The position numbers and the translations under genes are program-made. Of a stretch of DNA of 64,000 nucleotides, positions 1 through 64,000 are shown one piece after another. The stretch's first letter is position 1, and each line of letters begins with the position of its first letter. Origin of the DNA: a virus (taxonomy: Duplodnaviria > Caudoviricetes); the IMG/VR virus record IMGVR_UViG_3300029305_005443, positions 64,001-128,000 of that record. One strand, 5' to 3'. The notes beneath the pieces were generated by a model. It did no database searches and had not been told where the DNA came from. It saw only the letters and a list, made by a program, of their open reading frames with translations.

Positions 1-851
1 TGACTATAAATGAATTAAAAGAAAAAATAGAAAAGAATGATTTATCAGAAAATATGCTGGTGTTCATACCAGATAAGTCATATTTTTTGGTGACTCAGTA
101 TATAAATAAAATAGCCAAATTAAGAAATCTTTCAGTTGTTTATATAAATGAGTTATCTTCCCCTGGCATGTTTGATGTAGAAGATGACGGAAATCTATAT
201 GTGTTCAAAACAGAAGAATATAAGTTTGAGTTTGAAAAGAAAAATCATATAATTATATCGAAGAAGACAGATTATTTTGATGCAGTAAAATTTCCAGAAG
301 TTGAACAATGGCAAATTGTTGATTATGCAAAAAGTGTTTGCTCTGGTGCAGAAGAATCCATTATTGAAAAATTAATAAAATCAACAAATGATTTGTATGA
401 TTTAGACAATGAGCTTTATAAATTAACGATTTTTGATGAACAAATTAGAAACAGTTTATCTGTTCAATTTTATGAGGATAATGCATATTACAATATAAAT
501 TCAGTAGAAGTATTTGATTTTATAAATGCAGTTCAAAACAAAGATTTAAAGAAAATTTCATATTTATATAATGCTTATGATAAAGATGCCATGTCTTTTA
601 TTGGTCTCATGTACAAGCAAGTCAGAAATATGGTTAATTGTTCTTTGCAAAAGGTTCCAACAGAATTAAACACGGGGTTAAAACAAAATCAGATTTATGC
701 CATAAAAAAAGTTTGTGAAAAGTATTCAAAGAATCAAATATTGAACTTGTTTCAATTTTTAAGCAGCCTTGATTACAGATTAAAATCAGGAGAATTACCA
801 ACAGAAAATCTATTTGATTATGTTTTGGTTAAAGTTTTGAGTTAGATATGA
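1..851 (+). CDS. DNA polymerase III delta/clamp-loader-like subunit (5' truncated by window edge)
   Basis: Frame is open from the window edge. C-terminal LDYRLKSG resembles HolA. Reading TAG 843 as Gln gives stop TGA 849-851, which forms an ATGA overlap with the next gene. Confidence 0.55.
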
Positions 852-1897
852 AGATTTGTTTATATTCAGATGTTCACTGGTCACAATATTCCAGTATTGT
901 AAGAAGTAGGGGTACAAGGTATTCTAAACGATTGGAATATCTTATTGATAGTATGAACTGGGTTCAAAGGACAGGTGTAGAAGAAAATTGCACTGCATTT
1001 GTATGCCTGGGCGACTTTTTTGATAAACCTCAACTTAATGCAGAAGAAATAAGTGCATTGCAAGAGATAAATTGGTCTCATTGGCCTCAATATTTTATTG
1101 TTGGAAACCATGAGATGTTTTCGAGTGACTTATCCGTTAATTCTGTAAATTTGTTCAATTTAATGCCAAATGCAACTGCAATTACAACACCTACCATTAT
1201 TTGTGACAATGTGCTTGCATTACCATATATTCTCAATTCAAATAGAAAGCCATTAAAAGAATATTTTGTTGGTGATGTTGTTCCGTCTGTTATCCTTTCT
1301 CACAATGATATTTCTGGAATTCAAATGGGTTCTTTTATATCAAAAGATGGCTTCACAATTGATGAGATAAATGAGTATGGCGGGTTATTTATAAACGGCC
1401 ATCTTCACAATGGTGGACAGATTTCCAACCTTGGTTACAATATTGGAAATTTATGTGGTCAGAATTTTAGTGAAGATGCATTTTTGTATGGCCATAATAT
1501 CTGGATTATAGACACTTCTACATGCGAGGTTTCAATTTTTACAAATCCATATTCTTTGAATTTTTATAAAATTGATTTTACAGAGGATAATTCCATAGAA
1601 TATATTAATGAAATAAGTTCAAAATTATCTAAAAATTCTGTTGTAACTGTAAAATGTAAAGAAGAAGACCTTAATTATTTGAAGGCAAGATTTGGGACAG
1701 AAGAAGATCCATTAATTCCAAGAAATTGTAACATTGTAGAAGCGAGATTTATTGTGGAATATGATGTTCGAATTGATGATGACAGTAAGAAAGAGGCACT
1801 TTCTGTTGACCATTTACAACAATTTAGTGAATATGTTAAGTCTACTATTGGTGCAAATGATATTATTATTGAAGAGCTTAATGAGGTGTTAAAATGA
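848..1897 (+). CDS. Mre11/SbcD-like nuclease (T4 gp47-like)
   Basis: SDVH, LGDFFD, GNHE, SHND and GHLH metallophosphoesterase motifs; adjacent to a Rad50-like ATPase. Confidence 0.9.
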   Translation: MKICLYSDVHWSQYSSIVRSRGTRYSKRLEYLIDSMNWVQRTGVEENCTAFVCLGDFFDKPQLNAEEISALQEINWSHWPQYFIVGNHEMFSSDLSVNSVNLFNLMPNATAITTPTIICDNVLALPYILNSNRKPLKEYFVGDVVPSVILSHNDISGIQMGSFISKDGFTIDEINEYGGLFINGHLHNGGQISNLGYNIGNLCGQNFSEDAFLYGHNIWIIDTSTCEVSIFTNPYSLNFYKIDFTEDNSIEYINEISSKLSKNSVVTVKCKEEDLNYLKARFGTEEDPLIPRNCNIVEARFIVEYDVRIDDDSKKEALSVDHLQQFSEYVKSTIGANDIIIEELNEVLK

Positions 1898-3765
1898 ATT
1901 TGAAATTTGTTTCCGTGGAACTTTTCAATTTTATGTCATTTGAAAATGCCTTTGTTGACCTTTCGGAAAACGGTTTTGTTAAAGTTTGCGGAGAAAATAA
2001 CAACATAGTTGACAATGCAACTAGCAACGGAAGTGGAAAGAGTGCAATCTGGGAAGCAATTAATTGGTGTTTAACTGGAAATACTATTAGGGGTTCAAAG
2101 GATGTGGCAAGACAAGATTGTGAAGATGGATGCCTTGTTAACTTGATCTTTAAAGTAGATTCTGATACATATGAGATAACTAGAACAAAAAATCATATAA
2201 AATATAAAACCAATTTATTCATTAAAAAGAATGGAGAAGATGTCTCAGGAAAAGGTATTCGTGACACAGAAAAACTTCTTGTTCAATATTTACCAGATCT
2301 GGATTCCAATCTTGTAAACTCAACTATAATTTTAGGTCAAGGCCTTCCTATGAGGTTTACAAACAACACCCCGTCAGGAAGAAAAGATTTGCTTGAGGTT
2401 CTTAGCAAGTCAGATTTTATGATTTCAGATCTTAAGGATAGAGTTTCTGAGCGTAAGAATTATTTGTATGCAAAAAAGAAAAATGTTGAGAAAGAAGAAA
2501 ACAAGTATGAAACCTTGATGGAACTTTCACAAAATAGACTTGATTTTCTTAGACAGACTCTTGAAGATCTTAAAAATGAGGACTTGTCAGATTGGTCAGA
2601 TAAGAAAGAATCCATTGAACAAGAAATTTCTAAAATTGAAAATGATATGGATGATTTGTCTCACAAATATGGTCATTCATTGAACGAAGAAAAAGATTTA
2701 CTTGTTTCTAAAAAGGTTTCTTTATATAAAGATTCTACTACGGCTAGTGAGCTCAAAACAACAGAAAAGGGAATTTCTCTAAATGACATTACAGCAAGAG
2801 TTTTTGAACTACAATCAGAAATAAAGCGTGTAGAATCTGAGATAAACAAGCTCGAGTCCATTAAGGATGTTTGCCCGACTTGTGGGCAAAAAATACCAGG
2901 TGTCCACAAAGCAGATACAAGTTCTTTACACAATGAACTTGACTCATTGAAGTCAAAACTTTCGGAAAAAATTACTGAAAAAACAACTTTGTCTGAAAAG
3001 TTTGACAAAGAAATTCAGGAAATTAAAGATGAGTATGCTTCTTATATTACGGAAGTAGATAAACAAATTAATGGTGTATCTTCTGAAATTATCAAATTTT
3101 CTGACTTGCAAGATAAACTTTCAGAAAAACTTGAAGAAATTAAACTCATTGAAAACAAGATCGAATCTCATGAGTCAAATATAAAAGCTTTAGAGAATGA
3201 CATTAAGTCAGAGGTTGATAGTGAGAGTGAGTCTCACAGGATTTACATTGAAAAGAAGACAGAACGAGAAGACATTGATAAGCACCTTGAAGTTCAAAGC
3301 AGTTTTGAAACAGTACTTAAAAGGGATTTCAGAGGAATTCTTCTTCAAAATTGTATAACATATATAAATAGCAAAGCCAAGGAATATTGCAAAAAGATAT
3401 TTGATACAAATTCAATAGAATTTGCATTAGATGGAAACAATATTTCTATTAGTTATGCTGGTAAAGAATACGAATCTTTGTCTGGTGGTGAAAAGCAAAA
3501 GATTGATTTGATTATTCAATTTTCCATTAGGGATATGCTTTGTACTTACTTGAATTTTAACTGCAATTTGCTGGTACTTGATGAATTAACTGACAATTTG
3601 GATTCTATCGGGTGCAAAAAAGTAATTGATTTCATTTCAACAGAATTAACTGATATTGATAGTGTATTTATAATAAGTCACAGAACAGATCTTGAAGTTC
3701 CTTATGATAAAACTTTGACTGTTACCAAAAATAATCAAGGAATAAGTAGTTGTGTTTTACTCTAA
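1894..3765 (+). CDS. Rad50/SbcC-like ATPase (T4 gp46-like)
   Basis: Walker A NGSGKS, coiled coil with CPTCG zinc hook, LSGGE signature, LVLDE Walker B, ISH. Confidence 0.93.
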   Translation: MNLKFVSVELFNFMSFENAFVDLSENGFVKVCGENNNIVDNATSNGSGKSAIWEAINWCLTGNTIRGSKDVARQDCEDGCLVNLIFKVDSDTYEITRTKNHIKYKTNLFIKKNGEDVSGKGIRDTEKLLVQYLPDLDSNLVNSTIILGQGLPMRFTNNTPSGRKDLLEVLSKSDFMISDLKDRVSERKNYLYAKKKNVEKEENKYETLMELSQNRLDFLRQTLEDLKNEDLSDWSDKKESIEQEISKIENDMDDLSHKYGHSLNEEKDLLVSKKVSLYKDSTTASELKTTEKGISLNDITARVFELQSEIKRVESEINKLESIKDVCPTCGQKIPGVHKADTSSLHNELDSLKSKLSEKITEKTTLSEKFDKEIQEIKDEYASYITEVDKQINGVSSEIIKFSDLQDKLSEKLEEIKLIENKIESHESNIKALENDIKSEVDSESESHRIYIEKKTEREDIDKHLEVQSSFETVLKRDFRGILLQNCITYINSKAKEYCKKIFDTNSIEFALDGNNISISYAGKEYESLSGGEKQKIDLIIQFSIRDMLCTYLNFNCNLLVLDELTDNLDSIGCKKVIDFISTELTDIDSVFIISHRTDLEVPYDKTLTVTKNNQGISSCVLL

Positions 3766-4570
3766 GCCGCATAATGTAACTTATACTCAAATGGCAATTT
3801 GGATAGATGAGAACGGTCATAAACCAGATTGTGATTAGCAAATGTTATTTGAGTATCTGTATCATTTGTGCTATATATTGTCTTACAAATGGAAATATTT
3901 TAATACTTAGAAAGATTATGATGAATTTGCAATTTTTTCTGCAGGCATCCTATTTAAAAGATATGTTTAGTAGAGTCAGCTACAGCCAGTTAAGAGCAGT
4001 TTAAATTATATCAAAAAAGTTTTAAGAATATATAAAATTCAATTTCAAAAAGAATTTTTTTAGGAAAATATAACTCGTGACATTTAGGATGAAAATGTAA
4101 AATATAATATTTCTTTTGAATATGAATTGTAGGATAAATGTTCCTAGTTAAATAAAGTTGAATTTTTAGTGTATCTTCAAGATATTCCGAGAACAATTTT
4201 GGGAAGTTTGACTAACAGCATACCAAAGAAAAAACATTCTTCTGAGTTTACAAATATCTATTTAAGTTGTTTACTTACATTTCTTGATTTGATTACTCCT
4301 TCTGTTCAGGAACAAAAGCAACTCGACTCAATTCAAAGAAGTGATTATATTTATACAAATTTATACTTGTAGTTGTATAAAATTCCGGATGGGTATAAAC
4401 CTGTCTTGTATCATCTTGATAAAACATATGAGGATTATATTTTATTATTGGTGAAACGAATACGAGCTTCTATAAGAAATGATTTGAAAGAACTCTTATA
4501 TCAACATTTTCCGATAAATGATCTTTATTAGGACATATTGGAACAATTTTAGGAAAGCAATGATAACTGA
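3752..4570 (+). CDS. TAG-rich protein (272 aa in code 15), possible gp55-like sigma factor
   Basis: One frame from GTG 3752 to TGA 4568 interrupted only by 11 TAGs; fills the gap exactly; function is inference. Confidence 0.6.
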
Positions 4571-4928
4571 TAATTTGAAAAGGTTGAACACAAGAGATAT
4601 TTATTCTATGTTGTTGTTTGTCTTATTCAAGATGCAACAAATACCGGGTCAATCAACCTTAAGTGAATTAATTTATATACTTGACAAAGAATCTGTTCTC
4701 AAATTGTGTGAATTTTATGGCGGTCAGACCATAACAATTCCAACAATAGAAGATTTGGAAATATTGGTATATTGTTTAATTGTTTATAACGATGTTGTTT
4801 TAGAAAAACAAGACTTAGAAAAAGTTTTGAAGAAGTTACCTGTTGAAACCCATGTACTTAAGAAAATAAAAACAAAGTATATAGAAGTTGCAGAAACATT
4901 GGAAGAATATGAGTTCTTTTCGAGATAA
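4560..4928 (+). CDS. Mor-like transcription regulator
   Basis: LKLCEFYGGQTITIP resembles the Mor-family GG-x-x-IYIP motif. Confidence 0.5.
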   Translation: MITDNLKRLNTRDIYSMLLFVLFKMQQIPGQSTLSELIYILDKESVLKLCEFYGGQTITIPTIEDLEILVYCLIVYNDVVLEKQDLEKVLKKLPVETHVLKKIKTKYIEVAETLEEYEFFSR

Positions 4929-5136
4929 ATTAGTATCAATGTCAAAAGAATTGACAAAATACGGAAAACGTGATAAAACACAACTAATGGAAGATTATGT
5001 TTCTAAAAGATTGGAAAAATCTGTATCAACTTATTACGACCAGATGTTCTCATATATGGAAGCACTTTCTTCTTACAATACATTAAAAGTTGTGCGAAGA
5101 TTAACTAAACTGGACAACAAAAAAGATGTATTATGA
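4909..5136 (+). CDS. hypothetical protein
   Basis: ORF overlapping both neighbours. Confidence 0.6.
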   Translation: MSSFRDKLVSMSKELTKYGKRDKTQLMEDYVSKRLEKSVSTYYDQMFSYMEALSSYNTLKVVRRLTKLDNKKDVL

Positions 5137-5389
5137 TAATGTTGAATTAAAAGATTGGTCAGATCTTGTAGAAAAAACAGCAAAACAATGGAAAAATGGT
5201 TTGTCAGTTGAACAGTGGGCAGGCACAACCACAGAAGAAATATTCAATTGGATAAATACTGGCACTGTAGCAATACCTGATGAAATGACTTATGAAGACA
5301 TAAAAATGTTTTCTAGAGATGTTTGTAATGCTGTTAATGATGACGGAATTGAAGAACTTTCATAGCAGGAAAATAATAATGACTATTGA
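5126..5389 (+). CDS. hypothetical protein (1 in-frame TAG)
   Basis: ORF extended through TAG 5363 to TGA. Confidence 0.6.
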
Positions 5390-5708
5390 TATTTATTCTG
5401 ATGTTTCTGATTTATTGGGTTTGTATAAACAACAATTGGATTAGATTTCAGATGCAGTTCAAAAAGATATATGTCAATGTATTTTAGAATCTATCGAGAA
5501 TGAGGAAGATGTTTGTGTTGTCGATATAGGCATAGGAAACCTCATTATAGGTATAGATGAAGATGGGTTGGAATATAAATTCATACCATCAGATAAATTA
5601 GAAGATATGATTAGAAGTTCTCTTGAAACTGGTGAAAGTCCTCTTCAAAAGCAAGTTGAAAACAAAATTACAAAGCGCATGCTTAGAATTTACAAGGAAT
5701 TATTCTGA
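5379..5708 (+). CDS. hypothetical protein (recoded, missed by ORF track)
   Basis: ATG 5379 with SD, one in-frame TAG, TGA overlapping the next ATG. Confidence 0.65.
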
Positions 5709-6160
5709 TGGATGACCAATTGTTAAATTTATCTGTGGAAGATTTAAGAAATAAACTTTTATCAACTACAGATAACCAAGAACTTACAGATTTAGTTTCT
5801 CTGTTCAATTTAAACTTAAAAAAGAAAGAAATAGTTAGAGCTGATGTTTTGTCAGATTTGTAGGATAAATTAGCTCAACAAATGGAACAGAGGATACAAA
5901 AGCATTCAGACACATTTAGCAACAGAGATTTGCTCGAATATTTAAATGCAATTCAGGCAATTTTGAATAAACAAACAAAAACAGTAGAAGGTCCTGCACC
6001 TACTATTGCAATTCAGAATAATGTGGTAATATCAGATAACACTCAAGAATTAGATAAAGATTCTAGGGATAAAGTTACTGATTTAATAAAAAATATATTA
6101 AAACAACAACAGGCAGATGTATTTATTGATGAACCCGATGTTGTGGAACAAGGAGAATAA
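5708..6160 (+). CDS. helical hypothetical protein (1 in-frame TAG)
   Basis: ATG 5708 is in frame with ORF 5882 through TAG 5861. Confidence 0.7.
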
Positions 6161-6169
6161 AAATCTATT

Positions 6170-7366
6170 ATGTTTGACAATGAATTAAAGACTTTGTACG
6201 ACTCTAAGGAAGAACTTGGCCTTACTTGGAAAGATATTGCTGAAACATTAAACAAAAAGTATGGCACAGCTTATTCTGCAGATGCTTGTAGAAAAAGGTG
6301 CTCTAGGCATTGCGATAATTACGAACAGTTAGAATTTAAGTTTGAACCAGAACCACAAGAAAAAGAAAACGATTTCAATATTCAAGAAGAATTTGACATT
6401 AGGAAGGAAATTCAAAGACTTCGTGATGAAAGGTCTCAGTTAAATAGTCTTTATAGACAAGCCACAAGAGAAGATTTTTTGAAGGATATTGCAGTTGAAT
6501 GCGCTGAAAAAATTGCTAAAGAATACCCTTTTAAAGATGTATTTAAAGTAACGGAAAGAAAAGTTTCAGATAAGGATGGTGTTCTTCTTCTTTCTGATTG
6601 GCACTATGGAATAGAAATAGACAATCATTGGAATAAGTACTCCCCAGAAATTTGCAAACAAAGAATTGCAACTTTATATGGTGAGGTTGTTGGGTTTATT
6701 CATAATTATGACATTCAAACCCTCTATGTTGTAAACCTTGGGGATCTTATTTCGGGAAGAATCCATTCCCAATTAAGAATTGAGAATCGTGAAGATGCCG
6801 TTAGTCAAACAATGCACGTGGCAGAATTACTCGCATCTTTCCTGTATGAACTTTCAAAAGAAGTCGAAATTGAGTATTATGATTGTTTAGACAATCATTC
6901 AAGAATAGAACCAAACAAGAAAGAATCTTTACGACTTGAGTCACTTGCCAGAATTATAACTTGGTATCTCAAGGAAAGATTTTATTCATTTGAAAATGTC
7001 AGAATAAATTTTAACACTTATGCAGATGATATTTTAACTTTCACTACTGGATGGGGATGGAATGTTGTTGGTGTTCACGGAGATTTAGATTCTCAAAGGT
7101 CAGTGATAAAAAATATGAGGGGTATGTTGGACATTAGGCCAGACCTTGTTTGTACTGCTCATATGCATCATTTTAGCGCAAATGAAGAAAATGAGTGCAT
7201 TTTGATTTCTAACCCTTCTGTTATGGGAACTGATAGTTTTGCTGAAAGTAAGAGACTTTCTAGCTCACCTGCGCAGACTTTAGTGATTATGGATGCAAAT
7301 TCTCCAGCCTATGCCATTCATAGAATTGCATTGGATGAGAAAATATATTCAAAGATTGTTGAATAA
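6170..7366 (+). CDS. metallophosphoesterase with N-terminal HTH-like region
   Basis: SDWHYG, LGDL, NH, HGD and AHMHH motifs. Confidence 0.8.
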   Translation: MFDNELKTLYDSKEELGLTWKDIAETLNKKYGTAYSADACRKRCSRHCDNYEQLEFKFEPEPQEKENDFNIQEEFDIRKEIQRLRDERSQLNSLYRQATREDFLKDIAVECAEKIAKEYPFKDVFKVTERKVSDKDGVLLLSDWHYGIEIDNHWNKYSPEICKQRIATLYGEVVGFIHNYDIQTLYVVNLGDLISGRIHSQLRIENREDAVSQTMHVAELLASFLYELSKEVEIEYYDCLDNHSRIEPNKKESLRLESLARIITWYLKERFYSFENVRINFNTYADDILTFTTGWGWNVVGVHGDLDSQRSVIKNMRGMLDIRPDLVCTAHMHHFSANEENECILISNPSVMGTDSFAESKRLSSSPAQTLVIMDANSPAYAIHRIALDEKIYSKIVE

Positions 7367-7401
7367 GTCCTTTATGGTAAGGTCAACAAGAAAGGAAAAC
7401 A

Positions 7402-7836
7402 ATGAAATACTATTCTGATTTGACTAAGAAAATTTATGAGTCAGAAAAAGAGCTTTGTGAAGCCGAAGACAGAATGAAGGCAGACGAAGCTGAAAAGGAA
7501 AAGAAAGCAGCTATTGTTTCTAATGAAAAGAAGCAACTTGCAAAAGCTGTTGAAGATGCAGAAAAAGAGCTTGATGAGGCCTACAAAGAGCTTGATGCTG
7601 CAAGAGAACAAGCAAGGTTACTTCAGAAAGAAACAATCAAGAAGATGGAAGACCTTGTTCATCCTGTGGAAGAAAAGGTCAAATCTCTTCAGGCCAAGAA
7701 ATTTGATGCAGTCCATGCATTTAATGTGAAGTATGGCCCATTTACTACAACTATCACCGGTGCTAAAGCTGCTGAAGAAATGACCCGTGTTTGGCGGGCA
7801 TTTGACAAATTGTTTGATTTTGATTTCTTTTTCTGA
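7402..7836 (+). CDS. coiled-coil hypothetical protein
   Basis: SD AAGG, ORF, followed by a hairpin at 7861-7890. Confidence 0.75.
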   Translation: MKYYSDLTKKIYESEKELCEAEDRMKADEAEKEKKAAIVSNEKKQLAKAVEDAEKELDEAYKELDAAREQARLLQKETIKKMEDLVHPVEEKVKSLQAKKFDAVHAFNVKYGPFTTTITGAKAAEEMTRVWRAFDKLFDFDFFF

Positions 7837-7916
7837 TGTTCAGTCAGAATAAGTACTGAAGTGCCCTCTCTGCTATGGCAGAGGGGACACCTCAAATTTT
7901 AACCAGGGAGATAACA

Positions 7917-8231
7917 ATGTCCTTAAAGCATTTTACTGAATATTATAATGAATTATCACAAAATTATACAGATATGGTCAACGGGCTGCACGAGTTAGAA
8001 GTTGCTTGCTCTACTGGTATGGTAGAACCAGAGAGAGTTGAGCAATTTATGAAAACCATGCAGCCTATTAAAGACTCATTCTTATCTGTTCAATACATAA
8101 AATATCTTTTGGACAAACCTAATAAAAAGGAAAAGCAGAAAAGATATGAACAACAATATAAAAAACTAGACAAAATAAAGTTTGAAAATCTACCCGAAGA
8201 AAACAGAAAGAAATTAAAGGAATTAAAATGA
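7917..8231 (+). CDS. hypothetical protein
   Basis: GGAG SD and ATG 7917. Confidence 0.7.
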   Translation: MSLKHFTEYYNELSQNYTDMVNGLHELEVACSTGMVEPERVEQFMKTMQPIKDSFLSVQYIKYLLDKPNKKEKQKRYEQQYKKLDKIKFENLPEENRKKLKELK

Positions 8232-8503
8232 AAGAATTATTGTAGGACATTGGCATAACTGAGTCTGGGTATTATACAGAAGACGATGAATATGTCATTG
8301 AATTGGATGACTCAAATTAGTACAGTAGAATATTCAGCCTCCTTGAAAAAAGCAATGAAGTCCATGAGGTTGAAGACGATTCTGTGTTTGATTTGGAAAA
8401 GAATACTTTGTATTTTGAGTCTGAAGATTATGACATTGAACTAAGTGCAGATCTTGATGATGATTTTTACAAATTAACAGTTAGAAGTAAAACTGGAGAG
8501 TAA
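8228..8503 (+). CDS. acidic hypothetical protein (2 in-frame TAG)
   Basis: ATGA overlap start, TAA directly before the next gene; missed by ORF track. Confidence 0.65.
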
Positions 8504-8504
8504 A

Positions 8505-9206
8505 ATGGCAGAAGTTAAAGAATTTGTTTATGATTTAGAAGAACTTGGTCAGAGGAGTGATGAGCTTGATGTTCGTAAAGAAAATAAGCTTATTAAATCA
8601 ATTGTTCTTGATTTGAAATTTACTCTCAGGGAACATAATCTTTTGGGGCTTTCTGCCCCACAAATAGGAATTTATAAGAGGGTCATAATTCTTAATTTTA
8701 ATGGTGACATTAGATCTTTTGTGAACCCACTTATAACAAAATGTGAGGGGTTATCATTTAATAAAGAATCCATTCCAAATATTCCCGATAAATTTTTCTT
8801 GGTGCCGAGGTACAATAATATTGAGGTTGCATTTGTTACACCAACTGGTAAAATCCAAAATTATAATCTTTTGGGAGTAGCGGCTCATATAATGCAGCAG
8901 CAGATTGACCTGTTAGAGGGAATTTTCCCTTCAGATGTTGGATTTGAAATTGATGAAGATTTTGAAAATGCATCTGAAGAAGAAAAAGAAGAAGTAATGC
9001 AACTTTTCCTTGAGTCTCTTGACATTAAGAAGGAAGAACTTGAAAAAGAAATTAATGAAAATGACGATCTTAAAAAGATGAGAGAAGGTATTAACTTTAT
9101 TCATTCAGTCGCACGTGGTGAAACAAAAGTTATTCCGGGATCTCTTCTTGAAATGGATAAAGAAAACAATAAAGAAGAGAAAAACGATGAACCAGATAAC
9201 ACTTGA
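8505..9206 (+). CDS. peptide deformylase-like protein, catalytically degenerate
   Basis: GLSAPQIG motif 1 and FVNP present; EGCLS and HEXXH replaced by ESIPNI and QQQIDLL. Confidence 0.75.
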   Translation: MAEVKEFVYDLEELGQRSDELDVRKENKLIKSIVLDLKFTLREHNLLGLSAPQIGIYKRVIILNFNGDIRSFVNPLITKCEGLSFNKESIPNIPDKFFLVPRYNNIEVAFVTPTGKIQNYNLLGVAAHIMQQQIDLLEGIFPSDVGFEIDEDFENASEEEKEEVMQLFLESLDIKKEELEKEINENDDLKKMREGINFIHSVARGETKVIPGSLLEMDKENNKEEKNDEPDNT

Positions 9207-9816
9207 CGGAATTATTAGAGATATTCAAGATTCCCATGTTATCAATGATGTTTAGTATCAAAAAGCTCATTTTATTGTTAGGAATTCTAACGGAAAAGAA
9301 AGCATTTTAAATCTATAGTTTAAAAAGTTTCAATGTAATGCAAAAGAAGGAGATCATTTATCAATTATTGGTAATGTGAGATCTTATTCACAAAAAATAA
9401 GTGAAACAAAAAACCATGTTACAGTTTATGTGTTTACCTATTTTGATGAAGCAGAACCAACAGAAGAAAATACTCCTCAACCAGCAACATTTTTAGTAGA
9501 CGGAAGAACTTGCAAAATAGAAGAATTAAGAAAATTAGAAAATGATAAAGTGAATATACACTTCATTTTAGCAAATAATATTTTCCAAGGAACTTCTAAG
9601 CTTAATAGTTATTTGCCTTGTATTGCTTGGGGAAAATGTGCAAAAGAAATTTCTAAACTGTAGAAAAATGACAACATTGTTATAACTGGAGAATTAAGAA
9701 GTAGGGAATACAAAAAACCACTCGGTAATGGTGAGTTTGAAATTAGAATGGCTCATGAGTTGGTTGTCACAGATTTTAGGAAGTTACAAAATGAAGAATA
9801 GCTATCTGTATCTTAA
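9187..9816 (+). CDS. ssb: single-stranded DNA-binding protein, tandem OB type (4 in-frame TAG)
   Basis: GNVRSY, YLPCIAWG and GELRSREYKK join in one frame only when TAG is read through. Confidence 0.75.
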
Positions 9817-10174
9817 ACAAGTTTAGTACATGGATTCTGTTACCATAGATGATATTGGTAATGTTATACTTGACGGGTTTAACGATTATGGTGAAGAATT
9901 TTTTCTTATTATAAGAACAGTTTTAGGTGTCTCAAGAATTCTTGAGTATGGTCCAATACAATAGGGTGTCACTACTTTTTGCCAATGCACTTTTTAGCAA
10001 ATGGATTATGACGATAGAAAAATTGATAAAATTGTTGATAAATTTCTTACAGATAAGAAAAATTTAACACAAGTTTAGGCATTTGATGTTTCAAAAAAAG
10101 ATGATTTAATCAACTGCACAGATAGGTTGCCAAATATAGTGGGGTTTTTATATGATACAAAGACAACAAATTAA
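9791..10174 (+). CDS. hypothetical protein (4 in-frame TAG)
   Basis: Continuous frame in code 15 filling an apparent gap. Confidence 0.6.
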
Positions 10175-10367
10175 AGACTTTCATAAAAAAATAATTGGTT
10201 ATGTTGATACCGACACCACTACTGGTGTAAAAACAGTTAGAACATTTGGTATGAAAATTGTTGGAACATATGACCCAAAAACGGACCTTACAAGAGATTT
10301 TTATAAAAGGATAATCGGTCACGGTGACCTCACAATGATGTTGTTGCAACAGGAGAATTCAAAATAA
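10152..10367 (+). CDS. hypothetical protein
   Basis: ORF with TAATG overlap into the next gene. Confidence 0.65.
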   Translation: MIQRQQIKDFHKKIIGYVDTDTTTGVKTVRTFGMKIVGTYDPKTDLTRDFYKRIIGHGDLTMMLLQQENSK

Positions 10368-10705
10368 TGCTAATAAGACTTCGTTATTGGTTACAAAAAC
10401 ATATCAAAATGCCATTCCAAAGAGCTGTGAGGGGGTATTGTGACTATGATTTATGGAATATAAATTGCTGGTTTTTAGATACAATGTCAAAAATGCTCCT
10501 AAGGTTATCAAAAGAAGCTGTTAGCTACCCAGGCAGGGGTAAATACATTGAGTTCGAACCGTGGGCTAAAGATCTAGAAAAATATGGTCATATGGCCAAA
10601 AGACTTTATGATGTTGACTATGATTTAAGAACTGACGATTATAAGAACGACCTTGAGGAGTTTTTAAGTTGGTTCAAAGAATATTTTAAAGAATTGTGGG
10701 ATTGA
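10367..10705 (+). CDS. hypothetical phage protein
   Basis: ORF; RGYCDYDLWN...YP...LWD pattern. Confidence 0.7.
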   Translation: MLIRLRYWLQKHIKMPFQRAVRGYCDYDLWNINCWFLDTMSKMLLRLSKEAVSYPGRGKYIEFEPWAKDLEKYGHMAKRLYDVDYDLRTDDYKNDLEEFLSWFKEYFKELWD

Positions 10706-10710
10706 GAAAG

Positions 10711-10920
10711 ATGATTACATTGTATAGTACAAATTGCCCAAAGTGCAAAGTACTTGAGCAAAAATTAAAGAAAGCTAATTTAGAATATGTTGTTGTTGAC
10801 GACATTGATAAAGTTGTTGAATATGGAAGACAACATGGAATAAAAACTGCTCCCATTTTAGACATTGATGGGGAAGCATATGATTTTGCTAAGGCTCTCG
10901 ACTATGTAAAGTATAAGTGA
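10711..10920 (+). CDS. glutaredoxin/NrdH-like redoxin
   Basis: LYSTNCPKC, TAP; upstream of nrdD. Confidence 0.85.
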   Translation: MITLYSTNCPKCKVLEQKLKKANLEYVVVDDIDKVVEYGRQHGIKTAPILDIDGEAYDFAKALDYVKYK

Positions 10921-10930
10921 AAGGCAACTT

Positions 10931-12871
10931 ATGGAAAAGAAAATTTCTTTAACTAAAAACTTTGAAAATCAAATTAATAAGTTGCAAGAAAAATATGGGG
11001 AAGAATTTTCTTACCTTAATGGTCTTTCTGATGAATAGTTAAGCAACACCGATTTTCTTAATAAATTTGTTGATGCCAAAGTTGTTGCAGACGCCTCTAT
11101 AGATGGTAATGCCAATATAAAAAGAAAAGATATTGTTACCCTTATGAAAGAAATGGGTAAACCTGAGCAGAAACTTCTAGCATATCATAAAATTTATCTT
11201 GAATTAAATCAAAAGTATGGGTTTAAGACTGCTAATGAGTGGTTTGAAAATGAATGGAATAAGCAACTTTATCTTCACGATGCAAACACCTCTAGTTTTA
11301 TTCCTTATTGCTATGCATATGATTTGAAGAGGTTGGCAGAAGAAGGATTGTTTTTTACAGATATTCCAAATCCTCAACCTGCAAAACATCTTCTTACATT
11401 TGTTGATTTTGTTAAAGAATTTATATGTTACACTTCAAATAGAACTTCTGGTGCAGTAGGACTTCCAAATGTAATTCCATATATGTATTATTTTTGGAAA
11501 AAAGATATTGACTCTGGTTATTGGAAAGGGGATCCAAAACAATACGCAATGCAAAATATCCAGAGGTTTATCTTTGCTGTTAATCAGCCTTATGTGAGAG
11601 ATGGGGTTCAATCTGCATTTACGAACACTTCTGTGTTTGATATGGAATATTTGATTGCTTTGTTTGGCGGTTCTGAGTTTCCAGATGGAACTTATATGGT
11701 TGATGAACTTCAGGGCATTATGGACTTCCAAAAGTGGTACATGGAAGAAATGTCAGACATTAGAGCAGTCAATATGATGACGTTCCCTGTTAACACCATT
11801 AATCTTCTTACAAATGAAGATAAGACAGATTTCATGGACAAAGAATTTGCAGAATGGGCTATCAGGCACAATATGAAGTGGAATGATAGTAATATTTTTG
11901 CAGATAACAGTGTTACAAGTCTTTCAAACTGTTGCAGACTTAAATCCAATATAAAAGATCTTGGATATTTTAACAGTATTGGTGGTACTAGTTTAAGAGT
12001 TGGGTCAGTTAAGGTTTCAACAATAAATTTAGCAAGATTGGCATTGAAGCATAAAACAGAAAAAGGATATTTAACTGATCTTAGAAAGATTACAAAATTA
12101 AATCTTCAAATGCTCGATTGTCAAAGAGACATTATAAAGAAAAATATCAGTCGTGGTTTGCTTACAAACTACGATTCTGGATTAATTGATTTGTCCACAC
12201 AATATTCCACTATTGGTGTTATGGGTATTTATGAGACCATGAAGACTTTTGGGTATGTGTATAAAGATGAATTCGGAAATACCTTCTACAAAGATGAAGC
12301 ATTTGAATTTGGTAAGAAAATATTCGATGCTATTCATCAAGTAAAATCTGAATTTTCAGTTGATAAGGATTATGCAATCAATCTTGAAGCAGTTCCTGGA
12401 GAAGCATGCGCTGTTAAATTCTTGGCTGCTGATTCTATGTTATACCCTGAAAAAGTTTGTAATGACCTTCCTCTTTATGGTAACCAGTTCATTCCTCTTG
12501 GCATTAAAACCACAATTCAAGAGAGGGTTAGAATTGCTGCTGCATTTGATGAATATTGCTCAGGCGGCTCTATTTTACACTTAAACATTGATGCACCATT
12601 TTCAAACTATGAACAAGCCTATTCAATGACAAAGTACATTATAAATAAAGGTGTTTCTTATTTCGCTTTTAACCCAACTCTTTCCGTATGTAAAAAGGGT
12701 CATACTTTTTACGGAAATACTTGCCCAATTTGTGGTGGTTCTGTTTATGAAAAATTTACAAGAATAGTTGGGTTTTTCACACCAATAAGTTCTTGGGGAA
12801 GTGAAAGAAGAAGAGAGTTCAATTTAAGAGAATGGCACCCATTTGAAGATGTCAATGATGTTCTTAAGTAA
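10931..12871 (+). CDS. nrdD: anaerobic (class III) ribonucleoside-triphosphate reductase
   Basis: YLHD, PYCYA, SNCCRL, CxxxH/CPICG and TRIVGF glycyl-radical motif; N-terminus restored through TAG 11036. Confidence 0.93.
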
Positions 12872-12875
12872 ATAT

Positions 12876-12903
12876 TGACAATTTGAGATAATGTGTTATA
12901 ATG
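12876..12903 (+). promoter_or_regulatory. sigma70/sigmaA-type promoter
   Basis: TTGACA-16 nt-TATAAT upstream of tRNA-Lys. Confidence 0.7.
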
Positions 12904-12927
12904 TAATTGTAAATTCTTCTAATAACC

Positions 12928-13001
12928 GCGCTTGTAGCTCAGCAGGCTAGAGCACTTGACTTTTAATCAAGGTGTCGGGCGTTCAAATCGCCTCAAGCGC
13001 A
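12928..13001 (+). tRNA. tRNA-Lys(TTT)
   Basis: Cloverleaf GCGCTTG/CAAGCGC, anticodon loop CTTTTAA, TTCAAAT T-loop. Confidence 0.95.
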
Positions 13002-13012
13002 TTGAGGCGATT

Positions 13013-13492
13013 ATGATTTTAAAGTTTTGTGTTGATGAAGATTTTGTAAATTATAAAGAAGCTAGCATGTTTCTCGGAGCTTCAAGTTGCACCTTTAAGT
13101 GCGACATTGAAAGTGGTAAATGTATTTGCCAGAACAGCTCTTTGAGAGCTCAGCCGGTATTTAATATTCCAAATGCAGATATAGTGAAAAGGTATTTATC
13201 AAATGATTTAACTCATTCAATTGTTTTTGGTGGGTTGGAACCTTTAGATTCTATAGACGATGTTTTGGAAATTGCAACTCTTCTTAGACAGAATTCTATG
13301 GATAAAATCATAGTTTACACAGGTTACACAGAAGAAGAATGTTTAGCATTAGATAAATTTAAAAAGTTAATAAACCTTAAAAATATTGTTGTGAAATTTG
13401 GTAGGTTTGTTCCAAATCAAGAACCTCATAAAGACAATTTTTTAGGGGTTAATCTTGCAAGTAATAATCAATATGCTAAAGAATATTTGTAA
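13013..13492 (+). CDS. nrdG: anaerobic RNR activating radical-SAM protein
   Basis: CTFKC...CQN, GGLEP, YTGY, ASNNQ; follows nrdD. Confidence 0.85.
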   Translation: MILKFCVDEDFVNYKEASMFLGASSCTFKCDIESGKCICQNSSLRAQPVFNIPNADIVKRYLSNDLTHSIVFGGLEPLDSIDDVLEIATLLRQNSMDKIIVYTGYTEEECLALDKFKKLINLKNIVVKFGRFVPNQEPHKDNFLGVNLASNNQYAKEYL

Positions 13493-13521
13493 CAGTAAAA
13501 ATTATTTTAATGAGGTTAAGT

Positions 13522-14136
13522 ATGGATTTTGACTTTGATTTTGATTTGCCCGATAATATTCCAACAGGAGAAACATTTGAGTATTATAATGGTCTTTCAA
13601 ACCGTGAGCTTTGGATTGATACCATAGTTGATGTTGATGAGGGAACCCTTTTAATTATTAAACAAATTCTTAGATGGAATAGAGAAGATAAAGATCTCCC
13701 AGTAAATAAAAGAAAACCTATTTTCCTTTATTGTTTTTCTTTCGGTGGGGACCTTGATATTTGCAATTCAATAATTGATACAATAAGACTTTCAAAAACT
13801 CCAGTTTATACAGTTAATGCAGGTAGGTGTATGTCTGCAGCGGCTTACATTTATATTGCTGGTCATAAACGATTTATTATGCCTCATTCTTATTTCTTAT
13901 TTCATCAGGGTAGTGGTACTGTTGGTGGTACAGCAGCTGAAATGAAGGCCCAAATGGAACAATATAATAAGCAGGTTGAAGATCTTTCAGAATTAATGAG
14001 AACTTACACCAAATATTCAGATGATAAAATTAAAACAAATATTATGACTGAATGGTATGTAAGGGCAGATGAAGCTCTTGAAAATGGTGTGTGCGATAAA
14101 TTAATTAAATCTTTGGATGAACTCATTATTGCATAA
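13522..14136 (+). CDS. ClpP-like protease
   Basis: SFGG, CMSAA (catalytic Ser), HQ (His), EALENGVCD. Confidence 0.85.
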   Translation: MDFDFDFDLPDNIPTGETFEYYNGLSNRELWIDTIVDVDEGTLLIIKQILRWNREDKDLPVNKRKPIFLYCFSFGGDLDICNSIIDTIRLSKTPVYTVNAGRCMSAAAYIYIAGHKRFIMPHSYFLFHQGSGTVGGTAAEMKAQMEQYNKQVEDLSELMRTYTKYSDDKIKTNIMTEWYVRADEALENGVCDKLIKSLDELIIA

Positions 14137-14143
14137 TAAATTT

Positions 14144-14177
14144 AATAGCACCCAAATAAAATTGGGTGCTATTTTTA
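14144..14177 (+). terminator. intrinsic terminator
   Basis: AATAGCACCCAA/TTGGGTGCTATT hairpin followed by a T tract. Confidence 0.75.
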
Positions 14178-14194
14178 TCTAACGAGGTGTTTAT

Positions 14195-14482
14195 ATGGCT
14201 AGACCAGGCGACATTCCAAAAAGTGAAAAAAAGAAAGAACAGCTTCCTGAAGTAAAATACTATGTTGAAAAAGAAGTGGATTCTTACGGGTTTAAAAAAA
14301 CAATGGCACAACTAGAAAAGAATAATTTTGTTGTTGACAAAATCAATGGAATGATTTATATTAGATTAAATAAAAAAGATAATTTCAAAGAATGTTACTC
14401 AAAAATAGAACAAATTATACTCAAAGAAAAATTTAAAGGTTCCTGGGGAGTTTGCTACTAGACAGAAAAGGAAGGTGGTTAA
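14195..14482 (+). CDS. hypothetical protein (TAG read through)
   Basis: GAGGT SD; extends past TAG 14459 to TAA. Confidence 0.6.
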
Positions 14483-15905
14483 TAATATGTTGTTCAAGTT
14501 CACTAATGAGTTTGGAGCTACATTTTTTATCCTATCTAATTATATAAAATGTTTTTATGAGAATAAAGGCACCATGAGGGATGTTCATTTAAAAGCCAAG
14601 AGTGTTCTTGAAACTGTACAAGGTGACCTATATTATCTTCAAACTTCTGTGGATGATATTGTTAAAATTATGATGGCTGGCAGAGAGGAAGATTGAAATG
14701 ACATATAAGAAAGGTGATATGGTCCTTGTAATCACCGAGGACGGGTATCATAAAAAGAGAGGGTTGTTCATAGGAAATAAATATGTAATTGAAAGAGTAG
14801 CAACTTTTTCCAACAATCAATGTGCAGATCAGTTTGAAGAATTTCTTTGTAGATTTTTAGATGTGAAGGAGCCAAAAGGATAAGCCAATTAGTGAAATCC
14901 CTGTTTGGGCTCTGTGGGTTATGTTCAATGGAGGCAGAAAATAATGTTGAAATTTTTTGCAAGCTTTGGTATTGCTATTGGTATTTTATTTCTTGATGTT
15001 CTTTCTTGCTTGTTCTTTACTTATATGTGGGCGGGTAAAGACGGAGATGTTCTTGATGATGGGTTTATTGTAATGGCAGTAGTAAACACTCTTGGTTTTT
15101 CTATTGTACTTGCTATTATTATTGTGGAGAAGTTTTTATGAGCAGATACATTGATGCAGATGATTTCAAAAGGGAAATGGAGAAGTATCTTCCCGATGAC
15201 AGAGAACTTGCATTAAAGGTGCTGAAAAGCATAAAGACTGCAGACGCCCATGAGAATGTTCATGCTCATTGGACTTTCAGGCAACTTGGTGGATGGCACT
15301 GCTCTAAATGTGATGAACAAGCACCCTTTTGGTGTATGGCAAACACACAGAACTTGTCGAATTTCTGCCCAAAATGTGGTGCAGTAATGGATGAAAGGAG
15401 CGAAAATGAAGAGACTAATTAACGCTATACAGAAATATGACAAGTGGATAAATTGGATTGTGGAGAAACTTGACAAATGGCTGGATCAATTTACGGAAAC
15501 ATCTGGGGAGAATGACAATGGCAAGATACATTGATGCAAATGAGCTTTTGAAGGCAATGGACAGTTGGGACAAGTATGGGTTTTCCCATTCAGGTGCATT
15601 TGTAAGAGAGCCAGAAAATGACGATTATGTTTCCTATGTCCACTATGAAGATATGGTGAAATGTGTGGAAGGTATGCCAACCGTTGATGTGATGGAAATG
15701 TTTATTGATGAACTGACAAAGAAGATTTCTGGACGTATTATTCAAGCCCTCGAAGCAAATTATGAGATTATCCCAAAAAAGCCTGTGGTGCGGTGCAAGG
15801 ATTGCAAGTGGCATAGTAAGTTTCTTGGCGAAGGATTTTGTTCGAACTTTAGCATAACCGGATTTGAGAATGATGATTATTGTTCGTATGGGGTGAAGAG
15901 AGACG

Positions 15906-16184
15906 ATGCCAAGATACATTGATGCAGATGAGCTTATGGAACAGATGGAAAATGCTTGTATGGGGGTTATGAGTGGGTGCGACCCATTTAATTAGCCATT
16001 GAAAGTTCTTGAATCTGCCCCAACCGCCGATGTGGTAGAGCGTAAGAGGGGGAAGTGGGTCAGAAAAGAAATTCACTCGAACTGGAGCGATTGGACGGAA
16101 TATACTTGCTCATTATGCGGGGCAACTTTTAAAGGGCTATATAAGGCGAACTTCTGTCCAAATTGTGGAGCAGAGATGGGATAA
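15906..16184 (+). CDS. RYIDAD-family zinc-finger protein (TAG 15993 read through)
   Basis: MPRYIDAD N-module joins PTADV and CSLCG...FCPNCG only through TAG. Confidence 0.8.
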
Positions 16185-16978
16185 AGGAGAGAAGATGGCT
16201 GATTTGATGACATTTCCTAATACTGTTGAAGAATTTATGGAGAAGTACAAAATTGTTGACAAGGAGCAAGTATATACAAACGGAGCAGAATTAGTCCCGA
16301 TTTTCCGAATGAAACAATGGTTTGAGCATTTACCTACAGCAGATGTTAGGGAAAATATCCACGCTCATTGGGAAGATTGGTCTTTTTTAGGATGGGATAT
16401 GGAAACCCATTGGCGAAGAAGATGTTCTAATTGCCTTTGTGAGAGGGAGGACGATAATGAAGAAAAGGACACCCCGTTCTGCCCGAACTGCGGAGCGGAA
16501 ATGACAGGGATGAGAGGTGAACAAAATTGACAATATGGATTTACTCTTTTGATGACGGAACTGAACTTAAACTGATTGATGTGGGATTTTCCACGGCAGA
16601 GCTTTGGAAGTTAGCAGAACTGCATGGCAAGTGTTCCATTTCGCACAAGCGGATATGAGAAGAGGAATAAGATGCAGAGATATATAACAGTTGAGGATGC
16701 TCTAAATTCAATGTGCGACAGTTGTGATGCTAAACACGCTATTTGCGCTCATTGTCCGTGTAAACACTATGAAGCCGTTGAGTGTACTCCTTCTGCCGAT
16801 GTAAGAGAGAACATTCACGGAAGATGGATTGTTGATGAGGATGGGAACCTTGAATGTTCTGTGTGCGGGCATCATGGAGTTGGGGATCTGTATTGCGAAC
16901 GATGCGGCGCACGAATGGACGAATCTGAAGGACCGACAATGGAAGAATATATGTATGGACAAGAAGGGAGCGAAGAAG

Positions 16979-17332
16979 ATGGGAGTTTGTGACGATCTAA
17001 TCAGCAGACAGGAGGCGGTTGCTTATGCTATTTCCGGCCTTACAAGGGAGATTGACGGTGAGAAATGGATAAGGGTGTCGGAAGTACGTGAAAGCATTAA
17101 GGCACTGCCGCCCGCACAGCAATGGATACCAGTAACGGAGCAGTTGCCGAAACTTGGCGAAAAGGTTTTGGTATCAACTAAAAATACTGTATTTACGCAA
17201 GTGTTTAAGCGTATTTACGGCACACCCGATAGATGGGGGTGGGAGCATCACTCCGTCAAGAAGGTAACTGCTTGGATGCCACTTCCGAAGCCGTATAAGG
17301 AGGGCCTGGGCAATGCCAACGAGATTGATTGA
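16979..17332 (+). CDS. DUF551-like protein
   Basis: WIPVTEQLP...VTAWMPLPKPY. Confidence 0.75.
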   Translation: MGVCDDLISRQEAVAYAISGLTREIDGEKWIRVSEVRESIKALPPAQQWIPVTEQLPKLGEKVLVSTKNTVFTQVFKRIYGTPDRWGWEHHSVKKVTAWMPLPKPYKEGLGNANEID

Positions 17333-17457
17333 AGCATTAAAAGACAAGACAGCAGAAGAACAATGTGACTTCATAAGATGGCTTGTGCTTGATTATGCTA
17401 TGTGTTTTACAGACTCAAGAGAAGCAGTGATTGAATGGTTGAAGGAAAGGATCGAAG

Positions 17458-17745
17458 ATGACGAGATTGGTGAGACACATCAAGGTTGAAGATGCCATCA
17501 AAGTGGCAGACGAAGAGTGTGGTGAGTTCCGGGGGATTTTCGGTCAGATAAAAGAACGGTTAGAAACCATGCCCACCACAGATGCAGTGGAAGTGGTGAC
17601 ATGCAAGGATTGTGTGTTTCTTGAAGTGCTGAACTCTGAATAGTATTATGCACGATGCAAATGGCATGGGAGACTATTTCCGAGTTTTGGCAACCCAGAC
17701 ACAAGGTATTGGTTTTGTGCTGACTGTCAGAGGAGAGAAGAATGA
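17458..17745 (+). CDS. zinc-finger protein (TAG 17641 read through)
   Basis: CKDC...C...FCADC is complete only with readthrough; ATGA overlap with the next gene. Confidence 0.75.
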
Positions 17746-20700
17746 GCAGATACATTGATGCTGAAAATGCAATTTCTGTGCTTGAAATACTTTCAGATAA
17801 GTGCACTGATGATAAGGTTTTTGAACAAGCCATATCCGTACTAAAAGATGTTCCGACTGCTGATGTAGTTCCAAAAGAAAAAACAAATAAAGCATGGGTT
17901 GTTATTAGGCTTGGCAAATGGTGTCATAAAGCAACTTCTATGTTCTTATATGACAGAGTTTACAAAAATGGTTATAAGTGGACACCTTTTTGTTTGAAGA
18001 CTTTTCGATATGTAGGAGGCTGACTATGGCAAGATACATTGATGTGGAAAAACTCATTGACTTCAAGTTTTCGTATATCACAAATGAACGCTATAAAGAC
18101 GGAAAACGGAAAAGTGAGGACGAGATATATGCATACAAGGTCGGGTACAATGAAGCAATAGATAATATCATACGGTTTGCCACAACAGCCGAGGAAGAAA
18201 AGGTAGCAATAGAATACTGTATGAAGAAGGGTCTTGTAATGATTCCAATGGACTATTTGGAAAAAGTGATTGCGTATGAAAATCGAGGTACTGTACTATG
18301 AGTAGATACATTGATGCTGATTTACTGAAAACAGATTATTTTGCACTTCCGTCTACATCAGGGACAACAGTTAGTACACAGTATGTCTCATTATTTCAAA
18401 TACTTAATACCCCTACCGCCGATGTAGTGGAAGTGGTGCGGTGTAAGGAGTGTGTAAGGCACAACTCTTGCAACTTTGAACAGTATCAAGGTCTTGATGG
18501 TTTCTGTTCGTTGGGCGAAAGGAGAGAATGATGGCAGAGGTAAAAATTGATTTGCAGGACCTATTGGCAAAATCAAATTTTGTACAGGTAGTTCGGTGCA
18601 AGGATTGTAAGCACAAATACTACGACAGTGACCAAATTATATGCCAGAAGTTGTATTGTTGTGACGGTGATAATTTTGTACCATTCGATGATGATTTTTG
18701 TTCAAGGGGAGAAAGGAGAGAAGAATGATGAATTGTGGATATGGAGAAATGGCAACTTGTGAACTGACGGAGAATAAACCAGAAACGGCAAAGTCCGTTT
18801 TAGAGGAAATGGATGGTATTCTCAAGGAACTCTCTACCGAACTACGGAGAATTGATGATGCGATTTATTCTCCTCAAAATGTTGAAAACACAGTAAAATC
18901 AAATGAGCCTACTGCACCAGAGGGTTTTCTTGAAACATTGAACAGGCAGAGATGTGTTGCAAGAGACTCGTTAGCCTTTGCCATCCGCATTAGAGAAGGG
19001 TTGTGGTGATGATGCCTGACGATGAGGTGGACTACGATCCTTGCGAGGAATGCCATGAGCGTGGGGACGATTACTATCAAGACGAGGACGGGGATTGGAT
19101 GATGAGGTGCTACGATTGTCCGTTATGGGAAAGGAGATATGATGAATGACCTAATCAGCAGAAAAGCGGCGATTCGATGGGTTAAAACCGAATGTAATCC
19201 ATACGGAAAACCTACACTTGATTTTGAAAGTGGCAAAAAGGTCATAGAGCATCTTGAGCAGATGACACCCGCACAGCCGGAACGGAAGCACGGAAAGTGG
19301 GTTGACCCGGCGACCATTGATGTTTATAGATGCTCTGTTTGTGAAGAGTATACAAAATTAGAAGTCCCGGGGTTGTTTTATCATTATTGCCCTAATTGTG
19401 GCACAGAAATGGAAATAGATAATGAATAACGATTTAATTAGTAGACAAGCAGCAATTGATCTGATCCACAAGACCATATATGGATTTTTCGACATTGTTG
19501 ATAATGAGTCAGAAGAGCCGATAAGCGAAAAGGACAGATTGCTTCTTGAGGTCAATAAGGTAATCTCGAACGGGATAAAAGATTTGTCTCCCGCACAGCC
19601 TGAAAGGAAGAAAGGAAAGTGGATAAAACAAAATCCGCTTGTTGACACAGAAGAATGCTCCCTTTGTAAATATAATATTTACAGTGAGGAGCTTGAAACA
19701 CCATTTTGTCCTTGGTGTGGAGCACAGATGGAGGCAAATTATGAAGAAACCTAATCAGATTACATTCGATGGCTCGAATTATGGCAAGCCAAGCGATATG
19801 TGGGAGGATATAACCAGGACACTGCAGGTACTGATGCGTAACAACTATGCATGCACAATCCGATGTGACGAGCCAGCATTCGAAATCTATGCTATCGAGT
19901 TCGACTACGAGGATGATGCACTTGCCGATGTGAAGCCCTATTGGATCACGCCGGAGCAAATGGAGAAGTTGCAAGACTTGGAAAGCGAGGATCAGGACGA
20001 TGCCGAGGTACATTGATGCAGATGAAGTTAAGAAAGCAATCGAAGAAAGTTGGGACGGATGTCTTGGGGCTTATGACTTTCACGAAATCACAATGAATGA
20101 CTTATGGGTCATAGATAAAGTGCCAAACGCTGATGTGGTGGACAAAGAACGCTATGTCCGAGTGCGTGAAAACGCTGATATTCTTTCAGACGCTTTAAGT
20201 GAGTATCAATCCGCTGATATGGTAGAGGTGGTGCGTTGCAAAGATTGTAAGCATCGTGAGAAAAATCATTATTGTCTAATTTGGGGTCAGCCTTATTTGT
20301 GCAACGATGAATGTTTCTGCTCATATGGAGAAAGTAGAACCGATGTGAAAAATGAAGAAGTAGACATAATTAAAATGCGTGTCAAAATAGAAAATCTTGA
20401 ATGAGAGTGATTATTAAAAATGATTAGAATACTGACAGATAAGCAACTCAATGAAATTATTGAAAATGCAAAAGACGGACAGAAATGGCTTGCCGATGCA
20501 GAGTTCTCAAAAGAAAGGCACAATCTGTTAGAGCATATTTCTAAACTTGAAAGAGAATTGAAGCAATATCAAGATAAAATTCCTTACACTAAAGAAATAG
20601 GGCATCAGAACATAACAAAACTCCAATGCTTTGTTACTTCTTTCGTTGATTCTGAACAATGTGAGGGACTTGCAATAGAATCCCTTAAAAGAGAACTCCA

Positions 20701-21419
20701 ATATAAGTTTGAACAAGACCTTGAAAGAATACTTCCAGAACTAATTAAGTACGAAATTATAAAGAATAAAGGTGAAGGAGTAATTAGTATAAGAGGTGAA
20801 TTAAATGTCTGTGAATGATGTTGAATTACTCAAAAAGAAAAGTATGACGAAGAAAGCCTATCTTGATAGTGTCCGTAGAGATAGGGAGAATATCAAGTGG
20901 AATACTGGCACAAGAGTACACACCGGTAACAAAGACTACAACCGCCAGAGAGATAAGAGAGAAACGGAGAGGATGGCAGAAGAAGATGGAACAAAACAAG
21001 ATTGAAAAACTCGAACAATATACTGATGGACAAACTAATCGTTATGGCGATGTAATTTGTTGGACTCATCACCCCACTCATAATGATTTTATGGAAAAGA
21101 TAAATGAACTCGTTGATGCTGTGAATGAGTTGAGAGAAGAACTTTATAAAAGGAAAGACAATGCCGAAGTACATTGAAGAAAAAGAATTAAGGGAGTGGA
21201 TTCAGAACTGGTTTGAAAAGAACAGATACTACCACCCTTATAGCAAGTCTAACGATATTCCAGTTCCAGAATTGTATGACATTTTGGAACAGATGCCCTC
21301 GGCATTAGGTCTTTGTAAAGATTGCAAGCATCTTAAGGATGGTGCCTATTGTCAGTTGTTAAACATTTTGGTTATGAAAGATTTTTTCAGTTGTTCTGCA
21401 TTTGAAAAGGGAGAAGAAA

Positions 21420-21746
21420 ATGTTAGGAAAGCCGAAGTATAATTACGGAGATGTTGTTACTGTCAAAATGGATGATATAGAGTTTGATGGTATTGTAGCA
21501 ATTATTGATAGATATGGAACATGGGGAGATCCAAGTGATGTTTCTTATGATATTCTGAATAAGAAGCAGAACATTCTCTATAAGCATTGTAATGAAAAAT
21601 ATGTTATTGAAAAGATCGGTGAAATTCCAGAGGATGAGATTTGGGAATTTGCCAATAATGAGCCTATAAACACAGAAGAAAAATAGCACCCAACAGAAGA
21701 AAAACAAAAATATCCTCCAATTTATGAAAAAAAGGTTGACAATTAA
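21420..21746 (+). CDS. hypothetical protein
   Basis: MLGKPKYNYGD...; internal duplication TEEK*/TEEKQ across TAG 21684. Confidence 0.65.
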
Positions 21747-21983
21747 CTATTTTTATGTTATTGTTTAATTACAAAATAAATGAAATGAGGTTTCAACCAT
21801 GTTTTATGTAACCGTTGGAAAATATGAGCCTTGTAATGTGGCACTTTACCCCACACTTAAAGAAGCCATTAAAGAGGCTCAGATTCTTGTTGAAGACCTC
21901 TACCTTGATTTTCACAAAGAAACTGAGGTTCACGTGATTGATGCAGAGGGTCATATTGTTTGGTAAGAAAGGAAGTAACAAAA

Positions 21984-22904
21984 ATGTCAGCTTGTGTTGA
22001 GTCCATGTTTAGTGTAAGAGAAGTTCCATGGCACGGTCTTGGACAGATCGTGAGCACTGCTCCTTCTTCAGAAGATGCCCTTGTTTTAGCAGGATTGGAT
22101 TGGGAAGTGTGCAGGAAACCTGTCATTGTTGACGGCAAAGAAGTTCCCGGATATGTGGCAAATGTGAGAGATATTGATGATAAAGTTTTGGGAATTGTTT
22201 CGGATAGATACAAGATTGTTCAGAATAAGCAAGCATTTGATTTTACAGATTCTCTTATTGCAAGTGGAAATGTTGTTTATGAAACAGCTGGTAGCTTGAA
22301 AGATGGAAAGACTATTTGGCTTCTTGCTAACCTTCCTGATACAAAGCTCGTTGGTGATGATGTGAAAACGTATATTTGTTTCACAAATTCTCACGATGGT
22401 AAGGGTGCAATTAGGGCAATGATGACCCCTGTTAGGGTTGTTTGCAATAACACTCTTAATTGTGCAATTAGTACTGCACAGAGAATGTGGTCAATGAAAC
22501 ATATGGGGGATATGGCTTCTAAACTTAGAGAAGCTCAAATGGCTCTTGGCCTTGCAGACACCTACATGAAAGAACTTAGTATTTCTGCAGATATTCTTGC
22601 AAAAAAGAAAATGTCAGATGCAGAAATTGAGTCTGCAATTATTAAATTATTCCCAATTACACCTGAAATGTCAGATAGACAGAAAACAACTGTGGGATTT
22701 TCTCGTGATGCATTTAAGATTTGTCTTAATAGAGATGATCTTGCAAATTTCAAGAACACAGCATGGGGATTTGTTAATGCTGCTTCAGATTTTGTTGGTC
22801 ATTCTGCACCTGCAAGACTTACTGCAAATTATCAGTCAAATAATTGGGGTGCAATTATGAACGGTCATCCTATTTTTGACAAAGCATTTTCTTTGGTGTC
22901 TTGA
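21984..22904 (+). CDS. DUF932/DUF945 phage-plasmid family protein
   Basis: SVREVPWHGLG, YETAGSL, NSHDG, TPVRVVCNNTL. Confidence 0.9.
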   Translation: MSACVESMFSVREVPWHGLGQIVSTAPSSEDALVLAGLDWEVCRKPVIVDGKEVPGYVANVRDIDDKVLGIVSDRYKIVQNKQAFDFTDSLIASGNVVYETAGSLKDGKTIWLLANLPDTKLVGDDVKTYICFTNSHDGKGAIRAMMTPVRVVCNNTLNCAISTAQRMWSMKHMGDMASKLREAQMALGLADTYMKELSISADILAKKKMSDAEIESAIIKLFPITPEMSDRQKTTVGFSRDAFKICLNRDDLANFKNTAWGFVNAASDFVGHSAPARLTANYQSNNWGAIMNGHPIFDKAFSLVS

Positions 22905-22905
22905 T

Positions 22906-23265
22906 ATGAATAAAAATTTCCACGATCTTTGTGTTAGAGATTTCATTGAAAAGTTTAAGAAATATTCTGGTGATGAAAAAGTACTAGAAGATTTATTTTC
23001 TTTTGGGTATTGTTATCATTTCTCAATCATATTGAAAGACCTTTTTAATGGTTGTATAATGTATAATCCAGTAGAAAATCATTTTGCTACTAAAATTTAT
23101 GTTGAAACTAGTTGGTATGCAAATAATGATGAAAAAGAATACAGATTATACGACATTACTGGAAGATTAGACCTTAATGATGAGTGGGTTGAGTGGACAT
23201 CTTACGAAGAAGAAGAGCCTTTGGGCTCAGAAAGAATTAAGGAGCAGTGCCTTTATAAACTGTAA
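22906..23265 (+). CDS. hypothetical phage protein
   Basis: GYCYHFS...HF...YDITG pattern. Confidence 0.65.
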   Translation: MNKNFHDLCVRDFIEKFKKYSGDEKVLEDLFSFGYCYHFSIILKDLFNGCIMYNPVENHFATKIYVETSWYANNDEKEYRLYDITGRLDLNDEWVEWTSYEEEEPLGSERIKEQCLYKL

Positions 23266-23278
23266 GGAAAGATAAGTT

Positions 23279-23752
23279 ATGAATGAATTTGAAATTATTA
23301 CTTCTGAATTTATTCCATCAGTAAATGCATATAGTGGTGCGGCATATATTCTTCCTGATGGAAAATATATCAATGTCGTTAATCATGGGGACATCGATGA
23401 GTTTATTATGAACTCTGATGAGTATGATTCTGAAAATCATCTTGAGAACTATCATAACGGTATTATGGTAGATAAGTACAACTGTGTCAGGCTTAATGAT
23501 GGGGGAAATTCCGTATTTAAGAATGATGTGTATATTATGCTGCCAAAAGAAATTACAGATGAGCAGTTGTATTCCATTAAGTATTGGCTTGAAAAGTTTA
23601 TTTTTGGAAATGTTCTTGTTGAAGAATCCAAGACTAATACAACTGCTACCTATGATTTAAGGGATAGAACCCCAAACTATGTTATAAACCGGATTAAGAG
23701 ATACTATAACGGAAATGGTCTCGTTGAACATAAGGAAAAAGATTATGAGTGA
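23279..23752 (+). CDS. hypothetical protein
   Basis: ORF; AYILPDGKY...H. Confidence 0.7.
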   Translation: MNEFEIITSEFIPSVNAYSGAAYILPDGKYINVVNHGDIDEFIMNSDEYDSENHLENYHNGIMVDKYNCVRLNDGGNSVFKNDVYIMLPKEITDEQLYSIKYWLEKFIFGNVLVEESKTNTTATYDLRDRTPNYVINRIKRYYNGNGLVEHKEKDYE

Positions 23753-24041
23753 AGTAGAATTGGAAGAAAAAAGAGCAATTATTTATCTACCAGAAAATTC
23801 TGTGGAAGCAACTTTTTTGCTTAAAGTGTATGACTCAGAAAAAGAAGGCTTAATTGAAGTTAAAAAAACTCTTGGATTAAGTGACCTTCGCAGGGCTTTT
23901 GAAGACGCTGAGTATAATTATATAGAAGATGATGATAAATTTGTCCTTACAGAAAAAGGAAGAGAATATGCAGAAGAGCTTAAGAAACGAGACAAGCTTT
24001 TCGATGAGTGTCTTAATCAGGTACCTTGGAAAAATATCTAA
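23745..24041 (+). CDS. hypothetical protein
   Basis: ORF with AAGGA SD. Confidence 0.65.
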   Translation: MSEVELEEKRAIIYLPENSVEATFLLKVYDSEKEGLIEVKKTLGLSDLRRAFEDAEYNYIEDDDKFVLTEKGREYAEELKKRDKLFDECLNQVPWKNI

Positions 24042-24358
24042 TTTTAAACTATTATGTTAGAAATTATTAATTTCATAATTCATAGTGATTGCATTTATAG
24101 GGTGCATTATTTTAATGTAAGTTATTGCAGATTGGATTTTTGAAAAAGTTAAAGAAAATATGGAATAATTGTTGACTTCTATTGCACTGCATTGTATAAT
24201 AATAATTACAAAAGGAGGTATTATTATGATTACATTGTTAATGAGTTTGGTCAACACTAACCCTTATAATGGTCCTATTTGGTTTGGGGCTATTTCTGAT
24301 TTTTTCATTGTTCTAATGATAGTTTATATGTGCGTAATTAGTAGAAAGAATAAAAACA

Positions 24359-24577
24359 ATGAATGATTGGGTACCTGTAAAAGCCTCCCTCCCTTTAGAA
24401 AATGGGGACTATTTGGTAACAGATGAAATTGTATTAGACAAATATTCATCTCTTCGTTCAATAAAAATAGCATATTATCATATTGAATTTGGGTGGCTTG
24501 TTCACGATGCAGATAATTGTATAAAAGGTAAAGTTATAGCTTGGAAAGTTTTACCTACCGTTTACAATGGGGACTGA
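24359..24577 (+). CDS. DUF551-like protein
   Basis: WVPVKASLP...YLVT...VIAWKVLP. Confidence 0.65.
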   Translation: MNDWVPVKASLPLENGDYLVTDEIVLDKYSSLRSIKIAYYHIEFGWLVHDADNCIKGKVIAWKVLPTVYNGD

Positions 24578-25172
24578 TATGTATTACGAAGAAGAAGTTG
24601 TAGAAGCAATTGAGGAGAGCTTTGTAAGGTATCTTGAGAAAAAAGGGGCCAGTGTTTGCAGAAATTGTAAATATTGGTACAGAAACTTAAAGGGTAGGGG
24701 AATTAGCCTTGATTGCCCTTGGAGAAACAGTGATGTGCCTAGGGCAATGGATTTTTGCAGTAGATGGGAATCAAAGGAGGAAAAAGAATGATGACCAATG
24801 CTGACAGAATCCGAGCGATGACAGATGAAGAGTTTGCATCTTTTCTTGCATTGACCGAATTAAAACATTATATGCAAAGTGACATTACTGAAGAACTCGA
24901 CAAAAGTTATGACAAATATATCAATTGGTTGAAAAAGGAGGCGAAAGAGTGAGACTTCTGCATATTGTATTTGAATATCGTGACGAGCACTCGGACGAAA
25001 ATTGGAATAGGCAGGAATGCTATGTGTCGTCCGTTAAAGAGTGCAAAGACATTTACGGACTTGGTATCGACTGTGAATATAGAATCATCAGTGTTAAGCA
25101 GGTTTAATTATGCATGGTGATTAAAATCATAGTCCTATATTGATTTAATCGTGAATGATGAGGAGGAGGAAA

Positions 25173-26204
25173 ATGTCCATTAAAAATAAAATAATTTTAT
25201 CCGTTGTTATTGTTGCACTTGTTGCAGGATTTATGCTTTCTGGTATTCTAATCGGAAGGTCCTGCTCAAATACAACAAGAGAACATCCAGATATTGAAAT
25301 AGAAGAAACAACTGAAATCCCAACTGGTTCAGAATATGAAACTACCGAAGAGCCTACGACAGTATGGAGCGATGGAACAACTGAGGCAGACATTCCTGTT
25401 GAACCAGTAACCGGTATAATTGAGATTGACCCGTCTGCTGCAAAGACAATGTATACTATTACGAATGTGAATGTACGCATGGGCCCGAGCTTGGACGATA
25501 TGATTGTTACAACTCTCTATACAGGAAAAGACATCCAAGTTTGCGAAATTGGAAATGATGAGTGGGCCATTGTAATCTTAGACGAGCAATACTATTACAT
25601 CAATAAAAACTTTATTTCTGATACTCCGCCCGCAACGGAACCACCTGCGACTATGGCGCCGACAGCTACCCCTACACAACCATCGGCGACACCGACACCT
25701 TCTACACCAGTCAACAAAACAGATGCCTTCCATTATTATGGGATTTATACAAGTCAGTACTGGCATTTTACCCCTGAGCAGATCGACGCCCAGTGGGCCG
25801 GTTATAAAAGTTATAAGCCCGCTCTGCCTAACGGCACAACTCGTGCTTGGCAAGCCTATTTGTATCAGAAATTAAGCGAGCGCGGTTATGGTTGGTGGTA
25901 TACTTATGCGTGCGCACAAGCTATGCAAGAGTCTGGATTTAATCCGTTAGCTGATAATGGAGTTGATTATGGACTTTTCTCATTCCGTTTACGCTTTTGG
26001 GATAATTCCTATGGCAGTGTTTACGATTATAAAGCAAACATCAATGCCTATGTAGATCGGATTAGTAAACATCTTATTGGTGTAACAACCGATAGAGATA
26101 TTTATATGGCTCTGTCGCAGCATTATCTGCCTGATGGACAGCTTCATATGAACTATGTTAATGCTGTGTTGGCGCGGCTTAACGAACTTTGGATTTGTGA
26201 CTAA
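25173..26204 (+). CDS. membrane-anchored SH3 plus lytic transglycosylase-like protein
   Basis: N-terminal hydrophobic helix, NVNVRMGPS SH3b-like motif, Pro/Thr linker, QESGFNP...YGLF. Confidence 0.7.
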   Translation: MSIKNKIILSVVIVALVAGFMLSGILIGRSCSNTTREHPDIEIEETTEIPTGSEYETTEEPTTVWSDGTTEADIPVEPVTGIIEIDPSAAKTMYTITNVNVRMGPSLDDMIVTTLYTGKDIQVCEIGNDEWAIVILDEQYYYINKNFISDTPPATEPPATMAPTATPTQPSATPTPSTPVNKTDAFHYYGIYTSQYWHFTPEQIDAQWAGYKSYKPALPNGTTRAWQAYLYQKLSERGYGWWYTYACAQAMQESGFNPLADNGVDYGLFSFRLRFWDNSYGSVYDYKANINAYVDRISKHLIGVTTDRDIYMALSQHYLPDGQLHMNYVNAVLARLNELWICD

Positions 26205-26205
26205 T

Positions 26206-26400
26206 ATGAAAATCAGTAAAGTCAACTTTGCAAGAGAATACGAGTTTGAACTTCCGTCTGCTGTGGAAGTTCCAGATGAGTTAATCAAGAAATATGAAGG
26301 TTACCCAAATGAACTTTTGCTCTATGTTTTATGCAAACTCATTTGTGAAAAACCAGATGAATTATTAAAAAGGCTTACACCAAATGACAGTAGTGTGTGA
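26206..26400 (+). CDS. hypothetical protein
   Basis: ATG directly after the previous stop. Confidence 0.55.
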   Translation: MKISKVNFAREYEFELPSAVEVPDELIKKYEGYPNELLLYVLCKLICEKPDELLKRLTPNDSSV

Positions 26401-26566
26401 TGTGCAATAGTGCAAATATAATCAAGCCGGAAAATTCTGTACGTGCGATATTCTAATGATGTACGGTGGAGTTTGTAGTAAATTAGTTGATAAGCAAGGA
26501 AGGCAAAGGCCGCCTTAGGAATGGGTAAATTTGAATTACTCTCCAAATCAAAATAAAGAAGAGTGA
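26384..26566 (+). CDS. small Cys-rich (DUF1540-like) protein, 2 in-frame TAG
   Basis: MTVVCDV*CKYN...FCTC...C; missed by ORF track. Confidence 0.55.
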
Positions 26567-26646
26567 TTTCATAAAAATTATTTGACAAATAAGGTTTATT
26601 GTTGTATTATAATTCACATGGGAAATAAAACAAAGGAGGATATAAA

Positions 26647-26985
26647 ATGTTCCCGTTGGAAAAATATAAGTATTATGTTGACGAAGAAGCCAGAACCGTT
26701 GTTGCTGTGCAAACTTTTGCCAAAAAGAAGTACCGTGGCATTGCCAAGTGCTCAAAAGAAGATGTGTTTGATGTAGAAAAGGGAAAGAAAATTGCAGCGT
26801 TAAAGTGCAATAAGAAAATCACTCAGGCACGGTTTGATTATGCTAAACTCAGATATGATGCTATTAGTCACTTTATTGAATCTGCAAAGGAAGATTTTAA
26901 GAAGTGGAGTGATTATCTGGTTATTTCTTATAAAGAGTATAATGAAGCTCTTGTAGAACTAGATAGAGTTTTGAAGGGTGAGTAA
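26647..26985 (+). CDS. conserved phage protein
   Basis: AAGGAGG SD, upstream TTGACA promoter; GIAKCSKEDVFDVEKGKKIA motif. Confidence 0.75.
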   Translation: MFPLEKYKYYVDEEARTVVAVQTFAKKKYRGIAKCSKEDVFDVEKGKKIAALKCNKKITQARFDYAKLRYDAISHFIESAKEDFKKWSDYLVISYKEYNEALVELDRVLKGE

Positions 26986-26987
26986 TT

Positions 26988-27410
26988 ATGTCTTGCATTA
27001 AGCTCAAAGTTAAAGACAAATCAATTTATTTTGGTGAAAATTCAGGGTTTTTTGGGTCAACTAGAATTCCAGGTAATATTATGGACAGATTAAATACTAA
27101 TATTGAGAAAGAAAATAATAACCATATTATAACTATTAATTTGTGTGATGATTATGGAATTATTGATGAATATATTAATCCATCGAGTGAAACTTTTAAC
27201 TTGAGCTATGATACATTAATCTCCATCCTTAATCACATTGGCCAAGTTCTTTATGCACCTTTTAAACACCTTAATTCAAAAACAAGTTCAATTTCAGAAG
27301 AAATTAATTTGATTAGAAACATTAGAACTAATTTTAACATTTTATCTTGGTTAGTTAAATATTTTGAACTTAATAAAAATGATGAAGTAAATATTACATA
27401 TAATTGTTGA
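26988..27410 (+). CDS. hypothetical protein
   Basis: ORF. Confidence 0.6.
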   Translation: MSCIKLKVKDKSIYFGENSGFFGSTRIPGNIMDRLNTNIEKENNNHIITINLCDDYGIIDEYINPSSETFNLSYDTLISILNHIGQVLYAPFKHLNSKTSSISEEINLIRNIRTNFNILSWLVKYFELNKNDEVNITYNC

Positions 27411-27435
27411 CAAAGCATAAATTATGTAATATAAT
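27406..27435 (+). promoter_or_regulatory. sigmaA-type promoter upstream of a small ORF and the suppressor tRNA
   Basis: TTGACA...TATAAT at about 17 nt spacing. Confidence 0.7.
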
Positions 27436-27748
27436 AAAATTATAAATTAATGGGAATTTAGATGACTGAAGTAAAATATAAAGTTGGTGACAAAACATTT
27501 TTAGAATATCCAGCTGCAAAGGAATATTCTTTACAAACTCACAATGAAATAAAAACAGAATACATTGAACATTGGAATTATAATTATAAAGAATATAATG
27601 AGGATATGATACACACGGCATCAAAAAATTAACCTCCTTTCTCAAAGATGCCCAAAAGAAATTTAACCAAGCATTTTCTCTGCTAAATTAAAAATTCATT
27701 TTTTGTTCCTTCTTGTCCTGCAGTTCTTTGTGCTTGTTTACATAATAT

Positions 27749-27836
27749 TCCCCCTTCGCCTAGTGGTAGGGCGCCGGTCTCTAAAACCGTTATACCTTTT
27801 GATGGGGTTGCCTGGGTTCAAATCCCAGAGGGGGTG
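27749..27836 (+). tRNA. amber suppressor tRNA (anticodon CTA), probably Gln
   Basis: TCCCCCT/AGGGGGT acceptor, GCCT/GGGC D-stem, CGGT-CT CTA AA-ACCG anticodon arm, 21-nt variable region, CTGGG-TTCAAAT-CCCAG T-arm, G73. Confidence 0.9.
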
Positions 27837-27841
27837 TTCAA

Positions 27842-27915
27842 TGGGATGTAGCGCAGCAGGTTAGCGCGTCGGTCTTATAAACCGCAGGTCATGGGTTCGA
27901 GTCCCATCATCCCTA
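27842..27915 (+). tRNA. tRNA-Ile(TAT)
   Basis: Cloverleaf; CGGT-CT TAT AA-ACCG anticodon arm; A73. Confidence 0.88.
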
Positions 27916-28018
27916 TTCAGAATCTTGGATGCAGTAGTTCTTATTAGAGAATGCTGCATATGCTCTAATTAAAACTCCGGGGTTCTGTAGACAAATCAAT
28001 TGGTAAAGGGTGCAAATT

Positions 28019-29239
28019 ATGCTGAATAAAAAGGGAGAAAGAGAGTTAGCATATCTTGTAAAAATAGATGACATTCAGCCAATTGTTGGCTCTGACAACT
28101 GCGAGTCCGCTGTTGTGGGGGCTTGGCATATTATGGTCAAAAAAGGTACATTTAGCGTTGGTGACGTTGCAATCTATTTTGAAATTGATTCTCTTCTTGA
28201 TATTACTAAACCAGAGTTTGCTTTTATGGAGAAATATAAAGGCAAAGTAAAGACTCAGCGTTATACTTTCGGCGGTAAAGGAAACTTTATTAGTCAGGGT
28301 CTTTTGATGCACCCGAACGATTTTGGTTGGGTTACTATTATTGATGAGAATGAAATTCAGTATGGTGTTATGACCAATACAAGTAAGCCTGATAGAACCC
28401 TCGATAATGAATCGCGGTTTCTTACAGAACTTCTTGGTGTTAAATATTATGACCCCGCCGATGAACAGAGAAAAGGAACTGGCAAAAAGAAACAGCCTGC
28501 TATGCCTAAATTCTTCTATATGGGAATTGGAAGAAAGATGATGAGAGTAAAATGGCTTAAGCCTATTCTCATTAAGATTTTTGGGAAGAAAGTTAAAGTG
28601 ACTCCCTGGCCTTATTGGGTTGTAAAGACAGATGAGGAGAGGGTTCAGAATATCCCAGATATTATACACCAAGAAGATAAATGGATTGCCACAGAAAAAA
28701 TTGATGGTTCTTCTTCTACTTATACTATGATTAGGCACGGTAAGAAATTTGAATTCTATATGTGTTCCAGAAATGTTGTCTTTACAAGTAAAGAAGATAA
28801 ATGTTATTATGATTCCAACATTTATGTTGAAATTGCTTCAAAATATCCATTTGAAGAAACATTGAAGAAGTACCTTATCGAAAATAAAGATGTTGATTGG
28901 GTTACAATACAGGGAGAAATCTATGGACAAGGTGTTCAAAAAAGAGATTATTCTATCGACCACAAGGACTTCGTCGCCTTCAATCTAATTGACTCAAAGA
29001 GGGGAAGGTGGAATTCTTGCGAGGCTAAAGAATGGCTTTCTCAATTTGGAATCCCGTTTGTCCCAATCCTTAATGACTCTTTTGAAATGCCGGATACAGT
29101 AGATGAACTTCTTGAATTCGTAAACGGAAATTCTGTGTTAGATGGAAAGCCAAGAGAAGGATTTGTTTTTAGAAGCAAAGACGGAATTAAGAGTTTCAAA
29201 GCTGTTAGTAATGAGTACCTTTTAAAATATCATTCATAA
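28019..29239 (+). CDS. RNA ligase (Rnl2/DRB0094 family)
   Basis: N-terminal OB-like domain, KTDEERVQN, TEKIDGSS (motif I), QGEIYG, REGFV, SFKAVSNEYL. Confidence 0.9.
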   Translation: MLNKKGERELAYLVKIDDIQPIVGSDNCESAVVGAWHIMVKKGTFSVGDVAIYFEIDSLLDITKPEFAFMEKYKGKVKTQRYTFGGKGNFISQGLLMHPNDFGWVTIIDENEIQYGVMTNTSKPDRTLDNESRFLTELLGVKYYDPADEQRKGTGKKKQPAMPKFFYMGIGRKMMRVKWLKPILIKIFGKKVKVTPWPYWVVKTDEERVQNIPDIIHQEDKWIATEKIDGSSSTYTMIRHGKKFEFYMCSRNVVFTSKEDKCYYDSNIYVEIASKYPFEETLKKYLIENKDVDWVTIQGEIYGQGVQKRDYSIDHKDFVAFNLIDSKRGRWNSCEAKEWLSQFGIPFVPILNDSFEMPDTVDELLEFVNGNSVLDGKPREGFVFRSKDGIKSFKAVSNEYLLKYHS

Positions 29240-29277
29240 ATTTTTAGAGAGTTGAGGCGGTGGATATACTCTCGTTT

Positions 29278-29350
29278 GTGTCTGTGGCACAGTGGACAGC
29301 GCAACGGACTTCTAATCCGTGGGTCGGGGGTTCGAATCCCTTCAGACACA
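29278..29350 (+). tRNA. tRNA-Arg(TCT)
   Basis: Cloverleaf, ACGGA-CT TCT AA-TCCGT. Confidence 0.93.
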
Positions 29351-29373
29351 ATTACAATTATGAATAAGTTTGT

Positions 29374-29460
29374 GGAGAGATGCCGAAGTGGACATAACGG
29401 CAATGACTTGAAATCATTTGTGTGAGAAATCACCCGAGGGTTCGAATCCCTCTCTCTCCG
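29374..29460 (+). tRNA. tRNA-Ser(TGA)
   Basis: GGAGAGA/TCTCTCC, long variable arm, CT TGA AA loop. Confidence 0.93.
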
Positions 29461-29507
29461 CTCGACGGGCTGTAAGCGTAGGATATTGATTATATCCGAG
29501 GCCCGTT

Positions 29508-29555
29508 AAGGCTCATACAGCAAAAGTTCTTTTGAGGGATAAAAGACGAGCCTTG
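29508..29555 (+). ncRNA. CAGCAA stem-loop RNA, copy 1
   Basis: AAGGCTC-ATACAGCAA...GAGCCTT-G. Confidence 0.65.
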
Positions 29556-29573
29556 TTTATAGTAAAAGGTTTT

Positions 29574-29659
29574 GGAGAGGTACCCAAGTAGGTGAAGGGG
29601 TCAGTTTGCTAAACTGATAGACCAGCAATGGTGCAAGAGTTCGAACCTCTTTCTCTCCG
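29574..29659 (+). tRNA. tRNA-Ser(GCT)
   Basis: GGAGAGG/TTCTCTCC, TCAGT-TT GCT AA-ACTGA, long variable arm. Confidence 0.93.
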
Positions 29660-29661
29660 TT

Positions 29662-29722
29662 AAGGCTCCTGCAGCAACTAATTCATGCCAGTAGCGTTCT
29701 GTCATTGGTTCAAGTCCGATAC
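29662..29722 (+). ncRNA. CAGCAA RNA, copy 2 (5' half plus T-arm, abutting tRNA-Ala)
   Basis: AAGGCTCCTGCAGCAA...TGTCATTGG-TTCAAGT-CCGAT. Confidence 0.5.
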
Positions 29723-29731
29723 CGAGTATAG

Positions 29732-29804
29732 GGGGCTGTAGCTCAGTTGGGAGAGCGCCTGATCTGCAATCAGGAGGCAGTGGGTTCGAACCCCATCAGC
29801 TCCA
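29732..29804 (+). tRNA. tRNA-Ala(TGC)
   Basis: GGGGCTG/CAGCTCC with G3:U70; anticodon loop TC TGC AA (C at position 33). Confidence 0.92.
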
Positions 29805-29886
29805 CTCTTGCAAAGGGCATAAATAGGAATCATGCGTAGGATTTTTCTGTTGGTCTTTTGCAACGAAAGAAAAAAGACCGAACCAG

Positions 29887-29970
29887 GCATAGGTGATGGA
29901 ACAGGTATACATAGAGGTCTTAAAAACCTCTGCCAGATATGGATTAAGGGTTCAAATCCCTTCCTATGCA
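29887..29970 (+). tRNA. tRNA-Leu(TAA)
   Basis: GCATAGG/CCTATGC, GAGGT-CT TAA AA-ACCTC. Confidence 0.92.
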
Positions 29971-30040
29971 CTTTGTTGAAAAACAAATGTTCTATAGAAA
30001 CTGTTTAGGATTGAGGGTTCGAGTCCGACACGAAGCATCT

Positions 30041-30124
30041 GCGAAAGTGGTGGAATCGGCAGACGCATCAGACTCAAAATCTGACGATAGAAATATCGTG
30101 TGAGTTCAAGTCTCACCTTTCGCA
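30041..30124 (+). tRNA. tRNA-Leu(CAA)
   Basis: GCGAAAG/CTTTCGC, TCAGA-CT CAA AA-TCTGA. Confidence 0.93.
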
Positions 30125-30320
30125 TAATTTATTAAAAAAGTTGTTGACAAATTTCTATTTTGTGATATATTGTATATAATGAAACACAAATAAAGGAAGT
30201 AGTTAATAATGTTTACTTTATTTTTAATTTGTTCAATGATTATTTCTTCTAAATCCAGAAGCAAAGAAGAGATTCTTCTCGAAGATATTGAACAGTTGAA
30301 ATCAATTCATAAATAAAATA

Positions 30321-30394
30321 CGGGGCGTGGCTCAACTTGGTAGAGCGCGCGGTTTGGGACCGTGAGGTTGTGGGTTCAAATCCCGCCGCCCCGA
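30321..30394 (+). tRNA. tRNA-Pro(TGG)
   Basis: CGGGGCG/CGCCCCG, TT TGG GA loop. Confidence 0.94.
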
Positions 30395-30950
30395 CTGGTA
30401 TATGAGTTCATGGTAACACTCAGTATACCAAGTGCAAAGGTACCCCCACTTACGAAACGTACCTTAGAACAGGATAATGCAAGGGATAAACTGTTCAACA
30501 CTTTTTTGTGGTGATATTAAATGGACACCTCTGATAGCGACTAAAAACTGTAGCCAAGTGCAAGGTTCAACTCCTTGAATATCACCTTAGAGGTGTTATG
30601 AGCCCCAGTCGAAAAATCATAGGTAGATTCCTTCCTGAACAGAATAGCAAGCCGAGGCCCGGGCACGTCAAGACAGGGCTGGTTTGGGGATTGTACCACA
30701 AATCCTTCGCTGAGAACTCCGGCGTCCAATGAGTTTCAGCGGTGCCACCCCGCTTATGGCTGACTACCAAGGTGGTATATATTTACTTGGGACTTATAGG
30801 GTCTAGTCCCCCCAACTTATGGTGAGACTTCCCACCTTAAGAGAAGCGCATCAGTTAAGGGATGCATAGCCTTAACAACAACCTATCCCCAATAAGCGAT
30901 GAGCCGTAGGTTGGTTTAAGTGTTGTATAACGAAAAGGGATAAGACACAC
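30395..30950 (+). ncRNA. structured non-coding tract (multiple hairpins, tRNA-like element, pseudoknot)
   Basis: No credible ORF, GC-richer than flanks, successive inverted repeats. Confidence 0.55.
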
Positions 30951-30954
30951 ATAA

Positions 30955-31026
30955 TGCCCAGTAGCTCAATGGCAGAGCATCCGGCTGTTAACCGGAGGGT
31001 TGTAAGTTCGAGTCTTACCTGGGCAG
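30955..31026 (+). tRNA. tRNA-Asn(GTT)
   Basis: TGCCCAG/CTGGGCA, CT GTT AA loop. Confidence 0.94.
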
Positions 31027-31139
31027 TATCCCCGAAATAACTTTTGTGGTTTCATATTTCCGGGATATGTGCTTAATTATTTCAGTAGCAATAAAGGTAA
31101 GATAAGATTACCTCCTTTCTTTATCCGGAAACCACATTT

Positions 31140-31211
31140 GCCGCAATGGCTCAATGGCAGAGCAGCTCACTTGTAATGAGCAGGTTGATGGTTCGACTCC
31201 GTCTTGCGGCT
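31140..31211 (+). tRNA. tRNA-Thr(TGT)
   Basis: GCCGCAA/TTGCGGC, CT TGT AA loop. Confidence 0.94.
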
Positions 31212-31212
31212 T

Positions 31213-31337
31213 AGGCACTGACAGCATAATTTTTAGGACTGAAAATCTTAAGTTGTGCCTTGTTACTTTAAAAAGACGCTTGCAGCAATTACTTCTAAAC
31301 ATTTGAGTTGTAATCAAAATTGGTTAATGGCGTCTTG
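31213..31337 (+). ncRNA. CAGCA(A) stem-loop RNAs, copies 3 and 4
   Basis: AGGCAC-TGACAGCA...GTGCCT-TG (31213-31262); AAGACGC-TTGCAGCAA...GCGTCTT-G (31273-31337). Confidence 0.7.
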
Positions 31338-31362
31338 GTGCGTATTTAGAAAGAGGTTTGAG

Positions 31363-32910
31363 ATGAGTTTTTTAGATAACTTAAAAAATGAAAATAACTT
31401 AACATTTACTGAGAATGGTGCTGTTGCATTATCTTCTACAATGAATGCTTGTTTGGATGCTTTTGGCTCTCTTGGAGCTATGAAAAACTCCAATGAAAGT
31501 GTTATTCTTGATACTTTCAAGAAAGCATTTGCAGAAGATAGAAAACTTGCCATGAAGATTCTTTTCTATATGAGGGATGCCCGTGGCGGTCAGGGTATGC
31601 GCAGGGTTTTTAGGACTATTGTTACTTATCTTGCAAACAATCACCCTGAGTTTGTTGAGAACAATTTTAAGAATTTTGCAGAGTATGGAAGATGGGACGA
31701 TTTTCTTTGTTTGTTGGATACTGATCTTAAAGAAAATGTTTTGTCCTATATTAAATCACAACTTCTTGAAGATGTTTGCAACTGGTACGATAATAAGCCA
31801 GTTTCTCTTCTTGCAAAGTGGCTTCCTTCTGAGAATGCATCTTCTCAGAAAACTATTGAAACAGCCAAAACCATTAGGAAATATTTGGGGTGGTCTCCGA
31901 GATCCTATCGTAAAACCCTCTCTAAGCTTCGCAATTATTTGAATGTTGTTGAAGTTAAAATGTCTTCCAATGAATGGAACAAAATTGATTATGCATCTGT
32001 TCCTGGTAAAGCATCACTTAATTATTCTGATGCCTTTACAAAACACGATGAAGAAAGATATATTAATTTCCTTATAAATACTTCTTCGCTCAATGCAAAT
32101 GCACTTTTCCCGGTAGACATTATACATAAAGTTATTGAATTAAATAATAGAAGAAAATGCTCGAGCAAGGATAGGATCTTGCTTGATAAGATGTGGAAAT
32201 CTCTTCCAAATTATCTTGAAGGCAAAGAAGAAACAGGCATTTGCATGGTAGATACGTCGGGTTCTATGTATGGGACTCCGTATGAAGTGGCTCTTTCTCT
32301 TGGCATTTATTGCGCTGATAAGTGTAAAGGACCTTTTAAGAATCATTTCATCACCTTCAGTGAAAATCCTGAGCTTGTATCCTTGCAAGGGGCAGACCTT
32401 GTTGAGAAAGTTTCTAATATTAGATGCATCAATGCTGGAAACACTAACTTTGAAGCAGCTCTTGATTTAATTCTAGACACTGCTGTGAAGTATGGAACCC
32501 CTCAGGAAGATCTTCCTAGTAAGTTATATGTAATTTCTGATATGCAGTTTGATGTGGCAAGGTGCGAGCGGCATTACACTGGCTGGTCCTTCAAGTATAC
32601 GCCTACTGAGCCATTTATGGAAAAAATGCGTAGAAAATATGAGGCACACGGTTACAAGCTTCCGTCCATTGTATATTGGAATGTTCGCGCATCTGAATGC
32701 GGAATGTTTCAGCAAAAATTCGATGGTGAAGATTGCGCCATGGTTAGTGGGTATTCAGCTTCGTTATTCAAATCCATTATTGAGGGTACCACTTATGAGG
32801 AGGTGGTTTCTGAAGATGGTAAGTCAACTAAGAGAGAAAAAATTGACCCTCTCACTGTTATGTTGACAACCCTTAATAATCCCAGGTACGATAAAGTCTG
32901 GGTCGGATAA
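31363..32910 (+). CDS. DUF2828-family protein (TROVE/Ro60-like helical region plus vWA domain)
   Basis: TENGA, RDARGGQG, YGRWDD, AKWLPSE, DTSGSM MIDAS, NTNF, ISDMQFD, YWNV, VSGYS; start after AGAAAGAGG SD. Confidence 0.88.
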   Translation: MSFLDNLKNENNLTFTENGAVALSSTMNACLDAFGSLGAMKNSNESVILDTFKKAFAEDRKLAMKILFYMRDARGGQGMRRVFRTIVTYLANNHPEFVENNFKNFAEYGRWDDFLCLLDTDLKENVLSYIKSQLLEDVCNWYDNKPVSLLAKWLPSENASSQKTIETAKTIRKYLGWSPRSYRKTLSKLRNYLNVVEVKMSSNEWNKIDYASVPGKASLNYSDAFTKHDEERYINFLINTSSLNANALFPVDIIHKVIELNNRRKCSSKDRILLDKMWKSLPNYLEGKEETGICMVDTSGSMYGTPYEVALSLGIYCADKCKGPFKNHFITFSENPELVSLQGADLVEKVSNIRCINAGNTNFEAALDLILDTAVKYGTPQEDLPSKLYVISDMQFDVARCERHYTGWSFKYTPTEPFMEKMRRKYEAHGYKLPSIVYWNVRASECGMFQQKFDGEDCAMVSGYSASLFKSIIEGTTYEEVVSEDGKSTKREKIDPLTVMLTTLNNPRYDKVWVG

Positions 32911-32922
32911 CAATAAAATATT

Positions 32923-32977
32923 AAGGCAGTCACAGCAAGTTTATAAAAATGCTTTGAATGTTTATAATACTGCCTTG
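32923..32977 (+). ncRNA. CAGCAA stem-loop RNA, copy 5
   Basis: AAGGCAGT-CACAGCAA...ACTGCCTT-G. Confidence 0.7.
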
Positions 32978-32988
32978 AACATAAACAA

Positions 32989-33122
32989 TAAACCCTAACA
33001 GCAATTCTATTTGAGGTTATAGTTAACTTTTCTTGTCATTGGTTCGAGTCCAATCTCATATTGCGAGCACGCTCACATTATGAGTAGCACAGTTGGTAGT
33101 GCAAAAAGGGAAAATGGGTTTA
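32989..33122 (+). ncRNA. YrlA-like RNA: CAGCAA stem plus permuted tRNA-like domain (copy 6)
   Basis: TAAACCC-TAACAGCAA...CTTTT, T-arm ATTGG-TTCGAGT-CCAAT, closed acceptor CTCATA/TATGAG, TA, D-arm GCAC-AGTTGGTA-GTGC, AAAAG...GGGTTTA. Confidence 0.78.
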
Positions 33123-33132
33123 GTAAAAACAA

Positions 33133-33188
33133 AAGACGGATACAGCAATCATTTATAATCAAAGCTACTGGATTTAAATTCCGTCTTG
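33133..33188 (+). ncRNA. CAGCAA stem-loop RNA, copy 7
   Basis: AAGACGGA-TACAGCAA...TCCGTCTT-G. Confidence 0.7.
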
Positions 33189-33193
33189 ATTTT

Positions 33194-33267
33194 AGGGGTT
33201 TCGGCAAGTGGTTCAAGCCAACGGACTTTGACTCCGTGACTCAGTAGTTCGAATCTACTAACCCCTG
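33194..33267 (+). tRNA. tRNA-Gln(TTG)
   Basis: AGGGGTT/AACCCCT, ACGGA-CT TTG AC-TCCGT. Confidence 0.93.
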
Positions 33268-33308
33268 CTGCACTGTTCGTTCATTGTGCAACCTCCTTTC
33301 TTTTTTCT

Positions 33309-33343
33309 GGCAAGCATCTGAAATATGGTGCTTGCCTATTTTT
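33309..33343 (+). terminator. intrinsic terminator ending the tRNA island
   Basis: GGCAAGCATC/GGTGCTTGCC hairpin followed by TATTTTT. Confidence 0.75.
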
Positions 33344-33348
33344 GATTG

Positions 33349-33377
33349 TTGACAAGTTTAATAAAGTGATTTATAAT
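33349..33377 (+). promoter_or_regulatory. sigmaA-type promoter
   Basis: TTGACA-17 nt-TATAAT; similar sites near 21737, 24172, 26582 and 30144. Confidence 0.75.
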
Positions 33378-33405
33378 AATATTATCAAATGAGGGAGGTT
33401 TCAAA

Positions 33406-33663
33406 ATGTCATATTACATTTCTATTGATGAAGAAAATAACATTTACAATCATCTTTGTGAAAATGGAATTTATGTCAGTGTTTATTCAAAAGAAGATTG
33501 TGTTGCAATTGACATTAGTTGGGGTGATTGGAAACACGAACATTTAGCTTGTTCTTGGGTGATGGAAGAACTGGGGTACTATCAGTTTAATCAAACTGTA
33601 ACAGAAGAAGATGGGTCGGATTGTTATTCTGCAATTCATTATTATAAAAAGGAGGCAGCGTAA
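33406..33663 (+). CDS. hypothetical protein
   Basis: GGAGGT SD; WGDWKHEH...SDCYSAIH. Confidence 0.75.
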   Translation: MSYYISIDEENNIYNHLCENGIYVSVYSKEDCVAIDISWGDWKHEHLACSWVMEELGYYQFNQTVTEEDGSDCYSAIHYYKKEAA

Positions 33664-34106
33664 TGACTAATGAGGAAAAAAGAAGACTGAAGCATCCAGA
33701 AACTTCTTATTATCATTATAAAAATGTAAATCCTAAAAATAAAATTACTTCGGACTGTGTTTTCAGAGCCATTTCAAATGCAACTGGAATTGACTATGGA
33801 GAAGTTGTAGTAGATATGGCTTATCTTCAAGCTGAAACTGGGTATGACAGTGGAGAAAATAGATTGATTGATATGTATCTTTCTAAGCGTGGTTGGGTAA
33901 AAATGAAGCAACCTAGAAAGTTTGATAACACAAAATTTACCGGGAAAGAATTTATAGATAATTTCTGTCATAATGAAAGACATAAAAGAGTAATTATTTC
34001 CATCGGATCTGGCCATTTAAGTAGTATTGTAAATGGCAAATTTGAAGATATTTGGAATTGCAGTTCTGGAAAAGTTGGTGTGTACTGGATAAGGAGTTGT
34101 GTATGA
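33663..34106 (+). CDS. conserved phage protein (possible cysteine-peptidase-like fold)
   Basis: NP...DCVFRAIS...HL...DIWN. Confidence 0.65.
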   Translation: MTNEEKRRLKHPETSYYHYKNVNPKNKITSDCVFRAISNATGIDYGEVVVDMAYLQAETGYDSGENRLIDMYLSKRGWVKMKQPRKFDNTKFTGKEFIDNFCHNERHKRVIISIGSGHLSSIVNGKFEDIWNCSSGKVGVYWIRSCV

Positions 34107-34336
34107 TTGTAATACCTAACATGGATATGACAATTACCTGCGTAGGGTGTCCTCTCTTTCATCCAATAAATAATAACGATAACTAGAAAAACCAAAATGG
34201 TGTCCATTAGAAGAAGTATATCTATAAAAATAACAATTTGTAAAATAAAATAAATTGTTTTTTAATATATTAATTAATAACAAAATTTAGTGTAAGGATA
34301 TAAAATATCAATACAAAAACCTTTAAGAGGTAAATA

Positions 34337-34732
34337 ATGAAAAATAAAAAATTAAGTATATATGGAAATCCAGAAAAGAATATGTAGTTGTTTAATGCTT
34401 CTTTAGGAAACTGTATAACTGCTTTAGAAGGAATACAAGAAAATATGTACGATGAAGATATTTATCTTGGTTATCGTTATGACGAATTTATAGAAGCTTG
34501 TGAAGCTTTAAGAAAAGATTATATTTCAGACATGGATTTTTATAATGATTTTCTTTTTTATAACACAGACCAATTCCTTTTGAATACTATTAATAAAGAT
34601 TATCCAGAAATTGATGAGGAAAATGTTTCGGATGTTGTGGAAGATTATCTGATAGATATTTGTAAAACAGTTGATAAAGAATTTTTGTATGATTATTTAG
34701 AAGAACATTTTGGTGAATAGAATGAAGCTTAA
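34337..34732 (+). CDS. acidic hypothetical protein (2 TAG)
   Basis: GAGG SD and ATG 34337 in frame through TAG. Confidence 0.65.
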
Positions 34733-35225
34733 AAAACTATTTGAAGCTGAAGGTGAAGACTTTAGTGAAGAAGATATTTTTGTTGATGAAGAAGAACCAG
34801 TTGAAGAAGTAGAAGAAACTGATTTGGATACTGACACAGAAATAAATAAGTTAATAAAAAAGAAAATTTCTTTTCCTATTCTTATTGAAGGCTATGACGA
34901 GGAAGATAACGCTGTTGGAATGCCATACGATGAAGAAAAAGAATTTGCTTCTGAATATGGCGAAGCAGTTATAAAAAATATAGAAAACAATAAGAAATTT
35001 ATTTTATCTGCTTTAGACATTTATGATTTTGAAATGTACTATGATGATTATGATAGTAATTCCAATGTGAAGTTTATTGCAGAAATTGGAAAACAAGTTT
35101 CAAATGATCTTTTTATGAATGTACTTAAAAGATATTTTAAGGTTGAGATGGAAAGTAAAATTACTGATGATGGTGAATTTACTCTTAATCCTGTTCTCGA
35201 TAATAAATTTATTAGAATTAGTTGA
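34722..35225 (+). CDS. acidic protein, putative head component
   Basis: MKLKKLFEAE leader. Confidence 0.65.
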   Translation: MKLKKLFEAEGEDFSEEDIFVDEEEPVEEVEETDLDTDTEINKLIKKKISFPILIEGYDEEDNAVGMPYDEEKEFASEYGEAVIKNIENNKKFILSALDIYDFEMYYDDYDSNSNVKFIAEIGKQVSNDLFMNVLKRYFKVEMESKITDDGEFTLNPVLDNKFIRIS

Positions 35226-35235
35226 GGTATAAATA

Positions 35236-35436
35236 ATGGCGGGTGTTCGTGAATATTCAGATATGCTTTTTGATATGATTGAAGATGGCGCGGTAGATGC
35301 AGAAGAGATTGCTAAAGATCTTATCTATTGGTGCTCTGAAGATGATATTAAGAGATTTATGGAAGTCAGAGACTTACTTCCTGACGAAGAAGAAGATGAG
35401 TACGATGACGATGTTGAAGATCTTATAAAACTGTAA
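35236..35436 (+). CDS. small acidic protein
   Basis: GAGG SD, ORF. Confidence 0.65.
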   Translation: MAGVREYSDMLFDMIEDGAVDAEEIAKDLIYWCSEDDIKRFMEVRDLLPDEEEDEYDDDVEDLIKL

Positions 35437-35517
35437 TTGTATATAAAATAAACTAAGGTTAAAGAAGTTGGTGAAATATCCGACTTCTTTGTTGTTTAAT
35501 ATCACAAGGATTTTTTA

Positions 35518-36582
35518 ATGGAAAATTTTGAAAACAAAACTCAATTGTATGAGTATTATGTTGCTGGTGGCAGAGTTGCCACTCAGGATTATGTGGATAC
35601 GGCAAGACAGCAACTTAAAGATCAGTATAATATAGAAGAAAAAGATTTAATCCCTGATGAAAAACAAGCATACCATGTTTATCAAGCTATGAAGAAGAAT
35701 CGTTGGAAAGCTGGTATAAATGTCAATTCTATTCAGGATGCAGATAAATATATTAAATATTTGTATGCTGCAGCGGCATTGGGGCATAATGCTTACGTAG
35801 GAAAAGCCTGGTATCAGAGCCCTTATGATCGTCCAAAGATAAATGATAATCATATATCTGATAGGGCAGTTGATTGGATTTCTGCATTGGGTTCTGTTGC
35901 TAATATTCAATCTCTTATTGCTTCTGCTGAAGAAAAACAGAAAGCAAAAGATTAGAAGAAAGCAGAGAGAGCACAAAGAGCTGAAACTCAAAAACAACAG
36001 GATATTGCTAGTGGAAAGATAAAGACACCTGGTAATTTCAGCATTACTTCTGACGGTTATTTTGGAGATCGTTCTGTTTTTGATAAAACTATTGCAGATG
36101 GTAATGATGTTAAAATTGTTTCTACAGAAACTTATTCTCATTTACCAACAGGCAGGAATGTTCGTAAAGTAGAAATTACCTATAATGAGGGCAAACCAGA
36201 TGAATTTAAGCAAGTAGCTTTATTCAAACCTGATACTAATTCTCCTGAATTTGTAAAGCCAGAAGGTATTAACGGTTGGATTCCAATTGATAATTTTAAG
36301 AGATGGATTCCAAAGAAGCTTGAACAACTTAGAGCTGCAGCTGCATCCGCTGCAGAAGATGAAGAATCTGAAGTTGAAGAAGAATCCCTTAAAGAAGAAA
36401 AGATTATTAATACTAAAATCAATATTAGAGAATCTTTAAATAAAATTGATTTAAGAACAGATAATAGATATGATTTAAGGAATCTCTATGATGCCTGTGT
36501 TTGGACAATACAGAAAAAAGAGCTCTTGCTGAGATGCTTAGTAAAAATACTAGTGCTTCTTCTCTTTATGAAACACTTATGA
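35518..36582 (+). CDS. putative internal head protein (TAG 35953; possible frameshift near 36500)
   Basis: Frame continues more than 600 nt past the TAG. Confidence 0.65.
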
Positions 36583-36637
36583 ATAAGTTTTATGGTAAGA
36601 AGTTGCTTTAATTTAACGATATAAATAAGGAATTAAA

Positions 36638-37945
36638 ATGAAAATCCTTAAAGAATATAACTATAAAGGTTATGGAATAGAATATCCAAAGCATTTTGGT
36701 GCTTATGGTGTAACTGTTGCTAAAGATGGCAAAGTAGTCATGGAATTTGATAATGAGCACGATGCAGAAGAATGGATTGACGAACAGGAAGCAGAATCGT
36801 TAAATGAAGAACTTAATCCAGAAGATGTTGGTGCTTCATCTTTATTTATGGATCTTATAAATAAAGAATATGAACTTCTTCAGATGTACGATTCTGCTCA
36901 AGTTACTCTCGATGCCAATGGTGATAATAGATTTGAAGAAATTTTTAACTATATTGCTGATGATATAAATATCCATGTTGGAATGCTTCAGTCTTGCTTA
37001 GAAGATCTCAATGATTCTGGTGCTCAAACAGAAGAAGGTGAGCAAAAAGCTGATGAGCTTATTGGTGAGTCTTTAACTGAAGGTTACGAAGATATTCCAC
37101 TTATTGATAGAATTGATTTTGAAAATAAATCAAAGTGGTACCCAAGTATTATTCCATTCAACGATTTTATAGATGCATTAAACAAAGTCGGCAAAGATGT
37201 CTTCAAAGTTAGAACAACAAAATTTGGTAAAAATTTGAGCAATGCCGACTTAACCGATGAATGGATGAATATTAAGAAGAATGGTTGGTCAATTCAACTT
37301 GCAAACGATTCTTCACTTCCGGGATTTAAAGAAGTTTATATTTGCAGAAAAATTCAACCTAAAGAAGAAAGCTTGACTGAAGCTACCAAATTAGATATTA
37401 TCAAAAAGCACAGAGAAATTTATAATAAAATTCTTGAAGATATTAAGAATATGTCTGGGTTAGAAAAAGATGTTGCTGAAAACATTACATTAACTTGGAT
37501 TAAAGGAATAAATGGTGATTGGCTTGGTGGACTTGGATCTGGTTCTTCTGCTGACAAACTTTTTGAAAAAGTTGTAAAATTAGGTTATTCACCAGATGAG
37601 ATTAGTTCTGAATTTGAAAGACAAATGAAGATTTATTCTTCTTTGGATGAAGCTTTAACAGAGTCACAAATTGGTTATTCAGATGAATTTGTTTAGAAAT
37701 TATACGATTTTGCAAAAGAATCTGACCCATATGATTTTGATGATGAATTTGAAGAGTTCAAAGAAAGAATATGGCAAATAGATCCTATTGACATAATGGA
37801 ACAAACAGAAGATGTTCTTATTTCTTCTGCCCCAGATGAGGGTAGTAAATTATACAAACTCGGCAAAGAAATAATGGAAGATGCTAAGAAATATTCTGTG
37901 TTTTCTGAGTCTTTAACATTAGACGAAAGTTTGTTTGAGGAATAA
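36638..37945 (+). CDS. acidic multi-segment protein with ESLTE-type linkers
   Basis: Read through TAG 37694 to TAA two nt before the next ATG. Confidence 0.75.
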
Positions 37946-37947
37946 TA

Positions 37948-38763
37948 ATGGATATTTGTGAAGCTATTGATATATTAAATAATAATGTTAAAGTAAACTT
38001 TAATGAAGATCTTAATGACAGTGGTAAAAGACTTGTTAAGGATCTTTATAAGGATGCAACAGGTTATAGAAAAACTCCTAAAGTTGAATTATCTTCTAAA
38101 GACAGATTATTCCTTAAGCGCTTTGGCAGAGAAATGATTGATGAGTATATTCCTCAATACCAAAATGATGAAATTGATTTCAAAGTTATGGTTAATGGGC
38201 TTGTTTCTCAAGCTATGGCTGCAGATATTAATTTAGATGTTGTCATGCCAGCATATGAATATATTAAAGATCTTGCTAAAGAAGATAATCTTTCTAATTT
38301 CTCAATTGATGATTTTATAAACGCTGCTTCTGGTGCAGTTAACAAAGTTTCTGATGCTACTAAAGCAAGCAAAAACTATAGACTTAACCAATTCAAGAAA
38401 GGTGAAGTTGGAGATAGATATAAAGAATTTCCATATTATGTTTCCATTTATGAGCATGGTGCAGTTTATGAACCAGCTGAAGGTGGTTACTATGTTGATG
38501 TAGCGGACCTTTCTTCTGCAAAAGGTTTTCAAACCATTGAAGAAGCTCAAAAATATGCAGAAGAAGTAGCTCAGGAATATATTGGAAGCACAGGAGATGC
38601 TTGGGGCTCTGATTTAGGTGATATAAGAGAAGGTGGTTCAAGTGTTAAAGGAGCTACTGATTATCACCTTGAAGGTAAATATATTGGTGATGGTGTTGAT
38701 ATTTGTGTTGAAGACCCAAAGAGTCTTGGCAAAAAAGAATATCATTATCATGGGTATGAATAA
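37948..38763 (+). CDS. hypothetical (putative virion) protein
   Basis: ORF. Confidence 0.75.
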   Translation: MDICEAIDILNNNVKVNFNEDLNDSGKRLVKDLYKDATGYRKTPKVELSSKDRLFLKRFGREMIDEYIPQYQNDEIDFKVMVNGLVSQAMAADINLDVVMPAYEYIKDLAKEDNLSNFSIDDFINAASGAVNKVSDATKASKNYRLNQFKKGEVGDRYKEFPYYVSIYEHGAVYEPAEGGYYVDVADLSSAKGFQTIEEAQKYAEEVAQEYIGSTGDAWGSDLGDIREGGSSVKGATDYHLEGKYIGDGVDICVEDPKSLGKKEYHYHGYE

Positions 38764-38786
38764 TAATTTATTTTAAGGAAAATAAA

Positions 38787-39224
38787 ATGAATTTAGAACA
38801 ATTTAGAGAAGAAAGAAAAGCAAGGTTGGCAAATCTTAAAGAGGCCCTTTCAAATTTGCCAGAACTTTCTGATGATAAGGCGCACATTGAAGTTGATGTC
38901 ACAACCGGTGATGCCATAAATTCTTCTGAAGAAAGAGAAGAAAAGGTTAAAGAAGCTTTCAAAGAAAAGAACAAAGAAACAAAAGAATTTGTCAAAAAGC
39001 AAGACGAAGAAAGAGAAGTCGATAAAGAAGAAAAGTCAGAAAACAGACTTATGCTCGATGAGTCCCTGTTTAAAGAAGATTATTCTGATGGTAATAAATT
39101 CTTTGCAGTTGTTAAAGAAGATGGTTCTTTTGCTGGTGTTCCTTGTTATTCTTTTGAAGAAGCTGTAGATCTTTCCAATCAGCATGAAGGAAGCCATATC
39201 TTTGAGATGAAACTTGCAGATTAA
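38787..39224 (+). CDS. acidic hypothetical protein
   Basis: ORF; LDESLFKE. Confidence 0.75.
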   Translation: MNLEQFREERKARLANLKEALSNLPELSDDKAHIEVDVTTGDAINSSEEREEKVKEAFKEKNKETKEFVKKQDEEREVDKEEKSENRLMLDESLFKEDYSDGNKFFAVVKEDGSFAGVPCYSFEEAVDLSNQHEGSHIFEMKLAD

Positions 39225-39244
39225 TTAACATTAGGAGTTAATTG

Positions 39245-39910
39245 ATGCAATTATTCGATAATTTTGACAATATACCAAGTAACTACATTCCTAATAATAT
39301 GTTTCCACCTATTCCTCAAATAATGGTGGAAGTGGATGACGACACAGTTCATCCAATATTCAGGGATGGTAAGTTAAAAGGATATTGGTGGCATTGGGGA
39401 GATAGTATTTCTCTTCCAATTAAAAATCAATTACATATAAATATACCTGCTCAAGCTATTGTTGTATATAATTCTGGAGAAACCCCCACTTACGAAACAG
39501 TTGGTACTTTTGTTGGGTAGAAGTATTATAATTTAGCGGATCTTCAATCTTGGACTTTAACAGCTATAGTTCCAGATATGATTGAAGAAAATATTCCTGC
39601 TTATTCTTGGACAAAAGATGATAAGCTTACTTATCCTAAATGTGGGGCTAATACTACTCCTGTTGACATTTTAATTCCTCTTAAAGAACATGAGCAAATT
39701 GTTGTTCAAATGTTCAATTTTAGGAAAGAGAGGATGTTTACAGAAATATATACTGAACCAGAATTCACTTGGACTTTGAGTGCAGATGATTCTCTGAAGT
39801 TACAGCCAGGTATATATTTCTTTAATGTTCATCTTGAATCCCGTTATGAGCAAATAACTTCTGATTTGAGATTGACAAATGCTTATGAGATTGTGGTAAA
39901 AGGTTTCTGA
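39245..39910 (+). CDS. putative structural protein (TAG 39518)
   Basis: Two ORF-track fragments in the same frame. Confidence 0.7.
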
Positions 39911-39918
39911 GGTAAATA

Positions 39919-40575
39919 ATGGATATTGGAAACAACATTTATCCAGCTGGCATAAAACCACCAGAAATAAATGTGGGATATAATGAAATTCCACTTCCTG
40001 GTATTAAGCCAATACAGATAGATGTAGGATATAATGAAAAACCTGATAAATTAAAACCCCCAGAAGTTGATGTGGGCCACAATGAGACCATTGAGAAAAA
40101 GAAACCTAAATGTTGTCCCAATGTTCCAAAAGACATAACACCACCAGGTGGAGATCCGCATCAAATAGTTCCACCACATTTAATTCAGATAGATGAGACG
40201 TTGACAAAGCCAGGATGGGCAGCGGATGCTGCTGTTACTGGCTATTTGATTAGGCATTTAGGTGCTCCTGTATTTTTTGTAGAATATGGTCAAACTACAC
40301 TTCAAGAAATATTGGATGCAGATGCAGAAGAAAAAGTCATTACTTGTCTTATTGATGATAAGACTTATTTCTTATCTTCTTTGGATTAGAATGGTGCTAC
40401 ATTAACTGCTACTTATGAAATCGCTGGACATTCATATACACAAACAATAAATATAAATTCTTCTGGTGTTTGGTCTTCAACACAACCCGTAGAACTTGCT
40501 TCTGTTACTTATGTTAACGCCATTATAGATGCTAAGTTGCAAGATATAGATATTGTAGATGGTAATGTTTGGTAA
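39919..40575 (+). CDS. putative tail-associated protein (TAG 40387)
   Basis: Three KPPEINVGYNE-like repeats; DETLTKPGWAADAAVTG motif. Confidence 0.7.
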
Positions 40576-40587
40576 TAGGAGGTATGA

Positions 40588-41091
40588 TTGTCTACATTAA
40601 ATGCAAGGATAAAATTAAGGCGGGACAATGACTACAATTATGCTTCCAACTTTGTTCCTTTATTCGGTGAAGTTTGCTTAGTAGATACTGCCAAAGAAGG
40701 GTTAAAGGTAAAGGTTGGTGACGGCATAACACCATTTGGTAGCCTTGATTGGTATTATCCAGTTGATTTTGGTTAGGCAACCTTAATCCTTGGGTATTAC
40801 TATAATAATCAATTTTATTATGATGCAGGTCACACAGAACTGGCTGTTAGTGATAGTAGAGATCTGTACATAGATAAAAATTAGTCAATAATATATTATT
40901 ATACTGGTGCTGTTTATAAAGCGGCGTCAACTTAGATAGTTCACGCTTCTGAAGTGGTAGATGGTATTATGAGATTATATAATACCACTGGACAAAATAT
41001 AGATGGCACAATGACATAGAAATCAATCACAGACGGGCTTGAGGAGTTAAAGCTCACTGTTGATGGTGAAACTTTATCTGCTCAATACTGA
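40588..41091 (+). CDS. Mtd/hyaluronidase N-terminal-like tail-fibre protein (4 TAG)
   Basis: LRRD...GEV...KVGDG...; GQNIDGTMT*KSIT matches the MTQKA motif. Confidence 0.75.
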
Positions 41092-41110
41092 TTTAGGAGA
41101 AAATAATAAC

Positions 41111-42139
41111 ATGGCTTACACCTATTCAAATACGCCTGTTCTTTCAAGAATTCAAATTGGTGGTTAGTTATATTACTTAAAAGATGCTGATGCCCGTGCA
41201 ATTCTTGATGCAGCAGTATCTGTTATTGATAGCACAAATAACCTTGCCACTGCCTCTGCTGTTAAGAATTATGTTGATTCTGCAATGGCAGCTATTCCAG
41301 AATTCGATGCTGTTGTTTCCACAAATGCTGCTAATACACCATATGGTGTTCAGTGGGATGACAATGGAACAATAATTACTGGTACATTAGTTGCAAGTTC
41401 AGACACATTCCATAAGATCTATCTTGTTCCTCAAACTGGTGCAACTGGTACTTATGTTGAATGGATGACTATCAGAACTGGTTCTGCAGTTGTTGATGAA
41501 GCAATAGTTGGTGAAACAGAACTTTCTTACACTTATTCTTGGGAACAAATTGGTTCTACAGCTATTAACCTTTCTGGTTATGTGCAAGAAATAAAGTATG
41601 AAAACAAGACTTTAAAACAAGAATACAACAGTGTTTGGTACAGTGTTCATACATTTGGTGATCTTGCAGATAAGGATAGTGCTTCCACGACATTAACAGA
41701 TTATGCAACTGGCATCAATGGTGTTTCTTATACACCAGCAGGAAGTGTTACAGTTAACAGTGTTTCCATTACACCTGCTACTTCTAATGTTGCTGTTGTA
41801 ACCAGTGCTGGTACAGGTTATTCATTATCTGGTGGAAGTGTTACTCAAGCAGCTGCTACAACTTCTGCATTTGCAGTTGCCGGTGTTACAGCAGAGGTAG
41901 GTACCGGTGCTGATTCTGAAACACTTATTCTTTCTGTAGCAACTACAGCAAGTGCAGTTACCGCTACAGGTACTTTAACTTACACAGCCCCAACATTAAC
42001 TGGTGCTCTTCCAACATTTAGTACTGCAGAAGTTATGACTGGTATTACAGCTGCAACAGGAACTGCTACATTCAGCGGATCTGCTTCTACTATAACACCA
42101 ACACTTTCTACAAGCACAAAGAACATTTCAGTTTCGTAA
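41111..42139 (+). CDS. Ser/Thr-rich fibre-like virion protein
   Basis: AGGAG SD, TAG 41165; YTPAGSV repeats. Confidence 0.75.
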
Positions 42140-42178
42140 TATAAAATATATTAAAGCTATTACAAAGGACATTAACAA

Positions 42179-43528
42179 ATGGCTGATATTAGCAAATTAA
42201 CGGTTGGCGGAAGCACTTATAATATAAAAGATACTACTGCACGAGATTGGGCTTCTTCTGCTATCAGCATGATTAGTGACATTCAGGGTGCTGGTGTTAA
42301 CTACAGTGTTGCTGCTTCCTTGCCTACTGCTGGTGAAACATACAAAGGATGGATTTATCTTATCCCTGACTCATCTGGTTCTGGGTAGAACATAAAAGAT
42401 GAGTATATCTGTGTTCAAAGTGGAACAAGTTGGGTTTGGGAATAGATTGGTACAACTGCAACTGACCTTACAAATTATATTTCTGGTACCTTATCAGATA
42501 TTACAATTGCAAGTGCATCTCACAGACATACTGTACCAGCTTTAAATACTATCTCTTATACCCCTGCCGGATCCGTTTCAATAAGTATGACAACTCAAAG
42601 TAGTTGGAGTTTAACTGCTTCTACTACACAATCTGCAGTCACTGCTTCATTTACTGGTTCTTACACTCCTGCAGGTACAATTGCAGTTGATTCTACTGCA
42701 AGCACAACTAGTGTTTCTGCAACTGTTTCTGGTTCATACGATAAGACAACAGGTGGGTCTTTTACATACACTTCTACTGCAGCAGATATAACTAATACAA
42801 AAACAGCAGCGGATGTTACCGGTGCTTCTTATACCCCTGCGGGTACAATCTCAGCATCAACTGCATCAACTGCTGGTACTGGTGTTTTAGTTTCTATTGT
42901 AGCTTCTACAGGAGAAACTTTAGGAGACACTCAATATGGTGCTCCTACAATTTCATCCTCAACAAAAGCAAGTGCCTTAACAAGTGCTACTCTTCAATAT
43001 TCATACGATTCTGCAAATGAAAATCTCACTTTTGGCTCTGGAACTTCTGTTGTTGCATTAAGCATTACTTCTGCTAATTGCTTTACAGCGTTTACCTTAT
43101 CACAAGGTACTGCTACAATGAAAGCATTTACAACAACTACTAGCTATATTTCATTTGTTGGTACTGCAGCAACTATTACCCCTGCTGTTTCTTACTCAAA
43201 AGCAACTGGTGTTTCTTACGCAAAAGCTACAGACTTTACTCTTTCCTATACTTCTACTGCTCTTACATTAGAAGGTACGATCAATGTTCCAGCATACAAA
43301 TTTACTGGAACTGCAGCCACAATTACAACCTCTGGCACATATAGCAAAGTCAGTGTTGTTAAATATGATGTTGATACAATTAGTGAAGCTACTTTCTCTG
43401 GAACTGCAGCTACACTTACACCAACATACTCAACTGCACAATCTGCTACAACTTACACCAATTATCAAAATACAGGTGCTTCTGGCACAGTCAGTGGCGT
43501 GAAGGGGGTTGTGCCTCCTACAACTTAA
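42179..43528 (+). CDS. Ser/Thr-rich fibre-like virion protein, paralog of the upstream gene (2 TAG)
   Basis: YTPAGT and FTGTAATI repeats; WE*IGTT aligns to WEQIGST. Confidence 0.78.
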
Positions 43529-43584
43529 CTTTCCAGTATTGTATATAATTACACATAATACAAAGGAAAGGTGAATTTAGGAAG

Positions 43585-44559
43585 ATGAAATTACAGATTT
43601 TAATTCCTCAGTACAAAGAGACTGACGATGTTGTGAAGACTATGCTTGATAGTCTTCAAATTCAGCAGAATGTGGATTTCAATGAGTTTGGAGTTATTAT
43701 TTGCAACGATGGTTCAGATGTTTTTCTGAGTGACGAGTTGTTAAATAGTTATCCATTCAAAATTGAGTATTATAAAGAGCCACATAGGGGTGTGTCTGGC
43801 ACAAGAAATGCTTGTCTTGACCACTCCACTGCTGATTATGTAATGTTTTGTGATGCTGACGATATGTTTGTCAGTGCTTGTGGATTGTTTGTTATCTTTT
43901 CTGAAATTGATAGAGAAGGGGGTTTTAAGACTTTATCTTCTTTATTCATTGAAGAAGCTAGATTCCAAGGAAAACCATTCTATGTCAACCATGAGAATGA
44001 CTGCACTTTTGTTCATGGAAAAGTTCATAACAGGCAATTCTTAATTGACAACAATATTCGTTGGAATGAAAAGTTAACTATTCACGAAGATAGTTATTTC
44101 AATGTTCTTTGTCAAACAGTTGCAGGAGAGATTAAGTATTCCAATAATGCTTTTTATCTTTGGAAGTGGCGTGACGCTTCTGTTTGCAGGCACGACGATA
44201 AATACCTTCTTAAGACATATAACAATATGTTGGACAGCAATTAGGCACTTGTTGAACAATTCTTATTAAGAGGAATGTTTGACACTGCTAAGTACCACGC
44301 AACCAATATGATTTTCGAAGCGTATTTCACTCTTAACAAGAAAGAATGGATTGACCAAGAAAATCAGGATTATAGAAAAGCAGTTGAAGACCATTTCAGA
44401 GAATATTACGAAAAGTTTAAATATTTATTTGAACAAACTTCTGACGAAACAAAGCACTAGATTATTTCTGGCATTAAAAACAGAATGTTCAAAGAAGGAA
44501 TGTTCTTAGAAACTATTACATTTGCTGACTGGATGAAACAGATCGAGCATAAAGAGTAA
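43585..44559 (+). CDS. family 2 glycosyltransferase (2 TAG)
   Basis: ILIPQY, NDGS, GVSGTRN, FCDADD, HED. Confidence 0.88.
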
Positions 44560-44613
44560 ACTTAATAAGATTGAGAATCAGTAATAATATATATTAATAG
44601 GTGGGAGAGAGAA

Positions 44614-45084
44614 ATGGCAACAAGAAAAACAACAAAAGCAGTGGTAGAAGAAGCTGTTGTTGAAGAAGTGAAAGTCGAAAAAGAACCTGTAAAGAAAACA
44701 ACTACAAAGAAAACAACAAAAACAGTTTCTAAAAAGGTTGTTAAGCCAGTTGAAATTAAACCAATTGAGGAACTTAAACCAGAAATCACTAAGTTCTACA
44801 AAGTTAAGACTGGTGTTTATGGAAAACATATAGAAGCAGGTGTTGCTTATATTAAAGGGCCTAATGTTACAACAATGTCTTTTTCAGAAGGAACTTCTGT
44901 TTCGGTTCACGCTGTTCCAAAAACAAAATATTTCTTTAAGCAATGGGTAAATGAAAAAGGAGAATTTGTTTCGAAAAGCAATCCTTATACATTCACAATG
45001 CCTGCTAAGGAAGTTGAAATTTATGCAACTTTTGGGCAAGCTGAAATTCCACCCCAGCCAAAAAAGAAGTTAGAAAAAATGTAA
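44614..45084 (+). CDS. protein with divergent InlB-B/Ig-like repeat
   Basis: A.P...YFF..W......SNPYTFTMP...IYATF. Confidence 0.7.
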   Translation: MATRKTTKAVVEEAVVEEVKVEKEPVKKTTTKKTTKTVSKKVVKPVEIKPIEELKPEITKFYKVKTGVYGKHIEAGVAYIKGPNVTTMSFSEGTSVSVHAVPKTKYFFKQWVNEKGEFVSKSNPYTFTMPAKEVEIYATFGQAEIPPQPKKKLEKM

Positions 45085-45101
45085 CACAAAGGATTTAATT
45101 T

Positions 45102-45563
45102 ATGCCAATTAGTGATATTCCATCTGGGGACGATCCACTCTTTTCGGAAAGTACCTTTTATATAGCAAGAACAGGTGCCTATAGTGGTCATTCTGAAGCT
45201 GGATCTGCATATGTTGGTACAAGTTCATTTGTAACTGGTTTATATACAGAGGGAGATCAGGTTACTTTTACAGCTTACCCAGCTGCAACTTATTTCTTCC
45301 ATAATTGGGTTGATGCTAATGGAAGTGCAGTAGCATCTTCTAATCCGTATGTATTTACTATGCCAGCGTACAGTGTGGCATATTATGCTACATTTGGTCA
45401 TGAAGAAGTTAACCCAGGAAATTCCTCAACTTCTATTTCTACTGCTACGGTAAAAGTTAAAACAAGTAATTCTTGGAAAACTGCTACTGTAAAGCGATAC
45501 ACTGGTTCTGCTTGGGTACCTGCTACCGTTAAGGTATTTAAGGGCTCAGGTGAGTCAAATTGA
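45102..45563 (+). CDS. paralogous InlB-B/Ig-like repeat protein
   Basis: Same domain as the upstream gene plus ATVK repeats. Confidence 0.7.
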   Translation: MPISDIPSGDDPLFSESTFYIARTGAYSGHSEAGSAYVGTSSFVTGLYTEGDQVTFTAYPAATYFFHNWVDANGSAVASSNPYVFTMPAYSVAYYATFGHEEVNPGNSSTSISTATVKVKTSNSWKTATVKRYTGSAWVPATVKVFKGSGESN

Positions 45564-45581
45564 TAATAAGGAAAAATTAAC

Positions 45582-46352
45582 GTGCCTAATATTGTTGATA
45601 AAATAACTGTAAAAAGTTCTACCTATGCAATAGAAGATGCTAGGTTTGTATCAAATGGTGACCAAGTTGTCATTGATGCTGAAAATATGTATATTGGTGA
45701 GATTTCACCAGACAATAAAGTTTTAACTGCTGGTGACCCTATTGTTGCTGGTGGAATTTCTACTGAAGCTACCACAGCAAGAAGATATTTAGTTGGTGTT
45801 GCTTCTGTTTCTGGTGCTAATCAAGAAACAAATACCAATGCTGGTGTTTATGTTACTAATGGTACTCTTTACGCACAACAATATTCAGGTCTCCCAGTAT
45901 TCACCTATAATTCCCTTGTTGGCGGAGTTGCTGGTGTTGTCCCAGGGTTCTCACTTGCACAAAATATTGATGTGGCAAATTCTTATTTAAGAGCAGATGG
46001 TACATTTGCACCAGTTACAGTAAGTTCTGCTATAACAAGTGTTCCTGCTGCTTAGTCCAATATTACTGGTGGTTTCAGATTAGGACAACAAGGCGTCAAT
46101 GTTTCTGGAACTTGGACATATGCTACAGAAATTGCTCTTAAAAGAAACGACGATGCAACAACTCCGTATGCTTACACAAAGATTCCTATTTACCCAGGAA
46201 GTACTTCTCTTAATGCTGATGGGTTTACTTACCCAACAGCTGGATTAGTTCCTTATAAATCAGGATTTAATACTTCTTCATATTTCTTAAATGGTGTTGG
46301 TAACTGGGCAAAAGCAGCAACAGTTTCAGACCATACACTTATTATTTTATGA
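45582..46352 (+). CDS. tail-fibre-like protein (2 TAG)
   Basis: Repeated AGVVP...YLRADGTF / AGLVP...YFLNGVGNW motif spans the TAGs. Confidence 0.72.
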
Positions 46353-46361
46353 GGTTAAAGT

Positions 46362-46664
46362 ATGGAAATTTCTTTGAATGAATCTATTTTGAAAGAAACA
46401 GAAGAATTTCTTACTTCCTTAGAAGAAAGTTATGAAGTTTTTATTGTTAATTCAAAAAACGAAGATAAACTAATCAAATCCGGTAATAAAACTTCTGCAA
46501 CAAATTTAGTTGAAGGATTTATTTCGGATAATTCAAGATTAGATGACTTAGATGCAACCCAATTATATGTGATTGATAAATCAAAAGAAAACAATAATGA
46601 GTTGTTTATCTACACAAAAGATGAGAAAGGTTGGAATGTTGACTTTGATAAGTTGACTCAATAA
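46362..46664 (+). CDS. hypothetical protein
   Basis: GAGGT SD, ORF. Confidence 0.7.
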   Translation: MEISLNESILKETEEFLTSLEESYEVFIVNSKNEDKLIKSGNKTSATNLVEGFISDNSRLDDLDATQLYVIDKSKENNNELFIYTKDEKGWNVDFDKLTQ

Positions 46665-46690
46665 TAAGGAATTGTTTAAGGAAAAGACTA

Positions 46691-47053
46691 ATGTATAAAT
46701 CTGTTGAAAGTAACGCGTCGATTATAAGAATAAATCGTGGTGATTCTTTTCAGAAACCTTTATATATAAATTGTGGTACATTTTTGAACCCTGTTAGGTA
46801 TCAACTTCAAGAGGGGGATAAAGTGTATTTTGGTGTTATGGAACCAAACCACTATTGGGAACAGTCTATCCTTAGACAAAGATATGATAAGGATAGTGAC
46901 AAGACAGAAGATGGAGATATTATCATAAAAATTTCTCCAGAAGAAACTGAGTATCTTCTTCCAGGTACTTATTATTATCAAGTTAAGTTATTAAGAAGTG
47001 AAGATTTGGAAGTGAAGACTGTCGTTCCTACGACATTATTTATAATACTTTGA
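46691..47053 (+). CDS. BppU-like beta-sandwich structural protein
   Basis: INRGDS...ISPEETEYLLPGTYYYQV. Confidence 0.6.
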   Translation: MYKSVESNASIIRINRGDSFQKPLYINCGTFLNPVRYQLQEGDKVYFGVMEPNHYWEQSILRQRYDKDSDKTEDGDIIIKISPEETEYLLPGTYYYQVKLLRSEDLEVKTVVPTTLFIIL

Positions 47054-47144
47054 CACCTCCTTCATTCTCCCTCCTTTGTATATTGATTAGAGAGAACTAA
47101 TCCCTGCCAGCATACCAGGTATAGTATGCTTTTTGGAGATTTTA

Positions 47145-49838
47145 ATGCCACAACAATACATTGATAACGTTATATCAAAAGACGGAACTGAATATGGATT
47201 AAGACCTGCTGACGGAACAGTCACTTCTGCTAAAATTTCTACAAGTGCAGTTGTAACAGGTAAGATTTCTGCAAATGCTATCACTACTGCAAAGATAGCA
47301 ACCAGTGCAGTTACAGAATCAAAAATAGCAGATGGAACTATTACCTCTGCTAAATTTGCACCAGAAGTTATTTCTTGGATTTCTGATGTTACTGGCGGTG
47401 TTGAAAGTATCAACACTTATCAAGGGGCCATCACTCTTTCAACAGGTGTTGTACCTGGTGCATTTACACTTGGGGATGGCTACACTACACAAACAATATC
47501 AATCAATGGACTTGGTACCGCTGCTTTCTCTTCGGCAGATTCATTCCTTTCAAGTGCTTGTTATGATCTTGTCCTGGGTCAATCTGTAAATATGTCAGAA
47601 GTTCTTTCTGCATATGATGCTGGCAAACTTATAAGGGTCGATACAACAAATGTTTAGTTCGATCCAAAAGTAAATGACACTGGTGTTCACGACCTTAATT
47701 TCTTAAGTAAAAGTGGGGAAACTTCCATTGCCTATATGATTTTTAACCATGGAGTTAATTCTTCTAACTATATTGCAGATCTTAAGTGGGATACTACTTA
47801 TGCTTCAAGCAATGGTTGGTCATATATAAATGGTAGAGATTTAATTAATTCTTATTCGCCTGCATTTACTGGCACTCCGACAACTCCTGATATTACAAAT
47901 CTTTCCACAAGTACTTCTCAAATTGCAAATGCAGCTTTTGTTCAAGCAGTTGTTCAAGATAAAGTTGCTGCTGCTGTTTCTTCTGCCATGTCTTCTATAG
48001 CAACAGATGTTATTGTTGCATTTGAATATGGAAGTTAGTTAACAAGTGCAGAAGTTACTGGTGCATTAAGTGCTTTTGATGAAGGCAAGATTGTTAATTG
48101 TAAAATAAATTCTAATTTATCATCTGCTATTTGGCAAGGAACTGTTACCACACTAGCAAGTTATAGTGCAGCTGCAAGTGTTACTTCTATGCAATTCCTT
48201 GGTACAATTGGTTCCACACCAAATTATAAAATTGTTCAGGTCAATTGTACTCAATCTGCTTCTACAACTTGGCAGTATTCATTATTTGATATTCCAGAAA
48301 TTAGTGCAGTTTTAAGCACTGCTAAGACTGAAGTTTCTTTAACCGTTACTGGTTCTTCTGTTTCTACCACAATAACAGAAAGTTAGATTGAAAGTTATTA
48401 TGAGTCTGTTTAGGATTGTATCTTTACTGGTTCTGATGGGTATTCCTATCAAGTGGCTTCTTATAACGGCACAGCTCACACTGTGAACCTTGTTGCCGTT
48501 CAACCGGATGGAACTTTGAGAACTGTTGCACTTAGTGCTGCTGATAACAACACTGCATTAAGTGGAACACTTAAGCTTATTCAACCAACTTTTGATGTTG
48601 TGTATGGAGAAGCAGTTGATGCGGCGGAGATTTTAAACGCAATTTCATCTGGCAGATAGATTAGGTGTAAAATAGTTGATACCGACCTTGAAACTACATA
48701 CTATTATTATTTGTCTAATTATCAACTTGATGGGTCTAGTTTATACGGTCTTCAATTTATTGATTTATTCCCTAATTTACTGGAAGAAGTTGTTTTCTAT
48801 ACCTGGAATTCAGATACCAACTCCAACAATGGTTGGGATTCTGAGGTTATGCATCTCGTCACCCCTAACTCTCCAACTTTTACAGGAACTCCAAAAGCAC
48901 CAACAGCTTCTACAAGCACTAGCACAACACAGATAGCTACCACTGAGTTTGTTCATAATGTAGCTTCTTCTGATACATATAAAGAAGCTTATATTGTAAC
49001 TTATGGTGATACTCTTGATTATGACACTATTGTTGCTAAAAGAACTGCTGGTAAAATTGTTTTATGCAAGTTGACTTCTAGTATAAGTCCTGGTATACCA
49101 GCAGATACTTTCCTTCAACTGTATACTTATAATTATACCCCTAGTGGAGGAAGTGCTGGGTACAGTATACTATTTGCAGGTTATATTATTAGTGGAAATT
49201 ACAGAGTAACTTTTACTTGTCATGGTTCCACAAAGTCTTGCGACACATGGAGTCACAGTATGACTTTCCTGGCGCCTATTGCTTCACCTAACTTTTCTGG
49301 AACTCCAACTGCTCCAACTGCTTCTGCAGCAACTAATAGTACACAAATAGCTACAACTGCCTTTGTAAAGACTGCAATCAGTGGGATAACTCATCCAACA
49401 GAAGTTTTCATTATTGATTACGGCGATGAGAGTAAAGCCAGTTAGCTTTCCGCAGCTTATGCAGCAGGTAAGAGTATTTGGTGTAGATATACAGAAGAAG
49501 ATGAAGAAGATGGAGCTTGGTCTAGTACACATCTCATCCCTCTTACTAATTATACCTATGAGGAAGATATCGGTGAATATTATATTTTCTCAATATTTAT
49601 GACCCCATAGTATTAGGAAGATGAAGTGTGGTCAATACAACTTCTTGACGGATATTCTTGGGAAGAAATAAGAAAGGTATCTTTTGCTTAGTAGAGTGTT
49701 GCTCTTGCAACCTACAACGGGAACAGTTACATTAAAGTGGGCTCCAGCGGTCTTTCTAGCGGAACAAAGAATATTTATATTCAATCTACTCAACCATACA
49801 CCAATAATGTTGGTGACATTTGGATTGATATTTCTTAA
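47145..49838 (+). CDS. long tail-fibre protein (897 aa in code 15)
   Basis: Five ORF-track fragments in one frame; three SPxFTGTPxxP...QIA..FV fibre repeats; VTSAKIA repeats. Confidence 0.85.
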
Positions 49839-49852
49839 TTTAAAGGAACAAA

Positions 49853-52282
49853 ATGGCTTTAAATGCTAACTCAAAAGTTGGTTCAGACATTTAGATGTTT
49901 GATGTAAGACCATATAGTGAGTATAAAAATGCTGGATGGAAAGAAGGATTTGAAACTTCTTGGACTGGTTTTACTTCAAATGAATATTATACTAACACTA
50001 TGTTGGATTAGAATAACTATTCTGGAACTTCTTCAATGTCTTCTGGTAATGCAGTAAATTCTGAACGAACATTTAGTGGGTGGAAATTCTTATACAAACC
50101 ATATAGTGAAACACAAATTCAATGGGTTCTTCTTTATATTTTTGTAAGGAATGTTACCCCAGGAAGTAATTTCTTCCATAGAAATTGCAACCTTTATGAG
50201 TTAAGTGTTAACGGAAGCAAAGTTGTTTCTATGAAGAGCACCAACAATGATAATGGAGATCAGGTTCAATTATCAACTGGTGCTCTTACCAACAAAAGAT
50301 ATACTTCAATAGGTGGCCAATCAACCAAATATGGTCAATTGGTACCTATTGATAGTAATGTTGGTTATAACAAAACTCAAGTGAATGCTGGAACTACTTA
50401 GGTAGTTTTCATCGGTAAGTTTACTGTAACTGGTGGTGTTCAAGGAACAGCAAATAAAAAATTTAATATTTCCTTTAAATATGCCAATTACAATTATCTT
50501 TCATATGCAAGCGGAATAAAAGCAATAGCTAAAATTCCTAGTAAATGGAGCACTTCAGTTAACTGGAGTAGTGGTATAAAGACTGCATTTACAAATGGTA
50601 CTTTTGCATATAATCCAACTCCTATATTAACCCCTGCAGCTCCAACTGTAGCAACTATTTCAAATGGCTATGTTTCTTATAACCAGACAATAACTGCAAC
50701 TGGCGGTAAATATGTAAAGGTCATTAACCCAAATCAAGGAAATAATTTTTAGTGGCTTTCTTCAGTAGGAACATTTAATTTATCTTCTTTGACATTTACT
50801 TCGTCTCCTGATAATACTTCAGCTACACCAGATCACATAACTGCGAGAGCTACTATCTGGGATGAGTACAAAGATAACTGGTATTCAGAATCAAATAATA
50901 TAAATGTATAGTATGCTCCTAAAGATGTTCAATTTACAGCTAAAAGTGCTTCAGCAACCGGCATAACTATCACTTATAAAAGGCATGCTTCTACTGGTAC
51001 AAATGGTTATTTCAATCTTCTTTATGTAACTTGCTCAACAAGTTCTGATAGAGGAGAATTAAGCTTCCCATTCTATAGCAGAGATATTGAAATTCAAGTT
51101 TCTAGAAATGGTTCTATTGCTATGATTTATGCAGAAGGAACTTCTTTGGGAATGAGTCTTAACACTGAAGGGGAAACCACCCTCACATTTACACCTGCTT
51201 GTTATGTATCAGGAAATGGATTAGTTATAAGTTCAGAAACATTCACTTATAAATTGAGTGACACAAGACCTCAATTTGAAATTCTTGGAGCAACTTTGGA
51301 TTATCCAATAGATGCAAATGGAATTTCTCATATAATTTATAATGGGTCCTATTATAAATATGAACCTTGTGTTACTTTCTCTTTGTCTTATGACTCAAAT
51401 GTAACTACAGTAAAGGATATCTCAGCTTTTGTCACAAATAGATCTGATTTATCTACTAATGCAACTGTTCTTTCTTCAACATATTATTATAAGCCTGCTA
51501 TTTTATCAAATGGCATTGGTAAAATATTAATACCAGAAGTTATGGGAAGAGGACAGAGTTACATACATATTCAAGTAATTTCTGCACCTACTTCTAGTTT
51601 ATCCACAGAAACAGTTTCAAATGTAGTTGTACCAGTTTCTTGTTCGTTAGAAGATTACACCACAAATAAAATTAAAGAGGGCGAATTAGTTGATAGTGCA
51701 GTAATAAGAAATAAAATTTTAAGTTATGCACAAGCTAAAATTTCTAACTATGAAACAATAATAAATTCTGTTAACAATACATTTACTTCTAATGGTGCTC
51801 TTGTTTGGGATTAGGGGCATTTGAAGATTTCAGAAGGATTGCTTGTAACTACCAGTATAAAAGAATTGTTGACTGCATTAGAACAATTCTATACAGAAAT
51901 AACTTATAATAATCCATATAAAGTTTATTATAAAGGGGAACTGTCTTCAGGACAAACTAATACATTGGTCTCTCCGTTAGTGGATGACACTCTGGGAGGT
52001 TTCATCAATTACAACAATGGTATTGTCACTGTCTCCGAAGATTCAAGCAAGATCAAATTCTATGATAATTCTGTGCAATATCCAAGTGTAGTTAATTAGA
52101 ATGTATAGAATATTGAATTGAATGAGGATAATTAGTTTGAGTTCGATGAAAATAGTTGGTCTTGGGTTTTATCGTCATTAGACGATTTAATTATAGCCAG
52201 TTAGGTAACAATAACAAGCAATCAGTTAGAAGTTTTTAATAATTATCAAAAAGCAATTTTATATATTGTATCTTTATTATAA
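49853..52282 (+). CDS. large structural protein (809 aa in code 15)
   Basis: Single frame interrupted only by TAG. Confidence 0.78.
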
Positions 52283-52294
52283 GGAGTGAATTTA

Positions 52295-52549
52295 ATGGAA
52301 TGGTTTTTAAGAAGTAATTCAACTGGTGCTCGTATTCTTAGAACAATTGCACAAGGTATTCTTGGTGTTATTGTTGCTATCCTTCCAGATCTTATTGGTC
52401 TTATTGACCTTAACCCAACTTTCCAAGCCGCTCTTGTTGCTTTGGTCATGGCAATTCTTAGCCCAATTATGAGCGAGATTGGTAAGCATGTGGAAGAAGT
52501 CAACGGAAAGAAACGGGCTGCAAAGGCTTTAAAGGAACAAGCAAAATAA
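52295..52549 (+). CDS. holin-like membrane protein
   Basis: RILRTIAQG, two TM helices, basic C-terminus. Confidence 0.65.
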   Translation: MEWFLRSNSTGARILRTIAQGILGVIVAILPDLIGLIDLNPTFQAALVALVMAILSPIMSEIGKHVEEVNGKKRAAKALKEQAK

Positions 52550-52564
52550 TAAAGGATATTGAAA

Positions 52565-52951
52565 ATGGAATGGTGGACTAATGTCTGGGTCCCTCTTATC
52601 ATAGCTCTACTTACTGCAGCCGCAACACTCATTGGGACCTTAGCCGGCGTTAGAGCACAATTGAAGATTAACGAAAAGAAAGCAGAAGAGGATCGTAGAA
52701 GGTTAGAAGAAGAGCGGGAACGCAAAGAAACAGAGCGGCAAGAAAAGCAAGAAGAAGCGTTGAAAAGCATTTTACGCACAGAACTTCTTCGCATATATTT
52801 CCGCAGAGCTGAAAAAGGATAGAAATTCTTAACACAATGGGAATCTGAAAATGTGCATAGAATGTACGCCTCTTACACTGCTCTTGGTGGCAACTCATTC
52901 GTCAGAGATTTAGTAAATAAAATGAATGAATGGGAAGTCGTACAAAACTAA
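52565..52951 (+). CDS. holin-associated membrane protein (TAG 52820)
   Basis: N-terminal TM helix, coiled coil, LR...MYASYTALGGN motif located after the TAG. Confidence 0.7.
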
Positions 52952-52974
52952 ACTATTAAGAATGTGAGTTGTCA

Positions 52975-55026
52975 ATGACAAACATAGATGAAAAACAATT
53001 TGAAGGTTTATCCAGAAAAGAAAAGGAATATGCCTTAAAAATTTTAGAAGAATTTTCAAGAACTGGAAAATCAGATACATATAACGATCTGATTTATGCT
53101 GATTATGCGGAAGTTCCAGTTGATGTTGAAACATTCTTGAGGGATAAAAGGTACCTTGGAACAGGGTTGACTAATGATGATGGGAAATTTACTGTTTTCC
53201 CATATTGGATAGATACTTTAAAAAAGATTTTTCCTTCTAACATTGATACTGCATATAATACTTTAGTTTTAACTGGTGGAATTGGTCTTGGCAAATCATT
53301 GGTTGCTGTACTCTGCCTTCTGTACTTATTGTATAGAATGCTTTGCTTGAAGAATCCATATGTTTTCTATGGGTTACAACAAATAGACCACATTACTTTC
53401 TCATTTATAAATATAACTCTTGATGCAGCTAAGGGTGTGGCCTGGGCAAAGTGCCAGGAATTGCTGAAAAGTAGCCCGTGGTTTTTAGAACACGGCACAT
53501 TAAGCAAATCTCAAGATCCGGAATGGTCTCCTAACGGGGGAATTGAACTGATCTATGGTTCTTTGCCAAGGCATGTTTTAGGTAGAGCTGTTTTTTGCTC
53601 ATTTGAAGACGAAATTAGCTTTTAGCCAAATCAAGATGTAGAAAAACAAAAACAAAAAGCAAAAACTCTTATAAGCACTGTTGACGCTCGTATGCAATCG
53701 AGATTTATGAAGGGTGAAAAATTACCCACATTAAATATTATTGCTTCTTCTAAAAGGACAGAACAGTCATTCCTTGAAACATATATTGATATGAAAAAGA
53801 GGAATGAGTCAAAAACTACTTTAATTGTTGATGAACCTCAGTGGGTTATTCGTACTGATAAAGCAAGTTCAAGAACTTTTAATGTAGCAGTTGGAAATAA
53901 ATTCTTAGACTCAGAAGTTCTTCCTTTGAGTGTCACAGAACAAGAATTGCAATTATATAGGGATAAAGGATTTAAGATTCTTCAAGTTCCTTTTGGTTAT
54001 TACGAGCAATTCTTAGACGATATTGATATTGCTTTAACTGATATTGCTGGTATTTCTACAACAAATAGTCAGAGTTATATTTCTGGTGTTAGATGGGCTA
54101 AATGTCGAAAAGAAGGACTTGAAAACCCATTTAATAAAGAGATTTTAGTAGTTGGCAATGCACCAGATGATAAAGCCCAATATAGTGATTTCTTTGATTT
54201 ATCAAAAGTTCCTTCAAAATATAAGTATAAACCATTGTATATCCATCTGGATATGTCTCTTTCTGGGGACAAAACTGGTATTGCAGGCACGTGGATAATC
54301 GGTAAAAAACCACATGAAGAAGGACAAGTAGAATCTAAAGAATTATATTATCAACTTGCATTTTCTGTTGCTATAAAAGCACCTAAGGGCTATCAAGTTA
54401 GTTTTGAGAAAAATAGACAATTCATCTATTGGTTGAGAGACCAAGGATTTAAGATAAAAGGTGTAAGTTACGATACCTTCCAATCAGCAGATTTAAGTTA
54501 GCAATTACAAGCTCATGGATTTAATTGTGAAACAATTTCTGTTGATAGGTTACAAGATAAAATCTGCAAGCCTTATCTTGTTTTTAAGAACGCAATCTAC
54601 GAAGAACGATTAATTGTATATAATACAAAGTTGCTGACGGATGAGATTATTGGTCTTGTTAGAGATGGGAATGGAAAAATAGACCACAGCCCTTCTGGCA
54701 TAAACTCAAAAGATACTGCTGATGCTGTTTGCGGAAGTTTATATAATGCTTCACAACACGCTGAAGAATATGCTTTTGATTATGGTGAAGATTTAGATCT
54801 CATCAAAAAAGCAAATGATGCTTCTTCTGCTATGTCTTTGGAAAATAAAAAGCAAATTGTTTTAGATATGGAAGAAGAGCTCAAAAACTTTAGATTATTT
54901 TAGAATCCATTTGTAGTACAATAGGCACAACAACAATCTAAACCTACAGGGTTGGATTTTGGGTTTGGTAAAGCAGTGCCTTATGGTGGACAATCTTATG
55001 TTCAAGATGGTATGCTCATTTGGTAA
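52975..55026 (+). CDS. terminase large subunit (4 in-frame TAG)
   Basis: TGGIGLGKS Walker A, FEDE Walker B, HLDMS, DTFQS and KDTADA nuclease motifs in one frame. Confidence 0.92.
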
Positions 55027-55036
55027 GTGAGGAAGA

Positions 55037-56938
55037 ATGACTGATATTGAAACTACTGGATCTGCTTTTGCTGAAGATCCATTGTTATATGGTAAACAAA
55101 TAGAAACTGTTCCAAAGCCAGAAAAGACTTTTGGTGTTGACACTCACGACACCTTATTGACAGATTTGGCTTCTGTTCAGGCTTCTCAAATTGATATGTC
55201 TGAAATAAACAAATTTACTAACATTTCAGACAACAGAAATGAACTTTATTCTTTGATTGACCAAATGGGTGCTGATAGTAGGATTGCTGCTGCACTTGAA
55301 ATCTACGCAGAAGATAGTACCGAGAAAAATGAACAAGGTCAGATTGTTTGGGCAGAATCTAGTGACGGTGATGTTGCAAAATATATTAATTTTCTTCTTA
55401 AGTCATTAAATATTGATAAAAATATTTATAAGTGGGTTTATTCACTTTGTAAATATGGAGATCTTTATATCAGAATGTTTAGAAAGTCTGATGTTGAAGA
55501 TGATTTGTTTGATGAAGATGATGATGAGAAGAAAGCCCTTAATGAAGAAATAAAAGTTAAAGTGTATCCAAAGAGTGATAAGTTAGTTCATTATGTTGAG
55601 ATGGTTCCTAACCCAGCAGAAATGTTTGAATTAACTAAATTTGGTTCCACTTATGCATATATATAGGCTCCATCTACTCTTGCAGCGGATTATAACTATA
55701 CTGGTGAAGAAGCTTGGCTAACAAACGCACAGAATAGATATTTATATAAATTTAAGAGAGATGATATTTATATCTATCAACCTACTGAGTTTGTTCATGC
55801 TTGTTTGGAAGACAGCCCAACAAGATTTCCTGAAGAAGTTAGAATATTTAGGACAGATGCCGATTATGAAGATGACAAATGTAGTTTGAATTATTAGGTA
55901 AGGAGAGGTTCTTCACTTCTTTCTAATATATTCAAAATCTGGCGTGAACTCATGCTTCTTGAGAATTCTGTTCTTCTTAACAGAATTACAAAATCCTCTA
56001 TTGTTAGAATGATTTAGGTTGAAGTTGGTGATATGCCGGCTGAAAATGTAAAGCCTCATTTGTATAGCATTAAATCTATGATTGAATAGAAAGCAGCTAT
56101 AAGTGAAGGTAAAAAATTATCCGAATATACTAATCCAGGTCCTATTGAAAATAATGTTTATGTGCCAACCAGAAACGGTCAAGGTGTCATAACAACAAAT
56201 TAGATAGGTGGAGATGTTGATGTTAAGTCACTTGTTGACTTGGATTATTTCCTTGATAAATTGTATGGTGCATTGAGAATTCCAAAGCAATACATGGGTT
56301 CAACGGACGATTCCACTGGGTTTAATGGTGGAACTGCATTGTCTCTAATTTCTGCTTCCTTTGCAAAAATGGTTAAGAGGATTTAGTCTACAATGAAGCA
56401 GACCATTACTGATATGATTAATGTTTTATTGTATGACAAGCAGCAGACTCAATACATAAATAAATTCTCAATCAATATGGTAGGTCCAATGACTGAAGAA
56501 GATAAGAATCGTCAGGAAAATCTTAGTTCTGAGATTCAAGTTGCTTCTGATGTTATGAATTTACTTGGTGATATTGATGACCCAGTCATTAAACTTAAAC
56601 TTCTTAAAGCTTTACTTTCAAGTTGCATTACAAATGAGGAAGTCATAGAGCTCATTCAAGAACAAATTGATGAACTTGAAGCAGAACAAGAAGGAAGTGA
56701 AGAATCATCTTCTGAAGAACAAGACATTAACATTGATTTTTCAGATGAGGGTGAGTCATCGTCAAGTGATTTTTCTGGTGGTCTTAATGACTTTGCCTCT
56801 GATGGATTGGATCTTGGCAATGAAGCCCCATCTGTTGAGACTTCAGTTCCTGAAGAGAATGGTGGGGAAGAAACTGTTTCCGGTCTTCCAAGTATGAATG
56901 AAATAGGATTAGATTTCGCAGATACAACTCAATTTTAA
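55037..56938 (+). CDS. portal protein, T4 gp20-like (6 in-frame TAG)
   Basis: CKYGD, IWRELMLLE, VEVGDMP, DYFLDKLYGALRIP, KRI*. Confidence 0.9.
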
Positions 56939-56970
56939 CAATTCCAGTAGATAATATCTAAGGAGAAAAT

Positions 56971-57441
56971 ATGGCAATAACAAAACAAGATTGTTTAGTA
57001 CTTCTCAATTCCTTAAAAAATAATGGGATTGATGTTAGTGAGATGTCTAAGAAAGCAGCTCTTTCTAAAGATGTTTCATTAGAAGTAGTTGATTTCATAA
57101 ACAAAAACAGACCTTTTGAGGTTAGTAAGTTTTATGAAAAATTAAGAAAATCTTACAATGAAAAAAAGTCTCAGTTATACAAGCAAATAGTTAAAAGTGA
57201 TGAGGTTGATACACCTAAAGACATAATTATTACTTTATCTTCTTTAGGTCTTCAAATAGTTTTATTTGCAAAGACTGTTGATGACTAGCAAATGTTTTTA
57301 AGACAAGCTAGGTATCAAGAACTTACAGGTTGTTTGTATAAATACAGCATAACATATGATTTGTTACCTGCCATACAGCTCCTTAGGTTATTTAAAATGG
57401 ATTTAAAAGCATTTGAATATCTTAACAGCAAGGATAAATAA
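56971..57441 (+). CDS. hypothetical protein (TAG 57286)
   Basis: Read-through ends in a TAATG overlap with the next gene. Confidence 0.7.
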
Positions 57442-58286
57442 TGCAAGAAGAAGAAATTCTTGGACAAAAAATAGATGGGCATGGGTTAGGATATGTCCTC
57501 TCAAAAAGAGACATAAGGGACTACAAACTCAATAAAAAAGTTTGTGGTTCCGTTTCTTTACCTGAAAGTTTTGAGGTACCACATTCTTAGATAAAAAATT
57601 AGGGACAAGTTCAAAGTTGTGTTGCATTTTCTGTTGCCGAAGTAATGGAAACATTAGATGACAACGGAACAAATTATTCAACTGCTTGGATATACGGGTA
57701 CCGACCCACTAGTTACTACCAGGGGCCTGGTATGATAGCTAGTAATGCGCTTAAAACAGTTAATTTAGTTGGTGCCATTAAAAAGGAAGTTCTTCCTGGC
57801 AATTATGAGATGCCAAAAGCAAAACAAATTGTCCAGAAAAATCTTTCATCATACAAAGAAAAAGCCAAAGAAGATAAAATTGTTGCTTATGCAAGATTAA
57901 GAACAATGCAAGAAATAAAAGAAGCCATTTACACAACTGGTACTCCTGTTGTGGTGTGTATTCTTTGTACTGATTTGAAATTGGATGAGCATTATATTGC
58001 TTACATTCCTGATGGAGCAACTTCCGGTCACGCCGTTGTGTGCTATGGGTGGAATGAGTTAGGATTGCTCATACAAAACTCCTGGGGCGATAAATGGGGA
58101 GACAACGGTTGTTTTATACTTCCATATGAACACCCATTTAGTGAAGCATGGATTCTAACAAAGGATCCGGATGTAATAATTAAGCCATCTGCTTTTGCAT
58201 TTAGAGAAATTATTGTAAATTTCTTTAAGTCATTAACAATGTTCTTAAAAGGATTGTTTAAATCTAACGAAGGTAAGGGAAAATAA
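57441..58286 (+). CDS. papain-like C1 cysteine peptidase (2 TAG)
   Basis: IKN*GQVQSCVAFS, GHAVVCYGW, QNSWG. Confidence 0.9.
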
Positions 58287-58287
58287 T

Positions 58288-60270
58288 ATGCCAGATTATA
58301 TAAATAAAATAAGGGTTGCCGGCACAGAATATGATATTAAAGATGCTACCGGTGCTAATATTTCTTATTATGTATGCAGTACTGCTGCTGCTAATGTGAC
58401 AAAAGTTATCTCAGATTCTGGTTCTGTTGTTTACACAAATGGGACTGGTATTAGAGTAAAGTTTACAAATGGTAATACAAACACTGCACCATCTCTTCAA
58501 ACAGGAAGTGGAACAAGTGCAAAAACATATTCTGTTAAGTGGCCTTCTTCAAGAGAAACTCCTCTTGGTTGGGAAAACAATTCTGTTATTGATTTTGTTT
58601 TTGACTCTACTGTTCCTTGCTGGAGGGTTGTGTCCCAAGCATTCAGCACCATTGGTGATTTCAAAATAAACCAAGATGCTGGAAATAACATAACAAAGAT
58701 ACAAAAAGAATCTCCTAAGTATGCTTATACTGGCACTACTGCTCAACAGAGTTATTTGTGTTATATAAATGCACCAGCAGATGATGTTTTTACTAGCACC
58801 TCAAGAGATCCTTCAACTATAGATTTCTTGAGTTCTGGCCCTGTCAATTCAAGTGGAACATATAATCCAGTAACAAGAATTAGATATGATGGAAAATTTG
58901 AAACTTCTAAGTTAAATGCTACTGGTGGAACTATTTCTGGCATTACCTTTAGTGGAAACAATTCTAACACTGGTACTATAACAAACACGGGAACTATCAG
59001 TGGTGGAACCATTAATGGTGCAACCATTTCTGGTGGTTCATTAAGTAATGTTGGCGGAACATTTGCAGGTACTTGTACAGGAACTTTTGCAGGTACTATT
59101 TCTGGCACTTTGACCAATGTTACTTTAGCTGGAACAACTACTCTTTCAGGAACACTAAACGGTGGAACAATTGCTGGTTCAACTATAGGAAGTGCAACTA
59201 GTGGAAGCACAGTTACCAGATCTTCATTCATAGGTGATTTGGGTGATTATGTTGAATTAAATGGAAGATTAAGAAGTGATAGTTTAGGATCCACTGGTGC
59301 TGTTTACCTTGATGGCAGGAGTTTAAGCTCACTTGCATCTTACACCCCATCCTGGTACAAAAAAGATGGAACAACTGCCCTAACAATTGAGGCAATCAGT
59401 GCTGCTGTTGGGGATAGATTTTTTGTGACTAAATATGGAACTGCTATTGCATATAAAGCTGTTCTTCAAGATGTTGAGATTTATGGCGGAACTATAAAGG
59501 GAGCTTCACTTCCCGATTTGAACATTAGTAGTTTATCAAATGTTACAATAACCGGTGGCAACATTTACGGGGTTGATATTTCTTCAAATGGTAGTACAAG
59601 AACAACATTTAGGGGAGATATTTTAGGTGGTTCTACACTGAATGGAGAAATTGATATTGATGCTGCAACTCTTGACTGGAGCGGATCTGTACTAAAGACA
59701 GGAAATATAAATGGTTCTAAAACTGTTTATATTGACGGCAGGGCAGACTCAAGTCTTTCTTCTGTTACTCCAACTTGGTATAAAAAGGCAGGTTCTACTA
59801 CAATCACAATTTCTAATGTAAGGGCATCTTTCGGTCAAAAAACATTTATCACAAATTATGGCACAGTAGTTGCTTACCAAACAATTCTTCAAGCTCCTGA
59901 AATTTATGGTGGAACAATTAATGGAGCAACTCTTACTAATGTAACTCTTAGTGGTGCAACTTATAATAATATTACCATAGATAAAGGTAACATTAATGGT
60001 GTAACTATTTCTTCCTCAGGAGCTACAAGATCTACTTTTAGAGGAGACATACAGACAGGATCCACTATTAATGGAAACATTGATGTTGATGCTGCTACAT
60101 TAGACTGTGCTGGGAGTACAATTAAGAGTGGAACGATTTCCAGTTCAACATTAAGCAGTTGCACCATAAGTGGTGGTAAGATGACCAACCTTTCTATTAT
60201 TTCTGCTGGTTCTTCTTTCCACTATGTAGTTATTGATGCTAACGGCAACCTCAAAGTAAAAGCTGGCTAA
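58288..60270 (+). CDS. Gly-rich tail-fibre/spike-like protein
   Basis: CSTAAAN..K / VKFTNGNT domain, GGTI repeats, internal duplication of about 140 aa. Confidence 0.75.
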   Translation: MPDYINKIRVAGTEYDIKDATGANISYYVCSTAAANVTKVISDSGSVVYTNGTGIRVKFTNGNTNTAPSLQTGSGTSAKTYSVKWPSSRETPLGWENNSVIDFVFDSTVPCWRVVSQAFSTIGDFKINQDAGNNITKIQKESPKYAYTGTTAQQSYLCYINAPADDVFTSTSRDPSTIDFLSSGPVNSSGTYNPVTRIRYDGKFETSKLNATGGTISGITFSGNNSNTGTITNTGTISGGTINGATISGGSLSNVGGTFAGTCTGTFAGTISGTLTNVTLAGTTTLSGTLNGGTIAGSTIGSATSGSTVTRSSFIGDLGDYVELNGRLRSDSLGSTGAVYLDGRSLSSLASYTPSWYKKDGTTALTIEAISAAVGDRFFVTKYGTAIAYKAVLQDVEIYGGTIKGASLPDLNISSLSNVTITGGNIYGVDISSNGSTRTTFRGDILGGSTLNGEIDIDAATLDWSGSVLKTGNINGSKTVYIDGRADSSLSSVTPTWYKKAGSTTITISNVRASFGQKTFITNYGTVVAYQTILQAPEIYGGTINGATLTNVTLSGATYNNITIDKGNINGVTISSSGATRSTFRGDIQTGSTINGNIDVDAATLDCAGSTIKSGTISSSTLSSCTISGGKMTNLSIISAGSSFHYVVIDANGNLKVKAG

Positions 60271-60297
60271 TATTGTATAATATACCAACTATATTAT

Positions 60298-60690
60298 ATG
60301 AGGGAGAAATATATGACAGTTGAAGAGGCAAAATCAATTATTGATGCATACGCTAAGATTAGACAAGAAGAAAAAGAAATAAGTCTTCCTGTAAAAGTGT
60401 CTTGGATTAGAAGACAAAATTTGCAGAAGCTTATGAATGTCTTTAGTCTTTATAACGAAGCGCTAACAGAAATTCAATTGAGATATGCTGATGATGAACA
60501 TTCTGTTTTGAATGGGGATGGAACAAGACAAGTAAAAGATCAATACATTAATCAATATCAAAAAGAATGTATTGAACTTTACCAGCAAGATGCGGATGTT
60601 GACATTAAGAAAGTGAAATTAGAAGATTTAGGAGACTTAACTTTAACAGAGTCTCAAATGGATACTCTAGGTTTTATGATAGAGGAATAA
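60298..60690 (+). CDS. hypothetical protein (DUF1617-like, tail-adjacent)
   Basis: LPVKVSW...NL...KY pattern. Confidence 0.55.
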   Translation: MREKYMTVEEAKSIIDAYAKIRQEEKEISLPVKVSWIRRQNLQKLMNVFSLYNEALTEIQLRYADDEHSVLNGDGTRQVKDQYINQYQKECIELYQQDADVDIKKVKLEDLGDLTLTESQMDTLGFMIEE

Positions 60691-60694
60691 TGCT

Positions 60695-62284
60695 TTGGCA
60701 GATGTAAGTAAACTTACAATTAGTGGTTCTTCATTTGATTTGAAGGACCCAATAGCAAGGCGGTCAATAGGCTATGGACAAGTGGATTCCACATCTACTT
60801 CCACTGCTTTCACAGCTCAGATTGATGGGGTTACTTCATATTTCGATGGATTAGCAATAATGCTTAGAAATGGTGTGGTAACCTCTGCTGCTGGCTGTAC
60901 ATTGGATATAAATAACATTGGTGCAAAGCCAATTTATAATAGTATGGCAGATGCTTCTGCCGAAACTACTATATTCAATATTTCATACACAATGCTGTTT
61001 GTGTATGACAGTACAAGGGTAAGTGGTGGTTGCTGGGTTATGTATCGCGGTTATAACTCTGATACTACTTCAGCAAGAGGTTTAATTGATTACTACTTCA
61101 GGCCACAGGCTGGATCAACACTTTATAGATATAAACTCTGCATGCTTGGCGCTAACAATAGAATGTATCCTATTGTTACAACTGACCAAGAAGACACCAC
61201 TCAAGTATCAAAGTCAGTTCAAACAGTTGCATTAAGGCCGGATAAGATTTGGCTTTACAATGCAAAGGACACCATTTCTGCTGGGAGTGCTATCACTGCA
61301 AATACTTTGTATGAAGCCATGTACTATACAGGAGCTGCATACACTTTTAACTCAACAATTTCTAAGTATACGACAATTTACTTAAGGGGTACATACGACA
61401 AGACTACTCACTTGTTCACTCTTTATGATGATGGCAATACTCCATGTACTTCTTATTATACTACAGTTCCTACTAACTCGTCAAGTATTACATTAAGTTC
61501 ATATTTTGTTTAGGGTTATTATTATATATTAGTTGGTGGTGCTTATTCATCAAATAACTACTACAGCTTGTTTGTGAATAACCCTCTGTACTACTTCGAT
61601 GGAACAAACCTTATCCCAGTTGCAACAAAGTTAGCAAATGACGCTGCTGCAAGCGGGGTTACTTCCTTTAACGGTCAAACTGGTTCCGTAACATATTCGG
61701 CTCCAGTTACAGATGTTAAGGATTCTGGTGGAACTTCTCTTCTATCCGGTACAGTAGCAACTATTCCTTCCATTCCTTCTGCTACTTCAGATCTTGTAAA
61801 TGACTCTGGCTTCTTATCTTCTGCAGTAACTACTCTCGATACATTAGCTGGTGATTTATACTTAGCAAAGACTGAAGTCGGATCTGCTTCTGTAACTTCT
61901 ACTATATCCGCTGCTGTAGTTACTTCTTGGGATGCTGGTTCTGTGACTTATGTATCACCTTATACAGTAGTTACTGGTGGAACTTCTTCTTCTATTTCTG
62001 TAATTTCTTCTGTTGGAACTGCAGCTACTGCTACTTATTCCAGTGGAATTTTAATCATAAATAATGGTACTGCTCCTACATTTGGCACAGCAGTTAGTGT
62101 CTACACTAGTTTATCAACTGGTGATTCTGTTTATGTAGAAAATGGATCGGTACCTACATTATCTTATACTTCTGTTTCTGTTCCTGTCATTTCTGTGTCT
62201 ACAAAAGTAGTTGTTACCGGAATTTCTAATCTTCCCCCAGCATTGGTTGGATCTGCATTAGTTGGCACTGACGTGGTAAGTTAA
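60695..62284 (+). CDS. tail-fibre-like protein (TAG 61511)
   Basis: Two fragments in frame; TLDINNIGAKPIY, VTSFNGQTG, SDLVNDSGF motifs. Confidence 0.8.
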
Positions 62285-62295
62285 AGGAAATATAA

Positions 62296-63567
62296 ATGGG
62301 CACAATTGCTAAAGTAACAGCGGGTGGATCCACCCACTTAATAGCATCAACTGCATATGGAACTTGCCCTACAGCTGCTAGCACGGCTTCAAAAGTGGCA
62401 ACAATATAGGATAGTCAAGATTTTACTCTTGTGAAGGGTGTGACTATTCATATTAGATTTACTTATTCTAACACTTCTTCTAACCCGACTTTGAATGTAA
62501 ACAGTACGGGTGCAAAACCTCTGTATTTGTACGGAACTTCTACTTCTGACAGAACAGCAGTAGGAACTACGGTCAGTGAAAGCTGGAAAGATGGTGCAGT
62601 TGTTGCTCTTACTTACGATACTACAATAAATACTTCTGGTTGTTGGATTGTAAATGATTATAGAGCATGGTATGCACAAAATGTTGGCTATACCCCGGAT
62701 GATTCTTCTTGGAATGTAACCGATGTTGCTGGTGCTCTTGACGACTTAAAAGCTAATGCTTCTTCTGCCGCTGCACCGGTGTATATAGAATATGGAGATG
62801 AAGACGCTTATTCTAAAATCTCTGCTGCTTTAACTGCTGGAAAAAGGGTTTATTGCATATATACAGAAGAAGATTCTGCTTATGGCTCTACTGATACGGC
62901 ATACCTCCCTCTTACTTATTGGTATCACGAGCCTGGTGAAGCGGATTATTATTATTTTCAAGTAGTTAGGGCAGAATCTTTAGCAGGTGGAGTTTATCAA
63001 TCTACTAATGAATTATGGACTGTTGAGGTAAGTGACAGCGACAGTTGGTCTGAGCTTGAGAAGCTTCCTTGGGGTGGAACCTATACTGGTGTTTCTCCAA
63101 TAAGTGTAAGTGGAAGCACAATTAGCCATGTAAATAGTGGTGTTAGTGCTAGTACCTATACTGCAGCTTATAATGATAAAACTTCTTCTTGGTATATACC
63201 AACAATAACGGTTAATGCAACAGGTCATATAACTAGTGCTGTTACTTATGGTACTGCTCTTAGTTTCTCTACTTTGGACAGCAGATTTACAAACCGAGGT
63301 TATTATAAACCTGGCAATGGACCTTGGGTTCTTCAGTCCACATCTACTTCTTCTACAATAACCTTTTCTAATCCCCTCAGCACAGGGTTCTATGTTACTG
63401 ACATAAAGGCTTGGGATGCAGACGGTGTGCCAGTAATAATTGACTGGTCTATGACTAGTGGTGGCTACATTCCTTCAACCAGCTCGGCAACAGTAACTGT
63501 TTCTGTTTCTGAAGCATATGGAAAAGCAATCAATTATATTCCAGTTATCACTACAATGAACAAATAA
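62296..63567 (+). CDS. tail-fibre-like protein (TAG 62407)
   Basis: YGTCPTAASTASK, PTLNVNSTGAK, ITVNATGHIT motifs. Confidence 0.8.
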
Positions 63568-63578
63568 GGTCCTATATA

Positions 63579-64000
63579 ATGTATTCTAATGGAACAGAAA
63601 TAAAATTAGTAACAGGTTCAGAAGTTTTTGGCGATGGAAACCACGAATCTACTTAGAATGTTCTTGATGCTTTATTCCAAGCTAATCCTTCTGGTAAAGA
63701 TGTTCTTGACATTGGCACTGGAACTGGTGTTCAAGCAATATTTGCTAAAAAATGGGGAGCAAATAGAGTTGTTGCAGTTGATATAAGTTATCCAGCAATT
63801 TTAACTGCAAGATAGAACTTTCAAAGAAATAATGTTGAGATAGAATCTAGATTAAACATTTATAATGAATATTTAGATTTTAAAGCAGATATTATTGTTG
63901 CTAATTTATCCCCTCACGAAGTAAGAGAATTTTTACCATTAGCACAATCGAGTTTAAAGGACAATGGGATTCTGATTTGTTCTTGGATGAATCCTGCAGA
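63579..64000 (+). CDS. PrmA-like SAM-dependent methyltransferase (2 TAG; 3' truncated by window edge)
   Basis: FGDGNHEST*, VLDIGTGTG, AVDI, AR*NFQRNNV, DIIVANL; absent from ORF track. Confidence 0.8.

What the first reader, a model, noticed from the sequence alone, without database searches (positions are those of the whole stretch)
3752..64000. Genome-wide amber reassignment, TAG = Gln (code 15)
Seen: essential genes (terminase, portal, NrdD, SSB, fibres) are interrupted only by TAG, and read-through restores ATGA/TAATG gene overlaps. Four internal controls indicate Gln: the papain oxyanion-hole Gln in IKN*G..SC (57600); MT*KS for the MTQKA motif (41017); WE*IG (42443) versus paralog WEQIG; TEEK* versus the adjacent TEEKQ duplication (21684). 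I found no convincing gene that requires TAG as its stop. Known: code-15 phages occur in gut microbiomes. Here the host signals point to Firmicutes.
Basis: partly seen in the sequence, partly recalled or inferred. Interest (0 to 1): 0.8.

Follow-up and report, generated by a model that had tools for sequence, protein, structure and literature searches.

The report
Phage that reads TAG as glutamine
This 144-kb gut-type phage reads the stop codon TAG as glutamine throughout its genome and carries its own oddly shaped amber-suppressor tRNA; the recoding is real but is of a kind already described in gut phages.

Summary
Both the observation and the interpretation hold. The window is bases 64001-128000 of a 143,914-bp IMG/VR phage record.

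**Read-through is real.** Reading TAG as sense raises greedy ORF coverage from 0.813 to 0.949 and mean ORF length from 163 to 252 aa. TGA-sense and TAA-sense readings give much smaller gains. Three standard-code relatives gain almost nothing from TAG-sense reading.

**The residue is glutamine.** I ran a Codetta-like test over 89 TAG columns, aligned to 78 related loci and five whole relatives.
- It recovers all 61 sense codons correctly and calls TAG = Gln (Q 81.7, E 46.4, K 24.1, S 17.7).
- Q wins 9975 of 10,000 bootstraps.
- TAG sits on invariant Gln in the portal, NrdD, the terminase and the papain-type oxyanion hole.

**The decoder is unusual.** One phage tRNA has anticodon CUA (27749-27836). 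It has a 21-nt variable arm, a U1.U72 mismatch and G73. That shape raised a Ser rival, which the alignments reject. It belongs to a family of at least 28 distinct long-arm CUA tRNAs in viral contigs.

**Distribution and relatives.** TAG is sparse in replication genes and dense in structural genes. Relatives use standard, TAG=Gln or TGA=Trp codes, as reported for the 'Agate' clade.

Verdict: a new member of a known kind. Another window of this scan noted the same recoding.

The parts
27749..27836 (+). Amber-suppressor tRNA, anticodon CUA. It has a 21-nt variable arm, a U1.U72 mismatch, C2-G71, G10-C25 and discriminator G73, with no encoded CCA. It lies 5 nt upstream of tRNA-Ile(UAU).
   Evidence: ARAGORN. 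Rfam tRNA model, 50.8 bits, 27749-27836. Member of a family of 28 distinct sequences with a supported variable-arm helix.
33194..33268 (+). Ordinary tRNA-Gln(UUG): A1-U72, G73, short variable loop
3752..4570 (+). The most TAG-dense gene: 11 TAG in 272 codons. It is a conserved full-length protein of unknown function, next to the TAG-free SbcCD-like genes at 848-3765.
   Evidence: Homologues of 29-38% identity over about 165-265 aa in all five whole relatives. No Pfam, PHROG, PDB-sequence or fold match.
9115..9816 (+). SSB gene, with a TAG inside the SSB domain (domain at 9493-9777)
10931..12871 (+). Anaerobic ribonucleotide reductase NrdD. Its single TAG is at codon 36 (11036-11038).
   Evidence: Pfam NRDD 1.4e-86. 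The TAG column is Q in 10 of 10 homologues.
40588..43528 (+). Three fibre-like genes (40588-41091, 41060-42139, 42179-43528) with TAGs at 40774, 40882, 40933, 41017, 41165, 42386 and 42443. WE*IG at 42443 matches WEQIG in the paralogue.
   Evidence: The TAG at 41017 lies 43 nt before the next predicted start, so termination there is not excluded.
47076..52282 (+). Tail-fibre gene (47076-49838, 11 TAG) and an 809-aa neighbour (49853-52282, 10 TAG)
52969..55026 (+). Terminase large subunit, 4 TAG. Codon 511 is Q in 73 of 77 relatives.
55037..56938 (+). T4-type portal, 6 TAG at codons 210, 287, 327, 351, 389 and 450
57441..58286 (+). Papain-family (C1) cysteine peptidase. Its TAGs at 57588 and 57600 both align to Gln; the one at 57600 is the oxyanion-hole position, six residues before the catalytic Cys.
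16000..32000 (+). TAG-poor block of small genes, the tRNA cluster and an RNA ligase. It holds 4 TAG in 3482 codons and includes the suppressor tRNA itself.

Best explanation
The phage uses a code in which TAG means glutamine, while TAA and TGA remain its stops.

Shown: TAG occupies sense positions in about half of the genes, and these positions behave in evolution exactly like CAA/CAG positions.

Inferred mechanism:
- The phage's own tRNA(CUA) is made from the TAG-poor tRNA cluster.
- A host enzyme charges it with Gln, most likely GlnRS, acting through U35, G73, the unpaired 1:72 position and G10-C25. This is how E. coli glutaminylates Trp- or Ser-derived amber suppressors.
- The charged tRNA then competes with host RF1 at UAG.
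- Replication genes carry almost no TAG and structural genes carry many. Full-length late proteins can therefore only be made once the suppressor has accumulated, as in the published timing model for recoded phages.
For: - ORF coverage and length gains are specific to TAG and absent in standard-code relatives.
- TAG positions are uniform along genes: 11 in the last 10 codons against 8.7 expected.
- All 165 + strand models end in TAA (99) or TGA (66).
- The Codetta-like test calls TAG = Q, with 61 of 61 sense-codon controls correct. Bootstrap support is 99.75%.
- The plurality-residue profile of TAG columns (Q .22, E .15, K .12, N .11, S .09) mirrors CAA and CAG, not Ser codons (S about .42).
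- TAG falls on invariant Gln in the portal, NrdD, the terminase and the papain-like peptidase.
- There is a single CUA tRNA in the genome. Its family keeps G73 in 28 of 28 members, never has G-C at 1:72, and keeps G10-C25 in 28 of 28.
- The genome has no phage release factor and no Glu/Gln synthetase, so a host enzyme is implied.
- All five Clostridia-type genomes with the nearest NrdD encode a true GlnRS above the TIGR00440 cut-off.
- Published work shows that Trp-derived and Ser-derived amber suppressors are glutaminylated when U35 and the 1:72 and 3:70 pairs suit GlnRS. The same review lists C2-G71 as a SerRS antideterminant (PMC9976931).
- TAG density is 1.1-1.6 per 1000 codons in the replication and tRNA blocks (DnaB, PolA, TAGT, RNA ligase) and 8-10 per 1000 in structural blocks.
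Against: - There is no protein-level evidence.
- The tRNA's long variable arm plus G73 is the shape SerRS recognises.
- Its C2-G71 and C3-G70 differ from the E. coli tRNA-Gln set.
- The host, and therefore its charging pathway, is not identified.
- TAG is not absent from early-looking genes (NrdD, SSB), so the early/late split is a gradient and not a switch.
- About 8 TAGs could still act as terminators.
Confidence: 0.9

Rival explanations
1. TAG is decoded as serine. The suppressor tRNA has a class-II shape (long variable arm, G73), and SerRS, which ignores the anticodon, would charge it.
For: The variable region is 21 nt with a helix. The discriminator is G73. The anticodon arm matches 13 of 14 positions of the relatives' tRNA-Ser(UGA). 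In-genome paralogue alignments put S opposite TAG 11 times and Q only twice.
Against: - Those paralogues are S/T-rich fibre and LRR proteins.
- In the controlled test S scores 17.7 against 81.7 for Q, and wins 5 of 10,000 bootstraps.
- The mean S-score of TAG columns (0.20) equals that of Gln codons (0.15-0.16), not Ser codons (1.4-1.5).
- No conserved TAG column is Ser.
- The tRNA has C2-G71, a reported SerRS antideterminant, a 4-bp D stem and a 7-nt D loop, all unlike the phage's own tRNA-Ser.
Confidence: 0.03
2. The reassignment is incomplete. UAG is ambiguous: RF1 terminates at it early in infection and at a few gene ends, and it is read as Gln only once the suppressor is abundant.
For: TAG density rises from the replication and tRNA blocks to the structural blocks. 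No phage factor against RF1 was found. Six TAGs lie within four codons of a TAA/TGA, and several lie just before the next gene's start. This is the published model.
Against: TAGs near gene ends are not significantly enriched: 11 against 8.7 expected in the last 10 codons. No gene needs TAG as its stop. This refines the main explanation rather than replacing it.
Confidence: 0.35
3. TAG encodes another residue: Glu, Lys, Trp, Tyr, Leu or pyrrolysine.
For: E and K are the runners-up. ARAGORN labels any CUA tRNA 'Pyl'. The anticodon arm also resembles tRNA-Trp.
Against: E and K are the usual substitutes for Q and score the same way in CAA/CAG columns. W, Y and L are never the plurality residue in the conserved columns. 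Changing C35 to U removes the main Trp determinant (PMC9976931). I did not search for Pyl genes.
Confidence: 0.03
4. The TAGs are damage: a decaying or mis-assembled genome with nonsense mutations.
For: None beyond the presence of in-frame stops.
Against: Only one of the three stop codons is affected. There are 233 sites. The frames stay conserved across the TAGs in 89 tested columns. A matching suppressor tRNA is present. Relatives show the same pattern independently.
Confidence: 0.01

Closest known systems
TAG=Gln ('code 15') phages of gut microbiomes: crAss-like and Lak phages, and the gemstone clades of Borges et al. (10.1101/2021.08.26.457843). Metaproteomic proof in PMC9523058.
   Same: In-frame TAG at Gln positions, a phage-encoded CUA tRNA, hosts predicted to use the standard code, TAG enriched in structural and lysis genes, and no dedicated synthetase in most genomes.
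   Different: This is a different lineage from the Bacteroidota-infecting crAss and Lak phages: a T4-type portal whose closest cultured relatives are Bacillota phages at 26-33% identity. There is no peptide evidence here.
'Agate' clade of Borges et al.
   Same: Genome size (154 +/- 27 kb reported; 143.9 kb here at 94% completeness). Recoded structural modules scattered around the genome. Close relatives using codes 11, 15 and 4.
   Different: Membership is not tested, because no Agate sequence was available. Two Agate genomes were reported to carry RF2, and this genome has none.
Phassvirus (phAss-1, 135,976 bp; PMC10607447)
   Same: A phage of about 136 kb with TAG=Gln, suppressor tRNA genes, no synthetase, and a predicted host in Clostridia.
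   Different: phAss-1 has three suppressor tRNAs and 41 recoded ORFs. It is not among the 30 best portal matches in the phage collection, so it is not a close relative.
E. coli amber suppressors glutaminylated by GlnRS: the tRNA-Trp-derived suppressor, and a tRNA-Ser amber suppressor switched to Gln by changes at 1:72 and 3:70 (reviewed in PMC9976931)
   Same: CUA anticodon with U35, G73, a weak or open 1:72 pair and G10-C25. The Ser-derived case shows that a long variable arm does not prevent charging with Gln.
   Different: Those are laboratory mutants. Here it is a natural, conserved phage family whose pairs 2:71 and 3:70 differ from E. coli tRNA-Gln, and its charging has not been assayed.

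Membership tests
TAG=Gln recoded phage (code 15 type) | In-frame TAG inside conserved genes; read-through restores full-length homologues | tested here: met
   Portal, terminase, NrdD, SSB, fibre and peptidase genes. HSPs span 89 TAG sites.
TAG=Gln recoded phage (code 15 type) | TAG columns align to Gln in homologues | tested here: met
   Q 81.7 against the next best 46.4. 61 of 61 control codons correct. Bootstrap 99.75%.
TAG=Gln recoded phage (code 15 type) | TAA and TGA are still stops | tested here: met
   All models end in TAA (99) or TGA (66). TGA-sense and TAA-sense readings give small gains only.
TAG=Gln recoded phage (code 15 type) | Suppressor tRNA with anticodon CUA | tested here: met
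   Window 27749-27836
TAG=Gln recoded phage (code 15 type) | Gln found in peptides at TAG sites | not testable with these tools
   Needs proteomics
Agate clade (Borges et al.) | Placement within the clade on the terminase tree | not testable with these tools
   No Agate reference sequences were held
Agate clade (Borges et al.) | Genome of about 154 +/- 27 kb, scattered recoded modules, and relatives using codes 11, 15 and 4 | tested here: met
tRNA-Gln identity (E. coli GlnRS set) | U35, G73, weak 1:72 pair, G10-C25 | tested here: met
   CUA anticodon, G73, U1.U72 and G10-C25. Across the family: G73 in 28 of 28, no G-C at 1:72, G10-C25 in 28 of 28.
tRNA-Gln identity (E. coli GlnRS set) | G2-C71 and G3-C70 | tested here: not met
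   C2-G71 and C3-G70 here. Across the family 2:71 is G-C or G.U in 26 of 28, but 3:70 is C-G in 22 of 28.
tRNA-Gln identity (E. coli GlnRS set) | Class-I shape with a short variable loop | tested here: not met
   The variable region is 21 nt here and 21-24 nt across the family, with a helix.
tRNA-Ser identity | Long variable arm and G73 | tested here: met
tRNA-Ser identity | G2-C71, a Ser-type D arm, and Ser at the decoded codon | tested here: not met
   C2-G71, a 4-bp D stem and a 7-nt D loop. TAG columns are not Ser.

The most novel reading that the evidence does not exclude
The amber codons are decoded by an undescribed natural class of suppressor tRNA. It has a class-II-shaped body (a 21-24-nt variable arm with a conserved helix and a UGAAG-type loop) joined to a Gln-type acceptor end (G73, a 1:72 pair that is never G-C, G10-C25, U35). 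At least 28 distinct members are spread over many phage contigs. A TAG-recoded relative even carries a long-arm tRNA with the normal Gln anticodon UUG. The extra arm would then be a phage device, for example to keep other synthetases or host tRNA-targeting defences off the suppressor, rather than a Ser determinant. I found no description of this in three full-text searches. That is weak evidence of novelty, and another note of this scan flags the same tRNA.
Probability: 0.3. Interest if true: 0.6.

Novelty: new member of a known kind. Interest (0 to 1): 0.3.

Why it matters
For annotation, the genome must be translated with TAG = Gln. Under code 11 its portal, terminase, fibres and about half of its genes fall apart.

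Biologically it adds one well-controlled case of a large T4-portal phage, probably of gut Clostridia, to a family in which standard, TAG=Gln and TGA=Trp codes sit side by side. That makes the family useful for studying how codes switch.

The one part that may be new is the decoder. It is a conserved long-variable-arm CUA tRNA, and its sequence alone would suggest Ser while the proteins say Gln. That makes a clean test case for how tRNA identity is set in non-model hosts.

Tried and rejected
- **Serine reading.** I took it seriously because of the tRNA shape and because in-genome paralogues put S opposite TAG 11 times and Q twice. I rejected it after the controlled column test.
- **Closer relatives.** The codon-level CAG/TAG comparison with near relatives was therefore not done.
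- **Phage-encoded helpers.** A search for a release factor or a Glu/Gln synthetase found none.
- **The 11-TAG gene (3752-4570).** I tested it as a possible late transcription factor. It has no Pfam, PHROG or PDB-profile hit. The AlphaFold model is weak (pLDDT 66, all helical), and Foldseek against the PDB gave nothing below E = 0.4. Its function stays unknown.
- **Origin of the suppressor tRNA.** A BLAST against five relatives found no homologue. A nearest-isotype comparison did not decide between a Ser, Trp or Gln origin.
Full report
**Where the window lies.** The window is bases 64001-128000 of a single 143,914-bp IMG/VR virus record, rated 94% complete. The genome has 35% G+C, and nearly all genes are on the + strand.

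- I built a greedy map of non-overlapping ORFs of at least 60 aa over the whole genome. It covers 0.813 of the sequence under code 11 (241 ORFs, mean 163 aa) and 0.949 when TAG is read as sense (182 ORFs, mean 252 aa).
- Reading TGA or TAA as sense gives only 0.837 and 0.872.
- The same calculation on three relatives that use the standard code changes their coverage by at most 0.016, so the gain is not a by-product of removing a stop codon.
- The + strand models hold 233 in-frame TAGs in 86 of 165 genes, or 5.3 per 1000 codons. That is 14% of all Gln-like codons, alongside CAA 1020 and CAG 394. The window alone holds 83 TAGs in 33 of 77 genes.
- All four quoted motifs are at the stated coordinates.
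- Of the 25 junctions with a 4-nt or 1-nt gene overlap, 12 follow a gene that contains TAG.

**Which amino acid?** The suppressor tRNA made this a real question (see below), so I tested it rather than assuming Gln.
- I gathered 80 loci around portal homologues from viral contigs and five whole relatives of 140-156 kb.
- I aligned every protein of this genome, with X at TAG, to them by tblastn. For each codon I summed BLOSUM62 scores of the aligned residues over columns.
- The method assigns all 61 sense codons correctly.
- For the 89 TAG columns it gives Q 81.7, E 46.4, K 24.1 and S 17.7.
- Q wins 9975 of 10,000 column bootstraps, and S wins 5.
- The plurality-residue profile of TAG columns (Q .22, E .15, K .12, N .11, S .09) is that of CAA (Q .28) and CAG (Q .36), not of Ser codons (S about .42).
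- Among TAG columns with at least five homologues and at least 80% one residue, seven are Q, one is K and none is S.

Individual sites say the same.
- In an alignment with 120 full-length portal homologues (49-75% identical), portal codons 351, 389 and 450 are Q in 120, 114 and 120 sequences.
- The single NrdD TAG is Q in 10 of 10 homologues from Bacillota genomes.
- Terminase codon 511 is Q in 73 of 77 relatives.
- Both TAGs of the papain-family peptidase align to Q in PDB 3ois and cathepsin B. One of them lies six residues before the catalytic Cys, which is the oxyanion-hole Gln position.
- TAG codons are thus not depleted from functionally fixed Gln sites, which would be expected if another residue were inserted.

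**Is TAG ever a stop?** No gene needs it.
- With TAG as sense, every model ends in TAA (99) or TGA (66).
- TAG positions are spread evenly along genes. Eleven lie in the last 10 codons against 8.7 expected.
- Six TAGs lie within four codons of a TAA/TGA, and a few sit just before the next gene's start. These include 4529, 4550, 14459 and 41017 in the window.
- Termination at those sites cannot be excluded.

**The decoder.**
- All 13 tRNA genes lie between 12.9 and 33.3 kb of the window. One has anticodon CUA.
- The Rfam tRNA model places it at 27749-27836 (50.8 bits).
- It has a 7-bp acceptor stem with a U1.U72 mismatch, C2-G71, C3-G70 and discriminator G73. It has a 4-bp D stem beginning G10-C25 and a 7-nt D loop, and a variable region of 21 nt that forms a helix.
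- A long arm plus G73 is what SerRS reads, and LeuRS and TyrRS want A73. Ser was therefore the obvious rival, and in-genome paralogues at first seemed to agree (S 11, Q 2). Those are S/T-rich fibre and LRR proteins, and the controlled test above rejects Ser.

The tRNA is not a one-off.
- An exact search for its anticodon arm found 74 viral loci.
- ARAGORN finds CUA tRNAs in 61 of them, 49 distinct. Thirty-three of these are 86-95 nt long.
- Twenty-seven of these plus the window's tRNA align as one family. The variable-arm helix is supported by some compensatory change and carries a UGAAG-type loop.
- The family has G73 in 28 of 28 and G10-C25 in 28 of 28.
- Its 1:72 pair is never G-C or C-G: U-A 9, A.C 7, U.U 5, A-U 5, G.U 1 and U.G 1.
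- One member lies on the same 233-kb contig as a TAG-recoded portal relative whose TAGs align mostly to Q (L172 and L029).
- The TAG-recoded relative G003 has a class-I CUA tRNA, also with U1.U72 and G73. It also has an 88-nt long-arm tRNA with the ordinary Gln anticodon UUG.

A published review supports the Gln reading (PMC9976931).
- GlnRS reads U35, the 10-25 pair, the 1-72 and 3-70 pairs and the discriminator.
- The amber suppressor derived from tRNA-Trp is glutaminylated.
- An amber tRNA-Ser, which has a long arm, switches from Ser to Gln after two acceptor-pair changes.
- C2-G71 is listed there as a SerRS antideterminant.

The genome encodes no release factor and no Glu/Gln synthetase, so a host enzyme must do the charging. 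All five Clostridia-type genomes holding the nearest NrdD homologues carry a GlnRS above the curated TIGR00440 cut-off. That GlnRS charges this tRNA is inference. It was not shown.

**Distribution of TAG.** The blocks below are in whole-genome coordinates; window position = genome position minus 64,000.
- The replication block at 40-56 kb holds the DnaB-type helicase, family-A polymerase and two TET-associated glycosyltransferases. It has 8 TAG in 5051 codons.
- The small-gene and tRNA block at 80-96 kb, with an RNA ligase, has 4 TAG in 3482 codons.
- The structural blocks reach 41 TAG in 5131 codons (104-120 kb) and 26 in 2577 (128-136 kb).
- The SbcCD-like genes (window 848-3765) have none.
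- This fits the published idea that recoding delays late proteins until the suppressor is made. It is a gradient and not a switch, because NrdD and SSB also carry TAG.
- The densest gene (window 3752-4570, 11 TAG in 272 codons) is a real protein conserved in all five relatives. I could give it no function.

**Relatives and host.**
- The portal family is large: 3229 proteins at E <= 1e-10.
- Among the fetched relatives, G003, L029, L066, L013/L014 and L012 have in-frame TAG aligned mostly to Q.
- G004, L076, L008/L009/L011 and others have in-frame TGA aligned to W.
- G001, G002 and G005 use the standard code, and TAG ends only 3-13% of their long ORFs.
Membership could not be tested.
- The nearest cultured portals are from Streptococcus, Bacillus and Listeria phages at 26-33% identity.
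- NrdD is 58-63% identical to genes in genomes and MAGs of Oscillospiraceae, Lachnospiraceae, Clostridiaceae, Erysipelotrichaceae and Bacilli from gut and rumen.
- A Bacillota host, probably a gut Clostridium, is likely but unproven.

**Novelty.** TAG=Gln phages of standard-code gut bacteria, with phage suppressor tRNAs and no synthetase, are well described (10.1101/2021.08.26.457843; PMC9523058; PMC10607447). This is a new member, not a new kind. Another window of this scan noted the same recoding (e1-5823510). The long-arm suppressor family is the only part I could not find described. It is flagged separately in this scan (e1-5823511) and deserves an aminoacylation test.

Noticed in passing
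Relatives G003, G004, G001/G002/G005 (loci L093-L131) and L008-L090: One portal family holds TAG=Gln members, TGA=Trp members (in-frame TGA aligned to W: 11 of 17 in G004, 8 of 16 in L076) and standard-code members.
   Followed up: partly
G003:C1:88862-88949 (in L097): An 88-nt tRNA with the normal Gln anticodon UUG, A1-U72, G73, encoded CCA and a long variable arm, in a TAG-recoded relative. That relative's CUA tRNA (92251-92324) is class I with U1.U72.
   Followed up: partly
window 3752-4570: This gene has 11 TAG in 272 codons, about eight times the genome average. It is conserved in all five relatives and predicted to be all helical.
   Followed up: partly
window 31255-32910 and 33027-33110: A DUF2828/DUF7788 (Ro60/TROVE-like) protein with no TAG, next to a weak Rfam YrlA (Y RNA-like) match (29.9 bits, below the gathering score).
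   Followed up: no
L005:14391-15251 and L005:16213-17061 (genome 52391-53251 and 54213-55061): Two paralogous TET-associated glycosyltransferases in the TAG-free replication block. They suggest glycosylated, hypermodified DNA.
   Followed up: no
L008/L009, terminase and capsid-region genes: In relatives, the terminase match is split by about 1.25 kb, and the homologue of genome gene 141505-143040 by about 0.85 kb. This suggests introns or inserted elements in their structural genes.
   Followed up: no
window 57441-64000 and genome 128000-141500: About 20 kb lies between the gene downstream of the portal (56971-57441) and the genes that directly follow it in relatives. It holds the papain-like peptidase, a 660-aa protein and BspA-type LRR proteins with 5-7 TAG each.
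   Followed up: no

Follow-up and report, generated by a model that had tools for sequence, protein, structure and literature searches.

The window analyzed here, a stretch of 64,000 nucleotides, corresponds to bases 64001-128000 of a 143,914-bp viral contig that has 35% G+C, is 94% complete and carries nearly all of its long ORFs on one strand. The encoded T4-type portal, prohead protease, tail sheath, SbcCD-like nucleases and NrdD identify it as a distant T4-like myovirus, which has been found in animal faeces metagenomes. Its late genes contain up to 11 in-frame TAGs each, and the block located at about 41-100 kb, which holds the tRNA array, is almost TAG-free. Among the 13 tRNAs of the 143,914-bp genome, the tRNA(CUA) described here is the only one with a stop anticodon (Table 1). 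It is probably co-transcribed with the tRNA-Ile(UAU) that follows it, and the putative sigma-70-type promoter upstream, recognized by its sequence, may drive the expression of a small ORF and both tRNAs. The same tRNA array carries, within 4 kb of tRNA(CUA), an RNA ligase (PF09414) and a DUF2828/DUF7788 protein (Ro60-like). Neither a theta or HDV-like ribozyme nor any other Rfam family was found beside tRNA(CUA).

Table 1. Coordinates of the suppressor tRNA, its structural elements and associated features in the window.
Feature	Position	Strand	Source
Amber suppressor tRNA(CUA), 88 nt, no encoded CCA	27749-27836	+	Rfam RF00005, ARAGORN
Acceptor stem, 5' strand UCCCCCU; U1 (27749) and U72 (27835) unpaired; 2:71 C-G, 3:70 C-G	27749-27755	+	
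Acceptor stem, 3' strand AGGGGGU, with discriminator G73 (27836)	27829-27836	+	
D arm, class-I: 4-bp stem GCCU/GGGC, 7-nt loop AGUGGUA, G10 present	27758-27772	+	
Decoding anticodon arm CCGGU-CUCUAAA-ACCGU	27774-27790	+	
Variable region, 21 nt, with spare anticodon-like arm	27791-27811	+	
T arm CUGGG-UUCAAAU-CCCAG	27812-27828	+	
tRNA-Ile(UAU), 5 nt downstream of tRNA(CUA), likewise with U1·U72	27842-27915	+	
Putative sigma-70-type promoter (TTGACA, 17 nt, TATAAT), 313 nt upstream	27407-27435	+	Perfect consensus match
Conserved 685-aa late gene, 4 in-frame TAGs	52969-55026	+	
T4-type portal gene, 6 in-frame TAGs	55037-56938	+	Pfam PF07230

When 10 kb of late genes were compared by megablast with the phages in GenBank, no match emerged, and a related-locus search with an 809-aa late protein was likewise negative. 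Contigs from four DNA sequencing runs are identical to the window across the tRNA and hence offer no natural variation. Regarding the host, portal relatives were sought in bacterial and archaeal assemblies and none was found, while the decoding arm identified in these assemblies a single member of the tRNA family described below, on a contig assigned to a Bacillota MAG; this evidence is too weak to name a host.

The Rfam tRNA model RF00005 (cut-off 29 bits) matches positions 27749-27836 over model positions 1-71, with a score of 50.8 bits and an E value of 6e-8 for the whole window, and ARAGORN predicts a tRNA with a CTA anticodon at 27748-27837. In the Rfam alignment, the 1:72 and 27:43 pairs are non-standard and 18 nt are inserted in the variable region. 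The CUA anticodon (27781-27783) sits in a 7-nt loop, CUCUAAA (27779-27785), with U33 and A37, and C27 (27774) faces U43 (27790) unpaired, so that the decoding stem is effectively one of 4 bp. Thus, the CTA anticodon, the two mismatches, G73 and the 21-nt variable region listed in the initial annotation are all present, and the ACCUU/GGGGU stem that it proposed for the variable region (ACCTT/GGGGT in the DNA) forms in the minimum-energy fold, whose z-score of -0.88 is by itself uninformative.

The same annotation placed the anticodon arm one base away from tRNA-Trp arms, which we confirmed; it also lies one base away from Gln(CUG) arms, so that either kind of arm may be its ancestor. A phage tRNA-Trp (in L021) contains exactly CCGGTCTCCAAAACCG, and for a family member with an identical anticodon arm the sole match in E. 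coli is the annotated tRNA-Trp gene (5426 of 5426 genomes, 94-97% over 35 nt). A blastn of the window tRNA itself against E. coli genomes returned no match, and a crude scoring of body similarity against 234 phage tRNAs singled out no isotype. The tRNA is also unlike the phage's own tRNA-Gln(UUG) (33194-33268), in agreement with the earlier statement that it does not derive from it. What did not stand is its description as type-II shaped. It shares with class II tRNAs a long variable arm (21 nt), without their enlarged D loop or the corresponding isotype body; its D arm is class-I, and the extra arm is not of the Ser/Leu/Tyr type: it mimics an anticodon stem-loop containing UUG, the anticodon of Gln, a feature that the annotation had not noticed. 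The phage's own Ser and Leu tRNAs differ from it in look. The body of the suppressor is thus Trp/Gln-like, not Ser-like, which agrees with the annotation.

What TAG encodes can be read from conserved proteins. Three of the portal TAGs (56087, 56201 and 56384) fall on columns occupied by Gln in 120/120, 114/120 and 120/120 of the 120 full-length homologs, while the other three fall on variable columns. Similarly, 115 of 127 homologs have Gln at the position of the TAG at 54499 in the 685-aa protein. The portal has 6 in-frame TAGs and the neighbouring late genes 4, 10 and 11, and in the portal and the 685-aa protein no TAG occupies a conserved Ser, Trp or Glu column. Since these TAGs lie on invariant or nearly invariant Gln columns, TAG codes for Gln in this phage, and tRNA(CUA) is almost certainly a Gln-inserting amber suppressor, as the initial annotation had anticipated and the conserved Gln columns of two late proteins now support.

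Is this unusual tRNA an isolated case? A search of IMG/VR with the exact 16-nt decoding arm alone retrieved 74 viral contigs, and within them we identified 34 distinct CUA tRNAs with a variable region of at least 15 nt, 28 of which belong to one family. All 28 members have G73 and C27·U43, and their extra arm measures 20-24 nt. The first pair is never G-C (U-A in 9, A·C in 7, U·U in 5, A-U in 5, U·G in 1 and G·U in 1), 2:71 is G-C or G·U in 26/28, and 3:70 is C-G in 22/28. The family has no conserved gene or tRNA neighbour and is spread over unrelated phage types. One of its members is found in L082, a distant syntenic relative of this phage whose two upstream genes show 35-39% identity. Its tRNA shares the acceptor stem of the window tRNA, U1·U72 included, and its D and T stems show compensatory changes. 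The odd features have therefore been inherited and kept.

Another of these features is the spare arm, whose loop copies a Gln anticodon loop. In the window tRNA, the 7-nt loop UUUUGAU (27797-27803) has the Gln anticodon UUG at 27799-27801 and is closed by C27796-G27804 and C27795-G27805, followed by A·G, U·G and A-U. When 24 distinct arms were aligned on the central triplet, they conformed to a 7-nt loop [C/U]-U-[C/U]-U-G-A-[A], in which the residues equivalent to U33, U35, G36 and A37 are invariant. Position 34 of the spare arm is C in 17 arms, U in 7 and nothing else, which gives precisely the two Gln anticodons, CUG and UUG. In the stem, pairs 31:39 and 30:40 are Watson-Crick in 24/24 arms, with four pair types at 30:40. 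In a gapless 19-column alignment of the amber arms, paired cells make up 74% (55% in shuffles) and the covariation score reaches 0.52 (0.20 in shuffles), a value that none of the 500 shuffles attained. Sliding the register lowered the score to 0.05-0.37, the +2 register still being 70% paired with a score of 0.37. The spare arm of the window tRNA is a somewhat poorer mimic than the consensus arm of the family: its 7-nt loop is closed by only two G-C pairs, after which comes the A·G mismatch, and minimum-energy folding favours a 5-bp stem and a 5-nt loop over the 7-nt loop. Across the family, these invariant positions and covarying stems show the spare arm to be under selection as a copy of an anticodon loop. 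Between the decoding arm and the spare arm lie 0-2 unpaired nt, and the spare arm is followed by 3-5 nt, as many as in an ordinary variable loop; judged by sequence alone, either hairpin could be regarded as the 'extra' one.

The motif U-[C/U]-U-G-A is present in 27 of the 34 long CUA arms, where shuffling of the arms would lead one to expect 1.8, and two further family members without the full motif still carry UUG or CUG. It is absent from the four long CUA tRNAs that are Ser/Leu/Tyr-like. Neither the Gln-type motif nor the Trp-type motif described next was found in the ordinary Ser/Leu/Tyr arms of the same loci (0/67), and the 18 sense tRNA-Gln and 14 sense tRNA-Trp genes showed neither motif and no extra arm.

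A parallel arrangement exists for the opal codon. Among the tRNAs with a UCA anticodon, retrieved via the decoding arm alone, the Trp-bodied long suppressors carry U-CCA-A, with the anticodon of Trp, in 17/17 cases, against 0.5 expected. All 17 have G73, with 15 A-U and 2 G·U pairs at 1:72. The Trp-type arm is a hairpin of 5-6 covarying pairs (88% paired, against 52% in shuffles; score 0.93, against 0.26), and in these opal suppressors it closely resembles the decoding arm. None of the remaining 10 long-armed UCA tRNAs, which are mostly Sec-like, has U-CCA-A, and no long-armed UCA tRNA carries the other motif, U-[C/U]-U-G-A. An example comes from the closest IMG/VR relative of our phage (L007; portal 44% identical), where 8 of 13 in-frame TGAs align to Trp of this phage and whose contig carries a UCA tRNA (L151) with the arm CCUGG-UUCCAAC-CCAGG.

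A further case comes from G001, a phage of 146 kb whose CUA tRNA (L083) has a decoding arm identical to that of the window tRNA and a spare arm with U-CCA-A. From the spare arm one would predict TAG to be read as Trp, and this is what we found: across 80 related loci, the residue aligned with a TAG of G001 is W in 814 cases and Q in 5, with the caveat that the body of this tRNA is likewise Trp-like, so that arm and body are confounded there. For example, single TAG sites in the portal and neighbouring late genes correspond to W in 59/59, 56/57, 64/66 and 64/65 sequences, and the terminase TAG site to W in 69/80, the other cells being mostly stop codons. G001 also encodes a DUF285 repeat protein. 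In 17 other phages with Gln-type arms, 35 of the 53 sites where TAG meets a conserved column are Gln positions, and these phages give no sign of Trp or Glu there. Across phages, therefore, the alignments show that the anticodon in the spare arm matches the amino acid assigned to the stop codon, either Gln or Trp.

The correspondence does not extend to every recoded phage. In 32 relatives of G001, 47 of the 50 conserved sites occupied by TAG are Glu positions, and we had predicted a Glu-type spare arm for such phages. None was found in these TAG-to-Glu phages: their CUA tRNAs, of 74-79 nt, are short and armless and have a variable loop of 4 nt and a D arm like that of tRNA-Glu. In addition, some phages have a short CUA tRNA with U1·C72 and G73 directly beside a long one, and a few long CUA tRNAs (L025, L026, L027, L043 and L296) have plain hairpins lacking any anticodon motif. 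The existence of armless short suppressors and of long tRNAs with plain hairpins indicates that the spare arm is common, not obligatory. Anticodon bases are among the major determinants of Gln and Trp identity, and in some GluRS enzymes the D stem and a missing nucleotide 47 dominate (PMC9976931). Read after the fact, the presence of the arm with Gln and Trp and its absence with Glu fit the determinants used by these synthetases.

How would such a tRNA be charged? The idea that a special synthetase might be needed, also raised in the initial annotation, found no support in the 144-kb genome, where none is encoded and where an amidotransferase and a release factor were likewise not found. Specifically, in the 143,914 bp we found no GlnRS/GluRS, TrpRS/TyrRS, class IIa synthetase, GatB, CCA-adding enzyme or release factor. 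As the phage has neither a synthetase nor a CCA-adding enzyme, host enzymes must process and charge tRNA(CUA).

GlnRS depends on U35, G36, pairs 1-72 and 3-70, N73 and 10-25, and changing G36 costs the enzyme much of its activity (PMC9976931). Judged by the rules for E. coli GlnRS, the window tRNA offers G73 and an openable first pair (the U1·U72 mismatch), and G10 fits; 2:71 and 3:70 are both C-G, as opposed to G2-C71 and G3-C70 in E. coli tRNA-Gln. The decoding anticodon CUA provides U35 and has A36, not G36, while the U-U-G of the spare arm comes with residues equivalent to G36, U33 and A37. GlnRS glutaminylates an amber tRNA-Trp (PMC9976931), phage tRNA(CUA)s have been called known substrates of E. 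coli GlnRS, and six tested phage tRNA(CUA)s suppressed UAG in E. coli cell-free expression (PMC12636597). In hosts that lack GlnRS, GluRS2 and the amidotransferase follow the same first-pair rule (PMC9976931).

Based on these observations, we propose the following scheme. The tRNA(CUA) would probably be made from the standard-code part of the genome and would read several hundred in-frame UAGs in the late genes as Gln, after being charged either by the host GlnRS or by a non-discriminating GluRS followed by GatCAB. The spare hairpin would make up for the missing G36 of the decoding anticodon, with the anticodon-binding part of the host enzyme reading the spare arm and the ribosome reading the CUA arm. 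The open C27·U43 on top of the decoding stem would probably boost UAG decoding, since an unpaired 27:43 raises the efficiency of CUA suppressors (PMC13092985). Two geometries could be imagined: the spare arm may swing down alongside the decoding arm, or both arms may swap on the D stem, one conformer serving the synthetase and another the ribosome. The arm leaves from the tRNA core, and its reach to the anticodon-binding domain is geometrically not obvious.

As a whole, a Gln amber suppressor charged by the host, with its identity supplied via the spare UUG arm, is the best explanation we can offer and is probably correct. Taken separately, the part of this reading in which the spare arm acts as an identity element, with binding by the synthetase suggested from the comparison among phages, is rather probable too. 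The broader generalization, with slightly better than even chances in our opinion, is that phages have evolved tRNAs with two tandem anticodon arms, in which a stop anticodon would be presented to the ribosome and the cognate sense anticodon would serve as an identity tag for the host synthetase, such that exchanging either arm would reset the code.

The alternative that survives best is an ordinary suppressor of the supE/Su7 type, in which GlnRS would use U35, G73, the unpaired 1:72 and G10, and the arm would be a passenger, either the leftover of a duplicated anticodon arm or a stabilizing element with no role in identity. In its favour, the glutaminylation of amber tRNA-Trp and other CUA tRNAs requires no extra arm (PMC9976931), the short CUA tRNAs with U1·C72 and G73 exist beside long ones, the TAG-to-Glu suppressors do without an arm, and the resemblance between the spare and decoding arms of the opal suppressors is what a duplication would give. 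A neutral relic should decay, yet U33, U35, G36 and A37 are invariant over the 24 arms and the stems covary. Position 34 is moreover limited to the two Gln letters, the triplet tracks the amino acid (Gln or Trp), including in the CUA tRNA of G001, where TAG is Trp, and neither the arm nor the motif occurs in sense Gln and Trp tRNAs or in class-II arms. We therefore consider a passenger arm unlikely, if far from negligible.

In a second alternative, the arm would serve a partner that is no synthetase: a phage RNA-binding protein, a modification enzyme or, as a decoy, host anticodon nucleases directed against tRNA-Gln or tRNA-Trp. Phage tRNA arrays are often tied to counter-defence, and the RNA ligase and DUF2828/DUF7788 protein near tRNA(CUA) are compatible with this idea, which we regard as improbable: the arm is present in unrelated phage types without conserved gene neighbours, and a nuclease decoy would give no reason for its restriction to readers of stop codons or for its match to the assigned amino acid. 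Finally, recognition by SerRS through the long arm or by TrpRS through the Trp-like body, with UAG read as Ser or Trp, is very improbable. The concern over SerRS in the initial annotation is a reasonable one: this enzyme ignores the anticodon and finds its main identity elements in a long extra arm and G73 (PMC9976931). The D and anticodon arms, for their part, are Trp-like. Against this reading, TAG occupies invariant Gln columns and never a conserved column of Ser or Trp, the D arm belongs to class I, and C2-G71 is among the anti-determinants listed for E. coli SerRS (PMC9976931). The arm, with unpaired flanking linkers and an internal mismatch, is also unlike those of the phage's own tRNA-Ser.

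Should host charging through the spare arm prove right, decoding would be uncoupled from aminoacylation identity within one natural tRNA. CUA with a Gln arm would make TAG Gln, UCA with a Trp arm would make TGA Trp, and CUA with a Trp arm would make TAG Trp. It would explain in a simple way how recoded phages have their suppressors charged efficiently by anticodon-dependent host synthetases. A sequence rule to predict the amino acid assigned to a stop codon would follow as well, a rule that was right for TAG as Trp in G001, and the device could offer a design idea for the suppressor tRNAs of synthetic biology.

Phage suppressor tRNAs and the recoding of TAG to Gln are well described. TAG-to-Gln ('code 15') phages with tRNA-Sup(CUA) include crAss-like phages, Lak phages, phAss-1 and the gem-named clades (10.1101/2021.08.26.457843; PMC10607447; PMC9523058). 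Like them, our phage carries its own CUA tRNA, uses TAG as Gln mainly in late genes and lacks a synthetase, the host being presumed to use the standard code. It apparently lies outside the named clades, as a distant T4-like myovirus, and differs in its spare arm, as neither an extra arm nor an anticodon copy is described for those phages in the literature searched. More generally, an extra arm on phage suppressors or an anticodon copy inside a tRNA was not found in that literature, most subscription journals lying outside its scope. How the suppressors of recoded phages are charged has been stated to be an open question (10.1101/2021.08.26.457843).

The closest bacterial counterparts are the E. 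coli suppressors Su7 (tRNA-Trp CUA) and supE (tRNA-Gln CUA), both charged by GlnRS, which share with the phage tRNA the CUA anticodon, the insertion of Gln, a Trp/Gln-type body, G73 and a weak first pair. However, they arose by single-base mutation, are less well charged, and have a variable loop of 5 nt without a second arm, whereas the phage tRNA has a true mismatch at 1:72 and C-G at both 2:71 and 3:70. A variable region of more than 10 nt that folds into a hairpin is also found in class II tRNAs (Ser, Leu, bacterial Tyr and Sec) and allo-tRNAs (PMC5389517), and G73 is shared with tRNA-Ser. In contrast to these, the phage tRNA has a class-I D arm and a normal 7/5 acceptor/T branch, and the loop of its arm is a conserved copy of an anticodon loop, not free sequence. 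With regard to the decoding arm, tRNAs with 4-bp anticodon stems also leave 27:43 unpaired, and E. coli tRNA-Thr and tRNA-Trp with CUA then give more read-through (PMC13092985). Those cases are near-cognate or engineered, while the C27·U43 of the phage is conserved in a natural family of cognate suppressors.

A precedent for the proposed role of the spare arm comes from mRNAs. In the thrS mRNA operator, bound by ThrRS, and in the yeast AspRS mRNA, a synthetase recognizes a hairpin that copies its cognate anticodon loop, and for thrS a change of the anticodon-like triplet switches the synthetase (PMC9976931). These sites are regulatory and are not aminoacylated, whereas the mimic carried by the phage would sit inside a working tRNA, beside the anticodon that decodes.

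In phage G001, TAG is read as Trp: across 80 related loci, W is aligned to the G001 TAG sites 814 times, vs 5 times for Q. A tRNA-Trp(CCA) gene lies 8 nt upstream of its sole CUA tRNA, whose variable region carries the hairpin copying an anticodon loop that we call a spare arm (see table).

The code is different in the relatives of G001. In 32 of them, 47 of the 50 conserved sites occupied by TAG are Glu columns, which implies that the codon is read as Glu there; no description of such a recoding was found in the literature searched. The CUA tRNAs of their arrays are short, at 74-79 nt; they combine a variable loop of 4 nt with a tRNA-Glu-like D arm and lack the spare arm. The codes of G001 and its relatives therefore bring members with TAG as Glu, TAG as Trp and TGA as Trp together in a single phage clade.

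Elsewhere, CUA tRNAs occur in tandem pairs separated by 3-4 nt, one tRNA of each pair being long and bearing a Gln-type spare arm, and the other being short, at 75-78 nt, and carrying U1·C72 and G73. The CUA tRNA of contig L296 also has a tRNA-Glu-like D arm, and its 22-nt extra arm forms a simple hairpin, 6 bp capped by a GUGA loop. This arm contains no anticodon copy, which makes the tRNA a counter-example to any universal rule.

Features of the window and of related loci
Feature	Location	Details
272-codon ORF	window 3752-4570	11 in-frame TAGs
Predicted sigma-70-type promoter	window 27407-27435	TTGACA, 17 nt, TATAAT; consensus match 12/12
tRNA-Ile(UAU)	window 27842-27915	5 nt 3' of suppressor
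RNA ligase	window 28010-29239	Pfam PF09414
DUF2828/DUF7788 protein	window 31255-32910	Pfam assignment
G001 (L083)	IMGVR_UViG_3300028805_000058	146-kb phage; loci L203-L210
Sole CUA tRNA of G001	G001 10262-10354	Trp-type spare arm GAGG-UGUCCAAAG-CCUC
G001 relatives	L240-L283 (32 loci)	tRNA arrays L291-L294 (G002-G005)
Tandem CUA tRNA pairs	L013 1226-1394; L069 340-512	also L035, L048, L054, L067, L068, L072
L296		130-kb contig, binned as sheep-rumen Clostridia MAG; carries CUA tRNA
L007 and L151	IMGVR_UViG_3300026549_000075	nearest IMG/VR relative of window phage; portal 44% identical

In the window, the tRNA-Ile(UAU) next to the suppressor shares the latter's U1·U72 mismatch but has A73. These two are the only tRNAs of the array whose first pair is mismatched. 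The array encloses the RNA ligase and DUF2828/DUF7788 protein genes. Downstream of the sigma-70 consensus match lie a 60-codon ORF, the suppressor and tRNA-Ile(UAU). At 27385-27461 there is a pile-up of contigs from other organisms of the same samples, so this promoter-like element may be shared. The 272-codon ORF, which has the highest TAG density of the window's long ORFs, adjoins SbcCD-like genes in an early region elsewhere poor in TAG.

In the nearest IMG/VR relative of the window phage, the recoded stop is TGA instead of TAG: L007 has 13 in-frame TGAs, 8 of which align with Trp of the window phage, and the UCA tRNA of the same relative (L151) bears a spare arm of the Trp type. TAG and TGA recodings thus alternate inside this T4-like lineage. 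Because the Borges preprint gives TAG-to-Gln and TGA-to-Trp as the only recodings seen in phages, the TAG-to-Trp recoding of G001 may be previously undescribed.
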